The translations under genes and the position numbers were made by a program. A DNA stretch of 64,000 nt from Candidatus Binatia bacterium (lineage in GTDB: Bacteria; Desulfobacterota; Binatia; Bin18), in NCBI GenBank assembly GCA_963664395.2, contig OY761159.2:2784001-2848000 (forward strand), given 5' to 3'. The notes beneath the pieces are model-generated. The model had not been told where the DNA came from, did no database searches, and worked only from the letters and a program-made list of their open reading frames with translations. The first letter of the stretch is position 1. Every line of letters starts with the position of its first letter. Below, one piece after another: positions 1 through 64,000 of the stretch.

Positions 1-6
1 AAAGCC

Positions 7-3000
7 ATGTCCTTTTATGCCGACCTGCATATTCATTCCAAATACTCGCGCGCTACCAGCAAAAACTGCGACTTGAAACACCTCGCCTATTGGGCCAGGA
101 AAAAGGGCATTGCAGTCGTCGGAACCGGGGACTTCACCCATCCGGTCTGGAGGGCTGAACTCAAAGAGCAGTTGATCCCGGCCGAGCCGGGCCTGTTCCG
201 CTTAAAGCCCGACCTGGAAAAAGAAGTCACCGCGATGCTGCCGCCGGCGTGTCAGGGCACGACGCGCTTTATGCTCTCGGTTGAAATATCAACGATCTAC
301 AAGAAGGGCGACAAGACCCGCAAGATTCACCATTTGTTATACGCCCCGGACTTTCTCGCCGCTGATCGTATTACCGAGAGTTTGTCCAGGATCGGAAATG
401 TAAAGTCCGATGGAAGACCCATCCTGGGATTGGATTCACGCCATTTATTGGAAATAACGCTGGAGTCGGACCCCGGTTCGTATCTCGTCCCGGCCCATAT
501 TTGGACACCGTGGTTTGCCGCGTTAGGCTCAAAGTCAGGCTTTGATGCCATAGACGACTGTTACGCTGACCTTGCCCCTCATATTTTTGCCGTGGAAACG
601 GGCCTGTCGTCAGACCCGGAGATGAATTGGCGGGTGTCGTCCCTGGACCGCTTCCGGCTGGTATCAAATTCCGACGCGCATTCGCCCGAGAAGCTCGGGC
701 GCGAAGCGTGTGTGTTTGATACTGAGCGTGATTATTTTTCGATGCGCCACGCCTTGGAGACCGGACAGGGGTATCGAGGCACAGTCGAGTTTTTTCCCGA
801 AGAGGGGAAATACCACCTGGACGGGCATCGGAATTGTCATATCCGTCTCCTGCCGCACGAGACCAGACAACTTGATGGCCGTTGCCCCGAGTGTGGCAGG
901 CCGCTGACGATTGGCGTGATGCACCGGGTGGACGATTTAGCCGACCGTGAAGACGAAATGCAGCCCGCGACGGCCGGTGCGGTCCAGAGCCTTGTCCCCC
1001 TCCCCGAGATGTTATCCGAGATTTTGCATGTGGGTCCGAAGAGTAAAAAGGTGGGCCAACACTACGAGGGCTTACTCAACCAACTTGGACCCGAGTTGCA
1101 GTTGCTGAACGATATTCCATTGGAAGACATTCGGAAAAGTGGAGACACGCTTATTGCGGAAGCCATATCCCGCCTACGCAAACAAGAAGTGATCCGCGAT
1201 GCCGGTTATGACGGCGTGTATGGAACAATCCGGCTGTTTCGGGATGAAGAGCTCCGCCAAAAGACGAGCGGCGCGTCGTTGTTCAAAGAGGAACACAAGC
1301 CCCAAGACAAACAGACCAATTTGCAGAACGATGCGCAGAACAATTTGCCTGTGGAGGACCGCCACAAGCAGCGAAAGGCGACTCAGCGAAAAGCGGCCGC
1401 AGCCCATACTCCCGGCCCATCTCCCGTGACTGCGGAAGACACACCGGCAGCGGCAGATATCTTATCCGGACTTGATAGTGACCAGCGTCAGGCAGCGGAG
1501 ATTACAGCAGGTCCGCTGCTGATTGTTGCCGGGCCGGGTTCCGGAAAAACACGCACTCTCACGCATCGCATTGCGCATCTCATTCGCAATCACGGTGTCC
1601 GTCCCGAACACTGCTTGGCCATCACGTTTACCCGCCGGGCCGCGGACGAAATGCGAGAACGTTTACACACGCTCCTGCCCGATGTTGCAGAGAATATCCC
1701 ACTTTTTACGTTTCACGCTTTGGGCATGTCCATTCTCCAGGAGCATTGGAACGCAGCTGGTCTCCAGCGTGGCTTTCGGGTGGCCTCAGACGCGGAACGT
1801 CAACAACTGTTGCGCGAAACACTCGGCGTTTCGGCCCGCCGGACGCGCAGCCTGCTGTCAGCCATTGCGGTGGCGAAACGAACCGGGCAGGCGCCGGCTG
1901 AGGCCAAGCCGGCCACAGCCTACCGCCTCTACCAGCAGGAATTAGAAGCACAGAACCTGGTTGATTTCGATGACCTGATTGGCCGCGTGATCCACGCTTT
2001 CGAAGCCGACGAAGGGCTGCGGGCTGCGTATCGTGCGCAATACCAATGGGTGTGCATTGACGAATACCAGGATGTGGACGAGCAGCAGGTCCGTCTCATC
2101 AAGCTGCTCGTTCCGCCCGACGGAAACATCTGTGCGATTGGCGACCCGGACCAGGCCATCTATCGTTTCCGCGGGGCAGATGTCCGCTTCTTCGCCCAGT
2201 TCACGACAGACTTCCCCGGTGCGCACGTGGTACGACTCACGCGGAATTATCGGTCTGACCGCAATATCGTCCAGCTCTCTTCCCAGGTCATTGCGCCGTC
2301 CGGGTCCGAGCAGAAATCCACTCCGGTCCTTGCAGACCCACCAAGTTTAATCACTATCCATGAGGCGCGGACAGAGAAGGCCGAGGCCGAGTTCATCGTG
2401 CAATCACTCGAAACGCTGCTGGGTGGCCACAGCTTCTTTTCGATCGATAGCGGTCGATCCCGAGACGCTGAAGGCCAGGACATCTCCTTTGCTGACGTCG
2501 CTGTTCTGTACCGGACAGAAGCCCAATCGGAGGCAGTTGTTGAAGCCCTCCAACGTTCGGGTATGCCGTTTCAGAAACACGCCCATACGCGGCTGCTCGA
2601 CCATCCTGGGGTGGCGCTCCTGATTGATGCCCTGCGTGGACAGCACAGCGCCGGACCTCTCGTTGCACGGCTTACAGCAGCTTTTGAAAAAACCGAAGCC
2701 GATGAAGCAAGAGATGAGGCAGCAGAAGCCTTTGCACTCTTACAACCTGTTGCTCGGGAGTGCGGGGATGATCTGGATCGCTTTCTTTCTACCCTGACGC
2801 TGGAAACGCAGGTCGATACCTGGGACCCGCGCGCCGACCGGATTTCCTTACTCACCCTGCATGCCGCCAAAGGCTTGGAATTCCCCGTTGTCTTTATTGT
2901 GGGCTGTGAAGATGGCATTCTGCCGCTGAGCTGGGGCAAAGCCGAAGCTGCCGACCTTGACGAAGAGCGCCGCCTGTTTTACGTCGGCGTCACACGGGCA

Positions 3001-3171
3001 CAGACCAAACTCTATCTGTGTCACGCCCAGAAACGCCGCTGGCGCGGGGCGGTGCAATCCATGTCACCTTCCCCGTATTTAGCCGATATTGAGGAACGGC
3101 TGCTCGAACGTCGTCGGAGTCAGATGCCTGCCGGGAGGAAGAAGCCGGCGAATCAGTTGGAGCTGTTTTGA
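7..3171 (+). CDS. Endonuclease Q-like PHP domain fused to UvrD/REP (PcrA-like) SF1 helicase
   Basis: N-terminal YADLHIHSKYSRATS, GTGDFTHP, SNSDAHS and a CPEC zinc motif (EndoQ-like). After a linker come the helicase motifs AGPGSGKT, IDEYQD, GDPDQAIY, LTRNYRS, TLHAAKGLEF and EERRLFYVGVTRA. Confidence 0.9.
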   Translation: MSFYADLHIHSKYSRATSKNCDLKHLAYWARKKGIAVVGTGDFTHPVWRAELKEQLIPAEPGLFRLKPDLEKEVTAMLPPACQGTTRFMLSVEISTIYKKGDKTRKIHHLLYAPDFLAADRITESLSRIGNVKSDGRPILGLDSRHLLEITLESDPGSYLVPAHIWTPWFAALGSKSGFDAIDDCYADLAPHIFAVETGLSSDPEMNWRVSSLDRFRLVSNSDAHSPEKLGREACVFDTERDYFSMRHALETGQGYRGTVEFFPEEGKYHLDGHRNCHIRLLPHETRQLDGRCPECGRPLTIGVMHRVDDLADREDEMQPATAGAVQSLVPLPEMLSEILHVGPKSKKVGQHYEGLLNQLGPELQLLNDIPLEDIRKSGDTLIAEAISRLRKQEVIRDAGYDGVYGTIRLFRDEELRQKTSGASLFKEEHKPQDKQTNLQNDAQNNLPVEDRHKQRKATQRKAAAAHTPGPSPVTAEDTPAAADILSGLDSDQRQAAEITAGPLLIVAGPGSGKTRTLTHRIAHLIRNHGVRPEHCLAITFTRRAADEMRERLHTLLPDVAENIPLFTFHALGMSILQEHWNAAGLQRGFRVASDAERQQLLRETLGVSARRTRSLLSAIAVAKRTGQAPAEAKPATAYRLYQQELEAQNLVDFDDLIGRVIHAFEADEGLRAAYRAQYQWVCIDEYQDVDEQQVRLIKLLVPPDGNICAIGDPDQAIYRFRGADVRFFAQFTTDFPGAHVVRLTRNYRSDRNIVQLSSQVIAPSGSEQKSTPVLADPPSLITIHEARTEKAEAEFIVQSLETLLGGHSFFSIDSGRSRDAEGQDISFADVAVLYRTEAQSEAVVEALQRSGMPFQKHAHTRLLDHPGVALLIDALRGQHSAGPLVARLTAAFEKTEADEARDEAAEAFALLQPVARECGDDLDRFLSTLTLETQVDTWDPRADRISLLTLHAAKGLEFPVVFIVGCEDGILPLSWGKAEAADLDEERRLFYVGVTRAQTKLYLCHAQKRRWRGAVQSMSPSPYLADIEERLLERRRSQMPAGRKKPANQLELF
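3029..3166 (+). repeat. Direct repeat copy 1 (3' end of the helicase gene)
   Basis: About 138 bp (agaaacgccgctggcg...gaagaagccggcgaatcagttggagctgt) recurs, diverged, at 3909-4047. Confidence 0.9.
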
Positions 3172-3250
3172 GGGGGGTGTACCTGGACCAAAAAGGCCGG
3201 GCGCTTGAGCACTCCTTGAGGTCGAGCTCAAATCTGATAATCTGATTTAT

Positions 3251-3517
3251 ATGAAGTCGCATATTTCGGCAACGCAGGCCGCCCGTACCTTTTCTGCTCT
3301 CCTCAACCGCGTACACTATCGGGGCGAAGAGTTTGTTATTGAGCGGAGTGGGGAGCCGGTCTGTCGTATCATCCCAGTCCAGCCAGCCACTCGCACCCTT
3401 GCCGATCTCGTACAACTCCTGCGTTCAATTCCAAAACCTGACCCCGGCTATTGGGATACCGTGGAAGCGTTAACGGTACAGCAAGCTGTGTTGTCAGAGT
3501 CACCGTGGGAATACTGA
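3251..3517 (+). CDS. Phd/YefM-family antitoxin
   Basis: ISATQAARTFSALLNRVHYRGEEFVIERSGEPVCRIIP is a typical Phd N-terminus; overlaps a PIN toxin gene. Confidence 0.85.
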   Translation: MKSHISATQAARTFSALLNRVHYRGEEFVIERSGEPVCRIIPVQPATRTLADLVQLLRSIPKPDPGYWDTVEALTVQQAVLSESPWEY

Positions 3518-3906
3518 TCGACACGAGTGTCCTGATTGCTATCGAGCGAGGGCAGTGCGAGCTGGACGCCTTGCTCGTGGAGCAGGCAGAGGAGGATATT
3601 GCTCTGGCGGCGATTACTGCCTCGGAATTGTTGCACGGTGTACACCGGGCGGGGAAGGCTGCGTATCGGGCACGGCGTGAGGCGTTTGTTGAGCACCTGC
3701 TCGCCCGGCTCACTGTCATTCCATTTGACCTTGTCGTCGCCCGGATTCATGCCCGTATCTGGGCGAGGCTAGCCGCCAAAGGGGTGACAGTCGGAACACA
3801 CGATTTACTCATTGCCGCTACCGCTCTGGCATCTGATTTCAGGGTTGCTACCCGTGACGAGCGAAGCTTCTCCCGTATTCCTGGGCTTTCCATCGTGCGG
3901 TGGTAG
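3505..3906 (+). CDS. vapC: PIN-domain (VapC) toxin
   Basis: GTG start at 3505 gives MGILIDTSVLI; also ITASELLHG, HDLLIAATAL and VATRDERSFSRIPGL. Confidence 0.9.
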   Translation: MGILIDTSVLIAIERGQCELDALLVEQAEEDIALAAITASELLHGVHRAGKAAYRARREAFVEHLLARLTVIPFDLVVARIHARIWARLAAKGVTVGTHDLLIAATALASDFRVATRDERSFSRIPGLSIVRW

Positions 3907-3908
3907 CA

Positions 3909-4047
3909 AGAAACGCCGCTGGCGTGGCACAGTGCAATCCAGGTCGCCCTCTCCTTTATTTAGCCGATATTGAGGAACACCTGCTCGACCGTCGTCGGAG
4001 TCAGGCCCAGGCCCGGAGGAAGAAGCCGGCGAATCAGTTGGAGCTGT
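3909..4047 (+). repeat. Direct repeat copy 2 (degenerate duplicate of the helicase 3' end)
   Basis: Diverged copy of 3029-3166 starting just after the vapC stop; contains an indel. Confidence 0.9.
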
Positions 4048-4051
4048 GGTG

Positions 4052-4426
4052 TTAACCAAACAGGAGTTGTCGAATATGTTCGGGCCGGGTTACCAGGCCC
4101 GCCAGCTTGTGAAGTGAGGCATCAATAGCCTGGGTGAAAGCGGCCGGCCCGCCGAATCGCTCCACCGTATCCGGTGGCATAAACTTGAACAGGAAATCGG
4201 CTGTACCGGGTGGCAGAGCGGCGAAGTGGACCGCCAGAATGCCATAATCCTGCAAGAGCATAGCCAATGCGGCAGCCGCCTCATACGGAACAATCGGTGC
4301 CTGCGGGGCCGCGCTCAGACCGGCCCGCTCCAGGATCAGTTCGAGTATATCGTCTGCCGGCAGCTCGGCGAGACGAACCCTCCCCTCTCGTTTTGAATAG
4401 TAGTGCTGTCTTGGCGAAAATGCCAA
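4052..4426 (-). CDS. Hypothetical protein or gene fragment
   Basis: Protein-like composition (LAELPADDILELILERAG...). No recognised motif and the start is uncertain. Confidence 0.35.
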   Translation of the reverse strand: MAFSPRQHYYSKREGRVRLAELPADDILELILERAGLSAAPQAPIVPYEAAAALAMLLQDYGILAVHFAALPPGTADFLFKFMPPDTVERFGGPAAFTQAIDASLHKLAGLVTRPEHIRQLLFG

Positions 4427-4467
4427 CGCGGCGTAGGATACTCAGGCGTATAAGGAGGAGCCTCCAG

Positions 4468-5568
4468 ATGAAAGCCGCAGTCCTGTCGGAAGTTGGTGGC
4501 CGGTTGGTTATTGAGGATATTCCGCAGCCCCGTCCCAAGGCTGGTGAAGTATTGGTCAAAGTCGCTGCGTGTGGGGTGTGTCATACCGACCTGCATGTGA
4601 TGAAGGGTGAAGTGAAGTTCCCGGTGCCGTGTGTGCTGGGCCACGAGATCTCTGGCAGTGTTGAGGAAGTCGGTCCTGAGGTGAAGACGACCCGGCCCGG
4701 AGAGAAGGTGGTGTGTAGCTTTATCATGCCGTGCGGGGTGTGCTCGTACTGTGTGCGGGGGCGGGACGATCTGTGTGAAACCTTCTTCGCGCTGAACCGT
4801 CTGAAGGGGACGCTCTACGATGGGGAGAGTCGTCTCTCTCGTTCTGATGGTTCGACCCTGGCTATGTATAGTATGGGCGGCCTGGCTGAGTATGCGGTTG
4901 TTCCAGCCAGTGATGTCTTTCCCGCTCCTGCTAATGTGTCCCTGACCGATGCGTGTATTCTCGGCTGTGCCATGATGACAGCCTATGGCGCGGTGAAGAA
5001 TCAGGCGCGAGTCCAACCGAGCGATAGCGTGGCCGTCGTCGGCACAGGTGGTGTGGGCTCAAACGTCGTTCAGGTCGCCAAGGCGTTTGGGGCCGGCCAG
5101 ATTATTGCGGTTGATGTGCGCGACGATAAACTGGAAGCGGCCAAGGCCCTTGGCGCAACCCATAGCGTGAATGCCAGTCAGGAAGAGCCCGTCGCAGCAG
5201 TGAACGCCTGCACCAACGGTCAGGGCGTAGACGTGGCCATTGAAGCCTTGGGACGACCGGAAACAGTGGTGAACGCGTTCATGATGACGCGCGATGGGGG
5301 GCGGGTGGTGGTGATCGGTATTGCCCCAGGCACGACAACCGCAGGCATTGAGATTACACGTCTGGTCCGCCGCGGCATTCAGCTTATGGGCTCCTACGGC
5401 AGTCGTGTCCGCACCGACCTGCCTGAGGTATTGGCATTGGCAGCCCGGGGGCAGGTTAATGTGTCCCAACCCATTACTCGGCGTTACAGCCTGGAACAGG
5501 CGGATGAAGCGTATGCGGCCTTGAGTCGTGGCGAGATTATTGGACGAGCGATTGTTCGTATGGCTTAG
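4468..5568 (+). CDS. Zinc-dependent medium-chain alcohol dehydrogenase
   Basis: RBS aggagg then ATG at 4468; GVCHTDLH, LGHE, CGVCSYCVRGRDDLC and GTGGVG. Confidence 0.93.
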   Translation: MKAAVLSEVGGRLVIEDIPQPRPKAGEVLVKVAACGVCHTDLHVMKGEVKFPVPCVLGHEISGSVEEVGPEVKTTRPGEKVVCSFIMPCGVCSYCVRGRDDLCETFFALNRLKGTLYDGESRLSRSDGSTLAMYSMGGLAEYAVVPASDVFPAPANVSLTDACILGCAMMTAYGAVKNQARVQPSDSVAVVGTGGVGSNVVQVAKAFGAGQIIAVDVRDDKLEAAKALGATHSVNASQEEPVAAVNACTNGQGVDVAIEALGRPETVVNAFMMTRDGGRVVVIGIAPGTTTAGIEITRLVRRGIQLMGSYGSRVRTDLPEVLALAARGQVNVSQPITRRYSLEQADEAYAALSRGEIIGRAIVRMA

Positions 5569-5619
5569 TACTGCGCATCTTTTCCCTCGGAGAGAAGCGT
5601 GTCTCTTGGAAAGTGATGG

Positions 5620-7140
5620 TCAGCCAGCGGCTTGCTCCGGTAGCGTGGCATCGCCTGTCGCAGAGTCCTGGTGTCGTCCAGCTGGCCGCCGAGTGAACGC
5701 CAGCGCGTCGTCGGTCAGCGAACCATAGGCTGCTGTCCAGACATCAAGCAGATAATTATGGTAGGCCCTCCAGGGCATCTTTACGCCTTGCTTGGGGAAG
5801 ATATCGATTGCTCTCTGGATGTAACCCGAGGTGAAATCAAAGAGTGGCTCCCGCTTCATAGCCGGGTCGTGGGGGCGCGGGCAGCACTGATCGTAACCGT
5901 TCGCCTCCATATGGTTGAGCAGTCGGCAGATATAGGTGCACGTGAGGTCACATTTGAGCGTCCACGACGCATTCGTATAGCCAATGGTCAGAGCCAGGTT
6001 CGGCACATTACTGAACATTATACTCTTGTAGGTCAGGGTCTCCGAGAACTCGACGGGCTCGCCATCGACCGTCACATCGAGACCGCCAAGGAGCTGCAAA
6101 TTAAGACCCGTGGCCGTCACGATGAGGTCGGCTTCAAGCTCCGTACCCGAACGCAGGCGGATACCGCGCTCGGTGAAGGTCTCGATATGGTCGGTGACAA
6201 GCGAGACCTGGCCGGCCTTGATCGCTTTGAAAAGATCGCTGTCCGGCACCAGGCACAGGCGCTGCTGCCACGGGTTGTAGTGGGGCGTGAAATGCTGCTC
6301 GATGTCATAGTCAGGCCCCAGGGCCGCGCGGACCTGGCGCAAGAGAAACGCCTTGGCCCGCTCCGGGGAGTGGCGACAGAACCAAAAGACATAGGCTCCG
6401 ATAAGCACGTTCTTCCACCGGATCATACGATAGACGAGGCTGTTCGGGAGAAAACGTCGCAGCGTATTGGCGAGATGATCCTCCGACGGCAAGGAGATCA
6501 TATAGGTAGGCGAACGTTGCAGCATGGTGACCTGGGCGGCCTGCTTGGCCATTTCAGGCACGAGCGTCACCGCGGTCGCTCCGCTCCCGATCACAATGAC
6601 GCGCTTGTCCACATAGTCGATATCAGCGGTCCACTGCTGCGGATGTACGATCCGGCCCTGAAATTTCTCGGTCCCGGCAAACTCCGGGGTGTAGCCTTGG
6701 TCGTAGTTGTAGTACCCGCTGCACATGAAGAGGAAGTTGCAGGTGAAGCGGCAGAGTTCGGCCGTGTCGGCCCGCTCGGTTTCTACCGTCCAACTCGCGT
6801 CCGCTGTAGACCATGCGGCCCGCTTCACGTGGTGGCCAAAACGAATCTTGCTATCGATGCCGAACTCTGTGGCTGTCTCGTGTACGTAGCGGAGGATGGA
6901 AGGCCCATCAGCGATTGCCTTCGGGTCGGTCCAGGGCCGGAACGAGTAGCCCAGCGTATACATGTCCGAATCCGAGCGGATACCAGGGTAGCGGAAAAGA
7001 TCCCAGGTGCCGCCGAGTGTGTCGCGTCGTTCGAGAATGGCATACGTCCGGCCCGGACAGTGTGCCTGCAAATGATAGCCGGCGGCAATCCCGGAGATTC
7101 CCGCGCCGACGATCAGGACATCGAAATGTTCCGTACTCAT
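5620..7140 (-). CDS. FAD-containing Baeyer-Villiger monooxygenase (EthA-like)
   Basis: GAGISG, GGTWDLFRYPGIRSDSD, FQGRIVHPQQW fingerprint, GSGATA. Confidence 0.92.
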   Translation of the reverse strand: MSTEHFDVLIVGAGISGIAAGYHLQAHCPGRTYAILERRDTLGGTWDLFRYPGIRSDSDMYTLGYSFRPWTDPKAIADGPSILRYVHETATEFGIDSKIRFGHHVKRAAWSTADASWTVETERADTAELCRFTCNFLFMCSGYYNYDQGYTPEFAGTEKFQGRIVHPQQWTADIDYVDKRVIVIGSGATAVTLVPEMAKQAAQVTMLQRSPTYMISLPSEDHLANTLRRFLPNSLVYRMIRWKNVLIGAYVFWFCRHSPERAKAFLLRQVRAALGPDYDIEQHFTPHYNPWQQRLCLVPDSDLFKAIKAGQVSLVTDHIETFTERGIRLRSGTELEADLIVTATGLNLQLLGGLDVTVDGEPVEFSETLTYKSIMFSNVPNLALTIGYTNASWTLKCDLTCTYICRLLNHMEANGYDQCCPRPHDPAMKREPLFDFTSGYIQRAIDIFPKQGVKMPWRAYHNYLLDVWTAAYGSLTDDALAFTRRPAGRHQDSATGDATLPEQAAG

Positions 7141-7189
7141 AACTCCAGCATCTCAATTCGGGTATTGGCTCAGGATGGACATTACAGCC

Positions 7190-7300
7190 TTTGTGGTGAA
7201 AGGTGCCTATCAGCTCCGGCTTGAGCGGCACCCAGAAGCTCTCAATCGGCTGCGTGTGGACTCGGCCCCGGACATATCCACTGCCCGCCTCTGAGTACAG
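7190..7300 (-). pseudogene. IS1595-family transposase remnant
   Basis: Minus-strand peptide GYVRGRVHTQPIESFWVPLKPELIGTFHH matches the ISXO2-like motif HTNxIESFWxxLKRxxxGTxH. Confidence 0.75.
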
Positions 7301-7344
7301 AAGGCAAGCCGTTCTTCGTTGTAGGCCCTCCGCCCGGAACCGTG

Positions 7345-8202
7345 TTAGCTGGCGCCGGCAAATTCGGCCACCGGGTCGCCCGCTATTCTGGCGTGGTACA
7401 TCACCCGCGCTTCGGTCATATCCCACGGGCAGGCCCGGTGCAGCAGGCGACGGTTATCCCACAGCACGGCGTCGCCGGCGGTCCAACGGTGGTGATAGAC
7501 GCGTGGGGCCTGGCAGGTATGGTCCACCAGCGCCTGGAGTAATTGTTCGGATTCAGCCGGGTCCAGCCCCGGAATGCCGTACGCATGGCGACCAACTAGC
7601 AGAGACTGCCGCCCGGTCTCGGGATGCGTTTTCACCAGGGGTCTCAGCGGCGGGTCCTGGACATCTAAGCCATAGCCATTATAATCGCCGCCCTTTTTGG
7701 CTGAAAACCCAATCTTTTTCTGTGAATGCCGGAGGGAATGGTAGGCCGACAGATTAGCAATTCTCTCTTTCGTGGCGGCATCAAGCGCGTCATACCCGGC
7801 GCGTAAATCCGCCCAGCCGGTTTCCCCGCGAGAAGGAGGAACAATGTGGGCTGTGAACACCGCACCCTTGGCTTGCACGGGCATATAGGTGCTGTCACAA
7901 TGCCAACCCATATTCCCTTTGAGCACCTGAATCATCTCGTCTGCATCGTCTTCGACGCGAACGCTGCCGTCTTTTTTGACGTTGCTGATCGGCACCAGAT
8001 CAAATTCCAGTTTACCGAAGCGTTTGGTAAATTCGACCTGCTGGTCGTTGGAGAGATGCTGGTCCGGGAAGATGAGCAGCGCATACTCAAGCCAGGTGTC
8101 GTACAGCCGGCTGAAGGTTGTCTCGTCAATTGCGGCCAGCTTGAGTCCGGTTACGGTCGCCCCAAAGCTCGCATTGAGCGGCTTAACCTGAAAATCTGTC
8201 AT
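7345..8202 (-). CDS. TauD/TfdA-family 2-oxoglutarate-dependent dioxygenase
   Basis: WHCDSTY (HxD), PLVKTHPETGR, HRWTAGDAVLWDNRRLLHRA. Confidence 0.92.
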   Translation of the reverse strand: MTDFQVKPLNASFGATVTGLKLAAIDETTFSRLYDTWLEYALLIFPDQHLSNDQQVEFTKRFGKLEFDLVPISNVKKDGSVRVEDDADEMIQVLKGNMGWHCDSTYMPVQAKGAVFTAHIVPPSRGETGWADLRAGYDALDAATKERIANLSAYHSLRHSQKKIGFSAKKGGDYNGYGLDVQDPPLRPLVKTHPETGRQSLLVGRHAYGIPGLDPAESEQLLQALVDHTCQAPRVYHHRWTAGDAVLWDNRRLLHRACPWDMTEARVMYHARIAGDPVAEFAGAS

Positions 8203-8354
8203 GGGTGTGCTTCCTCCTGGGTTGCCTCAGAATGACGCGCGAAAGGAAAACTGTCAATCCATGATCCGGTTCAGCGACGGACAGTTAGATGATACTGCAA
8301 TGCTCTTCCGACGGTGCAAAATAGCGCCAATCATATACGAAAGGTTGCTGGAAT

Positions 8355-8834
8355 ATGGAAATTTTGCTTTTCGCCCTACTTTTTGCCATATTTTCTGCCC
8401 TCATCGCCAGCCATAAAAACCGCTCTGTTCTTGGCTGGTTTTTCGTAGGAGCCTTTTTCGGTCCGTTTGGACTACTTGTCGCCGCCTTCCCAAAACTCGA
8501 CCCGGCCAAAAACACGGCTCGAAAAGCACCCCAATCACGAAGTCAGGGTCGTCTTGAACAACATAACGCCCAGTTCCGCGCCTGTCCTCACTGCACCAAA
8601 CAAATCCCCAAAACCACCGACCAATGCCTGTTCTGTCACCAATCTGTCGAGCCCGAACCGATCAATCTTCCAAAGCCAGAAGCAGTAGTAGAACCTGAGA
8701 CAGAAGAACCAACCACCAAAGAAACCGTCCCAGCCGCTGCCCGCCTACGTGAGCTCGAGTCCTTGCACACCGACGACCTCATCACGGACGAAGAATACGA
8801 ATCTAAGCGTGCCGAGATCATGAAGGAACTCTAA
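8355..8834 (+). CDS. Membrane protein with zinc ribbon and SHOCT domain
   Basis: Two N-terminal hydrophobic segments, CPHC...CLFC, and C-terminal RLRELESLHTDDLITDEEYESKRAEIM. Confidence 0.8.
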   Translation: MEILLFALLFAIFSALIASHKNRSVLGWFFVGAFFGPFGLLVAAFPKLDPAKNTARKAPQSRSQGRLEQHNAQFRACPHCTKQIPKTTDQCLFCHQSVEPEPINLPKPEAVVEPETEEPTTKETVPAAARLRELESLHTDDLITDEEYESKRAEIMKEL

Positions 8835-8927
8835 CCATGCGTCCCTTTATCAGTTGAGTTGGTCCAGTGGCGGTGACTGCTCACGGTCAATAAACAACTA
8901 GAGGATAAAAGGCAGGCCAGCAGCAAG

Positions 8928-8955
8928 AAAAAAGCCCTTGCAGAAACAAGGGCTT
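8928..8955 (-). terminator. Intrinsic terminator-like hairpin after the att copy
   Basis: aagcccttg-6nt-caagggctt followed by a T-run on the minus strand. Confidence 0.6.
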
Positions 8956-8960
8956 GGTGA

Positions 8961-9008
8961 GAGCCACCCATCGGAGTCGAACCGACGACCTACTGATTAC
9001 GAATCAGT
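8961..9008 (-). repeat. att site: duplicated 3' part of tRNA-Thr
   Basis: 48-bp exact match (gagccacccatcggagtcgaaccgacgacctactgattacgaatcagt) to 37124-37171. Confidence 0.97.
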
Positions 9009-9135
9009 ATGGAACGCATTTCGCGCACTTTCCTTATTTTGCTGATAGTTGTCATAGGTAGTTGAATATACTAGGTAAATACGAATATAGCCTTGCGCTT
9101 GCTTGCGTTGATTTGCGGTGGTATTCTGTCTCTGT

Positions 9136-9153
9136 GGTGACTTATTGGTGACT
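9136..9153 (+). repeat. Putative integrase arm-type binding site
   Basis: ggtgacttattggtgact occurs identically at 37056-37073, just inside the other att. Confidence 0.75.
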
Positions 9154-9190
9154 TTTCGACTCACTGACAGACACTGATTTGGAGGCGGAC

Positions 9191-10372
9191 ATGCTGACAG
9201 AACGACGTATCCGGGACGCGAAGTCGGCACCGAAGCCAGTCACCTTGTGGGACTCGCAGGTGACTGGCCTAGGTTGCAGGGTGTTCCCGAGCGGGCGCAA
9301 GGCGTTCGTCTTGTCCTACCGGGTCGCCGGCCGGAAGCGGTTGGCGACATTGGGACGGCCCTCGGAAATGAGTTTGCAGACGGCTCGGGAGATGGCGGCC
9401 GAGGAGGTCGTGCGTATCCGCGCCGGTGAGGCGGACCCGTTGGAACGGCGGCGGCAGATGCGGGAGGCTCCGACGGTGGCCGACGCGCTGGCACGATTCT
9501 TCGACGAAGTCGCACCGGCACGGATTGAAGCGGGTCGTATGACGCGGCGCACCGTAGACGAGTATCGGCGGCAAGCGCGACGGTACGTCGAACCTGTGCT
9601 TGGGTCCCTCCAGGTGGCGCGCGTGACCCGCGGCGACATTGAGAGAGTCGCGGCGACATTAGCCAAGACGCGGGTGTTGCGTAACCGGGTACTGGCGTTC
9701 CTGTCGAGGGTCTTCACCCTGGCCGAGCTTTGGGAATGGCGGCCGCAACAGACAAATCCGGTTCGGGGGGTCGAACGGGCAAGAGAGGAGGCCCGTGATC
9801 GTGTACTCGCGACATCCGAACTGTACGCCTTAAGTGCAGCCCTCAAGGCGCTGGAAAAGGTGAACCCGTTTCCGGTTGCCGCGATCCGGGTGGCGGCCAT
9901 GACCGGACTCCGGATTTCGGAAATCCTTTTGATGAAATGGGAAAACATCGATTTCGAGACCGGCCGCGTGGTGCTGCCGGCGACGAAAACCGGGAGGCGC
10001 ATTGCGCCGCTCGCTGCTCCGGTTCTTGAGCTGCTGGAGCGGCTCCCGCGCATCAACGGAAACCCGTGGGTATTCGCCGCAGGGCGGGGAGCGGCTACGA
10101 CGTACCGGACGGCGCGGGCTGTCTTCGCTGAGGCGGCCACGGCTGCGGGGCTCCCGGACGTGCGGCTGCACGATCTGCGGCGCTCGCTGGCCACTCGTCT
10201 GGCTGGAGCCGGAGTCAACGCCTACGTGCTGAGGGACGTGCTCGGCCACAAAACCTTGACGATGGCCAACAGGTATGTCCAGGTGGCCAGCGATGCCCTG
10301 ACCAATGCCACCGAGAAGGCTGCCGCGCTCACGGCCGCCGCGATGGCCGGGGAACAGCCAGCCAAAACATAA
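9191..10372 (+). CDS. Tyrosine recombinase/integrase with arm-binding domain
   Basis: RBS ggagg then ATG at 9191; WDSQVTGLGCRV arm domain; TGLRISE, KTG, HDLRRS, LGHK...RY catalytic residues. Confidence 0.95.
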   Translation: MLTERRIRDAKSAPKPVTLWDSQVTGLGCRVFPSGRKAFVLSYRVAGRKRLATLGRPSEMSLQTAREMAAEEVVRIRAGEADPLERRRQMREAPTVADALARFFDEVAPARIEAGRMTRRTVDEYRRQARRYVEPVLGSLQVARVTRGDIERVAATLAKTRVLRNRVLAFLSRVFTLAELWEWRPQQTNPVRGVERAREEARDRVLATSELYALSAALKALEKVNPFPVAAIRVAAMTGLRISEILLMKWENIDFETGRVVLPATKTGRRIAPLAAPVLELLERLPRINGNPWVFAAGRGAATTYRTARAVFAEAATAAGLPDVRLHDLRRSLATRLAGAGVNAYVLRDVLGHKTLTMANRYVQVASDALTNATEKAAALTAAAMAGEQPAKT

Positions 10373-10477
10373 GGGAGGACCGTCATGGATAAGAAGACTC
10401 CGCTATGGCAATTGACTGAGGCCGAAGGTACGGCGATCTGGCTTGAAATGATTTGGGCTCCAGATGCACTCGAACAT

Positions 10478-10710
10478 GAGCGCTCCCCAATTGGAAGGAG
10501 CGCCTTCGAGGCTCCCGTTTAAAGGTTTGGCGGAAAGCGCGGAGAGCCGCATCACCCATATAGAGACACAGATTGAGTCTCGTGCCACTAAGGAAGACCT
10601 TAACTCAAAGTGTGGATTCTGGGTGGAGTAGCGGCAGCAGGATTGGCAATTGTCGTGGTGGCTCTCGGAGCGTTCTTCAGGGAAAGATTTAGAGGGGACG
10701 GAGCCCTTAA
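10478..10710 (+). pseudogene. Frameshifted small coiled-coil/membrane protein gene
   Basis: ESRITHIETQIESRATKEDL continues in another frame as LKVWILGGVAAAGLAIVVVALGAF. Confidence 0.35.
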
Positions 10711-10974
10711 CCTCAGAAGAGATACAATGGATTCGGGAATTTCGACAGGGGTGGGGAGATTATAAAAGAGAGTCGGCTGAGTCGGCTGAGTCGGCTGCAC
10801 GGCGGCTGGCTCTTAGGCGTAAGGTTGGCGCTTTCATTAGCGGGGATTTGGCGAAATGCTCTTGATAATCTCGTTTATGCCGTCCTCAAATCCTTCGCTG
10901 TACAACGGACTGTATGTGGAATCCAGAAATCGTCGAGGCATTGCGGGAACGGGACATCTTCGTGGAAGAGAACT

Positions 10975-11137
10975 GCGCCCGACTACGAGAAGCGTTAGAG
11001 CGCTCGGCATAGCGAACGCGCTTTTCTCTTCCCCAATCGTCAATTACGCCTTTCCCCCCAAAATTTACTATATCCAGGTATGAATAGAAAAAATGCAGGC
11101 TCCCTGTGGCCTGCGGATAGCGTGGTAAATAATTCCC
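10975..11137. mobile_element. Orphan end of IS1595-derived cassette family
   Basis: ...ctgtggcctgcggatagcgtggtaaataattccc, an inverted homolog of 12489-12650 including gcgttagagcgctcggcatagc. Confidence 0.8.
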
Positions 11138-11150
11138 ACGAAAAACAGGG

Positions 11151-11364
11151 ATGGGCCATATTCGACGAAAACAAACTCTACCTGACCGATGATCCGGCGC
11201 TAGCGGCGCTCGGACCATACAGCACGCTGGCGCATTGGCGGTCGGAAGGCCGAGGGCCGGCGTTCATCAAGCTCGGCAGCCGTGTTGCCTATTCGGGCCG
11301 AGATCTCAATGAGTGGCTTGAGACGCGAACCGTGCGGCCCATGAGCGAAGGGCGGCAGGGATGA
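11151..11364 (+). CDS. AlpA/excisionase-like HTH protein (start apparently frameshifted)
   Basis: STLAHWRSEGRGPAFIKLGSRVAYSGRDLNEWLE. atgggccata would read MAIFDEN with one G fewer. Confidence 0.75.
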
Positions 11365-12706
11365 CCGCGCTCCGGGCCTTGGAGCAACGCGGGGGTCACT
11401 TTGTGTTGGCCGCTTCTGACAAGTCTCCAGTTTCCAAGGGATGGCAACGCAACCGTCCATCGTTCGAGGAAGTCGAACGCCATGCTACGGGCGGCGGGCT
11501 TGTGGGCGTGATACCGGTCTCTCTGGGTACTCTGGTGGTCGATGTTGACCAGGGCGGTGATGCTGGCGTGGCCGAAGCGGTCAAGGTTCTCGGTCAACCG
11601 ATTGTACAAACCAGGACCCGGCGCGATGGCGGCGCTCACCTGTGGTACCGTGCGGCCGGCGAGGTGCCGAACCGGAAGTGGGAACGCGGCGACGTGCGCG
11701 GCAGTGCGGGTTACGTGATCCTGTGGGAACCGGATCGGGTTCTAGCCGGGCTTGAAGCGGCCTACGCTTCGGCGGCACCGGTTAGTGCGGCTGACCTGAA
11801 TCGACTGGCTAGGACACCAGCCGGGCCGATTGGACCGCAGACGGTTAGGGCGGCAGCTCCCGGTACGCGAAATGACACGCTCAACCGCGTTGTCTACCAC
11901 GCGTCAAAGCGTGGTGAGAGGGACCTTGAACCGTACCGGGAAGCCTCTCTTGCCACCGGCCTTGCGTCGCGTGAGGTAGACGCCACGGTTGCGAGTGCGG
12001 CGCAAGCTGGCAAGGCGGGGGCGGCCGATGACGCACTATCTGAAGGAGCTTTTGCCCGAGAATGGGCGGCTAGCAACGGGCCAGACAAGTACCTCTACGC
12101 GGCTGGCGAAGGCTGGCTCTGCTTCGAGGACGGTTGCTGGCGTGAGGGTGAATGCGCGGCTCGTGCGTCGATGGCCAAGCACATCCGTGCGAGAGTCGAA
12201 GGAACAAAAGGGGCAAAGCGTTTTGATTGTCATCGTGTGGTTACGGGCGCACTCGCGATGGCGACATACGAGCGGACGGTCGCCGGAGATTCCTTTGATG
12301 CGAACTCACTCTTCGTCCCCTTCCCGAACGGAACGATCCTCGACGTGAAACCTTGGCTACAGATTGAGATGAGACCCGAGCATCGGGTCCGCAAGACACT
12401 CGACGTGGTGCCGCACACAGAGCCGTCGAAAGTCTGGATTCGATTCATCAACGAAACGCTATCTCACTACCAGCCGGGCGACCGCGAGGGGAATTATATA
12501 CCACGTTACCCGCAGGCCACAGGCAGCAGACATTCTTCTTGCACATACTCTCTATATAGTAAAAATTGGGCGAAGATAGTAATTGACGGTGTGGGAAAGA
12601 TAGAAAGCGAGTCCGCTATGCCGAGCGCTCTAACGCCTCTCGAAGACGAGCACTCTGTTCCTGCAATCCTTATGTGAGGAGGGCCGCTAAGACCCTCCTT
12701 TTTTAT

Positions 12707-12946
12707 TCAAGCTGCTGCCTTACGCCAGCGGCGTTGTATGGTGTAGAGCGGAATTCCGCCTGGAGACAGAGGAGACTGGTCGAACAACTCTCGGTTCTTC
12801 TCAATATAAGCTTGCACTGTTCCAAGCGTCAAATTGGCCTCCCTAGAAATGCCGCCTAGGGAACGCCATTGAAAATTCGTGTGCTCGATGGCAGCAAAAA
12901 TTTGTCCCCCAATCGGGTCCCCAATGAACAGAGGTGGTGCACTCAT
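12707..12946 (-). CDS. Small hypothetical protein (winged-helix-like)
   Basis: IFAAIEHTNFQWRSLGGISREANLT; ATGA-coupled to the upstream ORF. Confidence 0.6.
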   Translation of the reverse strand: MSAPPLFIGDPIGGQIFAAIEHTNFQWRSLGGISREANLTLGTVQAYIEKNRELFDQSPLSPGGIPLYTIQRRWRKAAA

Positions 12947-13293
12947 AAATCTCCCTCCTGTACGCCAGAAGGAGGCGCTGAGGCCGACGCTAATGTGTCC
13001 AAAACTAAATCCTCAACGGCATCCTTGAATCCAGCGCTTGTAAGGATATCCTGAAGGGTTGTAACATCTTTCTGAAGATTATCGGGTCGAGAGAAGGTGA
13101 TCCAGGCCACCAGACCTACGACCACCAAAAACACGAACACCATCATCCCAATCGCAATCAACCTATGGAGTGAGTCTAGCTCGTTGGTGACAGTAATTAC
13201 CCCAATACTCGACTCGACAATCAACAGGGCTAACGCAAAAAATTTTAGGGGCGAACTGACTCCTCTGAGGATGTCAACAATGCGACGCTCCAC
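12943..13293 (-). CDS. Two-TM hypothetical membrane protein
   Basis: SPLKFFALALLIVES and IAIGMMVFVFLVVVGLVAWITF hydrophobic segments. Confidence 0.65.
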   Translation of the reverse strand: MERRIVDILRGVSSPLKFFALALLIVESSIGVITVTNELDSLHRLIAIGMMVFVFLVVVGLVAWITFSRPDNLQKDVTTLQDILTSAGFKDAVEDLVLDTLASASAPPSGVQEGDL

Positions 13294-13387
13294 TCATCCC
13301 CCTTATTAGCTCAATGTATAGAAGAGGTTCAGCAAAAAAGTCAAGGATGGTCTCTTGACCCGCCGCCCACAGCCAACGAACACCATG

Positions 13388-14596
13388 TCACCTGACATCA
13401 GTAATCACAAAGTTCTGGATCGTCTCCAGCCACTCCAGCGTGACCGTCTCGCCCGGACTCGGAAAGTCCCCCACAACACAACTCCCAGCCGTGTCCTCCA
13501 AAAACTCCTCCCCCAAGGTCGTCACCCGCACCGTGGCCCGGCCTAACTCCATGTCGTCCACATAGGCTACGACGGTATGGACCCCATCGCCTATCTGGTT
13601 CCAGTTGACTAAGAACCCAAAGCCGTTGTCCGTATCGCCACACATCGCCTCCGTGTCGGCCCGCTCCGTGCCATACGCGGCCTCCTGACTGATCGTTCTC
13701 CCATCTGCGGTTTCTATGACAATTTCGACCACCTCGGCCTCGCACGCCCAGCCCGAGATGACCCCAATCCCACTCTGAAACGAGTTGGGGCTCGGGTTCT
13801 CCATATATCCCACTACTGCCCCCGACGTGCCATTGATTCCCACCGGGGCGGCCCCGCTTGCAATCACGAAATTCTGACTGCTCCGCTGCCACACCAGTGT
13901 CGTCGTCAGGCCCAGCTGCGGAAAGTCTGCCAACCGACACTCCCCGGCCACGCCTCGCACAAACCCTTCGCCCAACGTGGTCACCGTTACGGTCGCTCGA
14001 CCAAACTCTACCCCATCGGCTAGTGCTACAACCGTGTGCCCCCCATCCCCCAACAGACTCCAGTTGAAGAGGACGCTAAAGGCATTGTTCGTGTCCTCAC
14101 ACGCCTCTATGGTGCTCAATAGCTCGGTCCCATACGCCGCCCTGAGCCGCTGCCCATCTATCTCGATCTCCACTCGTTCGATCTCTCCGTTGCCGGTCCG
14201 ACAGACCCAGCCCCAAATCGGTCCAATCCCGCTCTGGAAGGAGGCCGGGCCAGGATTCTCTAGGGACCCCACCACGGTTTCGATCACCACGGTCACCGTC
14301 ACGGTCGCTCGATCAAACTCTACCCCATCGGCCAGTGCCACCACCGTGTGCTCCCCGTCCCCCAACTGATTCCAGTTGAAGGAGAGGCTAAAGCCATTAT
14401 GCGTGCCCTCACACGCCTCTGTGCTCAAGAGCGAGGGTATCATCCCATACGTCGCTATGTACCGCTGCCCGTCTATCTCGATCTCCACGCGCTCGATCTC
14501 TCCGTGGTCGGTCCGACAGACCCAGCCGAAAATGGGTCCGGTCCCGCTCTGGAATGTATCTGGACTCGGGCTCTCCAGGGACCCAACCACTACCAT
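13388..14596 (-). CDS. Protein made only of the shared GxLENPG...GWVC...CGDTDNGF domain (about 3 copies)
   Basis: Three homologous repeats, the first truncated; no signal peptide; lies inside the IS1595-derived cassette. Confidence 0.8.
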   Translation of the reverse strand: MVVVGSLESPSPDTFQSGTGPIFGWVCRTDHGEIERVEIEIDGQRYIATYGMIPSLLSTEACEGTHNGFSLSFNWNQLGDGEHTVVALADGVEFDRATVTVTVVIETVVGSLENPGPASFQSGIGPIWGWVCRTGNGEIERVEIEIDGQRLRAAYGTELLSTIEACEDTNNAFSVLFNWSLLGDGGHTVVALADGVEFGRATVTVTTLGEGFVRGVAGECRLADFPQLGLTTTLVWQRSSQNFVIASGAAPVGINGTSGAVVGYMENPSPNSFQSGIGVISGWACEAEVVEIVIETADGRTISQEAAYGTERADTEAMCGDTDNGFGFLVNWNQIGDGVHTVVAYVDDMELGRATVRVTTLGEEFLEDTAGSCVVGDFPSPGETVTLEWLETIQNFVITDVR

Positions 14597-14709
14597 AAGA
14601 ATAATAAATCGTCCGTAAGGGACCGCCTACAGGAGGAAAGTGACATCATCGGGGGGAACCCCGAGTGCAAAGCCTCCCGTGGCGGCTGTAATGGAACGGA
14701 CCCCTAGGC

Positions 14710-14919
14710 TTACTCCCACTTCTTTGCAGGGATCGGCTTGATTTGTCCACGTTCCACAAGGGCGTCGTGGAACTTTATCAGCCGACCTGTAATGAGGCAA
14801 TTAACCTCGGATCGTGTCATGTGCAGGCTGCTCTCCTTCGGTTCTTCGTGAGGCTCCGTACCGTTGTCAATCCTCTCTTGTACCAAATCTCTCATTTCCT
14901 GTAGCTTTTTTTCTTCCAT
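14710..14919 (-). CDS. Small conserved cassette-end protein
   Basis: MTRSEVNCLITGRLIKFHDALVERGQIKPI; paralog of 47581-47790. Confidence 0.75.
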   Translation of the reverse strand: MEEKKLQEMRDLVQERIDNGTEPHEEPKESSLHMTRSEVNCLITGRLIKFHDALVERGQIKPIPAKKWE

Positions 14920-15860
14920 TCTTTACTCCCTTAGCACTGTAAGCGTCTGGTTCTTGCGGCTTTTTGATAAGAAATAACGCTGCGCTACGGGGGGTGAAAG
15001 ATTTCTTTTGTATTTTGGCCTGCGGGTAAATTGGTATATAATTCCCACCGCGAGGCAGTAGCGGGCTACTTACAGGAATGGTGCGGGGTAGCGCTCACCG
15101 GCGATTGCCGGGACGAGGCATGCATCTTCGCGTGGGGCGATCCGGGTTCTGGCAAATCAACATTTTCCGAGACGCTGTTGGCAGTAGCCGGGACGTTCGG
15201 GACGACCATCGGCAATGGCTCGCCGGTCTCCAAGGCAAACGCCTCGTTGTCGTCAACGAGCTTCCAGAACGCGGCCGGTGGCATTCGGACGATCTCAATC
15301 TGCTGATCGACGGAGGGCTAATCGAGGCTAACCGGATGCGCCAGAACTCCGCCGTCTTTGCATCACGAGCACACCTGCTTATAGCCAGTAACCATCGACC
15401 TTCTGCTCCGGCCGCGTCCGGCCTGTGGCGCCGGCTACGAATAGTTGAATTCCGCAACCGACCGACCGTGGTGGATAGGGGGCTCAAGCGTCGGTTAAAG
15501 GAAGACCTTCCGGGCGTGCTCGCATGGATGCTGCAAGGGCTACGGAGATGGAAGGAGCGTGGTCGGTTGCCAGACGTACCCGCGCTGATGGCGTGAGGCG
15601 TTGAGCGATACCGGCAGGCGGCAGACCCGATCTCGCGGTTCGTGGTTGAACGCACCGAGCCGGACGCCAAGGCGTCGATTGAGGTCGCCACGCTATACAA
15701 TGCCTTTAATTCGTGGTGGCGGGCGGAAGTCGATGACAGGGTGCCAAGCAAGAAAGCGCTTGGGCAGGCTCTCGACGAGATGGGGTGGCTGCCAGCGGTC
15801 GTACGACGGGGGAGTAGGCATCGGGTCGGCCACCGCTTGCGATGTGCAACGTGACAACGC

Positions 15861-16142
15861 GTGTTACGCGTTGTCCGGTATAGACGACTCACGCGCGTGC
15901 GTGAGGGACGGAAACAGGGGAAATACGTAACATACGTTGTCACGTTGCGAATGAACAAACCTAGGGAGGCTGGGCGCGCGGGGCTAGAGCAGTTTTCATG
16001 GTGGTGTAGCGAGGCGATAGCCGGCGTGGCGGAAGTAGTTGGCGCACTCGGCGGGGGAGAAGACCGGGAGGGCATGGCCGATGTCGTTATGGAAGCACTC
16101 GCTGAAAAATACGAGCTAGAGGTTGTAGCGTACGAGCCGTGA
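15861..16142 (+). CDS. Hypothetical protein downstream of primase
   Basis: ORF in the satellite core; start uncertain. Confidence 0.4.
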   Translation: MLRVVRYRRLTRVREGRKQGKYVTYVVTLRMNKPREAGRAGLEQFSWWCSEAIAGVAEVVGALGGGEDREGMADVVMEALAEKYELEVVAYEP

Positions 16143-16184
16143 TCCCTATTCCCCGGCTGGCGAAAGTCAAAAATAACCGGGGAT

Positions 16185-16445
16185 ACGTTGCCCGAAGGAA
16201 TACTCAAAGACTCGCCAGAAAAAGCAACCCAGGTCGCCGAAGAACTAACAAACGTCGCCAATCAGAAAGCACATGCACGACGTATTCATGCCCAAGACCT
16301 GAAAAACATGGGATTGGTCATCAAGGACCTTAAAGAGAACGATGACCTTCAAGAAGCAGTTTTATCCGTTCACCACGCTTTCATGATTGCTCTCTCCAAT
16401 TTCTGTCGGGTGCATGAGTCACTGCGCGTGACACCAGCACTGGAA
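16185..16445 (+). pseudogene. Chimeric remnant: ClpP-like (SDH) protease C-terminus joined to IS1-type transposase tail
   Basis: KAHARRIHAQDLKNMGLVIKDLKENDDLQEAVLSVHHAFMI followed directly by NFCRVHESLRVTPA. Confidence 0.55.
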
Positions 16446-16724
16446 CCAAGTCCCGCCGATTGATCCGTTCCCACAGTTACGGGAGACCCACCGTCTGCAT
16501 AAACTCAACGTCCTGCGCGGCAGTGGACGTATCCGGTAAGGCTGACCAAATGAGGAGAATACTATATTTGACTCACCAAGCGAGACCCGCGCTTCCTTCA
16601 ATGAGGCCGTTCGCTTTGAAATTAAGCGGTTTGGCTTCCAATGCGGACAGGGCCAGCTCCTCAAGATGGCGGGAGCCCTCTACCGTTAGCTGGTAGGTTC
16701 TGAAATTCTCAACTTTGGTCCAGG

Positions 16725-16745
16725 CAAGTACAGTATATAACTCCC
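16725..16745. mobile_element. IS1595-like terminus abutting a REP-like hairpin
   Basis: cagtatataactccc followed by ccttgggaggg...gcagggccggggtggg. Confidence 0.55.
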
Positions 16746-16810
16746 CCTTGGGAGGGATTGTCCGCAGGGTCTGTCCTGAGCGTGTCGCAGGGCCGGGGTG
16801 GGCAGGTCCT

Positions 16811-19800
16811 CTACTCCACGTCCGTAATCACAAAGTTCTGACTATTCTGGTGCCATTCCAGGGTAACGGTCCTGCCCAGCGTCGGAAAATCCTCAACAAT
16901 ACATTCGCCTTCAACGCCCCGTAGAAACTCTTCTCCCAGGGTCGTCACCCGCACCGTGGCCTGGCCTAACTCTACGTCATCCACATAGGCCACGACTTCA
17001 TGCTCCCCATCCCCCAACAGGTTCCAGTTGAACAAGAGGCCGAACCCATTATCCGTATCCCCACACGCCGACTCCGTATCCAGCCGCTCCGTGCCATACG
17101 CCGCCGGCTGTGGCACCCCGTTCAGCGCAATCAGGACCGCGTCCCCCTCACACACTCAGCCAGAGATCACCCCAATGCCGCTCTGAAAGGAGTTGGGGCC
17201 GGGGTTCTCCAGATACCCCACATCAATCGCTCCGGCTCGGTCCGCCCCGGTCGGGGCCGTGCCGCGGGCAATCACAAAATTCTGCTGCCTCTGTTGCCAC
17301 TCCAGCGTCGCCGTCTCGCCGAGCAGGGGGAAGTCCTCCACCACACATTCGCCCGCAACGCCCCGCACGAACTCCTCGCCCAGCGTCGTCACCGTCACCG
17401 TCGTCCGGCTCAACTCCACCCCATCGACCAGGGCCACGACTTCATGCTCCCCGTCGCCCAACAGGTTCCAGTTGAACAGCAAGCCAAAGCCGTTGTCCGT
17501 ATCCCCACAGGTTTCTTCCGTGTCCGACCGCTCGGTCCCATACGCCGCCGCCTGCGGCATCCCGTTCAGCTCTATCTCCACCTCGTCGGCGGCACATACC
17601 CAGCCCGAGATGACGCCGAGGCCACTTTGAAAGGAATCGGCGCCGGGGTTCTCCAGATTGCCGATGAGTTCCGGTTCTTCTTCGGTGGTGGCGGGGCCGC
17701 CGCCCCCGCCGCCCCCGCCCCTACCGCCGGTACTGGTGCCTGTCCCCGTGCCGGTACCCGTCCCACCGCCGGTACTGGTGCCACCACCACCGCCTGGAGG
17801 GGTGGGCGGCGGTTGGGACCCCTGGCTGGTGCCGCTGCACCCCGCGACCGAAGTCTCAGGCGAGACATATGTGTAGCTGCCGTCTGAGTCCGCCTCGATC
17901 CTGTTACCCGCGAGGTCCCGGAGACCCCTGCCCACAGCCACATAGCTGATATGAAGGCTGTGGTCGAAGGACTTCGCGAGCGTCAGCGTCACCTTCGTCC
18001 CGCAGAGCTGGACCCGGTCAAAGACGATAGGCAACCGGTCAGCAGAGGTGGTTACCACAGTGAAGTTTGTCGGCAGGGGCACCCATTCGGGGTCGAGCTC
18101 CTCGTCCCAGGTGGCCACCAGCGTGTAGCCGGCGACCTCCGCTGCGACCAACTTCGGCGGGGTGACGTCCAACCCGGCCTCCTGGCCGGTGACGTTCACG
18201 ACCGGATGGTCGTCAAAAGCAGCAGCGGCATTATATGCCACATCATCGATTCCTCCGCTGCCCGTATAGTTCAGCGTCACCGTGTCGCCCGCCATCACTG
18301 CCGTGTCCAGCGTCAGGATGACCCGCGCGCCGGTGACCCGCGCTTCGGTGACCGTACCCGAGATCCCGGTGAAGCTGGTCAGGTTCAACATCCCCGATGC
18401 CAAATCCTCGTTGTAGTCCAGCGCCAGCATGTTACCGTCCACGGTCGCCCGCACCAGCTGCGGCGGTGTCCCGTCCGTCATCACGGTCGCCTTTGCGACC
18501 GCGCCTTCGTTGTGGGGCGCTGTGTCGTCGTTGATGGCCCGGACCTCGACCGTATAGGGCTGACCAGTCATGAGGTCGTGGGTGGTATGGTTTGTCGTCT
18601 GCGGAGGGACCTCCGTCCAACTCGTCCCGTCCGGTACTGTCGAGCCCTGCGCGTAGCGGTATTCGTAGCGGATAAGATCGGCATAACCGGGAGATTCCGG
18701 CGCAAGCCACTCCAGGTGCAGGGAGGTCTGGCCAGCTACTCCCCGCAAGTACCGCACGGCCGTCGGCGCGCGCCGCTGGGGTGTGGCCGTAATACGGGAC
18801 GTATTCCACGGCCCCTGATCGCTCTGCGGGCGCACGTCGAAGTAATACAGGCGGTTGTATACCGAGAAGTCGGTGATCCCAACCGAGCACGGGCACGTAC
18901 GCCTTCCCAGGGCGGTGTACGGCTTGGAATCGAGCTCGCTCTCCGAGCGGGCGTAGCGGTACTCGTAACTAGTGACCGTCGCGCCGGCGATGTTCGCCGG
19001 CGTGTCCCAACCGAGCGTGATCCCATCGCCCATCCGTTCAGCCGTCAGCTTTCGCACCACGGGGCGGAGGCGGCCGTCCACCTTGTGGTCGGCCTGCGTC
19101 CCGCGTCCAGGGTGGATGAGGTCGGCGTCCACCCCGCCCGCCTTGATCGTCCCGCCGTTCAGTTGCAACCCACGACCGGTGTCGCGCCGGTCGTAGATGA
19201 AGAGGCCGTCGGTGTCCAGGTCGATAGCCGTGACGATGTAGAGCAGGAACAGTTCCGCGCCGCTACTGTCCGCCGCGCTGTACTCGGCCTGGCGCTCCTC
19301 GTCGTCGATGCCGAACACCAGCACCGGCGCTCCGGTGACGGTCACCGCCTCGCTGAACGTCGCAGTGAACCGGATCGTCACGCCGGCGGAGTAGATGTTG
19401 CCCTCCTGGTTCGGCGTGGACATGACGGCCAGCGACTTTACCCACGGCCCGGTCCGGCTGCCGTCCACCTTGTGGCCCGATTGATTGTTTACCGCGGAGT
19501 GGGTGATAAGGGCTGCGGCGCTGTCATCGGCCGCAAGGATGGTCCCGCCATTGAGTTCCAGGGCGTCCTGAGCAATGTTGATCCCGTCGGTGTCGGCGTC
19601 GCCCGCCTGGACCGTGTAGGTGAATTTGAGTGTGCTCGTGTCACTACCGCTCTGGTAGTTGGCGTACTGCATGTTGAGGAGCGGGAGCCGCGGCGTGCCG
19701 GTGACGGTCACCGCCTCGTTGAACGTCACCGTGAACTCAATCACCCCGCCCGCCCCGTAGACGTCTTTGAGCGCCTGACTGTTGTTCGGGGGAATGCTCC

Positions 19801-20437
19801 AGCGTTGCGGCGACGACGTGACTGCGATGCCCTGAGCCACGGGGAAGGTGTTCACGAACCCCTCTATCTTCAGCGTATAGGATTTGTCGTTGCCGATCGT
19901 CCATTGCGTAGGCGTAGCCCCAGTATCATACCAGCGGTGCTTATTGTGGATGGACCAGCCGGTCATGCTCCCGCTGTCCTCGGCGTCGGTTTCGGTGGTA
20001 TCAATCCTTGGCTTGTTGCTCTGGTCGATGGTACTGGTGACGCGGATACTCACGGCGTACGTGGTGCTCGGCGCGACGTTCATTCCGCTGTGCGTGAACG
20101 TCTTGAGACCAATGGCCGAGAAGCCGTCGGTCGGCGCCGTAAACGCGGTGCAGGTCGCGTTCGGCACATCCGTCACACCATCGGCAGTTTGGACGCCGCA
20201 GACCTTCAGCTCGAAAACGTCGGTCACTTTTTCCGTCTCGATCGTGATGGCGGTGATCGAGAAGCCGGCCGTGGACGCGGTGCCCGTTGTGAACGGTTGC
20301 GCCGAGTGGGGGACCCCGATGTCCTGGGAGCCGTCGGGCACCTGATCGACATTGGACACCAGGACGCTGGCTGTCTGCGCCGCCGCCCCGGCCCACAAGA
20401 CGCATATTGCCACAGTCATCACTATCAGTCGCTTCAT
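16811..20437 (-). CDS. Large secreted modular surface protein (Ig-like x2, FN3 x2, SwmB-like x2, G/T linker, shared domain x2) with internal nonsense codon
   Basis: Signal peptide MKRLIVMTVAICVLWAGAAA; FTVTFNEAVTVTGTP repeats; YEYRY FN3 motifs; TPPQLVRATVDG. TGA at 17156-17158 replaces the conserved W of SGWVC and the frame continues to 16811. Confidence 0.85.
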
Positions 20438-20580
20438 GACGTTCACTCCTCTCATAAAGGCCCAATCCGCCCAGGCCGCCCCAGGACCAGCAGGGCACTC
20501 GCGCAGAGCAGAAATCGCTCCCACCTGTCGGCACCTGGATGAAGGCCCCTAGTCTAATGCAATGCCGTGCTCCCCGTCAC

Positions 20581-20594
20581 CTATCAAATGATAG
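20581..20594 (-). promoter_or_regulatory. Palindromic operator CTATCA-AA-TGATAG upstream of surface gene 16811-20437
   Basis: One of four copies; TAGACT -10-like hexamer 24 bp away on the minus strand. Confidence 0.75.
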
Positions 20595-20798
20595 AAAAAT
20601 AACCCTGTTTGGGGATCATGGACGGTCTGTGTCACTTCTCCCCGTAGACGCCGGGAATTTGATCCAAGCGTTCCTCGATGAGGGGTAGGAGCGCTTGAAC
20701 AAAACGGTCTGCCAGGAGACGATCTCTTGCCGGTACCGATAATCCACCGGCCATAAACGTGCTCTGCCTTTGCGGGCATGAGAGGGTGGGCAAGTTCC

Positions 20799-22460
20799 CT
20801 ACTCCACATCCGTCATCACAAAGTTCTGACTATTCTGTTGCCATTCCAGGGTGACGGTCTGCCCCAGAGCCGGGAAGTCCTCGACCATACAGTCCCCCTC
20901 AACGCCCCGCAGAAACTCCACGCCCAACGTCGTCACCCGTACCGTCGCCCGGCCCAGCTCTTCGCCGTCCACCCAGGCGACCACCGCATGCTCCCCATCG
21001 TCCAGCAGATTCCAGTTGAACAAGAGGCCAAAGCCATTGTCCGTATCCCCACACGCTTCTGCGGTATCCAGCCGCTCTGTGCCATACGTGGCCACGTGGC
21101 GCGCGACCTCTCCCCCCTCGCACACCCAGCCCGACAGCACCCGGACCCCACTCTGAAAGGAGTTGGGGCCGGGGTTCTCCAGATAGCCCACCCCGGCTGA
21201 CCCGGCCCGGTTCATTCCTGTCGGGGCCGGACCGGCTCGGATCACAAAGTTCTGCTGCGTCTCCTGCCATACCAGCGTCACGGTCTCCCCCAGAGCTGGG
21301 AAGTCCGGCACCGGACAGGTGCCGGCTACGTCTCGCAGAAACTCGCTCCCCAAGGTTGTCACCGTCACGGTAGCGCGGTCCAACTCGACGTCATTCACTC
21401 GGATGATCACCGTATGTTCCCCGGCCCCCAGCAGATTCCAGTTGAACAACAACCCAAAGCCGTTGTCCGTGTCGCCGCAGGTGTCTGCCGTGTCCAAGCG
21501 CGCCGTGCCATACGCGGCCTCCTGCCGCACGGTGGTCCCCCTCGCGGTCGCAATCTCGATCTCCACCGCCTCGGCCTCGCACACCCAGCCCGAGATAAGC
21601 CCGATGCCGCTCTGAAAGGACGCCGCGCCGGGGTTATCCAGATAGCCCTCAGGCTCAAAGGGCGGGGCCGACCGGCGCCCGCCACCACCACCCCCACTGC
21701 GCCCGCCACCGGTGGAGACCTCGGGGGGGACCTCGGTGGGGGGATCCGTGCCGCCACCGCCGGCGGCGACGGTGATGTCGAAGTCGTCGCTGACCGTCCC
21801 GCCCTTGCCGTCGCTGGCGGTCACCTGCACGGACACCGTCCCCACATCCGCCTCCGCCGGCGTGCCCGCGAAGGTCCGCGTGCCGGCGTCGAAGCTCAGC
21901 CATGTCGGCAGGTTCGTGCCGTCACCCTGCGTCGCCGTGTAGCTCAGCGTGTCGCTGTCCACGTCGCTGAACGTGGTCGTCGGGAAGGCGTAGCTGAACG
22001 CCGTGCCCGCCGTCGCCGTCTGGTCCGAAAGCGCGTTCGCCACCGTCGGCGCGGTGTTGGCGGCGGTGCCGGTGGTGGCGCTGGCGACGTTGGAGGGAAG
22101 GCCGGTGCCGATCGAGTTGATGGCCGAGACGCGGTAGTGGCGGGTGGTGCTGGCGGCCAGCTCGGTGTGCGCGGAGATGGTGGTGGTGCTGTTGGTGTTG
22201 GCGACCTGGTCGGTCCAGGTGGTGCCGCTATCGGAGGAGATCTCGATCTTGTAGCCGGTGATGACGCGGCCGCCGTTGTCGACCGGGGCGGTCCACGAGA
22301 GGTTGATCGTGGTGCTCCCGCTGGCGGTGGCCGTGAGGCCCGTCGGGGCGTCCGGGGCCGTCGGGGCGTTGGCCGGCCGGGTGGAGTTGTTGGTGACGGC
22401 GGGGACGCCGCCGGCGCCGGTGGTGAAGGACGCGGCGTCGTTGCCGGCGGTGTCCTGGAT
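20799..22460 (-). pseudogene. 5'-truncated surface protein (FN3, dystroglycan-type cadherin/Ig, linker, shared domain x2)
   Basis: The frame is open upstream of 22043 (FN3-like ITGYKIE, HYRVSAIN) until the IS end at 22461; LPTWLSFDAGTRTFAGTP motif. Confidence 0.85.
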
Positions 22461-22570
22461 GGGAATTATATATCACGTTACCCGTAGGCCACACGTAGCC
22501 TGCATTCTTCCTACACATACAGCTATATAACAAAAATGGGGCTGGGATAGTAATCGACGGATATGGGGGA
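22461..22570. mobile_element. End of IS1595-derived cassette family truncating the surface gene
   Basis: gggaattatatatcacgttacccgtaggccaca...ctatataacaaaaatgggg, homologous to the ends at 12489 and 50524. Confidence 0.85.
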
Positions 22571-22594
22571 GAGGAGGCACTGCTCCCCCATGCT

Positions 22595-22867
22595 TTAGGC
22601 TGCGGGTTGATTGCGCTCTAGTAACCGCTCGATGCCCGCGCCCATCTTTGCGAGGGCCGCACTTTGATCTCGAATGCCCGCGCCGATGTCTTCAAGCACC
22701 TTGCCTTGCCGCTCCAATGCGGTGCCTTGCCGCTCCATTGATTTGTTGAGCACCATCGTCTGTTCCGCCCGACCCTCACTGCTCTTCTTCATCCAGCCAA
22801 TGCCCCAAAGAATGACGCCGAGCTGTGTGCCATACAAAAGAAGAGAGAAACTCTCGAATAATGTCAT
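22595..22867 (-). CDS. Small membrane-anchored coiled-coil protein
   Basis: N-terminal TM followed by ERQG / GAGI repeats. Confidence 0.6.
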   Translation of the reverse strand: MTLFESFSLLLYGTQLGVILWGIGWMKKSSEGRAEQTMVLNKSMERQGTALERQGKVLEDIGAGIRDQSAALAKMGAGIERLLERNQPAA

Positions 22868-23042
22868 AATTGCACCATCCTGAATATATCCTTCATAACA
22901 AAATCAGGCCGCGCTGTCTGGAGCCTCATTCCCTCCGCGCCCGCTCACTTTTCCTATCCACATTCTCTATATAACAAAAATGGGGATAAGAGAGTAAGTG
23001 ACTGTTAGAGGACCGTATCAATGAGTCAGGAAGGATGTTCTT

Positions 23043-23489
23043 CTAGTGGAGCGTGGCGGCAACAACGAGAGAATGATCTTCCTCAGCAATATACACCTCA
23101 TATGTGACGCGATTCAGACGGGACCCCTCTTCCCGCAGCCGATGCGTTCCCCCATCTCCCTCCGATCTTGACGCTAAACGGCGTCCACTGACTTGCGCCT
23201 CACATCTCCGCAGGCCAATGTCTTTGTCCCACTCGGTCATGTGGATATAGTAAAGCGTAAACGGCTGATTGCGGAACACATCCATGCCCTCTTTATCTGT
23301 ATAAGAAAGATGTCTCGTATTGTGGGCGACAAGATTCTCTTGCACTATGTCGAGAGCCAGTGCTTGTACGTCCGCATCACCGCACATAGGCGAAACAAGC
23401 GCATTGGGAAGCGTCTGCCCCTCACTACATCCCACACCACAGACCGTAAGACTACAGAGTAGGAACACCCGCAGAAAGGGATTCATCAT
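23043..23489 (-). CDS. Putative lipoprotein
   Basis: Signal with lipobox-like VG-C (CGVGCSEG); RBS ggagg. Confidence 0.6.
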   Translation of the reverse strand: MMNPFLRVFLLCSLTVCGVGCSEGQTLPNALVSPMCGDADVQALALDIVQENLVAHNTRHLSYTDKEGMDVFRNQPFTLYYIHMTEWDKDIGLRRCEAQVSGRRLASRSEGDGGTHRLREEGSRLNRVTYEVYIAEEDHSLVVAATLH

Positions 23490-23532
23490 GCCCTCCTTTT
23501 ACGCCGCCATCTTCCGCTTGATATACCCCTTG

Positions 23533-23826
23533 CTAGCGCTGCCTCAGCGAGTTCGCGCGGCTTGTTGGTCTCGGCACACAATCAGCATCGCAAGAATAGA
23601 TAATTCTAGCGCTTCCACTCTTCCCAACTCCCTTAAGACGGAGCCGGTCTTTAACTACTGAGTATTCGCCTAACTTAGGTATTTGGTGACTTGTATAGGG
23701 GGTCCCAGATGTACTGCATTTGTCTAGGTACTTTTTAACAGTATCTTGTAAATCCGGGTGTTTCCTTATGAGCAGCTTAAGACTTTTAGAAAAGCCCTCG
23801 GTGTAGATAACTTTACGGGACTTCAT
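23533..23826 (-). CDS. RelE/ParE-like toxin (3' end possibly damaged)
   Basis: VIYTEGFSKSLKLL...VVKDRLRLKGVGKSGSARIIY. Confidence 0.7.
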   Translation of the reverse strand: MKSRKVIYTEGFSKSLKLLIRKHPDLQDTVKKYLDKCSTSGTPYTSHQIPKLGEYSVVKDRLRLKGVGKSGSARIIYSCDADCVPRPTSRANSLRQR

Positions 23827-24252
23827 TTACCGCCAAGCTTTTTTCAAGCAAGTTCTTAAATTCCAAGCTTGCCGCTAATGAGAGCGATTCCGACGCATCT
23901 TCTGCAAAGCATGCCGCATCATCAAGAAGTCGTTGGGTAGCAGAAGAAAATGCTATGCGTGCAGATTTTTTTTAGCCTCATCTATCCTTTCTGAAAGCCC
24001 AAGCAATTGCTCAGACCTATCTTCGCACCACGAACGATCTTCATCTGTTTCAATAACGAGAAACCCAATCATTTTAACAATACGCGCCAGTTGCCAGCGA
24101 ACTTGAAGCGCCATAACCAGAATCAAAAAACTACAAGACACAGCCTCGAAGATTTTCACATGTTCTCGATAAAGTCGCTCCAATATTTTCCTAGTGCGGT
24201 TATTTGACTCTGTTGTAACCGTCTCCAGCACCGAGAAACTGGTTGTTACCAT
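23810..24252 (-). pseudogene. Putative antitoxin split by a frameshift in an A8 tract
   Basis: One extra A at 23966-23973 joins ORF 23953-24252 to AFSSATQRLLDD...KSLAVNEVP*, which overlaps the toxin start. Confidence 0.5.
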
Positions 24253-24307
24253 GTGTAGTCTCCTTTTATTTATCGCAGCGCGGTGGCGTCTCTTTCAAGA
24301 GTAGGTT

Positions 24308-25129
24308 TCAGCAGGATAAGAGGCTACCGGGTCCGTTTCTCAAGTTTGGTAGTACCCCCTCCTCTATCTCGGAAGTATATACCAGCTTACCCATAGCCGA
24401 AAATACCGCTGCATCAAAAAGGCATGGGGGAGTCTCGGCCTTCTCACATAACTCCTGAATGCCGTCCAACACAAATTCATAAAACTCTTGGTTAGTAAGC
24501 ATGCCGGCATGAAGTTTCGCATGACCCTGGGGTAGGGACTGATTCAGCCATTTGATAACCCGACTGTCGAGGGGAATTTCGTACCGAGTCAGCCCAAGCA
24601 ACTGAAGCAGGTTACGGGATTGTTTCGGACCGAACCCCTTGAATACCTGGGCGATCTCCTGCGCGACCCTACGCTCCTCCTTAGCCGAGACAAGTCTGGT
24701 CAACTGATTGCATTTGGGGAGGACGTTCTGCCACCCCTTTTCCTTCTCAAGATACTGCAAATTGTACGTGAGGTCCCGCGCACTCTGCTTGTACTTTCCA
24801 ATCCCATGCGTACGAACAGTCTCTCGAATAAATCCCTCTTTCCCTCTTTTGGGGCGCACGATTTCATAGGCGAGAGGGAAGGGGCTCTCTCTTCCTAGTT
24901 TATCTACTGGACTCCCTGGCCCCACTTTGTTCTGCATGGTAAGGCGAGCCAGGACCATTTCACGCCAAAAGTCCTCTTTCCTTACGTCTGGCTTTTTTGC
25001 GGCAAGGTTCTTCGCCCGCTCTGTGGCCAGTTGCTGGAACAGGGGCGCTTGCGCCTGGCTCTCAAGAACCTCCTGAACGCGGGCTATGTCACGACCCTGA
25101 GTTTTCCACTGAATCTCCAACATTCTCAA
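24308..25129 (-). CDS. Hypothetical protein with HhH-like (DNA glycosylase-like) motif
   Basis: FKGFGPKQSRNLLQLLGLTRYEIPLDSRVIKWL resembles HhH followed by a catalytic Asp. Confidence 0.6.
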   Translation of the reverse strand: MRMLEIQWKTQGRDIARVQEVLESQAQAPLFQQLATERAKNLAAKKPDVRKEDFWREMVLARLTMQNKVGPGSPVDKLGRESPFPLAYEIVRPKRGKEGFIRETVRTHGIGKYKQSARDLTYNLQYLEKEKGWQNVLPKCNQLTRLVSAKEERRVAQEIAQVFKGFGPKQSRNLLQLLGLTRYEIPLDSRVIKWLNQSLPQGHAKLHAGMLTNQEFYEFVLDGIQELCEKAETPPCLFDAAVFSAMGKLVYTSEIEEGVLPNLRNGPGSLLSC

Positions 25130-25209
25130 TCTCCGTTCTTCTCGATGCGCGCCACTCCCCGTTCATCAATGCAGTAGGCCACTTCCCTCATAAAAGTGGA
25201 ATAAGCATC

Positions 25210-25300
25210 CAGGACTCGTAGTTCCTGCAAAACCCCAGGGGCCAACCGAGTATAGACGAAATCATTGGTATAGTGACCAATTACAGACGGACGCTTGACG
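25210..25300 (-). pseudogene. P63C-domain remnant
   Basis: KRPSVIGHYTNDFVYTRLAPGVLQELR. Confidence 0.65.
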
Positions 25301-25442
25301 CCAATTGGACCCCGCCCGGGGGTCATCAGTAAAATAAATTAGTTACATGCTTGCAGACAGTATGTATCGACGACACTCTGGCTGTCCGGAGTCCGAGCCG
25401 GGTGTAGTCAGATGCTGACCCCCCGCTTGGTCTCCGCCTGCG

Positions 25443-28400
25443 CTAGCGGTGTTCTACCTCCACCGCGTTGCTACTGCAGTTGTTGGTGGTATCCGTCTCG
25501 CCCCGCGCCGCGACCACACAAGCCCAGTAGTAGTAGGTCCCCGGCTCTGGCTGAGGATCGGGGAAGGTGTACGTCAACTCACGATAATAAGTCGTATTGG
25601 GCTGGACAACATGAACCCTCCACCCCGAGTCTAACCTCTTGTCGTTGGATGCCGATATCGCCGCATCGCTCGACCGATAGAACCAGAGCCTGGTAGGAAA
25701 TGACTCCCCGGTTCCGTCATTCCGCACGCGCGCGACGAGCGTACCTCCCCCAGCTCTCATCTCGCTGACAACAAGGTCCGATGCCCCCGCTATTGCGGTC
25801 CGCACGGACGTGAACGGCCCCCCGCTCGAACAGGCGATGGTGGAATCCGGATCGCTCGTCGCCGCATCGACGCACGCCCCGTAATACCATTCGCCGGTGG
25901 TCCCGGGCGCCGTCAGCGTAATCGATTCCCGTCTCCAAGCCGACCTGGAAGACGAGAACGCCTCCATCGCGATTGTGCCCACCTCCGTGTCCGATCTCGT
26001 AATCGTCCTGTCCGGCGAGCGGTAGAGGCGCAGCGTCGTCGCCGGCAAAGCCACATACCCAGGGCTCAATGTCACCGACATCGAGAATGTCTCGCCCGGC
26101 GTTACGGTGGCGGACACAACTACCTTCACCCCTACGTTGGCCCAAGGGTTATTTTCGGGTTGCGTCTGCTCTACCCCTACCTGCACGCGTACCCCGCTCG
26201 AACAGTTGTTCGTCGTGTCCCCTTCCTTATGCACCGCGTCCACGCAGGCGCCGTAGTAGTAGGTTCTGACGCTCGTCGGCGCGGTTATCAAGCCCGTCGC
26301 GTGGTAGGTCATCCCGACGAGAAGATCGCGAACCGAATACGTGCCCAGCTCCGTGTCCCACGTCGTGATCGTCGCGTCCGTCGAGCGGTAGAACCGCAGC
26401 GTCGTACGCGTTGCCCAGTAGCCGCCCGCGTTGCGCACCGTCGCCGAGAAGGTGAAGGCCGTTCCGGCGGCCGGGCTGTCGTTGCTCACCCCGGGTGAAA
26501 GCACCACTAGGTCCGGTGGCGTTCCCCGAACCGGACCCGGACCCGGACCCTGACTCGTGATCGGAACCGGAACCGGACCCGCGACCCTGACCGTGACCGT
26601 CACGGCCGGGGAGCAGTTGTTGGTCGTGTCCGACTCATCCGTCACCGCATCGACGCACGCCCCGTAGTAGTACGTGCCGGGGCTCGAGGGCGCCGTCACC
26701 GGAGTCGCCATGCGGGGGCTGCCCGCCGCCGCGAGCGCGCGCACCGCGTCCGTCCCCACCTCCGTGTCCTCCGTCGTGATCGTCGCGTCCGGCGAGCGGT
26801 AGTAGCGCAGCGTCGTGGCCGCCGACTCTCCGTCGCCCGTGTTCGTTACCGTAGCAAACAAGTAATCGCTCTCTCCGGTCTCGGGAGTGTTGTTGGTTAT
26901 CCTCAGCGCCCCTACCACCAGGTCCGGTTGGCTCTGAATTTGCTGCTGCGTTACCAGAACCGTTACCTCTCTAGAGGACGAGCAGTTGTTGGTCGTGTCG
27001 GACTCGTCCGCCACCGCGTCCACGCACGCGCCGTAGTAGTATGCGCCGGGGCTCGAGGGCGCCGTCAGCGCAATCGACTCGCTGCTGGTCCCCGAAGCGG
27101 CCAGCCCCGCCACCGCGGCCGTGCCCACCGCCGTGTCCGTTGCCGTGATCGTCGCGTCCGTTGACCGGTAGAACCGCAGCGTTGTAGCGGCAGCGGCGCC
27201 GTCCCCCTCGTTCCGTACCGTGGCCGACAGCGTGAACGGCGCACCCGCCTCCAGGGTATCCTCGCTCACCGACGGCGCCGTCACCGCCAAGTCCCCGCCC
27301 GCCGGCTCCCGCCGGTTCTGCGGCGCGGTGGGGGTGGACCGCCCGCCCGCCGATGTCCCCCGGCTCCCGCCCGCCGATGTCCCCTGGCTCCCGCCCGCGG
27401 CACGCGCCGCCGGCGGCGCAGTGACCGCGCCCGCCGTATAGTCCACTATCACAAAGTTCTGACTGGTCTGGTGCCATGCCAGCGTGACCGTCTGGGCCAG
27501 AGCCGGGAAGTCCTCCACCACACACTCGCCCTCAGCCCCCCGCACAAACTCCTCGCCCAGGGTCGTCACCCGCACCGTGGCCCGGCCTAACTCCATGTCG
27601 TCCACATAGGCCACGACCTCGTGCTCCCCCTCGCCCAGCAGGTTCCAGTTGAACAACAACCCAAACCCGTTGTCCGTGTCCCCACACGCCTGCAGCGTGT
27701 CCTGCCGCTCCGTGCCATACGCGGCCGGCTGTGGCACCCCGTTCAGCGCAATCAGGACCACATCCCCCTCACACACCCAGCCCGAGATGACCCCAATGCC
27801 ACTCTGAAAGGAGTCGGGGCCCGGATTCTCCAGATACCCCACCCCCGGCACCCCCGCCCGGTTCTCCCCGCTCGGGGCCATGCCGCTGGCGAGGACAAAG
27901 TTCTGCTGCGTCTCCTGCCACACCAGCGCACCCGTCTCGCCCACCATGGGGAAGTCGGGTGCTGCACATGTCCCCGTCACGCCCCGCACAAACTCCGCCC
28001 CCAGGGTGGTGACCGTCACCGTGGCGCGACCCAATTCAACGTCATCCACAAACGCCACGACTTCGTGCTCCCCGTCGCCCAACAGGTTCCAGTTGACCAA
28101 GAGCCCAAAGCCGTTGTCCGTATCCCCACACGCGGCTGCCGTGTCGCGCCGCTCCGTGCCATACCCGGCTTCCTGACTGATCGTTCTCCCATCTGCGGTT
28201 TCTATGACAATTTCGACCGCGTCGGCCGCACATACCCAACCCGAAATCACCCCGATGCCGCTCTGAAACGCATGCAGCCCCGGATTCTCCAGAGAGCCGC
28301 TGGACTCCGCAGACATCTCGCTGCCACCGCCCTTGCGGCCGCTGCTCCCAGAAGCGGTCCCAGTGCCCCCGGTAGTGCCCCCGGTAGTGCCCCCACCAGT

Positions 28401-28883
28401 GCCCCCGGTAGTGCCCCCACCAGTGCCCCCGGTGGCGGCACTGGCCATCGTATCGAGGTCAACATACTTAACCTCAGGCAGACCCTCGATGGCGCGCTGC
28501 TCAGCCTTGAGTTCGGCCAGCGTCAGGGTGTCAGGCACGTGTTCGGCAATGAGCTGCTTGAGGCCGTCCAGCCGGCGCGCGACCGTCCAGCCCGCGCGCT
28601 GCTCCACTGCCGCGGCGGCCTGATCTACGGTGGAGCCCTGCGCTACTGCTATGAGGAGGGTGTCCAGGATCACACAGGCGTCACCATCACGGGCGACGCG
28701 GCCAAAGCCGCGCGTCTCGTCACAGGGGGCCGCGTCGCCCTGGGCTGCGACCGGCGGGCTGGCCGCCAGACCCACGATAAGCAATACCGCGGCCAGGACG
28801 AGGCCAGCTCTCAGTCTTCTACCTTCAGTCTTTCTCATCTCCCACCCTTCCTGTTCTTGCTCGGGCCTTCCCTGCCTCGCCAT
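25443..28883 (-). CDS. Secreted surface protein: N-domain, G/T linker, shared domain x2, then about 5 CARDB-like repeats
   Basis: Signal-like LRAGLVLAAVLLIVGLAASPPVAA; repeats DLxV...ATVRNxG...TTLRFYRSxDATI...YYYGACVDAV...NNCS. Confidence 0.88.
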   Translation of the reverse strand: MARQGRPEQEQEGWEMRKTEGRRLRAGLVLAAVLLIVGLAASPPVAAQGDAAPCDETRGFGRVARDGDACVILDTLLIAVAQGSTVDQAAAAVEQRAGWTVARRLDGLKQLIAEHVPDTLTLAELKAEQRAIEGLPEVKYVDLDTMASAATGGTGGGTTGGTGGGTTGGTTGGTGTASGSSGRKGGGSEMSAESSGSLENPGLHAFQSGIGVISGWVCAADAVEIVIETADGRTISQEAGYGTERRDTAAACGDTDNGFGLLVNWNLLGDGEHEVVAFVDDVELGRATVTVTTLGAEFVRGVTGTCAAPDFPMVGETGALVWQETQQNFVLASGMAPSGENRAGVPGVGYLENPGPDSFQSGIGVISGWVCEGDVVLIALNGVPQPAAYGTERQDTLQACGDTDNGFGLLFNWNLLGEGEHEVVAYVDDMELGRATVRVTTLGEEFVRGAEGECVVEDFPALAQTVTLAWHQTSQNFVIVDYTAGAVTAPPAARAAGGSQGTSAGGSRGTSAGGRSTPTAPQNRREPAGGDLAVTAPSVSEDTLEAGAPFTLSATVRNEGDGAAAATTLRFYRSTDATITATDTAVGTAAVAGLAASGTSSESIALTAPSSPGAYYYGACVDAVADESDTTNNCSSSREVTVLVTQQQIQSQPDLVVGALRITNNTPETGESDYLFATVTNTGDGESAATTLRYYRSPDATITTEDTEVGTDAVRALAAAGSPRMATPVTAPSSPGTYYYGACVDAVTDESDTTNNCSPAVTVTVRVAGPVPVPITSQGPGPGPVRGTPPDLVVLSPGVSNDSPAAGTAFTFSATVRNAGGYWATRTTLRFYRSTDATITTWDTELGTYSVRDLLVGMTYHATGLITAPTSVRTYYYGACVDAVHKEGDTTNNCSSGVRVQVGVEQTQPENNPWANVGVKVVVSATVTPGETFSMSVTLSPGYVALPATTLRLYRSPDRTITRSDTEVGTIAMEAFSSSRSAWRRESITLTAPGTTGEWYYGACVDAATSDPDSTIACSSGGPFTSVRTAIAGASDLVVSEMRAGGGTLVARVRNDGTGESFPTRLWFYRSSDAAISASNDKRLDSGWRVHVVQPNTTYYRELTYTFPDPQPEPGTYYYWACVVAARGETDTTNNCSSNAVEVEHR
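28362..28433. repeat. 12-bp tandem repeat encoding GGTT/GGTG linker
   Basis: gtgcccccggta / gtgcccccacca units. Confidence 0.8.
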
Positions 28884-28981
28884 CTTCTCTTGCCGGGCAG
28901 TGGCACGGCGGCGGGGGGGATAGTGCGGTTACCGACCCCCAGAGAAGGTCCCTTATAATTCAATGCCGTAGCCCCTGTCCC

Positions 28982-28995
28982 CTATCAAATGGTAG
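28982..28995 (-). promoter_or_regulatory. Operator copy upstream of surface gene 25443-28883
   Basis: ctatcaaatggtag; TATAAG 24 bp away. Confidence 0.72.
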
Positions 28996-29050
28996 AAAAA
29001 TGACCCCGCCCGGGCCTGCGCATGTCACCGGGCCGGGATGAGCAGAGCCG

Positions 29051-32000
29051 CTACTCCACGTCCGTAATCACAAAGTTCTGACTGGTCTGCTGCCATTCCA
29101 GCGTGACGGTCTGGGCCAGGCCGGGGAAGTCCTCGATGACACACTCCCCCTCGACCCCGCGTAGAAACTCTTCTCCCAGGGTCGTCACCCGCACCGTGGC
29201 CCGGCCTAACTCTACCCCATCCACGAACGCTACGACTTCATGCTCCCCCTCCCCCAATAGATTCCAGTTGAACAAGAGGCCAAAGCCGTTGTCCGTATCC
29301 CCACACGCTTCCGCGGTATCCACCCGCTCCGTGCCATACGCTGCCACGTGGCGCCTGACCGCTCCCCCCTCGGTCGTGATCTCGATCTCCACCTCGTCTC
29401 CCTCGCACACCCAGCCCGACAGCACCCCGATGCCACTCTGAAACGAGTTGGGGCCGGGGTTCTCCAGATAGCCCACCTCGGCTGACCCGGCCCGGTTCAT
29501 TCCTGTCGGGGCCGGACCGGCTCGGATCGCAAAGTTCTGACTGTTCTGCTGCCAGACTAAGCGCACCCGCTCGCCTGCATGTGGAAAGTCTTCGACTAGA
29601 CACTCGCCCGCGGCGGCGCGGAGAAACTCCTCCCCGAAGGTCGTCACGGTCACCATGGCCCGTCCGAGTTCGACCCCGTCAACGCGGGCCACGACCTCAT
29701 GCTCGCCATCGCCCAGCAGGTTCCAGTTGAACAGGAGGCCAAAGCCATTGTCCGTGTCCCCACACACCCCGGCTGTGTCTAACCGCTCCGTCCCATACGC
29801 CGCCTCCTGCGGGGTCCCGTTCAACTGGATCTCGACCGTCTCCGCCTCGCAGACCCACCCGGAGAGAACCCCGATGCCACTCTGAAACGAATCGGCGCCG
29901 GGGTTCTCTAAGAACCCTACCACCAGATACGTCTCCACGGTGTACGTCCCGGTCTGCCGCCCGTTGCCCGCCACGGCCACCACCACCAGCCCCGCTGCCA
30001 CCGGCACGCTCAGCCGAAAGTTCCGCCGGGCGCCCCCGCTGTCCGCCATCCCCAACTCGACATCGTTCAGCCACACAGTCCCCACCGTATCGGTCGAGCC
30101 CGTGGTCTCCACCACCAACACGCCGGCGTGGGGCACGCTGAGCGTGAAGTAGTCCACATCGTCCGCACTGTTGGCTTGCCCCGGCGTGGAGGACGTCCAC
30201 GGCGCGGTGCCGCCAAGGGAGACCGCGGTCGCCTGCCCCGGGCTGTCCCCGTGCCGGTCCTGGGGGCCGCTGCCCCCGCCACCCCCGCCCGTACCGCCGG
30301 TGTTACCCGGTGGGGGCGGCGGGGGCGGGCGGTCGTCATCCAGAATCGTACCAAGCGCGCCATCCGTACCGACATTGACTATTCTGACCCCGAACGGCAG
30401 GCTGTTTGTCGTTACGAACAAGAGCAAGGTCTCGTTGGGCTCAATCGCCGTATCGTCTGTTGTTTGCACCGTAATCGTGCGGGTGCTCTCGCCCGCCGGG
30501 ATCGTTACGGACCCGGACTGGTTCGCCGGATAGTCCACACCGGCCGTCGCCGTTCCAACCCGGATATCGCTCATATGCCAGTCAAGGATTATGTCCGCCG
30601 GCACCGGCGCCGACAACTGCACTGTGAAGCGGATGGGCGTGCCCTCCGCCGCTGCGCTGTTATTGACGGTGATCTCGACGAACTCGACGGCGACCTCCAC
30701 CTCGTACAGCCCGGTTTGCTGGTCCGTGGCCCCCCGGACCTTCAGGTAATACACACCCGCCTCAAGGCGTCGTTGGAGCAGAAAATCCTTGCTGGCGAAC
30801 GACACGGCCTCGCTGGTCGCAATCGACATGCTATTGCTGTCCAACAGCTCGCCGACGAGCCGGAGTTGGGGAGCAAGAGTCAAAGCAGCAATACCGCGAA
30901 TGACCAGGTCGGTCGCGGCGGGCAGTTCAATTCTGAAGTAATCGACGTCGCCGGCGGGAGCGATCAGGCCCCCTGCGGTATCGCGGTGCACCTGGGGGGT
31001 GATGGTCAACTCCGCGGCATCGGCCGGGCCTGCCGTATCCTGCCCCGTCCCGGTTTTCAGAGAATAGAATCCTGTCGCACCCGCATGCCCACTGACCTTG
31101 ATGGAGTATATTCCTGCGGGGAGCGAGCGGGCGAGGAAAAAATTATTCCGGCCGATCACGTCATAATTATTTTCCGCAATCAGGTGGCCATTGCTGTCCA
31201 GCACCTGCCCGACGGTATCAAGCCCACCGGTGGTGCGGATGGTGATATCGGTCGTGGCGGACAGGTCGATCGTGAAGTAATCGACGTCGGAGCTGGAGGT
31301 GATGGCTCCTTTCACCGTGCGATTCAGCGGCAGGTCCGCTGCCGTGGCCCGGTCGTTGCCGTGGTCAGGCGTCGTCTCGGTTTGCAGCGTATAGAATCCT
31401 GTCGCGCTCCCGCGAGCGCTGACCTTGAGGTAGTACGTCGTGCCTGCGGCAAGCGCGTAGACGAGGGAAAAATCTTTCGGATTGCGGAAGAAATCAATAT
31501 TGCCGTCGTTGTTTTGCGTCAGCACATTGCCATTGCTGTCCAATAACTGCCCCACGGTATCAATTCCACTATAGGTGCGGACATGGATCTCGGTCGCGGC
31601 GGCCGGTTCGATCGTGAAGTAATCGACGTCGGAGCCGGAGCTGATATATCCCAGCACGGTACTATCCAGCGGCAGGGACGCCGCGGTGGGCCGGTCGTCG
31701 CCGTGGTCTGCGGTTCTTGTCGGCGTGACGTCGGACCACGCCCCGGCGCCCGTGGCGTTGTGCGCCCGCACCTGTACCCCGTACCACCAATCGTCCAGGA
31801 GTCCGCTGAGCGTATATTCCAGCACGCCGGCGTCGACCGTCACCGTCCCAGCGTAGTTGTAAGTACTGCTCTGGTAGTGGAGCTCGTAGGCGCTGATGGC
31901 CGAGCCGCCGGTGTCGGAGGGGGCATCCCAAATGATGTGCAGCGAGCCGCTGCCGGGGGTCACGCTCGTGATGGTTGGTGGGGCGGGCGTCTGGGCCCAG

Positions 32001-32056
32001 GCGGCACCGGACCCCAGCAGCAGCCCTAGCAACACCCACACAGCCATCCGCCCCAT
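29051..32056 (-). CDS. Secreted surface protein: FN3, PPC-like repeats, Calx-beta, linker, PPC-like, shared domain x2
   Basis: Signal MGRMAVWVLLGLLLGSGAAWA; DHGxxRxTA...DVDYFTI repeats; GTATAGVDY...DDTAIEPNETL...GTILDDD. Confidence 0.88.
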   Translation of the reverse strand: MGRMAVWVLLGLLLGSGAAWAQTPAPPTITSVTPGSGSLHIIWDAPSDTGGSAISAYELHYQSSTYNYAGTVTVDAGVLEYTLSGLLDDWWYGVQVRAHNATGAGAWSDVTPTRTADHGDDRPTAASLPLDSTVLGYISSGSDVDYFTIEPAAATEIHVRTYSGIDTVGQLLDSNGNVLTQNNDGNIDFFRNPKDFSLVYALAAGTTYYLKVSARGSATGFYTLQTETTPDHGNDRATAADLPLNRTVKGAITSSSDVDYFTIDLSATTDITIRTTGGLDTVGQVLDSNGHLIAENNYDVIGRNNFFLARSLPAGIYSIKVSGHAGATGFYSLKTGTGQDTAGPADAAELTITPQVHRDTAGGLIAPAGDVDYFRIELPAATDLVIRGIAALTLAPQLRLVGELLDSNSMSIATSEAVSFASKDFLLQRRLEAGVYYLKVRGATDQQTGLYEVEVAVEFVEITVNNSAAAEGTPIRFTVQLSAPVPADIILDWHMSDIRVGTATAGVDYPANQSGSVTIPAGESTRTITVQTTDDTAIEPNETLLLFVTTNSLPFGVRIVNVGTDGALGTILDDDRPPPPPPPGNTGGTGGGGGGSGPQDRHGDSPGQATAVSLGGTAPWTSSTPGQANSADDVDYFTLSVPHAGVLVVETTGSTDTVGTVWLNDVELGMADSGGARRNFRLSVPVAAGLVVVAVAGNGRQTGTYTVETYLVVGFLENPGADSFQSGIGVLSGWVCEAETVEIQLNGTPQEAAYGTERLDTAGVCGDTDNGFGLLFNWNLLGDGEHEVVARVDGVELGRAMVTVTTFGEEFLRAAAGECLVEDFPHAGERVRLVWQQNSQNFAIRAGPAPTGMNRAGSAEVGYLENPGPNSFQSGIGVLSGWVCEGDEVEIEITTEGGAVRRHVAAYGTERVDTAEACGDTDNGFGLLFNWNLLGEGEHEVVAFVDGVELGRATVRVTTLGEEFLRGVEGECVIEDFPGLAQTVTLEWQQTSQNFVITDVE

Positions 32057-32127
32057 GTTTCCACCAGATACGAAACGCGATGCATAAGATAACTCTTCTC
32101 TCCTGCTCCCCATTACTCCTCCTCCAC

Positions 32128-32245
32128 CTGGGTCACGACAAAGTTCTGGCTGTTCTGTTGCCACACCAGCGTCACCGTCTCCCCCACCATCGGAAAGTCC
32201 GCCGCCGTACATTCTCCCCCAACGCCACGCAGAAACTCTTCTCCC
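32128..32245 (-). pseudogene. Leftover fragment of the shared domain directly behind a promoter
   Basis: Degenerate EEFLRGVGG...DFPMVGETVTLVWQQNSQNF copy upstream of the next gene's start. Confidence 0.7.
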
Positions 32246-32316
32246 GTGGATGGTGTAGTCCCCGACCCCTGGAGAAGGGTCCTATACTGCTACAGCAAGG
32301 ACGCGGTCCTTGTCCC

Positions 32317-32330
32317 CTATCAGATGATAG
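32317..32330 (-). promoter_or_regulatory. Operator copy between LuxR gene and surface gene 29051-32056
   Basis: ctatcagatgatag. Confidence 0.75.
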
Positions 32331-32351
32331 AAAAATAACCCTGTCCGGGGG

Positions 32352-33488
32352 TCAGGCGAACGCGGCGACCGACAGCACCAGCCGCACCAAGTCCACCTGC
32401 CCGGCGAGGCCCTGCTTGTGGTAGATTTGATGCAGGTACCACCGGACCGAGCGTTCCGTATACTCCAGTGCCACGGCAATCTCGCGTACGGTCTGGCCTT
32501 CCGCCACCCAGGCCGCGATCTGGCTCTCCACCGGTGTCAGCCCCAGGGTCACGGCCACTAGGGCAGGGTCGATGTGGGACACCAGCCCCCGCTCGACCAG
32601 CAGCACCTGGGCAGCCACGCGCCCCGCCCCAAAGTCCATCTGCCGGACCCCCACCGGTTTGACGTGCACCACGAACGGTGGCAGCGCGGACGCGCGGTGG
32701 AGCCGCATTGACCCACTGACGGCGGGCGCACTGGAGGTCGGCAGTGCGGCGGCGACCAGCCGCTCCAGGCAGGCATGGTCAGCCGGCACGCGGGCGGCCA
32801 GCACGCCGCCCCGGTCCATCAGCCCGTCGCCCTGCCGCAGGATGGCACGGGCATGGTCATTGGCCTCTACAATCCGCCCGCTCCGGTCCAAGCAGATGAC
32901 CCCGATCCGAGGGGTGTCGAGCAGGGCGGTCATGGACGCGCCCAGTGCTTCGGCTTTGGCCAGCGCCTGCCGGATGCGGACAAATTGTCGGATATGGGGC
33001 AAAAGACGTTCGATCAGCGCGAGCTGCGAGGACGCCCAGCCGTTCGGGGAGACGGGGTCAAGGGGGTGCCAGGCGATGTGGGAGCCGTCCGGCTCGCCCA
33101 GGCGGACATTCAAGCCATCCTGGGCATTCCCCCGGAGAAACGCCTCGTTGTAGGTCGGCGAGGTCCTCAACTCTTGGGGGGTGTACAGGGCGGGGGTGTG
33201 CATCACGCGGCTGTCGGGCAGTTGCCGGAAACGCGGTATGCTTTCGTTGATAGGGTAGTAGACTTCCAGGTACTCGCGCTCCCAGTCCTCGCGGCGCTCC
33301 CCCCGGAAGTAGAGCCCAACGTAGAGGACCCGGCCATCCTCCTCCAGGCTATCACGAATCATCAGGGCATTGCCCACCATGCCGCAGGCATCATCAATCA
33401 GCGCCGAGGTGGCCGGCCATAAGGTATCGTCAAGCATGGCGTCGTATAACGACGCCAGGATCCGCTCAAACGCGTCTTGGTCACTCAT
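32352..33488 (-). CDS. PAS-containing LuxR-type HTH transcriptional regulator
   Basis: GVICLDRSGRIVEANDHARAIL (PAS); LTPVESQIAAWVAEGQTVREIA...SVRWYLHQIYHK (LuxR HTH). Confidence 0.9.
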   Translation of the reverse strand: MSDQDAFERILASLYDAMLDDTLWPATSALIDDACGMVGNALMIRDSLEEDGRVLYVGLYFRGERREDWEREYLEVYYPINESIPRFRQLPDSRVMHTPALYTPQELRTSPTYNEAFLRGNAQDGLNVRLGEPDGSHIAWHPLDPVSPNGWASSQLALIERLLPHIRQFVRIRQALAKAEALGASMTALLDTPRIGVICLDRSGRIVEANDHARAILRQGDGLMDRGGVLAARVPADHACLERLVAAALPTSSAPAVSGSMRLHRASALPPFVVHVKPVGVRQMDFGAGRVAAQVLLVERGLVSHIDPALVAVTLGLTPVESQIAAWVAEGQTVREIAVALEYTERSVRWYLHQIYHKQGLAGQVDLVRLVLSVAAFA

Positions 33489-33659
33489 GCCGGTGCGTCC
33501 TTGTCCGGTTCTTCCAGTGAGGCGCAGTCATGGGATCTGGACAGGAAAAGAAGAGCTGCTCTCGAACGGAGCGCCCCCATATGCCTTCAGCGCTTCACAA
33601 GAGAAGTTCATATACATGCTGTTCGTATGCAGATACCAAATCCTGCGCGCCCCTGTCTC

Positions 33660-33673
33660 CTATCAAATGATAG
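33660..33673 (-). promoter_or_regulatory. Operator copy upstream of the LuxR gene (autoregulation candidate)
   Basis: ctatcaaatgatag; TATCTG 24 bp away. Confidence 0.75.
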
Positions 33674-33689
33674 AAAAATGATTCCGGCC

Positions 33690-33755
33690 GGGGGGCAGAC
33701 GAGCACGGCGACCGACCGCACCAGTCGCACCACGTCCCCCTGCCCAGAGAGACCC
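33690..33755 (-). pseudogene. 3'-end remnant of a second LuxR paralog
   Basis: GLSGQGDVVRLVRSVA versus GLAGQVDLVRLVLSVA at the end of 32352-33488, in the same position relative to the operator. Confidence 0.7.
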
Positions 33756-33912
33756 GGAGAGCAGGTGCGGGACAGGCGGCCTACCAGCGAGGACGCGCGG
33801 CGGAGCGGACGGGAGCAAGGGGGACAAGGGCGGGCCGGGAGGGAAGCCGAGGGCACCGTGAGGGGGAGCGCGCACGAGCCGGGTCCTGCTCGCCTTTTTC
33901 CGCACTCATTCC

Positions 33913-34080
33913 TCACGTCCAGTAGCCATCGTCCACAAAGCTCACATAGCGACCTTTGCCAATAATAAGATGGTCCAGAATGTGGACGCCCATGACCTCT
34001 CCACCCTCTCTGAGCCGTTGGGTGATCGTGAGGTCTTCCTGGCTCGGCATAGGGTCGCCGCTGGGGTGGTTATGCACCAG
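33913..34080 (-). pseudogene. radC: RadC (JAB domain) C-terminal remnant
   Basis: VHNHPSGDPMPSQEDLTITQRLREGGEVMGVHILDHLIIGKGRYVSF read from the minus strand. Confidence 0.85.
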
Positions 34081-34422
34081 TCCACACTGCAAGAAATAGA
34101 AGAGATGTACGATCTCGCGGCGGCTGGATACCTATCTCCTGAAGGTGCGAGGACCTTGGTTGGGCAAGCCCTGGAACGCATTCAGAATATCAGGGAAGAC
34201 GCAGAGACTTTGAATGGCTACACTGAAGAATATGTTGAGAAGTTGGGCGGTTTGGAGCGAAGATTAGGCAGCTTCCAGGCGAATGGTAGTCGTCTGCCGT
34301 TTGAAGGTATGGCGGCGTCGGAAGTTGCGACCTATCGAAAAGTCTTCCAAGCTCTGGCAGAGATATCGCCGTCGCCCCGTACTGCAAAGGAATTGATGGA
34401 AGCTGTTCTGGCCCGCATCTAG
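34081..34422 (+). pseudogene. 3' fragment of a hypothetical gene
   Basis: Protein-like part of ORF 33970-34422; the 5' part of that ORF is antisense radC. Confidence 0.4.
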
Positions 34423-34519
34423 TGCAATTACACAGATTGCGTCCCGTCCTTATCTTGCCGTATTTTGAATACGAGTCGGACGCTGTGGTCGGTGTAAAAT
34501 TTCTCCTAGGACGGGAGCA

Positions 34520-34810
34520 ATGATGAGATCGTATCATTCCTTCCGTTCAACAGTTGAAGTCACCGACATCTCGGGGCATGGGATTTGGCTCGTGACGGGT
34601 GACCGGGAACTGTTTCTGTCCTACGAGGATTTTCCGTGGTTTCGGGACGTACCCATCAGCCAGATAGCCAACGTGGAAGAGCCAACGCCGGGGTATTTCT
34701 ACTGGCCTGGTTTGGATGTGGACCTTGGCTTACAGACGATTGAACGCCCCGAACGATTTCCTTTTAAAGCAGGGAGGATAAATATACGGTGGAACTCCCT
34801 AACTTTGTAG
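34520..34810 (+). CDS. DUF2442-family protein (TA-associated)
   Basis: VEVTDISGHGIWL...LFLSYEDFPWF...YWPGLDVDL...PERFP. Confidence 0.8.
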   Translation: MMRSYHSFRSTVEVTDISGHGIWLVTGDRELFLSYEDFPWFRDVPISQIANVEEPTPGYFYWPGLDVDLGLQTIERPERFPFKAGRINIRWNSLTL

Positions 34811-34820
34811 TCAACTGTCC

Positions 34821-35348
34821 TTGCCAACACTGGGAACCTCCAGAACCCGACCTGGTCTATCAAAGTGTGGGAGTTTTGATGTAGAGGCTTCCAAGTCAGA
34901 ATCGTCCGGTGTCGCATTCGAGGTTAAATACTTAGCCGAAGAGGAGTTGCTTTTTGAAATGGGAGTTGCGGCTGCTGTGTCACCAGATGGGGTGGCCGCG
35001 GGTCATCTGTCTGTTTACTCTCCCATTGATTATTTACTTTTTCGGCTTTTTAAAGCTGCTAAGCAACTTGAACGATCTCCCAACCGAAAAATAGCAGCGG
35101 CAATAATTGAGGACTACGAAGCCTCCTTTCATGTCCCTCTATCGGACTCTTGGATTGATTGGACTCACCCAGAGCTTTTTCTCAGAGACAACATGATAGT
35201 CCCATTCATCAAAGATAGGAAACGAGAGACCCCTAATCTTGAGTCCGAAATTATACGAAGAATCCCAGACCTGGATGAAATTTGGGTTTTTAGTGTCGGG
35301 AACAATTTCGACATTCATCGGAAGCATGTAATCAAGCCGGGAGTATGA
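34821..35348 (+). CDS. Hypothetical protein (possibly truncated, nuclease-like)
   Basis: FDVE...VAFEVK and FKAAKQL in a low-GC ORF. Confidence 0.45.
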   Translation: MPTLGTSRTRPGLSKCGSFDVEASKSESSGVAFEVKYLAEEELLFEMGVAAAVSPDGVAAGHLSVYSPIDYLLFRLFKAAKQLERSPNRKIAAAIIEDYEASFHVPLSDSWIDWTHPELFLRDNMIVPFIKDRKRETPNLESEIIRRIPDLDEIWVFSVGNNFDIHRKHVIKPGV

Positions 35349-35459
35349 TTTCCATTTGAAGGTGGCATACCGCTTTGCATTCTACTGTTTACCACTACCT
35401 TTTCATCCTTCTTTAGGACTTGACCCTCCTTCAAGCTTTGGGCATCACGAAACATCCCC

Positions 35460-35551
35460 GTGACCTCCCGCCTGCGCCGGACGCTCAGCCTTGCCCTGCC
35501 CATTGTGGGTGGCATGATCTCCCAGAACATCATGAATTTGGTAGACACGGA
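35460..35551 (+). pseudogene. 5' fragment of a MATE efflux transporter gene
   Basis: GTG-TSRLRRTLSLALPIVGGMISQNIMNLVDT, then an abrupt break. Confidence 0.65.
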
Positions 35552-36189
35552 TTTCGTGTTCCGCTAGGGGAGACAGGAGGCTCTAAATTATTCCTAGAAG
35601 CACCGGTCTTAACGGGCCGGTGAGGAGTGAAATTCGGAACCGTGGGGGGAGAGTCGTATCTACCTAGCCGAACATCACGCCTCACCGCGGTCCGATGGAT
35701 ACAGCGCGGCGTGGGGGGTAACGCCCGGCCCGGAGCCCCCCTAGCGGGGACCTTCCGTGGGAGTAGTTGGGATTTTGGAGGGTGGGAGGGGTATACCCCC
35801 CCTAGCAGCCAACCGTAAGCCTGTCCGCTGACGCTATGACCCGAAAAAGAAAACCCAACTTCTAAAAAATGCTGAAACAATTTTCACGGGAAAAATTCCG
35901 GGAAAAGTGTCTGGATAGTCTATCCCTCTTGTTTGGAGAGCACGTCTCAGCAGGTCCGAGCTGTTCCCCTCTCTCCTTGCTCGGCATCTGCCAAGCGAGT
36001 GGGCTGGCCACGACCACCCCTTCTTCACCATCTGAACGTCAGGGTCGGGCTCAGACAGTTGTACCAGTCTCAGTATCAATCTCACGCTGGTTGGTAAAAA
36101 CAGATTTGCGCCCAGCCACATCTCTAGCTTCTCGGTCTTAGACGACGAGATGAGAGCCTGGTACCTAGCGTACCGATCCGACATGGTGT

Positions 36190-36410
36190 CCTCTTTGTCG
36201 CGGAGCTTTGCATCGGCACCCCGGTCAAGCAGCAGGGCAGCCACCGCCGGGTTGTCGTTGAACGCAGCCGCCAAACGCAAGGGCGTATCGCCACGATTAT
36301 CTCGCGCCTGGAGGTCAGCACCCCAGTCAAGCAGCAGGGCGACCACCGCCGGGTCAGGAGACTGCGCCGCCCGGTGCAAGAGTGTCACATCGTTCTCGTC
36401 CCGGCTGCTG
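36190..36410 (-). pseudogene. Ankyrin-repeat protein fragment
   Basis: TLLHRAA...VVALLLDWGADLQARDNRGDTPLRLAA...LLLDRGAD. Confidence 0.8.
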
Positions 36411-36435
36411 CATCTTTCTCCCTCAATACCTTACC

Positions 36436-36778
36436 TTAAGCCACTAGCAAGCCCTTCACCATCTGTTCCTTCTCAGCCTTAATCTTCTCCACGAAAACAG
36501 ACGCTGGTTCATCTTTCGGATCTTGCTCGACAAGTCTCCCCCGAACAGCAAGTTGCAGAATAGTCCGCCGGAGATGTTCAATTGTTTCAGGAGTGTCGTA
36601 CAGCAGATCAAAATTCTCACACATGTGTTGCCAATGTTCGGCGAACTCATCTGGATCACTGGCATTTAGGAGCTTGTCGAGGCTAGCGTTGTTGAGCTTG
36701 ATACGGCTGTCGTTACGCTTCTGCTGTTGGGCTTCCAGCTCATCGCATAACGCCATGAGTTGATCGACTTTGGCGACA
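36436..36778 (-). pseudogene. hsdS: Type I restriction specificity subunit fragment
   Basis: VAKVDQLMALCDELE...LRRTILQLAVRGRLVEQDPKDEPAS. Confidence 0.85.
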
Positions 36779-36796
36779 CTGCTTAGCCCCACTAGC

Positions 36797-36825
36797 GTCT
36801 TCCCCACGCATGTGGGGGTGAACTG
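36797..36825 (+). CRISPR. Solitary type I-E-like CRISPR repeat (no array, no cas)
   Basis: gtcttccccacgcatgtgggggtgaactg: 29 nt with a ccccac/gtgggg stem. Confidence 0.6.
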
Positions 36826-37055
36826 GGCGTACTCTCGACTGCCATCACCCAGTCGGCCGTGCTTTTCTACGACCACGGGCTCGGCGCGAGCGAGGTCGAT
36901 CAGGAGTGGCACGGATTGTGAGTGAAGCGGTCCCGTCGGAGAGAATGTGGCAGATTCTACAAGAAAAACCCTCTTTAAGTCATCTTCTTTAGACAAGTTC
37001 ACCGTTCCGTGTCCCGAACGGCTTCAGGCTACCAGGAGCTAACGGCAGTCGGTGG

Positions 37056-37073
37056 GGTGACTTATTGGTGACT
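37056..37073 (+). repeat. Putative integrase arm-type site
   Basis: Identical to 9136-9153. Confidence 0.75.
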
Positions 37074-37121
37074 CAGCGTTTTCTTCCCATTTCATCACCC
37101 CACCTAACTACCTGAAAAGAT

Positions 37122-37197
<76 letters not shown>

Positions 37198-37257
37198 GCG
37201 GCAGTTGTTGTGGAGATTCTACCAGTGAGGTGAACTGCGGGGCAAGCCCGATGCCTT

Positions 37258-37869
37258 TCAATCAATCTGTTGCAATACATCTCGCGCGGCTTGAGCAGGG
37301 TCGGTCGCCGCGCTCAGCGCCGAAATCATAGCAATCCCGTGGGCGCCGGTCTCCAATACTTCGGCAACACGGTCAGCCTTGATGCCACCGATGGCAAAAA
37401 CAGGAACCGCACTTTGGGATACAGCCTCCCGTAAGCGGTTGAGCCCCTGTGGCTCGCCATAGGCGGCTTTTGAGGGCGTATAATAGACCGGTCCGAAGAC
37501 GATAAAGTCGGCCTCCCGGGCCGCAGTAATTTCTTGCTGAGAATGGGTTGAAACGCCGATGAGTTTCTCGGTTCCCAAAAGACGGCGTGCGTCTTTCACA
37601 GAGAAAGAGTTGTGTCCGAGATGGACGCCGTCCGCTTCAACGGCGAGGGCGACATCTATGCGGTCGTTAATCAGCAGTTGAGCCTGGTAGCGCATTGTCA
37701 GCGCACGAAGCTGCTCGGCTCGCTCGTACAGCTCGCGTCCTTCGAGATCCTTTTCTCGCACTTGAACGGCCCGTACCCCACCGTCAAGGGCAGCCTGAAC
37801 GACGTCTACGAGTGGCCGGTTGGCGGTTTGTTTGCGGTCGGTGACGAAATACAGGCGGAAGTTGAGCAT
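37258..37869 (-). CDS. thiE: Thiamine-phosphate synthase
   Basis: VQVREK, INDRIDVA, DGVHLG, GVSTH, TPSK, AIGGI. Confidence 0.95.
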   Translation of the reverse strand: MLNFRLYFVTDRKQTANRPLVDVVQAALDGGVRAVQVREKDLEGRELYERAEQLRALTMRYQAQLLINDRIDVALAVEADGVHLGHNSFSVKDARRLLGTEKLIGVSTHSQQEITAAREADFIVFGPVYYTPSKAAYGEPQGLNRLREAVSQSAVPVFAIGGIKADRVAEVLETGAHGIAMISALSAATDPAQAARDVLQQID

Positions 37870-37886
37870 CGGTAATACGGTCTGAG

Positions 37887-37931
37887 AAACCCCACCCCGG
37901 CGCTACACGCCACCCCTCCCAAGAGGGGATT
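37887..37931. repeat. REP-like hairpin repeat
   Basis: aaaccccaccccggcgctacacgccacccctcccaagagggga; inverted homolog at 50525-50560. Confidence 0.65.
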
Positions 37932-37983
37932 TTCTGAACGGAACGGGCCACCACGGGAACCTGGGTGATTGACCTCTACTGCT

Positions 37984-38766
37984 CTAGGCGATCATTCCGT
38001 CGAGCGGGCTGGAGGCTGTTGCATACAGCTTTTTGCCCATGCGCCCGGCCCGATACGCTTTGCGGCCGGCCTCCACGCCTTGCCGCATGGCATCGGCCAT
38101 CAGAATCGGGTCTTTTGCCGCGGCAATAGCCGTGTTCATCAGCACCGCGTCACAGCCCATTTCCAGGGCAATCGCGGCGTCTGAGGCCGTACCCACTCCG
38201 GCGTCAACGATCACCGGCACGGTACTGTGTTCGAGAATGATACGGATGTTATAGGGATTGCGGATGCCAAGCCCGGAACCAATGGGCGCAGCCAGCGGCA
38301 TGACGGCTGCGCAGCCCATGTCTTCGAGCTTTTGGCATGAAATCGGGTCATCGTGAATATAGGGCAGGACAATAAAGCCATCGTCAACCAGCGTCTTGGC
38401 CGCCTCAAGCGTGCCCGGAATGTCAGGAAAGAGGGTCTTGCTATCTCCAATGACTTCCAGCTTGACCATATTGCCGACTCCAGCCTCGCGGGCCAGTCGG
38501 CAGGTTCGCACCGCGTCTTCGGCGTTATAGCATCCGGCGGTGTTGGGCAGGATGGTGTATTTTTTTGGATCAATGTAGTCGAGCAGATTTTCCTGGTTGG
38601 GGTCAGTAATGTTCACGCGACGGACCGCAACGGTCACAATCTCGGCTCCCGAGGCTTCAATCGCCCGCTTGGTTTCCGTAAAATCCTTATACTTTCCCGT
38701 GCCGACAATAAGCCGGGAGTGGTATTCCTTCCCTGCGAGTATAAATGGATCTATTGGACCTGGCAT
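37984..38766 (-). CDS. thiG: Thiazole synthase
   Basis: [39 protein letters not shown]. Confidence 0.97.
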
Positions 38767-38817
38767 GGCATCCTCGCTCTAGCGATCTACTTCCAATCTG
38801 ATTCCGCTCTTATTGCC

Positions 38818-39018
38818 CTAGCCGCCGCCGACAAAGTGCACGATTTCAACCTCATCATCCGGTTTCAGTCCGCAGTTGGCGTACTCGTCGCTCGGGATAA
38901 TATCCCGGTTGACTTCAACCGCAATCCGCTTGTTTCCAAGGCCGAGTTCTTCGACTAAGTCTGCGATAGTTATGCCATCTCGGCACTTCCGCACATCGCC
39001 GTTGAGCCTCAATGTCAT
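38818..39018 (-). CDS. thiS: Sulfur carrier protein
   Basis: IAVEVN...EIVHFVGGG. Confidence 0.95.
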   Translation of the reverse strand: MTLRLNGDVRKCRDGITIADLVEELGLGNKRIAVEVNRDIIPSDEYANCGLKPDDEVEIVHFVGGG

Positions 39019-39132
39019 TGCGGCCTACCATATGCCCACGGGTTTCCCTTTACAACCCAGGAAGCTTCTGGTATCTCCGTCTGCCTATCCAGATGGAGAC
39101 CGTTCCAACCCGCTATACTCAAGGAGTACGAC

Positions 39133-40728
39133 ATGGCTACCGTCACCCGCGCCCTTATTAGCGTGAGCGACAAACGTGGCATCGTTGACTTGGCTCGCGG
39201 CCTTGCCGAACTTGGTATCGAAATTCTCTCAACCGGCGGCACGGCAAAAGCGCTGACCGAAGCCGGGATTGCAGTCACGCCTGTCGAAGATTTTACCGGC
39301 TTTCCTGAAATGCTCGATGGTCGAGTGAAGACCCTCCACCCAAGAATACACGCCGGGATTCTGCATCGCCGGAGCGACCCTAGCCATCTTCAGGCCCTGG
39401 CCGAGCATGACCTCAAACCCATTGATCTGGTTGTGGTCAACCTCTACCCGTTTGAACAAACGGTTGCCAAGCCGGACTGTCGCTTTGCCGATGCGATTGA
39501 AAATATCGATATTGGCGGGCCGTCTCTGTTGCGCGCTTCAGCCAAGAATCACGCCGACGTTGGCGTCGTCGTTGAGCCGGACGATTATCCGGCCATTCTG
39601 GCTGCGCTCAAAGAGCACGGCGAACTCTCCGCCGGGCAAAAGCTCGACTTGGCCAAAAAAGCGTTTCGATTAACCGCCCGCTACGATGGGGCCATTGCAG
39701 ACTACTTGGGCAGCCTGAATGGACCAGATGGAGAAGAGCGACTGCCTTTTGGCGAAACGCTCCACCTGCACTACATCAAGGCTCAAGATCTCCGGTATGG
39801 AGAAAATCCGCACCAGTCCGCGGCTTTTTATCGCAGCCCGGTCATCCAGGAGTCGTGTATTGCCAACGCCAGGCAGCTCCAGGGCAAGGAGCTGTCGTAT
39901 AACAATATCGTTGATGCCAATGCGGCGTTTGCCCTGCTCCAGGAGTTTGATGAAATTGCGGCGGTTGCCATTAAACATACCAACCCGTGTGGCGTGGCAA
40001 CGTCGGCAGATTCCCTGGCCGACGCCTTTCGTAAGACGCGTGCGTGCGACCCGGTTTCGATTTTTGGCGGCATTGTTGGGTTGAATCGCGCCGTTGATGC
40101 AGCGACCGCGCAAGAAATCCTGAACCTGTACGAGCAGGGCTTTCTTGAGATTCTGATTGCCCCGAGCTATTCAGCCGCTGCCCTGAATATGCTGGCGTCG
40201 TCCAAGCGACTCCAGAACATCCGTTTGCTGGAAATCCCGGAGATCGTCGACGCCCAGCCGGCCCGCTATGAAGCCAAGCCGATTATTGGTGGATTGCTGT
40301 ATCAGGAACGCGATACCGGCCAAGTCAATGTGCAAGACTGCGAGGTCGTGACACAACGTCAGCCGACTGACGCTGAGTACCAAGCCCTGGCCTTTGCCTG
40401 GCGGATATGTAAACACGTCAAGTCCAACGCCATTGTGCTGACCTCAAACGATCAGGTCATTGGCGTGGGCGCCGGCCAGATGAGTCGGGTTGACTCTGCC
40501 AAGATCGCCGTTTCCCGAGCGCAGGACTTGGGATTGGACACACACGGGGCAGTGGTCGGCTCGGATGCGTTTTTCCCTTTTCGTGACGGGCTCGACGTGG
40601 TGGCCCAGGCCGGCGCAACCGCCGCGATTCAGCCCGGCGGCAGCCTGCGCGACAAGGACGTTATCGCTGTCGCGGATGAGCACGGCATGGCCATGCTTGT
40701 CACTGGCATGCGGCATTTTCGGCATTAA
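39133..40728 (+). CDS. purH: AICAR transformylase/IMP cyclohydrolase
   Basis: [40 protein letters not shown]. Confidence 0.98.
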
Positions 40729-40730
40729 CG

Positions 40731-42002
40731 ATGAAAGTGCTTGTGATTGGCAGTGGCGGACGGGAACACGCCCTGGTGTGGAAGATCCGTCAGAGCCCGC
40801 GCGTCTCGCAAATCTACTGCGCTCCCGGGAATGCCGGGATTGCTGACCATGCCGAACTGGTTGGACTTGCCGCGGACGATATTGATGGTCTGTGTGCCTT
40901 TGCTGAAAAAGAACACATTGGGCTGACTGTTGTCGGTCCTGAGTTGCCCTTAAGTCTCGGGATCGTCGATCTGTTTGAGTCGCAGGGCCTGCGCGTGTTC
41001 GGCCCGAATCGGGCGGCCGCCCAGCTCGAAGGCAGTAAAGCCTTTAGCAAAGAACTCATGCGGCAGCAGGGCGTTCCAACGGCCGCCTATGGTATTTTTA
41101 ACGACCCGGACGAAGCCAGCCGTTATCTCGAAAAAGTCGAGGCGCCGATTGTGGTCAAAGCCGACGGACTGGCCGCGGGAAAAGGCGTCCTGGTGTGTGC
41201 AACCCAGGCCGAAGCCCAAGGCGCACTCACAGCAATAATGCGCGAGCGGCAGTTTGGCGTAGCGGGCGACCGAGTGGTGATTGAAGAGTTCCTGCACGGC
41301 GAAGAGGCCTCGTTTCTCGCCTTGACAGATGGAACCCATATCCTGCCCCTGGCCTCTTCTCAGGATCACAAGCAAGTCTTTGACGAAGACCGGGGGCCGA
41401 ATACCGGTGGGATGGGAGCCTACTCGCCGGCGCCGGTCGTTACGCCGGCGTTGACTGCTCAGATTGTTCAAGACGTGCTCACGCCGGTCGTCCGGGGGCT
41501 CAAACAACGCAATATTGTGTATAAAGGCGTCCTCTACGCCGGCCTGATGATCCGTGACGGCCAGGCGAAAGTCCTCGAATTCAACGTTCGCTTTGGCGAC
41601 CCGGAATGTCAGCCGCTCATGCTCCGCCTCAAGTCAGATATCATAGAGGTCATGGAGGCCGTGATTGATGAACGCCTCGACCGGGTGACCCTCGACTGGG
41701 ATGACCGCTCCGCGGTGTGTGTCGTGCTCACGGCCGAAGGCTATCCCGGCAGCTATGAGAAGGGGCGAGAGATTGCCGGGGTAGAGCAGTTCGCGGCCTG
41801 GCAGGACGGGGCGGTTTTTCATGCCGGCACAAAACGACAGGCGAACACACTTGTCACAAATGGTGGCCGCGTGCTGGGCGTGACTGCGACCGGTACGGAT
41901 ATTAGTCAGGCAATTGCCGCGACGTATCAGGCGGTGCAACGCATCTCGTGGCCGGGCATGCACTATCGTCGGGATATTGGCCAGCGAGCAGTGGGACGCT
42001 AA
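40731..42002 (+). CDS. purD: Phosphoribosylamine-glycine ligase
   Basis: GSGGREHAL, KADGLAAGKGV, GPNTGGMGAYSP, RFGDPE. Confidence 0.98.
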   Translation: MKVLVIGSGGREHALVWKIRQSPRVSQIYCAPGNAGIADHAELVGLAADDIDGLCAFAEKEHIGLTVVGPELPLSLGIVDLFESQGLRVFGPNRAAAQLEGSKAFSKELMRQQGVPTAAYGIFNDPDEASRYLEKVEAPIVVKADGLAAGKGVLVCATQAEAQGALTAIMRERQFGVAGDRVVIEEFLHGEEASFLALTDGTHILPLASSQDHKQVFDEDRGPNTGGMGAYSPAPVVTPALTAQIVQDVLTPVVRGLKQRNIVYKGVLYAGLMIRDGQAKVLEFNVRFGDPECQPLMLRLKSDIIEVMEAVIDERLDRVTLDWDDRSAVCVVLTAEGYPGSYEKGREIAGVEQFAAWQDGAVFHAGTKRQANTLVTNGGRVLGVTATGTDISQAIAATYQAVQRISWPGMHYRRDIGQRAVGR

Positions 42003-42051
42003 TCCAGCTACTCATTCTTTTACAGCCGCCTATTCATGTAGAGGACAATAC

Positions 42052-43329
42052 ATGGTACAGATTCGTCCCTTTCGCGCGCTGCGTTATAATCCGGACGTTG
42101 TTGGAGATTTGAAAAAAGTCGTCTCCCCGCCGTATGACGTGATCAGTCCGGAACAACAAACGCTTTTACATCTTCAGAGTCCCTATAATGCAATCCATCT
42201 CGATTTCAATAAGGCAGAAGACCCCTATACGGTAGCGGCCCAGACTTTTCAGACCTGGCGGTCTCAGCGGGTTGTGCAGCCAGACCCGGAGCCGGGCTTC
42301 TACTGCTATACACAGGATTTTACGCTCACGGACGGCCAGCCACGTCGCCGCACCGGTATTTTTGCCGCGCTGCGGGTTGAAAATTTCGAGTCCGGGGTCA
42401 TCCGCCCGCACGAGCGCACATTTGAGCACGCCAAAAAAGATCGCCTCGCCCTCCTGCGGGCCTGCCAAGCGCATCTGAGTTCGATATTCTGTTTATACGC
42501 CGGTTCAGGCTGGTCTCTCGAACACACGCTCCGAGATGCACTCGCCCAGCCGGCTTCGGTTGAGATAGCGGACGCCGCGGGTGTCACCCATCGGCTGTGG
42601 CCCATTGCAGACCCGGTGGCCATTGCAGACATTACGGCCCAACTGTCAGACGCGTCGCTGATTATCGCTGACGGCCATCACCGCTATGAAACCGCGCTGC
42701 AATACAGCCGCGAGCGGACCGCAGAAACCGGCGCAGGCGAAGACAAGCCTTTTCATTACGTCTTGGCGTATTTGACGAATGCCGAGGATACAGGCCTCAC
42801 CATCCTCCCAACGCATCGGCTGATCCGGCAGACCCGTCTCCCAAATCCGACCAGTCTGCAAGCTGTCTTAAAGCGCGACTTTCGACTGGCCCGCTATGCT
42901 CCTGCCCAACGCCAGGCATTTCTCAACGCCCTTTCGGCACCCGGCCCGGAGCGGCGCATCGGTTGCGTCATGGCAGGAGCCGAGCATTACTGGCTATTAT
43001 CCTTTGATGACCGCGTGACGCATGGCCTGCCGGCATCGGCAGCACTGCGCGCCCTTGATGTCACGGTGTTACACGACGTTCTCTTCGAGCGTTTTCTCGG
43101 CTTGCCGCCGGCCGTCCAAAAGCAGGCCGTCTCGTATACGAGCGACACTGACGAGGCGCTGCAACGCGTTGCCGCAGGAGAGTCTCAGGCCGCCTTTCTC
43201 CTCCGGTCAACAACGTTTGAGCAGATTAAACAGGTGTGTGACGGAGACGAGACCATGCCGCAGAAGTCAACCTACTTCTACCCAAAGTTGTTGACCGGTC
43301 TCGTATTCTATCATCTGGGACAGGGCTAG
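42052..43329 (+). CDS. DUF1015 family protein
   Basis: IRPFRALRY, PPYDVI, PHERT, IADGHHRY, MPQKSTYFYPK. Confidence 0.92.
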   Translation: MVQIRPFRALRYNPDVVGDLKKVVSPPYDVISPEQQTLLHLQSPYNAIHLDFNKAEDPYTVAAQTFQTWRSQRVVQPDPEPGFYCYTQDFTLTDGQPRRRTGIFAALRVENFESGVIRPHERTFEHAKKDRLALLRACQAHLSSIFCLYAGSGWSLEHTLRDALAQPASVEIADAAGVTHRLWPIADPVAIADITAQLSDASLIIADGHHRYETALQYSRERTAETGAGEDKPFHYVLAYLTNAEDTGLTILPTHRLIRQTRLPNPTSLQAVLKRDFRLARYAPAQRQAFLNALSAPGPERRIGCVMAGAEHYWLLSFDDRVTHGLPASAALRALDVTVLHDVLFERFLGLPPAVQKQAVSYTSDTDEALQRVAAGESQAAFLLRSTTFEQIKQVCDGDETMPQKSTYFYPKLLTGLVFYHLGQG

Positions 43330-43345
43330 TTGCAGGAAGAGTCGC

Positions 43346-43978
43346 TTAGAATCGTCCGCCGCCTCCTCCTCCGCCGCCGCCGCCAAACCGACGTCGTTCC
43401 GGCGGACGCGCGGCGTTGATCTTCAAGATCCGCCCAAGGATTTCTTGGCCGTTGAATTTTTCAATGACCGCGTCAGCCTCTTCTTTCGAGCCCATTTCAA
43501 CAAACGCGAAGCCCTTCGATTGCCCGGAGAATCGGTCAGACACAACGCTCACCGAACTGACCGTACCGACCTCGGCGAAAGCTTTTTCCAAGTCGGTGTT
43601 TCCGGCAGAGTAGGGCAGGTTGCCGACAAAGAGCCTCGTGCCGGATGAAGACCGGGGTTGGGAGGGCGGGCGGCCCGCAGGTGTGAAAGGTCTCCCACGG
43701 CCGCTATCACGAGCCGGCATGGAACCACCGCGACCGGGTTTTACCTCATTGACAGTTAAGGCTTGTCCGTCGACTTCTTTGCCATTCAGACCTGTGATTG
43801 CAGCCTGAGCTGCTGCTTCCGTCTCCATTTCGATAAAGCCGAACCCCCGAGACAAGCCGGTGGCGGGGTCGGTTATGAGTTCGGCAGACTGAAGGCTACC
43901 AAATGGAGTGAATAAGTCTTCGATCTCAGGGAAGCAGAGCAAAGGGGATAAATTACCAATGTACAGTTTAACGGCCAA
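43346..43978 (-). CDS. RNA-binding protein with two RRM domains and Gly-rich tail
   Basis: LYIGNL/RGFGFIEM and LFVGNL/KGFAFVEM. Confidence 0.9.
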   Translation of the reverse strand: MAVKLYIGNLSPLLCFPEIEDLFTPFGSLQSAELITDPATGLSRGFGFIEMETEAAAQAAITGLNGKEVDGQALTVNEVKPGRGGSMPARDSGRGRPFTPAGRPPSQPRSSSGTRLFVGNLPYSAGNTDLEKAFAEVGTVSSVSVVSDRFSGQSKGFAFVEMGSKEEADAVIEKFNGQEILGRILKINAARPPERRRFGGGGGGGGGGRF

Positions 43979-44254
43979 AAATGGATCTCCTCTCTTCTCG
44001 TTCCGTCTCGCTTCTCTCTATACGTCCTGTCGCGCCTGAGGCATACACAAAGGCCCCGCAAACCCAGGGGTGGGCTCTCGCCCTCGAACAATGCTCGGAC
44101 CAGTTTTCCTGTTATAACATTACGTAGGCGAAAAGGAAGGTAGCAAATTCTCGTTTTGATTACAATGAAAAAGAAAAAAGAGGAATTTATTGTCCCCCTA
44201 CCCATGAGATGATAGCATCCTTATTCTCGGCATAACAATACGCTTTGGCATAAC

Positions 44255-45178
44255 ATGGACACACAAGATCCGACCCATAGCCCCGCACTCTCGGCGGTTA
44301 TCCTGAGCGGTGGAAAAAGCGCGCGCATGGGGAGGACGAAGGCCCTTCTCCCATTTGGCGAAAGGCCCCTTATCGCTCACCTGATCCAGCGTCTGTCCCA
44401 ACGCTTTTCCGATATCGTTGTAGTCGCCGCGCCGGACCAGACACTTCCGTCCTTACCGGTCACTCTCGTTCATGATGAAGTGGCCCATCAGGGGCCGGTC
44501 GGAGGCATGTACTACGGCCTGCGAGCGATACGCGGCACGGCAGCCTTCGTCACGTCGTGCGATACCCCCTTTCTCCAGCTTCCTTTCATCGACTATCTCA
44601 TCTCGCAGCTTGACCACAACAGCCATGTCTATGATGTGGTCGTCCCCTTTTGGCAAAACCGGCTTCAGCCGCTTCACGCCGTGTATCGCCGGCGCGTCGT
44701 CCCCTATTTACAAGAACAACTCGCTGCCCAACGCCTCCGCCCGGTCTATTTGTATGACGCGGTGCCAACCCGAAAAGTGGTCCCGGAGGAGATCAAACGC
44801 TTTGACCCCGAGGGGCTCAGTTTCCTCAATATGAATACGGAGGCTGACTACCAAGCGGCGCTGGTTCGTTGGCGTCATCTCTATACCCGAATCTCCTGCA
44901 CAGTTGAGTTATTCGGTGTAGCGCGCCTCAGAGCAAACAGCCCACACGTCTCGCTGACGCTCTCGGCTGGGGCAACGCTCGAGGATGCGCTGACTGTATT
45001 AGGGGCGGAATGTCCTGCGCTCTTGGGTTCGGTGCTGTCTGCGGATGACACGGGACACGCCCGCTTACAGAGCGGATATGCGTGTAATATAAATGGGAAA
45101 GATTTCGTTCGAGACGCGCACACCCGTATCCAGGAAGGGGACAATCTGCTGCTCTTGTCGAGCGATGCAGGCGGATAA
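44255..45178 (+). CDS. MobA-like molybdenum cofactor guanylyltransferase fused to MoaD/ThiS ubiquitin-like domain
   Basis: ILSGGKSARMG, GPVGG, CDTP, FLNMNT; C-terminal VELFGVAR...SDAGG. Confidence 0.88.
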   Translation: MDTQDPTHSPALSAVILSGGKSARMGRTKALLPFGERPLIAHLIQRLSQRFSDIVVVAAPDQTLPSLPVTLVHDEVAHQGPVGGMYYGLRAIRGTAAFVTSCDTPFLQLPFIDYLISQLDHNSHVYDVVVPFWQNRLQPLHAVYRRRVVPYLQEQLAAQRLRPVYLYDAVPTRKVVPEEIKRFDPEGLSFLNMNTEADYQAALVRWRHLYTRISCTVELFGVARLRANSPHVSLTLSAGATLEDALTVLGAECPALLGSVLSADDTGHARLQSGYACNINGKDFVRDAHTRIQEGDNLLLLSSDAGG

Positions 45179-45181
45179 ACC

Positions 45182-46984
45182 ATGTACGGGTTCCACGGCC
45201 GTCTGCTCCATATAGACCTCACGACGCAGTCATATACCTGGCAGGATATCGCCGCGTCTCGTCTCACGGCAGTGCTGGGCGGTGTCGGCCTTGGCGCGGC
45301 TTTGCTGTACGACTTCGCACCACCTCAAGTGGAGCCGCTCTCCGCCGAGAATCCGCTCATTTTCACCAGCGCGCCGCTTGTCGGAACAGGCCTCACCACA
45401 ACCGCCAAGTATGCAGTTGTCACCAAGTCTCCCCTCACTGGCTTTATTGCGGATTCACTTTCTTCCAGTTTTTTTGCCTTGGAGCTCAAGCGGACCGGAG
45501 TTGATGCGCTCGTGATTACCGGCGCGGCCGAGCAGCCCACGTATCTCCAGATAACGGACCGCGGAGTTCAATTTAGAGATGCGGCTCATCTCTGGGGAAC
45601 GAGTGCAGCTGAAACGGAAGCCACCGTTCAGAGAGAACTCCACGCTGAAGAGGATACACAAGTCCGTGTGGCTGCCATTGGTCGAGCAGGGGAGAACCTC
45701 GTTCGTTTTGCAACCCTCAGCAACGAAGGTCGGCATGCCGGACGGGGTGGCATCGGGGCGGTTTTCGGCGCCAAGAAGCTCAAGGCCGTTGCCCTGCGTG
45801 GTCATCACCGCATTGCCGTGGCTGATAAAAATGAAGTGGAAAAGATCGCGGCCTCATTACGCGAGCGGAGTGTTGGGCCACACACGGCGAAGTACCGCGA
45901 AATTGGGACGGTCGCAAATCTGGCCGTCTTTAATCGCTTGGGCAGTCTCCCTACCCATAACTTTCAATACGCAACATTCTCGCAGGCAGAATCACTGAGT
46001 GGAGAAGCGCTCATCACAAACAGTTTCAGCCGCAGGCATGGCTGTGCCTCGTGCACGATCCGCTGTGAGCGCCTGTTTCGGTCCCTCGACGGAGAAGAAC
46101 AACGGCTTGAATATGAAACCCTCTTCGCATTCGGCCCGCTCTGCGGCATCGGCAAGCCGGACGATGTGCTGCGTGCCGCCCGGCTGTGCGATCAGTACGG
46201 CCTGGATACCATCAGTACCGGCGGCACCATTGCCTGGGCGTTGGAATGCGCGGAAAAAGGTCTCTTACCTGAAGGACACGCAGCGGGCCTGTCCTTTGGC
46301 AATGCCGAGGCAATTCTCGCCCTTATTCCAGACATTGCGCACAAAAAGGGACTGGGAGCGCTCTTGGCCGAGGGCTCGCGTCGGGCCGCGGCAGCCCTCG
46401 GTACTGAAGCAGAGGCGGTCGCCATACACGTCAAAGGCATGGAGCTACCAGGCTACGAGCCACGCAGCCTCAAGACCATGGCGCTCGGTTTGGCGGTCAG
46501 CCCACGTGGAGCCTGCCACAACCGCTCAGGGGCCTATGAGGCGGATTTCTCAGGACAAGTAGATCGTCTGCAAGCCGATGCGGGTCGTGGAGCGCTCGTG
46601 GCGGCGTCCGAAGATTTTTCTGCCGTATTGGACTCACTGATTGTGTGTAAATTTTTGCGCAAGTGTTTTGATGATTTCTACGCCGAAGCAGCTCACCTTG
46701 TGAGCGCAGTGACGGGTTGGGATTGTACCGGCGCAGACCTCAGGCAGGTTGGCGAACGTGTCAATACAATCAAGAAACTTTTTAATGTGCGTGCGGGGTG
46801 GCAATCCGAGGACGACTGGCTGCCTCCCCGCCTCTTAACGGAGCCGCTGTCTGGCGGCATTGCTCAGGGTGTGAGCCTGACAGCTGATGAGCTACGCCTG
46901 ATGATTCAAAGCTATTATGCAGCCCGAGACTGGAACGAGCAGGGGTTTGTCGGGGAGGAGAAAAAGCGAGCGTTAGGTCTCTGA
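45182..46984 (+). CDS. Aldehyde:ferredoxin oxidoreductase (AOR family)
   Basis: KSPLTG, AGRGGIGAVFGAKKLKA, CASCTIRC, EYET, GLDTIS, RGACH. Confidence 0.93.
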   Translation: MYGFHGRLLHIDLTTQSYTWQDIAASRLTAVLGGVGLGAALLYDFAPPQVEPLSAENPLIFTSAPLVGTGLTTTAKYAVVTKSPLTGFIADSLSSSFFALELKRTGVDALVITGAAEQPTYLQITDRGVQFRDAAHLWGTSAAETEATVQRELHAEEDTQVRVAAIGRAGENLVRFATLSNEGRHAGRGGIGAVFGAKKLKAVALRGHHRIAVADKNEVEKIAASLRERSVGPHTAKYREIGTVANLAVFNRLGSLPTHNFQYATFSQAESLSGEALITNSFSRRHGCASCTIRCERLFRSLDGEEQRLEYETLFAFGPLCGIGKPDDVLRAARLCDQYGLDTISTGGTIAWALECAEKGLLPEGHAAGLSFGNAEAILALIPDIAHKKGLGALLAEGSRRAAAALGTEAEAVAIHVKGMELPGYEPRSLKTMALGLAVSPRGACHNRSGAYEADFSGQVDRLQADAGRGALVAASEDFSAVLDSLIVCKFLRKCFDDFYAEAAHLVSAVTGWDCTGADLRQVGERVNTIKKLFNVRAGWQSEDDWLPPRLLTEPLSGGIAQGVSLTADELRLMIQSYYAARDWNEQGFVGEEKKRALGL

Positions 46985-47029
46985 GATAATGCCAAAAACA
47001 GAAAAACTGAAGGTAGTGAGTTCTTTATT

Positions 47030-47401
47030 ATGTACGAATCAAAAAATGTCTTAGGCGAAACGCTTCAGGTGTGTAACTCGCGCCCGTTAACCGGTTTTTA
47101 TCGGGATGGTTGTTGCAACACCGGCAAAGAAGACGTCGGGCTGCACACCGTGTGTACACAAGTCACCAAAGAGTTTTTGGAATTCTCCAAGGCCAAAGGC
47201 AATGATCTGAGTACGCCCCGCCCGGAGCTCGGCTTTTACGGACTCCAGCCCGGAGATTGTTGGTGTCTGTGTGCGCTACGCTGGAAAGAAGCCTATGAAG
47301 CGGGAGCCGCGCCAGTGATTCTACTAGCGTCCACCCACGCGACGACTCTCGAATATATTCCCTTGCAACTGCTGAAGGAGCACGCCCGGGACCTGCATTA
47401 G
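47030..47401 (+). CDS. DUF2237 family protein
   Basis: NVLGE, TGFYRDGCC, GNDLSTP, WCLCALRW. Confidence 0.92.
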   Translation: MYESKNVLGETLQVCNSRPLTGFYRDGCCNTGKEDVGLHTVCTQVTKEFLEFSKAKGNDLSTPRPELGFYGLQPGDCWCLCALRWKEAYEAGAAPVILLASTHATTLEYIPLQLLKEHARDLH

Positions 47402-47580
47402 AGCGAGTCTCCCGACGGGCGAGTGCTCGGTGGTAGCCCTGCCCGCTATCCCCTCCAGGGAGGGAATTATATACCACGTTACCCAGCCCCCGGAAGATTC
47501 GGATCACCCTCCATAGCCCAGCGTTATTTCTTGTCAAAAAGCCGCAAGAACTTCAGACGCTTACCAGACTAAGGGGGGAT

Positions 47581-47790
47581 ATGATGAGAGAAATACGACA
47601 AGTCCCGGACACTTCAAAGCAGGAACAAGAACCGGGGCATCTTCATCTTAGGATTCCGCCAGAGAGCGACCCGTACATGACACGCTCAGAGGTTGACGGT
47701 CTCATTACAGATCGGCTGATGCAGTTCCACAAGGGCCTTGTGGAACGAGGGCAAATTCCGCCTATTCGTCCAAAAACAAAGGATGATTAA
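47581..47790 (+). CDS. Small conserved cassette-end protein
   Basis: MTRSEVDGLITDRLMQFHKGLVERGQIPPI; paralog of 14710-14919. Confidence 0.75.
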   Translation: MMREIRQVPDTSKQEQEPGHLHLRIPPESDPYMTRSEVDGLITDRLMQFHKGLVERGQIPPIRPKTKDD

Positions 47791-47889
47791 ACCAGACCAG
47801 ATAACCGACTACGGGTCCTGCCCATTACAGCCGAGGGGGGATTCACACTCGGGGTTTCCCTCGATGATGTCATTCTCCTCCCGTAGGCG

Positions 47890-48057
47890 TTTCACTACGG
47901 CACCTATCACAAGATGAGCATTAAGCATTTGAGCCGGTATGTGAACGAATTTGCGGGGCGGTACAACGTCCGGCCCTTGGACACGATCACACAAATGGCT
48001 ATGGTGGCGCGGGGCTTGGTAGGGAAGCGGCTGCGGTATCAGGATTTGATTGGGTAG
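47890..48057 (+). pseudogene. IS1595 transposase C-terminal remnant
   Basis: YGTYHKMSIKHLSRYVNEFAGRYN...GKRLRYQDLIG*. Confidence 0.85.
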
Positions 48058-48066
48058 CGAGGCGTT

Positions 48067-49560
48067 ATGGCAGAGCCGAACTGGAAAAATCAAACCATTT
48101 GGACGAGGGATTGTCTCGATATTATGCGGGGGATGAATGCCGAATCGGTAGACCTCCTTTACCTTGATCCCCCGTTTAATTCCAATGCGAATTATGCGGC
48201 TCCGATAGGGAGCAAAGCGGCAGGTGCGGCGTTTCGGGATACGTGGGGCTTAGACGATATTAACCTGGCCTGGCATGGCGAGATTAAGCACAATTCTCCA
48301 GGACTCTATGCGCTGTTGACGGCAACCCGTGAGATACATGGCGACTCCATGATGAGCTACCTGATTTATATGGCGATTCGGATCATGGAGATGAGAAGAT
48401 TGTTGAAGCCCACAGGTTCGATCTACTTACACTGCGATCCGACCGCGAGCCACTACCTAAAACTGTTGATGGATGCCGTGTTCGGAGCAGACAGGTTCCG
48501 GTCGGATATTAGTTGGAAGAGGAGTAGTGCACACAGTGACACCAAGCAGGGGCGGAAACAACACGGCAGAATTCATGACACCCTTTTGCATTACACTCGT
48601 GGAAAATCATGGACGTGGAACCCCGTATATACAGAATATGGCCGGGATTATGTTGAAGAATTCTACAAACACAGGGACCAAGAGACGGGGAGACGCTACC
48701 GTAAGGATAACTTGACTGCGGCCAAACCAGGAGGCGACACGAGCTATCACTGGCGCGTGAAACGGCCCGTTGGTGGCGAGTGGCAAGCCGATCTCGACGG
48801 GGAATGGAAAAATCCGCTTGCGGGATGGGAATACCGGGGGGCTCCACCCTACAAGAATCGCTATTGGGCGTATTCCAAGCAAAATATGCGTGACTTTGCA
48901 TACCAAGGACGGCTTGTCTATGCGCGGACAGGGATGCCGAACTATAAGCGTTTTCTGGATGAAATGCCGGGAGTCCCATTACAGGACTTTTGGGCGGACA
49001 TTAGACCGATTGGATCGAAAGCCCGAGAGCGGACAGACTACCCAACCCAAAAACCTAAAGTTCTCCTAGAGCGGATTATTCAATCAAGTTCCAACACAGG
49101 GGATATGATTCTCGACCCGTTCTGTGGATGTGCCACGGCATGTGTGGCCGCCCAAAGTTTAGGCCGACAATGGGTTGGGATTGATATTTCTTCAAAGGCG
49201 GCTGACCTCGTGCAGTCTCGCATGCGGGAAGAATTAGGATTGTTTTTTCAAGGCTCGCACCGCAAGGATGTTCCAACCCGCACGGACCTTGGCAAAGTCA
49301 TTCGATACAATGACCCGCGCAACAAGAAGTATTTGTATGGCGAGCAAGGGGGTTACTGTAATGGGTGCGAGGAGCATTTTCAGATACAGCATTTCCACGT
49401 CGATCATATTATTGCCAAGTCTCTGGGCGGGACAGACCATATCAGCAACTTGCAACTGCTGTGTGGGAGTTGCAACACGATTAAGGGAACGAAATCACAG
49501 GAAGCCTTGATTGTCGCCTTGACGGACAAGGGCTATCTCAAGCGGAAGATGGCGGCATAA
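48067..49560 (+). CDS. N6/N4 DNA methyltransferase fused to C-terminal HNH endonuclease
   Basis: YLDPPF, YPTQKP, ILDPFCGCATA; CNGC...HVDHII...GGTDHISNLQLLCGSCN. Confidence 0.92.
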   Translation: MAEPNWKNQTIWTRDCLDIMRGMNAESVDLLYLDPPFNSNANYAAPIGSKAAGAAFRDTWGLDDINLAWHGEIKHNSPGLYALLTATREIHGDSMMSYLIYMAIRIMEMRRLLKPTGSIYLHCDPTASHYLKLLMDAVFGADRFRSDISWKRSSAHSDTKQGRKQHGRIHDTLLHYTRGKSWTWNPVYTEYGRDYVEEFYKHRDQETGRRYRKDNLTAAKPGGDTSYHWRVKRPVGGEWQADLDGEWKNPLAGWEYRGAPPYKNRYWAYSKQNMRDFAYQGRLVYARTGMPNYKRFLDEMPGVPLQDFWADIRPIGSKARERTDYPTQKPKVLLERIIQSSSNTGDMILDPFCGCATACVAAQSLGRQWVGIDISSKAADLVQSRMREELGLFFQGSHRKDVPTRTDLGKVIRYNDPRNKKYLYGEQGGYCNGCEEHFQIQHFHVDHIIAKSLGGTDHISNLQLLCGSCNTIKGTKSQEALIVALTDKGYLKRKMAA

Positions 49561-49668
49561 AGAGGGGAAGCATGAAGAAAAAGAAGGCACCTCTTTCAGG
49601 GCTTGAACCGATTGGCCAGACCCCAGCGAGCAGACACCATTTCTAATGAAGGTATAAGGTAAATACGT

Positions 49669-50406
49669 ATGGGGGAAAAAGAAAAGGGACTAAAAGAGTT
49701 GGAAATCTTTAATCATTTCGCCTCCTTATCTGGATTGCGCATTGTACCAGGTACAGCGAAGAAGAGAGAGCCGCCTGAGCCGGACATTGTTTGTGAGGTA
49801 GAGGGTTTTAGGGGAGCAAGAGAAAAAGTCGGGTTCGAGCTTACGGAGTTGAGAAGCGAAGACCTGAGTGAAATAGACGGCAGGCAAGAAAAATATACAA
49901 GGAAGTTTAAGGAGTGGAAGGAGGGGGGAAGGGTAGGGAAAGCTCCACAGTTAGAAATGAGAGAAAAACACACAAAAGCTTTCTGGATGGATGAGCAAAA
50001 TGATGTTGTGAAACGTCTTCTTACGGAGAAATTTAAGAAACCTTATGAAGGGGAGTATCCGAAGGAACTGATTGTTTATGAGATGGGGAACAGTTTTTTA
50101 CCAGTTGATGTGATGCTTCCGACCATTGGGGAGCATCTTGTTGAATGTCGGACCTTTGGAGTGTTTAGGAAAGTGTGGTTTTTTTGCCGTAAAAACAGTC
50201 TCGAAGAAAGGAGTCCTTTTTACGCAGATGTCAGTTCCATTGCACGGGACAAGATACGTAAGCTGGACCAAATTCCACCCGGTAAGAAGCCGTGCTCTTT
50301 TTGTATGACCCCTCTTGATCCTCCTTTGCCAGGTGCTCCAGCCTACTTTTGCAGCTCCTTATGTCTGGACAGGAAGAATCGTGGAGAAGATTGGATGCCT
50401 CACTGA
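49669..50406 (+). CDS. Hypothetical protein, PD-(D/E)xK-like N-terminus and C-terminal Zn finger
   Basis: EPPEPDIVC...GFELTEL; CSFC...FCSSLC. Confidence 0.6.
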   Translation: MGEKEKGLKELEIFNHFASLSGLRIVPGTAKKREPPEPDIVCEVEGFRGAREKVGFELTELRSEDLSEIDGRQEKYTRKFKEWKEGGRVGKAPQLEMREKHTKAFWMDEQNDVVKRLLTEKFKKPYEGEYPKELIVYEMGNSFLPVDVMLPTIGEHLVECRTFGVFRKVWFFCRKNSLEERSPFYADVSSIARDKIRKLDQIPPGKKPCSFCMTPLDPPLPGAPAYFCSSLCLDRKNRGEDWMPH

Positions 50407-50691
50407 AAATTTGTTGAACTTGCGTCATAACTTACGCACTCTCCCCCATTTTTGCTATATTAAAGTATGAATAGGAAGAACGCCTGCTGCCTGTGGCCTG
50501 CGGGTAACGTGGTATATAATTCCCTCTCGGGAGGGGTGCCGCGTAGCGGCGGGGTGGGTTCCTCTGGTGTAGTATCCGGCGAGAGGGGATAGCCGTAGAA
50601 GCTTTTCCGTTTTGTCTACTCATCTTCTATGACGGCTTGGGCCATTGTATAGAAGAGCCAACACCCCGACCTATTCTGCCCTTAGCGTCGA

Positions 50692-50722
50692 TGTCGGGTT
50701 ACGCTCCGCTAACCCGACCTAC
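50692..50722. repeat. GTAG-type REP palindrome
   Basis: tgtcgggttacgctccgctaacccgacctac (minus strand begins GTAG). Confidence 0.7.
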
Positions 50723-50749
50723 TAGATTGCTGCTCAGTAAGTCGTTCGG

Positions 50750-52039
50750 TTACTCGTCTCCACCCTCGTCGCCTTCGTCCTGAGTTTCCTGCTCCAACTC
50801 AGGTGATTCTTCATATTGAGGTATAAACTCAGTTCCCTCCGTCTCCGGACGAGCGTTCGGGTACAATCGCAACAGATCCCATTCGTTTATGGCAGCCCGG
50901 ACCTTATACCGCATCCTGCCTTGATACCCTGCCCCACCTGCCTTTGCTTCCAATTGTGGTGCATCCCATCCATAGGCCGTGCCATGGATTTGTCTCAAGG
51001 TCTCGACTGTCGCATTCACATCTTCATCAGTCGGGGGCTTTAATTGAATAACGTCTCGTTCGAGGGTCCTCATCCCTGTTTCGGCTCTAGCCGCGGCAGT
51101 ATCGTCTCCTCGTGAGCGCAACCGTTGGGCTGCGTAGCGGCGGTCCTTCTTGCTATGCTCGTTATCGCTTAAAATAGCCGAGGCAAAGTCGCTCGTCACC
51201 GTGCCAACAACAATAAGACCTGGGTATTCTTCATTTTCGATCTTTCCCCACAAACGGGTCAACTCTGCATAAGACTTGGCTCTCTGCAAAACAGAGTAGG
51301 AACCGACCAATTCGATCTCGTCCAACAATATAACCCAGCCTTTGTAACCGGCGCCCTTCACCAGTTCTGTGGCAAAACGTAAATGTTGGGGGGGTAATTC
51401 CCTCGCCTTCGGGGCTCTGAAGGAGTAATTAGGTAATTGATCTATTTGCCTAAGCCCACCCTTTACGTCAGGAACCCGTATCTTTTCTCCTGACCAGAAC
51501 GCTCTGATTTTGCTCATAAGTTCAAAATCATTCGCCCTTTCATGAACCATCAGGGTTGCTGGAAATATGGCATGCAACCTGTTCTGCTCGGAGTTGGCCC
51601 ACTGAAAAAAACGGGTGTATGCCTCTGATGAGCCGTCAAGTTTGAGTCCCAGTTCTTCCATGAGCTGCCCGGTTCGGTCCGGCATCCGGCCGTGGTCTAT
51701 TGCGGACTTGAAAACCTTGTCCATGTTATACAGCGGTGTCTCTTTACTGATGGTTACTTTGCTGCACACAAAACCTTGCGACAGGGCTTGGTGTTCCAGG
51801 TATGAGAGTAAGTGAGACTTGCCCGTCCCAAAATCGCCGGAGACCAACATGCCTAATGAACTGGGAGGGGGATCGTCCGAATCGGCTGCCTTGGACAGCA
51901 GTTCTTTGAACTGGTTTTCTACTTGCGATTGATTACATCCTAGTATCTCCACAGCCTTTTCGTTAGGCACACCATTGCGGAGTCCCTCCAGGGCACGTCT
52001 GCAAGTCAATGCGTCTTTTCCGTCTATGTCGATATTCAT
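50750..52039 (-). CDS. BrxD/DUF2791-like P-loop ATPase
   Basis: RRALEGLRNGVP, Walker A GDFGTGKSH, Walker B WVILLDEIE. Confidence 0.85.
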   Translation of the reverse strand: MNIDIDGKDALTCRRALEGLRNGVPNEKAVEILGCNQSQVENQFKELLSKAADSDDPPPSSLGMLVSGDFGTGKSHLLSYLEHQALSQGFVCSKVTISKETPLYNMDKVFKSAIDHGRMPDRTGQLMEELGLKLDGSSEAYTRFFQWANSEQNRLHAIFPATLMVHERANDFELMSKIRAFWSGEKIRVPDVKGGLRQIDQLPNYSFRAPKARELPPQHLRFATELVKGAGYKGWVILLDEIELVGSYSVLQRAKSYAELTRLWGKIENEEYPGLIVVGTVTSDFASAILSDNEHSKKDRRYAAQRLRSRGDDTAAARAETGMRTLERDVIQLKPPTDEDVNATVETLRQIHGTAYGWDAPQLEAKAGGAGYQGRMRYKVRAAINEWDLLRLYPNARPETEGTEFIPQYEESPELEQETQDEGDEGGDE

Positions 52040-52055
52040 GGGGCCTACCTTTTCT

Positions 52056-53012
52056 TCAGGATATGCGTACCAAGGACGCCAGGGGATTCACTAGGTTTTC
52101 ATCCCGAACATCATCCATGATTCTTGTCCTAAGGGCCTGATAAATTCCAAACCCTCTGGAACGGGCGTCGGGATCGGGGAATGTGCGATCAGTCATGATG
52201 AGCAGCAACGCTCCAGTCAATTGGTCTGTTCCATCGACGAACTCTCTCAGAAGCTCGTAATGGTCCATGACCATTGCTTTTGTGTAATACCTCAGACCGT
52301 CTCTTGGATTCCGAGGAATCGCCACGCGGGAGTTGTCGATCAATATCACAGTTCCCCCACATCCTGTGTGTCGGAACCAGAAGAGGGCCGATTCAATGAA
52401 ATGCCTCGCGGTAACACGGTTTATAGCGGTGTTGATGGAAAACGATCTCACACTGCTCACTTTTGTATTCGTTCCTGTGAGCCAATCAATCAACGGTTGA
52501 CCTCCATATTGATTTGGACGACTGTTCTCTGACCAGCAAAGGTGGGTCATGGCGACTCTGAAATCTTTGGTCATGCGGTATTCTTTGAAGACCTCGTCTT
52601 GTATTTTTGGCCGTAATTCCTGAAGTACAAATTGCGGGTCAAGATTGTTGACGTTTGCTACAGTTTCAAAGATGTTATCAGCCGTTCCGGGGTCGATATT
52701 ATCGACCTGATAGCCTCCCTCTTCGGCCAAACGCAAAATCAGGCGTCGGGCCAACCGACGCCAATCTACTTGGCTCGCCATCTCGGAAAAAATATCCTGC
52801 GGCATATGGACTCTGGTCTCCGCTGCGTCAAGTTTCACGACAACGTAATCCAGGTCTCTGCACCGGCTCCCTATCGCTTCATATAGTGCCGGTTTCCGGC
52901 TTTCTGGCGTCACGGCAAACTTGATGGACGCACCACCCTCTGCGATAAAAGTCGATAAGTATTCGTCATCAAGAACTTTGAGCCAATCGTAAAGTGGTAT
53001 TTCGTTCGCCAT
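52056..53012 (-). CDS. DUF2791-like protein with degenerate P-loop
   Basis: EYLSTFIAEGGASIKFAV with no GKS/T; GTVILIDN; YELLREFVDGTD; GFGIYQALRTRI. Confidence 0.7.
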   Translation of the reverse strand: MANEIPLYDWLKVLDDEYLSTFIAEGGASIKFAVTPESRKPALYEAIGSRCRDLDYVVVKLDAAETRVHMPQDIFSEMASQVDWRRLARRLILRLAEEGGYQVDNIDPGTADNIFETVANVNNLDPQFVLQELRPKIQDEVFKEYRMTKDFRVAMTHLCWSENSRPNQYGGQPLIDWLTGTNTKVSSVRSFSINTAINRVTARHFIESALFWFRHTGCGGTVILIDNSRVAIPRNPRDGLRYYTKAMVMDHYELLREFVDGTDQLTGALLLIMTDRTFPDPDARSRGFGIYQALRTRIMDDVRDENLVNPLASLVRIS

Positions 53013-53812
53013 TATTCACTCCTGGAAAACTGGATTCCGTAATACGTGATAAGCTGATCGTCTGGGCCTATAAACTGGAAGGTGCCGCGGGCTCTTTTCG
53101 TGCCTGTTGAAGACGGGAAAGATACACGCGCCCCTTTCTTGGTATGGGACGGACCGTTCGCTTCCAAGGAATAAATGTCCCTGGCAAAATCTATATTGTG
53201 ATACTCACGCTTACTTCCGGGCAAAGAGGTAAATGCCTTATACACCTCGGCCAAAGGGACGACAGGACCATATCCACCGTTGATTAAACGTGTAGAAGAC
53301 TGTTCTCTCGATATGAGTAAGTACATCTCGTGCAACGCCTCTAGGAAAGCATCTGACTTGAATCGGGGCGGTTTTTTCTGTCTTTCAATTAGGAATTCTA
53401 CCAAGCGGGATGGTCTTAAAGTCGAGACCTTCTTTCTGTCAATTCTGACAGCGCGGTCCCCAGGCAAGATTTGAGCTATGGACGGATACGAAATCAACCG
53501 GCCATCTCTTTCATGGATGCTCAATTTCTTTTCTTTTGCTGTATGACACAGCTCGTTTACATAGTGTTCTTTGAGATAGTTTTCTTCTTCCTCATCCGTA
53601 AATGGCCAAGTTTCAATAGCGTTCGCAACTTCCTGCCTCAGAGAACCCAGCGCGGGATCAAGCCTTGAACAAACCCTTTTAATTGCGTTGATGTTTCCGT
53701 CCTGGGCTGCCTTCTGCAATGCCCTGGCAATTTTTACCAAGTCTGTTGCAGACTTCAGAGTCGAAGCCGCAGCTTCTTCCACGTCGTCGAATGCTCGTTC
53801 AAAGCTTGCCAT
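53012..53812 (-). CDS. Hypothetical protein (helical N-terminus), first gene of the DUF2791 operon
   Basis: RBS ggagg; TAATG coupling to the next gene. Confidence 0.8.
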   Translation of the reverse strand: MASFERAFDDVEEAAASTLKSATDLVKIARALQKAAQDGNINAIKRVCSRLDPALGSLRQEVANAIETWPFTDEEEENYLKEHYVNELCHTAKEKKLSIHERDGRLISYPSIAQILPGDRAVRIDRKKVSTLRPSRLVEFLIERQKKPPRFKSDAFLEALHEMYLLISREQSSTRLINGGYGPVVPLAEVYKAFTSLPGSKREYHNIDFARDIYSLEANGPSHTKKGARVSFPSSTGTKRARGTFQFIGPDDQLITYYGIQFSRSE

Positions 53813-54205
53813 TAATTAATGCCCTCCGTCTGTCATCTGAGCCCTAGTCCGTGTTCTTCGGCGTCCACATACGCTTAGAGTTGACTGAGAAAATTTTCTC
53901 AAGGGATTCGTTGCCGGTTAGTTTAGGATAGGGCTCTATCTGGAATACCGGACCGGGGGGAAATCTAGCGCTAGAATCTCAGACACACAACCCCAGAGTA
54001 AGGATAGGTCGTATATCTGATCGAATTTTTCTCCTGAGAGTACTAGGAGGCAGGCAGTAAGATTTCGTCTAGGTCGCTCAGGCAGTCCGATGGACCGTAC
54101 GCGCAGCAAGCGTATGTCACTGGAAGGTGTGATAGCGATAATGTTGGATTATGCTCCGCTAGTCCGACTTACGGCTATCCTAGTGAAACGACTCTTGGGC
54201 AGGAC

Positions 54206-54763
54206 TCACCCGAACAGCCGCCGCACCGCACACCGAAAGCCCGGCAGCACGTCCGCTCCGCTCAGCTCGTCATCTTCCCCCAGCGCCTGAACGTCATGCG
54301 ACGAGCGATAGATGTAGATTGTTCGGGTTGCGGGTTCTATAACCCACACCAAACGAGTCCCGGCCGAGAAATACTCGGCGATTCTGGTTTGTACGGCGCT
54401 GAAACGGTCTGAAGGCGAGGTGACCTCGACTGCCAGGTCCGGCGCAAACGGCCAATAGGTTTTGGGAATACCGGTCTCGGGAATACGCGCCTTGGCAATA
54501 AAGGCGGCATCTGGGGCGCGGACGATATCGGGGACGCGCTGCAAGATAAAACCGGTTTCCGCGCCGCTGCAGATGCCCAGGTCGTGCGCTTCAACGTACT
54601 CATCAAGTATACGACCGATCCGGACTGTCAAAACTCCATGCTCTCCGCCGGTCGGTGCCATACGAATCAGCTCTCCTGCGACGAGTTCGTATTTGTAATC
54701 GTCATCGGGAAGGGCGAACAGCTCTTCGGCGGTCATGAGTGCGTGCTGGGCGAGAGTGGTCAT
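54206..54763 (-). CDS. Uma2-family endonuclease
   Basis: ELVAGEL, RAPDAAF, APDLAVEVTSP, YFSAGTRLVWVI. Confidence 0.92.
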   Translation of the reverse strand: MTTLAQHALMTAEELFALPDDDYKYELVAGELIRMAPTGGEHGVLTVRIGRILDEYVEAHDLGICSGAETGFILQRVPDIVRAPDAAFIAKARIPETGIPKTYWPFAPDLAVEVTSPSDRFSAVQTRIAEYFSAGTRLVWVIEPATRTIYIYRSSHDVQALGEDDELSGADVLPGFRCAVRRLFG

Positions 54764-54797
54764 CGACTTCTCCTTCTTACGTGTCTCTCCACTCCAC

Positions 54798-57578
54798 TCA
54801 TCCTTCAAATCCAGGCGCGGTTCGGTTTACGCTCACCTGAACCGCGCAATACTTGAACTCGGGAATTTTCCCGTAGGGGTCCAGCGCTTCGTTGGTCAGC
54901 AGGTTGGCGGCTGCCTCCTGATAACAAAACGGAATAAAAATATCACCCCGCCGCAGGCTATCATCCGCGCGTGCGTAGATCGTGATCTCGCCGCGCCGTG
55001 AGGCAATGGTTAACAGGTCTCCCTCCGAACCGTCCACAGCGGCCAAGTCCGCGGGATGAATGCTGATCACCGGGTGCGGTTCTATTGCGTTCAGAACACT
55101 GGCGCGGCGGGTCATGGCGCCGGTATGCCAGTGTTCCAACTGACGACCGGTAATAAGAACAAACGGAAACTCGGCATCCGGCAACTCGTCTGCCTGAATC
55201 AGACGCGCGGGGACGAACCGGGCCGTACCGTCCGGGGTCGGAAAGTTCGCTTGAAACACGACCGACCGGCCCGGGTCGTCTTCGGTCCAGCAGGGATAGG
55301 TGATGGAGTCCAGGCGTTCGAGCCGCTGCCAGCTTATGCCCTCGATGCCGGGTATGGCCCAGCGCATCTCTTCGTAGACCGCCGCGGTATCGGGATAGCG
55401 CCAGTCCAGTCCCATCCGGCGCGCCATATCTTGAATGATGTCCAGGTCCTGACGGGCGTCGCCCGGCGTGTCGAGCGCTTTGCGGCCAAGCTGTACGCGC
55501 CGGTCGGTGTTGGTGAACGTGCCGGTCTTCTCCGGGAGGGCGGACGCCGGCAGGACCACGTCGGCAAACGCCGCGGTCTCGGTCAAGAACAAGTCCTGCA
55601 CGACCAGATGATCGAGCCGTGCCAAAGCCTGCCGCGCGTGATGCAGGTTGGGGTCGGACATGGCCGGGTTCTCGCCCATGATGTACATCCCGCGCACTTG
55701 GCCGTCGAGAATGGCATCGATAATCTCGACTACGGTCAAGCCGGGCCGCGGGTCCAGGGAGACGCTCCACAGTTCCTCGAAGCGTCTGCGCGCCTCGTCG
55801 TCATCGACCCGCTGATAGGCGGGGAACATCATCGGAATCAAACCGGCGTCGGACGCGCCCTGGACATTGTTCTGGCCCCGCAGCGGGTGCAATCCGGTGC
55901 CGGGGCGACCAATCTGGCCGGTCATCAGCGCGAGCGCAATCAGACACCGCGCATTGTCTGTGCCATGCACGTGCTGCGAGATGCCCATACCCCAGAAAAT
56001 CATTGAACCAGACGCGGTTGCGTAACGGCGGGCCACCTCCCGGATGGTCTCGGCCGCTATCCCGCAAATGGGTTCCATCTCCTCAGGGCTAAAGCCGGCC
56101 ACGTTTTGTTTGATAAGGTTAAAGCCTTGGGTGCGCTGCTCGATAAATTCCTGATGAACCAAACCCTCCTCAATGATAGTGTGCATCATGGCGTTGAGCA
56201 GGGCCACGTCAGTGTCTGGCTTAAACTGGAGATAATACGCTGCATGGCGGGCCAGCTCTGTCCGACGTGGGTCCATGACTATCAGCGTCTTGCCGGCTTT
56301 GGCCGCATTCTTCATAAAGGTCGCCGCAACCGGATGGTTCTCCGGCGTGTTGGAACCGATGATAATAATGCACTCCGCCTCCGCGACGTCTTCGACCTGA
56401 TTGGATACCGCGCCGGACCCAATGCCTTCTAAGAGGGCAACGACCGACGAGGCATGACACAGCCGCGTACAGTGGTCTACATTGTTCGTCCCAAATCCGG
56501 TCCGAACCAATTTTTGAAAGAGATAGGCTTCTTCGTTGCTGCCCTTTGCCGAGCCAAATCCGGCGAGCGCTTGGCCGCCTCGTTCGTCGCGGATTTTTTT
56601 CAGGCCGCCGGCAGCACGGTCGAGCGCTTCTTCCCAGGATGCCTCGCGGAACACGCGGGACACAGCGGCCGGGTCGAGCGTGGCGTCTTCTGCCGACTTG
56701 GGCGCGCCCGACTTGCGGATTAGCGGTGTCGTGAGCCGCTGCGGATGGTTCACGTAATCGAAGCCGTACCGGCCTTTGACACACAGCCGGCCGTGGTTGG
56801 ACGGACCGTCACGCCCGGTGACGTGGAGAATCTTGTTGTCTTTGATGTGATAGGTGAGCAGGCAGCCCACCCCGCAATAGGGACAGACAGAATCCACCGT
56901 TTTGTCCGGCTCAACCAGTCCCACCCCGCCGGCCGGCATAAGCGCTCCGGTCGGACAGGCCTGGACACATTCACCACAGCCAACGCACGAACTGGCCCCC
57001 ATCGGGTCGTCCACATCAAAGACGATCTTGGCCTGACTGCCGCGCAGGGCGTACCCAATGACATCGTTCACCTGCTCTTCACGGCAGGCACGCTGACAGC
57101 GGGTACACTGAATACAGGCATCAAGATTAACGGCAATGGCCGGATGCGACCCATCCGATTTTGGCTGCCGACGTGGTGCGAAGCGCGGCTTTCCGACTGC
57201 GAGCGCACGCGCCCAGGTGTCCAATTCCGAGTCTCGCGTATAGGCGGTCTCGACAACGTCCGAAAGCAGTAGTTCAAGGACCATCTTTTGGGAATGGCGG
57301 GCGCGCTCACTCGTCGTTGCAACGTCCATACCTTCCTGTGGCGTCCGGCAGCATGAGGCAGCAAGGGTACGCTCGCCCTTCACTTCCACCACACAGGCGC
57401 GGCAATTGCCGTCCGGCCGGAGCCCGTCTTTGTGGCACAGGTGAGGAATGTCAACCCCGTGACGCCGGGCGGCCTGTAAAATTGTTTCACCGGGGAGCGC
57501 ATCGACCGCCTGTCCGTCCAAAAGAAAAGACATCGGATTTGTGATTTCAGGATTTGCGACTTCAGAAATGGCAGCCAT
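54798..57578 (-). CDS. fdhF: Formate dehydrogenase alpha subunit (Cys-type)
   Basis: Fe-S domains, CPYCGVGC, LCVKGRYG, DHCTRLCH, LRGQNNVQG, IPEFKYCAV. Confidence 0.92.
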   Translation of the reverse strand: MAAISEVANPEITNPMSFLLDGQAVDALPGETILQAARRHGVDIPHLCHKDGLRPDGNCRACVVEVKGERTLAASCCRTPQEGMDVATTSERARHSQKMVLELLLSDVVETAYTRDSELDTWARALAVGKPRFAPRRQPKSDGSHPAIAVNLDACIQCTRCQRACREEQVNDVIGYALRGSQAKIVFDVDDPMGASSCVGCGECVQACPTGALMPAGGVGLVEPDKTVDSVCPYCGVGCLLTYHIKDNKILHVTGRDGPSNHGRLCVKGRYGFDYVNHPQRLTTPLIRKSGAPKSAEDATLDPAAVSRVFREASWEEALDRAAGGLKKIRDERGGQALAGFGSAKGSNEEAYLFQKLVRTGFGTNNVDHCTRLCHASSVVALLEGIGSGAVSNQVEDVAEAECIIIIGSNTPENHPVAATFMKNAAKAGKTLIVMDPRRTELARHAAYYLQFKPDTDVALLNAMMHTIIEEGLVHQEFIEQRTQGFNLIKQNVAGFSPEEMEPICGIAAETIREVARRYATASGSMIFWGMGISQHVHGTDNARCLIALALMTGQIGRPGTGLHPLRGQNNVQGASDAGLIPMMFPAYQRVDDDEARRRFEELWSVSLDPRPGLTVVEIIDAILDGQVRGMYIMGENPAMSDPNLHHARQALARLDHLVVQDLFLTETAAFADVVLPASALPEKTGTFTNTDRRVQLGRKALDTPGDARQDLDIIQDMARRMGLDWRYPDTAAVYEEMRWAIPGIEGISWQRLERLDSITYPCWTEDDPGRSVVFQANFPTPDGTARFVPARLIQADELPDAEFPFVLITGRQLEHWHTGAMTRRASVLNAIEPHPVISIHPADLAAVDGSEGDLLTIASRRGEITIYARADDSLRRGDIFIPFCYQEAAANLLTNEALDPYGKIPEFKYCAVQVSVNRTAPGFEG

Positions 57579-59266
57579 TATGCAAGCTCCTCTGGAAAGT
57601 ATTGGATGATACAGCGCAGGGGGTTGGGCGCGGCTTGGCCTAAGCCACAAATCGAGGCGTCGCCCATGACCTGGGCAAGCTCCTCAAGCAAGGGAACATC
57701 CCAGTGGTTTTGCGCCATCAGTCCGGCTGCTTTCTGTGTACCCACCCGACACGGTGTACATTTTCCGCATGACTCATGCGAAAAAAAACGCATCGCGTTG
57801 AGCGCTGCGGCCTTGGCGCTGTCTTTATCAGATAAAACGATAATCGCCGCGGAACCAATGAAACCCCCATGGGGTTGAAGGGTGTCGAAATCGAGCGGTA
57901 CATTGGCAAGCGCAGCCGGCAGAATACCGCCGGACGCGCCACCGGGAAAGTAGGCGTACAATTCATGTCCGGGGAGCATTCCCCCGCAATACTCGTCAAT
58001 CAGCTCACGCAGACTGATACCGGCCGGGGCCAGGTGCACGCCTGGCTTTTGGACGCGGCCACTGACGGAAAACGAACGGAGCCCCTTGCGGCCGTTCCGG
58101 CCATGACCGGTAAACCAGGCCGCCCCTTTCTGCACAATATCGCGTACCCAATACAGCGTTTCAAAATTATGCTCTAAGGTCGGACGCCCGAACAAGCCGA
58201 CCTCAGCCACATACGGCGGGCGCAGCCGCGGCATCCCCCGTTTGCCCTCAATGGACTCCATCATGCCCGACTCTTCCCCACAGATATACGCACCCGCCCC
58301 GCGGCGGAGGTGGATAACGGGGAGCGACATTGGCGGGTCGGCCGCCAGAGCGGCAACGGCGTTCCGAAGAATCTGGAGACAGGCCGGATATTCATCTCGG
58401 ATATAGATATAGACTTCGCTGATCCCAGCCGCCCAGGAGGCGATCAACATACCTTCCAGGAAACGATGCGGGTCGCGTTCAAGATAATAGCGGTCCTTAA
58501 AGGTGCCCGGCTCGCCTTCATCAATATTCACCGCTAAGAGGCGCGGACCTTTATAACCACGCACGATGCGCCACTTGCGCCCGGCCGGAAAGCCAGCCCC
58601 ACCAAGACCGCGCAAGCCGGAATCTTCCAGCGCTTGCACGACTGAATCGATCTCACGTGTCCCGTTTATACACTCACGCAGGAGCTGATATCCGCTGTCC
58701 GCTCGATAGGCTTGATACTCAATAGTTCCCGCGGGCAGGCGGGCTTGGGTATCGTTGTGTTCGACCGCTTGTCTCACGCGTTCTACGCTGGCCGTCCCGA
58801 TTGGATTCTGGCCGACAACCGCAACCGGCGCGGTTTCACACCGTCCCACGCACGGCACGCGCTGGACCCGCACCGTTGTTCCAATCCCTTGCTCTAAAGC
58901 GGGGATCAACTGTTCCGCTCCGGCCAGCTCACAACTGACCGAGTCACACACTCGAACGGTGATTGTCGGCGGAGGGGTTTCGCCTTCTTTCACAACATCA
59001 AAATGATGGTAAAAGCTGGCAACCTCGTACACTTCAACTGGAGCGAGCTGCATTTCGTGGGCGAGGGCAACCAGGTGGGCCGCAGACAGATGGCCATAGT
59101 GATCCTGGATTTTATGCAGATGTTCAATCAGCAGGTCCCGGCGACGGGGCGTATCAGCCAGCAACACCTGCACCTCCCGGAGGGCCTGAGGGTCAACACT
59201 GCGCCCTTTGGGTCTGGTGCGGAGACCTTTCGGACGTTTTCTGCCGCGCTCTCCGTTGTGTTTCAT
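57578..59266 (-). CDS. NAD-dependent formate dehydrogenase NuoE/NuoF-like subunit
   Basis: GLRGLGGAGFP, DEGEPGTFKDR, GAGAYICGEE, ESCGKCTPCRVG. Confidence 0.92.
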   Translation of the reverse strand: MKHNGERGRKRPKGLRTRPKGRSVDPQALREVQVLLADTPRRRDLLIEHLHKIQDHYGHLSAAHLVALAHEMQLAPVEVYEVASFYHHFDVVKEGETPPPTITVRVCDSVSCELAGAEQLIPALEQGIGTTVRVQRVPCVGRCETAPVAVVGQNPIGTASVERVRQAVEHNDTQARLPAGTIEYQAYRADSGYQLLRECINGTREIDSVVQALEDSGLRGLGGAGFPAGRKWRIVRGYKGPRLLAVNIDEGEPGTFKDRYYLERDPHRFLEGMLIASWAAGISEVYIYIRDEYPACLQILRNAVAALAADPPMSLPVIHLRRGAGAYICGEESGMMESIEGKRGMPRLRPPYVAEVGLFGRPTLEHNFETLYWVRDIVQKGAAWFTGHGRNGRKGLRSFSVSGRVQKPGVHLAPAGISLRELIDEYCGGMLPGHELYAYFPGGASGGILPAALANVPLDFDTLQPHGGFIGSAAIIVLSDKDSAKAAALNAMRFFSHESCGKCTPCRVGTQKAAGLMAQNHWDVPLLEELAQVMGDASICGLGQAAPNPLRCIIQYFPEELA

Positions 59267-59359
59267 GTTGCGTCCTGCCTGACAAAGGCTCTCTCAAAAA
59301 AGGATTGGAGTAAAGATAAGAAGGATAGCCTATTTATCGGCTAGGGCTCAAGGGTCCTT

Positions 59360-59472
59360 TCACTATCGGATGTCCTTGTGAGCACCCTTGACACATGTGG
59401 GTTCGACTCCCTGAGAAGATAGCCCCATAGCGGATGGCTGCTGCGCACCCTTGACACACGTGGGTTCGACTC
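59360..59472 (+). repeat. Two-unit tandem repeat (about 63 bp period) with 28-bp core
   Basis: gcacccttgacaca(t/c)gtgggttcgactc at 59382-59409 and 59445-59472. Confidence 0.8.
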
Positions 59473-59618
59473 TTACTTTTCCGCATCAGAGACGTTCAGT
59501 CTCAGACAAACAACAGCATAAAATCCATAAAATCAATGAAGAAAGTCAGTCTTGTCAACGTCTATTACCGTCTACAGTGTCCTCTCTACGGCCAAGACTG
59601 AGGAGAATACTCAGACAC

Positions 59619-60608
59619 ATGGATGGAGATATTTCGGCTCTGAACGAACGGGTGAAAGAAGAAGCCGTGTCGCTGGCACGCTTACGAGACGCTATTGGCC
59701 AGGTCATTATCGGTCAGCATTATCTCGTAGACCGCTTGATTGTCGGTCTGTTGGCGAACGGCCACGTTCTGCTGGAAGGCGTCCCCGGCTTAGCCAAGAC
59801 ACTATCAGTCAAGACGCTTGCCCAAACCATCAGCGCCCGCTTTCAGCGTCTCCAATTTACCCCGGACCTCCTCCCCGCAGACCTCATAGGCACGCTGATC
59901 TACAATCCTCGCGAGGGCACCTTTACGACCAAGAAGGGGCCGGTTTTTGCCAATATTATTCTGGCGGATGAGATTAACCGGGCGCCGGCGAAGGTCCAAA
60001 GCGCCCTGCTCGAAGCCATGCAGGAACGTCAGGTGACGATAGGTGAGGAGACCCATCTCCTGCCGGATCCCTTCCTGGTTTTGGCCACCCAGAACCCCAT
60101 TGAGCAGGAAGGCACCTATCCCTTGCCGGAGGCCCAGCTCGACCGCTTCATGTTGAAGCTCTGGGTGACCTATCCTTCAAAGGAAGAAGAGCGGCAGATC
60201 CTGGATCGCATGGCGTCCACCACTCCGCCCGCTGCCGCCAGTCCGGTGCTGAGTACGGCTGACATTGTGCGTCTGCGCAGCCTGACCGACCAGATTTATC
60301 TGGACGACAAAATTAAGGATTATATAATTGATCTGGTCTTTGCCACACGCGATCCCGCAGCCTACAACATCGATGTCCAGCACTTTATTCAGTACGGCGC
60401 TTCACCGCGGGCCACCCTGTCACTGGCCGTCGCCACCAAAGCCTATGCCCTGCTCCAGGGACGCGGATACGTGACTCCTCAAGATGTGAAATCCATTGGC
60501 CCGGACATTCTGCGCCACCGGGTCATTATTACGTATGAGGCCGAGGCCGAAGAACTGACCGCAGATACCGTCCTGCAATACATCTTTGATGGCGTGCCCG
60601 TGCCCTAG
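59619..60608 (+). CDS. moxR: MoxR-family AAA+ ATPase
   Basis: EGVPGLAKT, QFTPDLLPAD, DEINRAPAKVQSALLE, ATQNPIEQEGTY. Confidence 0.95.
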   Translation: MDGDISALNERVKEEAVSLARLRDAIGQVIIGQHYLVDRLIVGLLANGHVLLEGVPGLAKTLSVKTLAQTISARFQRLQFTPDLLPADLIGTLIYNPREGTFTTKKGPVFANIILADEINRAPAKVQSALLEAMQERQVTIGEETHLLPDPFLVLATQNPIEQEGTYPLPEAQLDRFMLKLWVTYPSKEEERQILDRMASTTPPAAASPVLSTADIVRLRSLTDQIYLDDKIKDYIIDLVFATRDPAAYNIDVQHFIQYGASPRATLSLAVATKAYALLQGRGYVTPQDVKSIGPDILRHRVIITYEAEAEELTADTVLQYIFDGVPVP

Positions 60609-60611
60609 GCT

Positions 60612-61487
60612 ATGCTCACTTCGGAACAACTCAAAGCGGTCCGTAAGATTCATATTCGGACCAGCCATCTGGTCAGCGATGTCTTTGCCGGCCAATACCA
60701 GAGCGCGTTCAAAGGCCACGGCATGGAGTTTGCCGAGGTACGGCAATACTTCCCCGGTGATGATGTACGCGCCATTGATTGGAACGTCACCGCCCGGACG
60801 GGCATCCCACACGTCAAACGGTTTAGTGAAGAGCGCGAACTCACGGTTATGCTCTTGGTGGATGCCAGTGCCTCGACGCAGTTTGGGACCGTTTCTCAGT
60901 TGAAGAGTACTATGGCCGCGGAAATGGCGGCCCTGTTTGCATTCTCGGCCATCACCAATAATGACAAAGTCGGTCTGGTGATGTTCAGTAACGAGGTCGA
61001 GTTGGCGCTTCCACCCAAGAAGGGCACGCGGCATGTCCTGCGTGTTATCCGTGAGGTGCTCTCATTTCAGAGCCGCCAGCGCGGCACAAATATCGCCGCC
61101 GCCCTGGAACATCTGAGTCATGTCAGTAAGCGCCGGGCGGTTGTCTTTCTCATCTCTGACTTGCTCGATCCTCACGCCGCCCTGGCGCTGAAAATTGCCA
61201 ATCATCGGCATGACGTGATTGCTATTGTGTTAGACGACCCCCGCGAGCTGAGCCTGCCAAACATCGGACTGATTGAGCTTCAGGATGCGGAAACAGGAGA
61301 GCGAGAGCTGGTTGATACCGGTGACCGACTGGTTCGGGAAGAGTTTGCCCAGCGGGCAGCCGCGGCCCGAAACGACAGAGACCGCATGTTGCGTCGCGCA
61401 AACGCAGACACCATTACGGTTCGTACTGACCAGCCATATGTGGAAGCTTTACTGCGCTTCTTTCGCATGCGCGAGAAGCGGCAGTAA
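60612..61487 (+). CDS. DUF58 family protein
   Basis: GMEFAEVRQYFPGDDVRAIDWNVTAR. Confidence 0.93.
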   Translation: MLTSEQLKAVRKIHIRTSHLVSDVFAGQYQSAFKGHGMEFAEVRQYFPGDDVRAIDWNVTARTGIPHVKRFSEERELTVMLLVDASASTQFGTVSQLKSTMAAEMAALFAFSAITNNDKVGLVMFSNEVELALPPKKGTRHVLRVIREVLSFQSRQRGTNIAAALEHLSHVSKRRAVVFLISDLLDPHAALALKIANHRHDVIAIVLDDPRELSLPNIGLIELQDAETGERELVDTGDRLVREEFAQRAAAARNDRDRMLRRANADTITVRTDQPYVEALLRFFRMREKRQ

Positions 61488-61501
61488 GTGCTGAATTTCT
61501 C

Positions 61502-62527
61502 ATGATACGCCCCCCTCTTGTCGCCCTCAAGACGCCTCTGGCATTGCTGCTCGCCGCGTGGCAACTGCTCATCCTCCCTGCCCCGGCCCGGACGGCTTCG
61601 GACGCAGCTGAGCCGGCGGGTCCGGTTCACATCCGGACCAATGTCGATCGGGCTGAAATCACTATCGGTGATTACATCCGATACACCATTGCGATCGGCG
61701 CGGAGGCAGGGATAGACGTCTCTGTCCCGCTGTTGCACGACCGCGCCGGCGATTTTGACATTATCGACTTTGGTCAGGAGCCAGCGCAGTCGCAGGCTGG
61801 GCGCACCACACTCACACAGTGGTACACGCTCACCATTTTCACCACGGGCTACCACATTGTCCCCGCACCCAGCGTACCCTATACCACGCCGGACGGGACA
61901 CGGCACGAGGCCGCCGGCGAGGCAATCCGCATCCATGTGGCCAGCTTGTTCACGCAGGAAGGGCAACCGACCGACATTCGCGATATCAAACCACCGGAAG
62001 ACATCCCCTTTAACTGGCGCCCGTATCTCCTGGGTGGAACTCTCCTGGCCGCTGTCCTCGGCATTGGGGTCGCCCTCTACTCTTTTCTCAAGCGCTTTCG
62101 TCGGACGGCGACCGCTCCACCCCGACCAGCCTATGAGGTCGCCCGTGAGGCCCTGTCTCAATTGCGGGCCAAGCAATTACCTCAAGCCGGTCAGTTCGAG
62201 GTGTATTATGTTGCGCTGTCTGCTATCGTCCGGACCTATCTGGAAGATGGACTCAACGTGCGCGCCCCGGAAATGACAACAGAAGAATTCCTCTCCGCAG
62301 TCACACGCGATACTCGCCTCAGCCGTCTCCCTGCGGCCCAACAGCGCCTACTCGGCGCATTCTTATCCCAAGCGGATTTAGTTAAATTCGCACGACATAT
62401 ACCGAGCCTGGATGACAGCGATGCGGCCCATGAAGCTGCCGGACGGTTTGTGGACGAAACGCGGCAGTCTGAGACGCTCTCTCACGAGGAAGACCGGCCG
62501 CGGGAGGATCGCTATGCGGCTGCATGA
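61502..62527 (+). CDS. BatD-like membrane protein
   Basis: Signal peptide, DIRDIKPP, TM helix, EMTTEEFL, ADLVKFA. Confidence 0.8.
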   Translation: MIRPPLVALKTPLALLLAAWQLLILPAPARTASDAAEPAGPVHIRTNVDRAEITIGDYIRYTIAIGAEAGIDVSVPLLHDRAGDFDIIDFGQEPAQSQAGRTTLTQWYTLTIFTTGYHIVPAPSVPYTTPDGTRHEAAGEAIRIHVASLFTQEGQPTDIRDIKPPEDIPFNWRPYLLGGTLLAAVLGIGVALYSFLKRFRRTATAPPRPAYEVAREALSQLRAKQLPQAGQFEVYYVALSAIVRTYLEDGLNVRAPEMTTEEFLSAVTRDTRLSRLPAAQQRLLGAFLSQADLVKFARHIPSLDDSDAAHEAAGRFVDETRQSETLSHEEDRPREDRYAAA

Positions 62528-63503
62528 CCCATGGTTGCTGCTTGTCCTGCTCTTCATCCCGCTTGTCTTTTGGCTCCGGCGCAAAGATGAGGCGGCAGTC
62601 CGCTATTCCAGCCTGACTCTCCTGCGTTCCCTGACGCATACCGGGAAGCGGCACTGGCGTTGGATTTTGCCTGTTTTCCGGGGGACGGCCCTCTTTCTGC
62701 TCGTCCTCGCTCTGGCCCGCCCGCAGCTCGGCAAGGCCGAGAGTCAGTATTACGCCGAAGGCATCGATATTGTGCTGGCCGTTGACATTTCGAGCAGCAT
62801 GTTGTCCGAAGACTTCAGCCTGGACGACGGTCGAGCCAACCGGCTGGAGGTTGTGAAGTCTGTGGTCAGAGATTTTGTGGCCGCCCGAGGCGGGGACCGG
62901 ATTGGCCTCGTCCTGTTTAGCGCCCGTCCGTATACCCAGTGTCCGCTCACACTCGATCACGGCTGGTTGTTGCAAAATCTGGCGCGGGCCGAGATCGGGA
63001 TGATTGAGGATGGCACGGCTCTTGGCTCTGCCCTGGCAACTGCGGCCGGTCGTTTGGAGCACTCGGCCGCGGACAGTAAGATCGTGATTCTACTCACCGA
63101 CGGGCAGAACAATGCCGGCCGGATATCTCCACTCACCGCGGCGGAGGCGGCGAGCGTGCTGCGCATCAAGGTGTATACCATTGGCGCCGGGACGCGCGGC
63201 ATGGCTCCCTATCCGACCCGGGATATGTTTGGCACTACAGTCTATCGTCCCATACGGGTTGATATCGACGAAGAGATGTTATCGAAAATTGCCAAGACAA
63301 CCGGCGGCCGCTATTTTCGCGCAACAGACACGGCCAGCCTCCAGTCCATTTACGAGACTATTGACCAGTTGGAGCGAACGACTTTTCGCGCGCCCGACTA
63401 TCTTGATTATTATGAACTCTACCCCTGGTGCATCGTGTGTGCGCTTGCTCTGGTCGGCCTGGAAGCAGGTCTGAATCACACCATCCTGCGAAAGCTGCCC
63501 TAA
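62514..63503 (+). CDS. vWA-domain protein (BatA-like)
   Basis: ALARPQ, DISSSM MIDAS, LLTDG, TGGRYFRA. Confidence 0.92.
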   Translation: MRLHDPWLLLVLLFIPLVFWLRRKDEAAVRYSSLTLLRSLTHTGKRHWRWILPVFRGTALFLLVLALARPQLGKAESQYYAEGIDIVLAVDISSSMLSEDFSLDDGRANRLEVVKSVVRDFVAARGGDRIGLVLFSARPYTQCPLTLDHGWLLQNLARAEIGMIEDGTALGSALATAAGRLEHSAADSKIVILLTDGQNNAGRISPLTAAEAASVLRIKVYTIGAGTRGMAPYPTRDMFGTTVYRPIRVDIDEEMLSKIAKTTGGRYFRATDTASLQSIYETIDQLERTTFRAPDYLDYYELYPWCIVCALALVGLEAGLNHTILRKLP

Positions 63504-64000
63504 TGGTTTGGCGTACTCCCCAGTTTTTGTGGCTGTTGGTGTGTGTCCCCCTTATTGCCGGTCTCCTGGTGTGGGCACTGCGGCGGCGGCGGCGGGCGTT
63601 AGAACAGTTTGCCCAAGCCAATCTCTTACCGGTTCTTACGTCTGATACGGATCCGCGCGGTCAACAGTGGCGGGCGGGTCTCTTGGTGGTGACGCTGGCA
63701 CTCCTTATTCTTGCCCTGGCAGGACCGCGTTGGGGGTTTCAATGGGAAGAGGTCCGACGTGAGGGGGTGGATATCGTTGTCGCGCTTGACACCTCCCGCA
63801 GTATGCTGGCAACGGACGTCACCCCGACTCGGTTGGACCGCGCTAAACTGGCCCTCCAGGATTTTGTGCAGCAGCTTCAGGGCGATCGGATTGGACTCAT
63901 CGCCTTTGCCGGTTCTGCTTTTGTCCAATGTCCCTTGACACTGGATTACGGTGCCTTTTTGGAAAGCCTGCGTTCCGTCACGGTCGGTATTATCCCCAAG
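63503..64000 (+). CDS. vWA-domain protein (BatB-like), runs off the window end
   Basis: ATG at 63503; ALAGPRWG, DTSRSM, DRIGLIAFAG, CPLTLDY. Confidence 0.88.
   Translation, partial: MVWRTPQFLWLLVCVPLIAGLLVWALRRRRRALEQFAQANLLPVLTSDTDPRGQQWRAGLLVVTLALLILALAGPRWGFQWEEVRREGVDIVVALDTSRSMLATDVTPTRLDRAKLALQDFVQQLQGDRIGLIAFAGSAFVQCPLTLDYGAFLESLRSVTVGIIPK

Follow-up and report, generated by a model that had tools for sequence, protein, structure and literature searches.

A paired Ig-like module in a partly decayed cluster of modular proteins on a tRNA-integrated island of a Binatia bacterium

The window, a 64,000-nucleotide stretch of contig OY761159.2 from a Candidatus Binatia bacterium, contains an array of five neighbouring minus-strand genes (g1 to g5) and one remnant that share a unit of 131-136 amino acids. 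The preliminary description had reported these genes, their 3' ends and the unit, and all were borne out by a motif scan and profile search, which revealed 11 unit copies. Upon alignment of the window copies, identity to the first copy was 55-85% with 25 invariant columns, and DNA repeat families were found to connect the unit-coding places in the window DNA as well. Gene g1 (13388-14596) is a fragment with one Ig-only half unit, two full units and no other domain; its whole protein matched Pfam Big_7 at 34.9 bits. Gene g2 (16811-20524, or to 20437 in another listing) encodes a signal peptide, choice_anch_R, fn3, SWM_repeat, a Gly/Thr linker and a C-terminal pair of units, and contains an in-frame stop codon, TGA at 17156-17158, where the GWVC motif otherwise has its invariant W. 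Gene g3 (20799-22472) encodes fn3, He_PIG, a Gly/Pro linker and a C-terminal pair of two units, the second with an internal deletion; its frame is open from 22472, with the earliest possible start at 22043. Both g1 and g3 were judged to be 5'-truncated because they lack a start codon and a signal peptide. Only g4 and g5 are intact. Gene g4 (25443-28883, or to 28838 in another listing) encodes a signal peptide, an N-terminal domain of ~150 residues, a Gly/Thr linker, two units at residues 196-479 (27447-28298), a further linker and then CARDB repeats. Gene g5 (29051-32113) encodes a signal peptide, fn3, PPC-like repeats, Calx-beta, a Pro/Gly linker, a PPC-like domain and a C-terminal pair of two units (29066-29917); its last 290 residues, the region searched, were 100% identical to a database protein of 1020 residues (P0156). 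The remnant, previously placed near 32128, proved real and spans 32113-32250 on the minus strand, where it encodes the final 45 residues (the tail) of a unit and ends in a stop codon overlapping the g5 ATG (TAATG); a D3 repeat copy lies at 32119-32245.

Hydrophobic N-termini ending in AQ were recognised by eye in g2, g4 and g5. Pfam matches in the window genes (fn3, SWM_repeat, He_PIG/Cadherin_5, CARDB, PPC and Calx-beta) agreed with the FN3, SwmB-like, cadherin-like, CARDB, PPC-like and Calx-beta modules first proposed. The sole piece common to the non-pair parts was a 39-residue fn3 stretch, which upholds the view that a constant unit is joined to unrelated modules. The Gly/Pro/Thr linker said to join them is immediately next to the pair in g2, g3 and g4; in g5, one PPC domain separates the linker from the pair downstream.

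The array sits in a 28-kb island within tRNA-Thr that is bordered by 48-bp repeats. The integration site is a tRNA-Thr(CGT) gene (37122-37197, minus strand), whose 3' 48 nucleotides (37124-37171) are repeated at 8961-9008 as the distal att-like repeat at the left island border (48/48 identical, E 1e-22, in a blastn search of the window with the tRNA region). The island carries a plus-strand tyrosine integrase (9179-10372) that matched Phage_integrase at 95.5 bits, Arm-DNA-bind_3 and the phrog_1 integrase (E 2.8e-60). It also carries a split phage/island-type DNA primase, with an N-terminal fragment (11361-12677, plus strand; phrog_1156, profile positions 30-152 of 855) and a C-terminal fragment of the same type (15042-15596, plus strand; phrog_1156 positions 601-734, DUF5906). 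A repeated element of ~115 nt (family D14) was present on the minus strand at the primase gene break (12480-12600; minus-strand end TGGTATATAAT) and exactly at the g3 truncation point (22472-22600), with a 41-nt core copy at 22967-23007. Additionally, the island cargo includes an ankyrin-repeat protein (35834-36388, minus strand; Ank and Ank_2 families). The five genes and the remnant form a cluster of paralogues, partly decayed, on this tRNA-integrated island.

The array had been credited with its own regulator and operators, and we found a LuxR-type gene and four palindromes. The LuxR-family regulator of 378 residues (32352-33488, minus strand) has a C-terminal GerE helix-turn-helix (35.9 bits against a cut-off of 23.5), a weak BagY/FevT-type match and, in its N-terminal region, only a weak PAS_8 match. 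The four copies of the 14-bp palindrome, with 0-1 mismatch each, lie upstream of g2, g4, g5 and luxR; a scan at up to 2 mismatches gave 6 matches against ~1.04 expected, and none of 100 shuffles reached 6. All four copies belong to minus-strand cassettes. Upstream of g2, the cassette (D10; 20543-20630) runs from a weak hairpin with a T-run through CTATCAAATGATAG (20581-20594) to GGTGAC, and that upstream of g4 (28946-29028) runs from a terminator-like hairpin with a T-run (29016-29002) through CTACCATTTGATAG (28982-28995, one mismatch) to GGGGACA. Downstream of luxR, the cassette that precedes the remnant and g5 (32276-32366) similarly contains a terminator-like hairpin (32354-32336), CTATCATCTGATAG (32317-32330) and GGGGACA, and the one upstream of luxR (33619-33709) contains CTATCATTTGATAG (33660-33673). 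A 3'-end remnant of a second luxR copy (33695-33750, minus strand; GQGDVVRLVRSVAVLV versus GQVDLVRLVLSVAAFA) indicates that the luxR-cassette unit was once duplicated in tandem. In genome OZ244620.1, a LuxR protein with 66% identity differs in its recognition helix, and the equivalent place upstream of two unit genes is taken by another palindrome, CTAGTAAnnTTACTAG. As judged from these sequences, the island regulator probably binds the 14-bp palindrome as a dimer. When 76 related loci (10 kb on either side of one match each) were compared, a LuxR homologue was close to a unit gene in just 4, and LuxR control is therefore local.

Profile searches of Pfam and NCBIfam revealed that the unit is modelled in neither. 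The earlier statement that it lacks a named family stands to that extent, but the first ~95 residues form an Ig domain of distant kinship to Big_7 (PF17957); Big_7 rows also fall within the units of Competibacteraceae relatives. The unit is a two-part extracytoplasmic domain in which a divergent, disulfide-bearing Big_7-like Ig sandwich is followed by a 40-residue three-strand tail. Extra Ig-only copies without the tail were found in g1 and in two database proteins (P0001 and P0266). Across 103 units, about half of the residues are conserved and two Cys per unit are invariant; of the structure anticipated earlier, the Ig-like fold and these two Cys were recovered, whereas the third Cys is kept within the window only. 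Foldseek matched the unit to Ig/filamin-type folds; the fold searches gave generic Ig domains and no functional analogue (TM up to 0.46 for a single unit against the PDB, and up to 0.28 for the pair model against a viral library), and a PDB sequence search with the unit gave no match. The AlphaFold model of the pair (pLDDT 93.1, pTM 0.85) showed three strands in both tails. In contrast, the tail in the one-unit model had no secondary structure and its 10-residue block means dropped from 91-98 to 74, 76, 73 and 51, in a comparison of two runs whose alignments differed. These models suggest that the two units and their conserved linker of ~17 residues (15-26, median 17) form one rigid module, and that the tails may require the second unit to fold. 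The module is real and has had no family name so far.

The unit profile matched 2749 clusters at 50% identity with E up to 1e-3, and 1051 with E up to 1e-30. Exactly two units were present in 145 of the top 150 representatives, where the module was C-terminal in 125, within 60 residues of the N-terminus after the signal peptide in 17 and internal in 7. A role as a C-terminal secretion signal was rejected given these N-terminal and internal positions. As many as 105 of the 125 C-terminal modules stop exactly 4 residues past the unit, most commonly with TDVE. Among ORFs in the genome loci, 45 had two units and 31 had one, so that pairing is normal, as first described; it is not obligatory, since one-unit proteins are common (31/96 ORFs), and one locus (L022) contained three one-unit genes in tandem. 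Sixty-five of the 76 loci were titled Binatia or Binatota. Most contained a single unit gene, and about a dozen had two or three ORFs with units, of which some were frameshifted or antisense.

The partner domains tabulated in 45 sampled representatives were fn3 (15), LRR (10), cadherin (8), peptidases (6), cadherin-like (5) and SRCR (4), and in Competibacteraceae relatives the pair was found on PhoPQ_related, trypsin-like, MdoG and PASTA proteins. Its presence on PASTA proteins and on MdoG, according to Pfam a periplasmic protein of glucan biosynthesis, would fit a periplasmic site. The pair takes the position typical of an anchor: no known sorting domain was found in the 45 representatives; choice_anch_R, present in g2, occurred in three of them. 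The available text of one source describes choice-of-anchor A domain proteins as surface proteins with alternative anchors (10.1101/2023.03.06.531300), and the surface-anchor reading would pass from the A to the R family by name only. The export genes expected to co-occur did not recur: within 10 kb of the unit genes in the 76 loci there was no recurring receptor, secretion or anchoring gene, and the recurrent neighbours were metabolic paralogues (luciferase-like monooxygenase, amidohydrolase, SDR and CoA-transferase).

The unit copies are mosaic, as a PHI test on 118 informative sites confirmed (p up to 0.0005). Identity between g3 and g5 was 85-94% at alignment columns 390-630 compared with 58-67% at columns 300-360, and 30 of 96 units had the partner unit of the same protein as their closest relative. 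This mosaic signal, the position of promoterless 5'-truncated copies next to expressed-type copies with operators, and the location of all copies on one strand within 20 kb could be taken to indicate programmed diversification or phase variation, in which g1, g3 and the remnant serve as silent cassettes that donate to expressed genes. We consider this highly improbable, and the diversification system of the preliminary description was not upheld. What the copies share at the DNA level codes for the constant part and not for the variable payloads, so that conversion would make them more alike instead of diversifying them; besides the island integrase, there is neither an invertase nor a reverse transcriptase, nor any further dedicated recombinase. 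The plain nonsense mutation in g2, the split primase and the luxR remnant point to decay, and most related loci have a single unit gene.

Several explanations of the pair itself were weighed. It may be a lectin-like or matrix-binding module that concentrates payloads on outside targets such as host or biofilm glycans and matrix proteins, much like the carbohydrate-binding module of an enzyme. The pair indeed occurs on hydrolases and proteases as well as adhesion repeats, and at either protein end, as carbohydrate-binding modules likewise do; its conserved acidic and aromatic motifs (CGDTDNGF and NWNxLGDGxH) may resemble Ca- or sugar-binding loops, and titles in the literature cite Big_7 as accessory to chitinases. 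This explanation is nevertheless doubtful: Pfam gave no carbohydrate-binding or lectin family match, the top PDB fold matches were generic Ig/filamin domains, and 70-78% identity on hundreds of payloads, in lineages of very different habitats, fits a self-encoded partner better. A purely structural role, as a rigid stalk or (pseudo)dimerisation domain that sets payload valency with no specific partner, is unlikely. Ig domains that act as spacers tend to differ in copy number and sequence, while here 145 of 150 proteins have exactly two units, 105 of 125 keep the terminal placement together with the precise 4-residue ending, and about half of the residues are conserved. Such a role would nonetheless account for the generic Ig-like sandwich, the confident and rigid two-unit model, a tail predicted to be structured only with the second unit present, the one-unit proteins, at times in tandem, and the interchangeability of first- and second-position units.

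The predominance of C-terminal modules with a conserved ending, the absence of other known sorting signals in the 45 representatives and the co-occurrence of choice_anch_R are consistent with a sorting signal read by dedicated outer-membrane export or attachment machinery, recognised as type IX secretion C-terminal domains are. However, the 17 modules right after the signal peptide and the 7 internal ones, with g4 as the window example, are incompatible with a strictly C-terminal signal, and to our knowledge known sorting domains are far smaller than the 290-residue pair. TIGR04183 and Por_Secre_tail matched weakly, below cut-off, in the PPC region of g5 outside the unit, and export genes do not recur near unit genes in the 76 loci. 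We regard this role as quite improbable.

Overall, the observations of the preliminary description were confirmed and its interpretation was partly supported. An anchoring or docking role of the pair is plausible, and we tentatively favour a constant handle that holds varied Sec-exported payloads on a common receptor of the producer's envelope or matrix, a logic like that of dockerin, SLH and cell-wall-binding modules. Evidence on location comes only from Sec-type signal peptides judged by eye, and the high conservation among paralogues could stem from gene conversion alone, without a shared partner. On the island, three gene promoters and the regulator's own promoter bear the palindrome, the probable site of a LuxR dimer. 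The homologous pair-coding DNA undergoes gene conversion and illegitimate rearrangement; as a result, g4 and g5 alone are intact, g2 is a nonsense mutant, g1 and g3 have lost their 5' ends, and of a further copy the tail remains. In the Binatia-like lineage, the module stands beside very different payload domains in thousands of proteins with signal peptides; if the handle reading holds, the pair would dock on one common receptor in the producer's own envelope or matrix and may thereby hold eukaryote-like adhesion repeats, proteases and hydrolases there.

A motif scan, together with a profile derived from the copies, identified 11 units of 131–136 aa in five minus-strand genes (g1–g5, 13388..32113), which confirmed the observation of five such genes and a remnant with a shared unit in the preliminary description. 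The first gene, g1 (13388–14596, minus strand), contained one Ig-only half unit and two full units, and its start fell inside a unit; g2, g3, g4 and g5 contained two units apiece, hereafter the pair or module. A twelfth piece, the remnant (32113–32250, minus strand), consisted of the final 45 aa of a unit plus a stop codon that overlapped the g5 ATG. The window copies showed 55–85% identity to the first copy with 25 invariant columns, and the DNA repeat families of the window coincided with the unit-coding places. Only g4 and g5 were intact. In the second unit of g2, the TGG codon for the invariant Trp of GWVC was replaced by a single in-frame TGA at 17156–17158, which is a nonsense mutation unless it stems from a sequencing error; decoding of TGA as Trp in the source organism was rejected, as the codon occurred once, at an invariant Trp position, through a single TGG-to-TGA change. 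The g3 frame was open from 22472, lacked a start codon ahead of 22043 and encoded no signal peptide. The g4 pair occupied residues 196–479 of 1146. Over the 290 C-terminal residues that were searched, g5 was identical to a 1020-aa database protein on a 4.8-Mb contig; if two other listed proteins share that contig, the module has further copies in that genome beyond the window.

No Pfam or NCBIfam model covered the unit, and the lone row was Big_7 (PF17957), which matched the whole three-copy g1 protein at 34.9 bits versus a gathering cut-off of 24.1. Of 103 single units taken from the window and from related genomes, none matched Big_7 at E ≤ 0.01. Among nine hand-picked Competibacteraceae relatives, five of which were selected for an existing Big_7 listing, five showed Big_7 at 25.7–29.6 bits within their units, and the other four gave 23.7, 20.5 or nothing. 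In the Protein Atlas, the pair adjoined unnamed clusters, some with Big_7-bearing members, and its recognition score of 1315 was under the level typical of known families. The pair profile found no sequence relative in the PDB at E ≤ 1.

The AlphaFold model of one unit revealed a confident Ig-like sandwich over residues 1–97, with 10-residue block means of 91–98 and strands throughout over residues 1–100. Its best PDB fold matches in Foldseek were filamin and Ig domains with TM ≤ 0.46, and searches with the pair (PDB and a viral library) and one unit (PDB) returned generic Ig-like matches only. The last 40 aa had no secondary structure in the one-unit model (block means of 74, 76, 73 and 51), and in the two-unit model (pLDDT 93.1, pTM 0.85) both tails formed three strands with block means of 92–96. 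These models, which were run with different alignments, suggest that the tails may require a second unit. Two copies of one unit predicted as a complex scored 0.31 versus a mark of 0.42, which counts neither for nor against pairing. Tail-less, Ig-only extra copies were found in g1 and in two database proteins (P0001 and P0266). Each of the 103 units carried two invariant Cys residues, and a third Cys was a feature of the window. Thus the unit resembles Big_7 in being an Ig-like sandwich with weak sequence similarity to it, and differs from it in the 40-aa three-strand tail, the invariant Cys pair, the fixed tandem with a conserved 17-aa linker and the conserved TDVE ending of the proteins; the Big_7 profile reaches at most the first ~95 aa. 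Judged by these sequence matches, the unit is probably a distant relation of Big_7, and the family would be an unmodelled, very large branch of Big_7-related Ig-like domains.

Searching 1.84 billion representatives with the unit profile revealed 2749 clusters (50% identity) at E ≤ 1e-3, of which 1051 reached E ≤ 1e-30. Exactly two units were present in 145 of the 150 best representatives, a sample biased towards two-unit proteins, with an inter-unit linker of 15–26 aa (median 17). The module was C-terminal in 125 of these 150, started in the first 60 aa in 17, was internal in seven and stood alone in one, which was g1 itself. In 105 of the 125 C-terminal cases, the protein ended exactly four residues past the unit, most often with TDVE. 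A crude signal-peptide heuristic flagged 69 of the 150 and missed obvious cases; some unflagged sequences start inside a domain and may be fragments. We also collected 76 genome loci, each extending 10 kb to either side of one unit match, whose ORFs comprised 45 with two full units, 31 with one unit and 20 partial copies. Record titles assigned 65 loci to Binatia or Binatota and five, all from one assembly, to Thermodesulfobacteriota; the remainder came from Competibacter (2), Sedimenticola, Phycisphaerales and two other proteobacterial MAGs. One complete genome, OZ244620.1, supplied 10 of the 76. At one locus (L022, 4886–10432), three adjacent genes each had a single C-terminal unit of ~140 aa and no pair, and their products are candidates for unit pairing between molecules. 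Within the literature on Binatota and sponge symbionts, eukaryotic-like proteins, Big_7/PF17957 and choice-of-anchor domains, we did not find the tandem module described, and a description may still exist.

The other domains of the unit proteins, or payloads, were highly diverse. Pfam matched the payload domains previously named for the window, NCBIfam placed choice_anch_R at the g2 N-terminus, and outside the pair only one 39-aa fn3 stretch was common to the five window proteins. In 45 sampled representatives, the partner domains included fn3 (15), LRR (10), cadherin (8), cadherin-like (5), SRCR (4) and Calx-beta (2); six had peptidases (reprolysin-like, S8, M4) and seven had no family. Competibacteraceae pairs sat on PhoPQ_related, trypsin-like, MdoG and PASTA proteins. 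The proposed reading of a constant module with a variable payload was therefore supported, as the pair is found on many unrelated proteins and the window proteins share so little beyond it. Eukaryote-like repeat proteins are described as the most cited genomic signature of sponge-associated bacteria, sponge microbiomes are enriched in classes of them that include LRR, fn3, cadherin, NHL and Calx-beta, and Binatia genomes have been recovered from sponges (PMC9531527). The payload classes are identical to those of the sponge-bacterial proteins (LRR, fn3, cadherin, ankyrin, NHL, Calx-beta), whereas the portions of that account concerned with these proteins cover the payload classes and mention no shared tandem module (PMC9531527). 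Unlike the sponge proteins, the module also occurs on enzymes of Competibacteraceae from other habitats. We know of no clear account of how eukaryote-like repeat proteins of sponge bacteria are exported, displayed or retained.

A tRNA-integrated genomic island carries the array as cargo. The island (8961–37171, ~28.2 kb) contained the whole array and was bordered on both sides by a 48-bp exact repeat, as the 3' 48 nt of tRNA-Thr(CGT) at 37124–37171 recurred exactly at 8961–9008. A phage/island-type primase was present as an N-terminal fragment (11361–12677) and a C-terminal fragment (15042–15596), covering PHROG profile positions 30–152 and 601–734, with g1 and a small ORF between them. Inserted DNA, g1 included, interrupts the primase, and the element has therefore probably lost its autonomy. 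The integrase, the tRNA 3' direct repeat and the primase fragments resemble those of tRNA-integrated islands with a P4-type primase, whereas here the primase is split and the tyrosine integrase adjoins the distal repeat, far from the intact tRNA. An element of ~115 nt was found at the primase break (12480–12600) and at the g3 truncation point (22472–22600), and a 41-nt copy of its core lay at 22967–23007. Its minus-strand end, TGGTATATAAT, resembles an extended -10 box, and the element could represent the terminus of a small mobile element or a promoter facing outwards; the ORFs flanking the two copies (12943–13293 and 23043–23489) were not homologous. The island also carried the gene of an ankyrin-repeat protein (35834–36388), a further eukaryote-like repeat gene that accompanies the array, with an internal DNA repeat at 102-nt spacing (36213–36252 and 36315–36354). 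Elsewhere in the window, a low-GC region (0.48–0.50) at 48067–53812 encoded a fusion of a DNA methylase with an HNH nuclease, contained two ORFs that matched BrxC/BrxD-type ATPases, and is likely a defence island separate from the array. A 210-aa protein with two RRM_1 RNA-recognition motifs (E 3e-40) was encoded at 43346–43978.

The regulator and putative operators claimed for the array were both present, as a LuxR-family gene and four palindrome cassettes. The LuxR-family ORF (32352–33488) matched GerE (PF00196) at residues 317–370 with 35.9 bits versus a cut-off of 23.5, and SdiA and PA1136-type NCBIfam rows reached 15–16 bits versus cut-offs of 215–350. No Pfam row indicated an autoinducer-binding domain, and the N-terminal 300 aa gave only a weak PAS_8 match (E 0.0088). 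The cassettes, of 65–90 nt, lay upstream of g2, g4, the remnant with g5, and luxR itself. Each comprised, in order, a T-run with a small GC hairpin (two of the four were flagged as terminator-like), the 14-bp palindrome CTATCAnnTGATAG with 0–1 mismatch, and GGGGACA, which reads GGTGAC upstream of g2. With ≤2 mismatches allowed, the palindrome had six matches in the window versus 1.04 expected, and none of 100 shuffles attained six. A profile of the operator cassette found the four window copies alone and none in the 76 loci. A conserved TA lay, by eye, 25–26 nt past each palindrome. A simple sigma-70 scan found no promoter at the cassettes and a total no higher than in shuffles; on this basis, an activator-dependent promoter is suggested. 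A GerE match above cut-off and a 14-bp inverted repeat upstream of luxR and three genes are shared with LuxR regulators that use palindromic operators, whereas the island regulator lacks the autoinducer-binding domain of the quorum-sensing LuxR proteins, which are acyl-homoserine-lactone receptors. Upstream of the luxR cassette, ~50 nt (33695–33750) corresponded to the 3' end of a second luxR copy, about 17 codons, so the luxR-cassette unit was evidently duplicated in tandem.

A homologue of the regulator occurred near a unit gene at four of the 76 loci. The OZ244620.1 homologue shared 66% identity with the island regulator and differed from it at many positions of the recognition helix. A different palindrome, CTAGTAAnnTTACTAG, followed by GGGTCA, lay upstream of two unit genes in that genome (at loci L001 and L015), where regulator, T-run, palindrome and GGGTCA were laid out as in the window (4935–4965 and 6675–6690 of L001; 1917–1932 of L015). 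The regulator gene there had a longer palindrome with a related half-site upstream. This single case of joint change in helix and palindrome supports, short of proof, the predicted link between regulator and operator. At another locus (L049), two convergent LuxR-type regulator copies, one of them frameshifted, were present at 1592–4120, and the unit gene about 3 kb from them was frameshifted between its two units.

The five coding regions of the pair were 67–79% identical overall, with a nearest relative that shifted along the alignment. In particular, g3 and g5 were 85–94% identical over columns 390–630 and 58–67% at columns 300–360, and g2 and g4 were 90–93% identical at columns 480–570. Mosaic recombination among the copies, a check named in the preliminary description, was borne out by the PHI test (p ≤ 0.0005; 118 informative sites, three window sizes, 2000 permutations each). 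In 48 pairs from many genomes, the nearest relative was the partner unit of the same protein for 30 of 96 units. The shifting nearest relatives and the same-protein partners therefore point to conversion within and between genes. The idea that first and second units are two ancient types was rejected, as units did not group by position and the best tree split separated only 61 of the 96. A programmed variation system would be one explanation of such mosaicism, and a diversification system had indeed been proposed. The homogenised part, though, is the constant pair, we saw no direct evidence of payload swapping within the window, and a search for a reverse transcriptase, invertase or shufflon recombinase (Pfam on 33 window ORFs, PHROGs on 12 island ORFs) found only the island integrase. 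With conversion homogenising the constant part and no dedicated enzyme among the window ORFs, that proposal was not supported.

Dockerins in cellulosomes, SLH domains and other wall-binding modules are constant modules carried by many unrelated secreted proteins of one organism. The pair resembles them by functional analogy only, being constant on otherwise unrelated secreted proteins and placed at either end, whereas it is unrelated to them in fold and size; no dockerin, SLH or LysM-type Pfam row was obtained for the window proteins, single units or the 45 representatives. We tentatively read the module as a constant docking or retention handle, an assignment that we hold at somewhat below even confidence. 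It is favoured by the strong conservation of one module across many unrelated proteins with signal peptides, by its placement at either protein end, by the finding of no other known anchor in the 45 representatives and by its repeated co-occurrence with choice_anch_R, which accompanied the pair in g2 and in three of the 45. Choice-of-anchor A domains are described on surface proteins that use alternative anchors (10.1101/2023.03.06.531300), and choice_anch_R may, by extension of the name alone, likewise mark such proteins. Against a docking handle stands the neighbourhood of the unit genes. When all ORFs of at least 150 aa in the 76 loci were clustered and 15 clusters were scanned with Pfam, the two largest overlapped unit genes on the opposite strand and were read as antisense shadows, the others were metabolic enzymes or had no Pfam match (4/15), and no recurrent export gene and no cohesin-like or other receptor was identified. 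The generic fold matches and the common one-unit forms also count against it. Rival readings are a module that binds ligands of host or matrix and a structural or dimerising stalk. The fusions to MdoG, periplasmic by Pfam naming, likewise weigh against a docking handle, as they would also suit a periplasmic location.

A sorting signal is a further rival, since a beta-sandwich at the C-terminus, the position of most of the best 150 modules, recalls the type IX secretion C-terminal domain (Por_Secre_tail, TIGR04183). The module differs from that domain in being about four times larger and in not being strictly C-terminal, with 24 of the 150 N-terminal or internal. TIGR04183 and PF18962 did not match the unit; their rows of 17.4 and 16.6 bits (cut-offs 23 and 27) fell at g5 residues 325–377, in the PPC region, and the 45 representatives had none. 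To our knowledge, Binatia and Competibacteraceae are not lineages known for type IX secretion. The NCBIfam models for PEP-CTERM, LPXTG, GlyGly-CTERM and MYXO-CTERM gave no above-cut-off row in the window proteins, where the sole anchor-type row was a weak MXAN_2561_fam match on g5 (17.2 bits versus a cut-off of 150), and sorting-signal models gave no row on the 45 representatives at E ≤ 1e-4. The proteins that end in TDVE have no hydrophobic tail.

A broader form of the docking reading, which we regard as rather unlikely, is that the unit is the handle of a previously unrecognised docking system. Binatia and Competibacteraceae would hang a large, interchangeable secretome on one envelope or matrix receptor, among it the eukaryote-like proteins with LRR, cadherin, fn3 and SRCR domains that are believed to mediate life within animal hosts; mobile islands with their own LuxR switch would spread and reshuffle the cassettes; and two tails, of a pair or of two one-unit proteins, would interlock into a binding-competent module. 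The travel of unit genes on a tRNA-integrated island with a private regulator is a plausible route of spread. The unit family merits its own Pfam or NCBIfam model. One unnamed module on thousands of eukaryote-like repeat proteins (2749 clusters) offers a concrete experimental handle: a single antibody, pull-down bait or reporter fusion could locate the whole protein class, and a single profile could annotate it.
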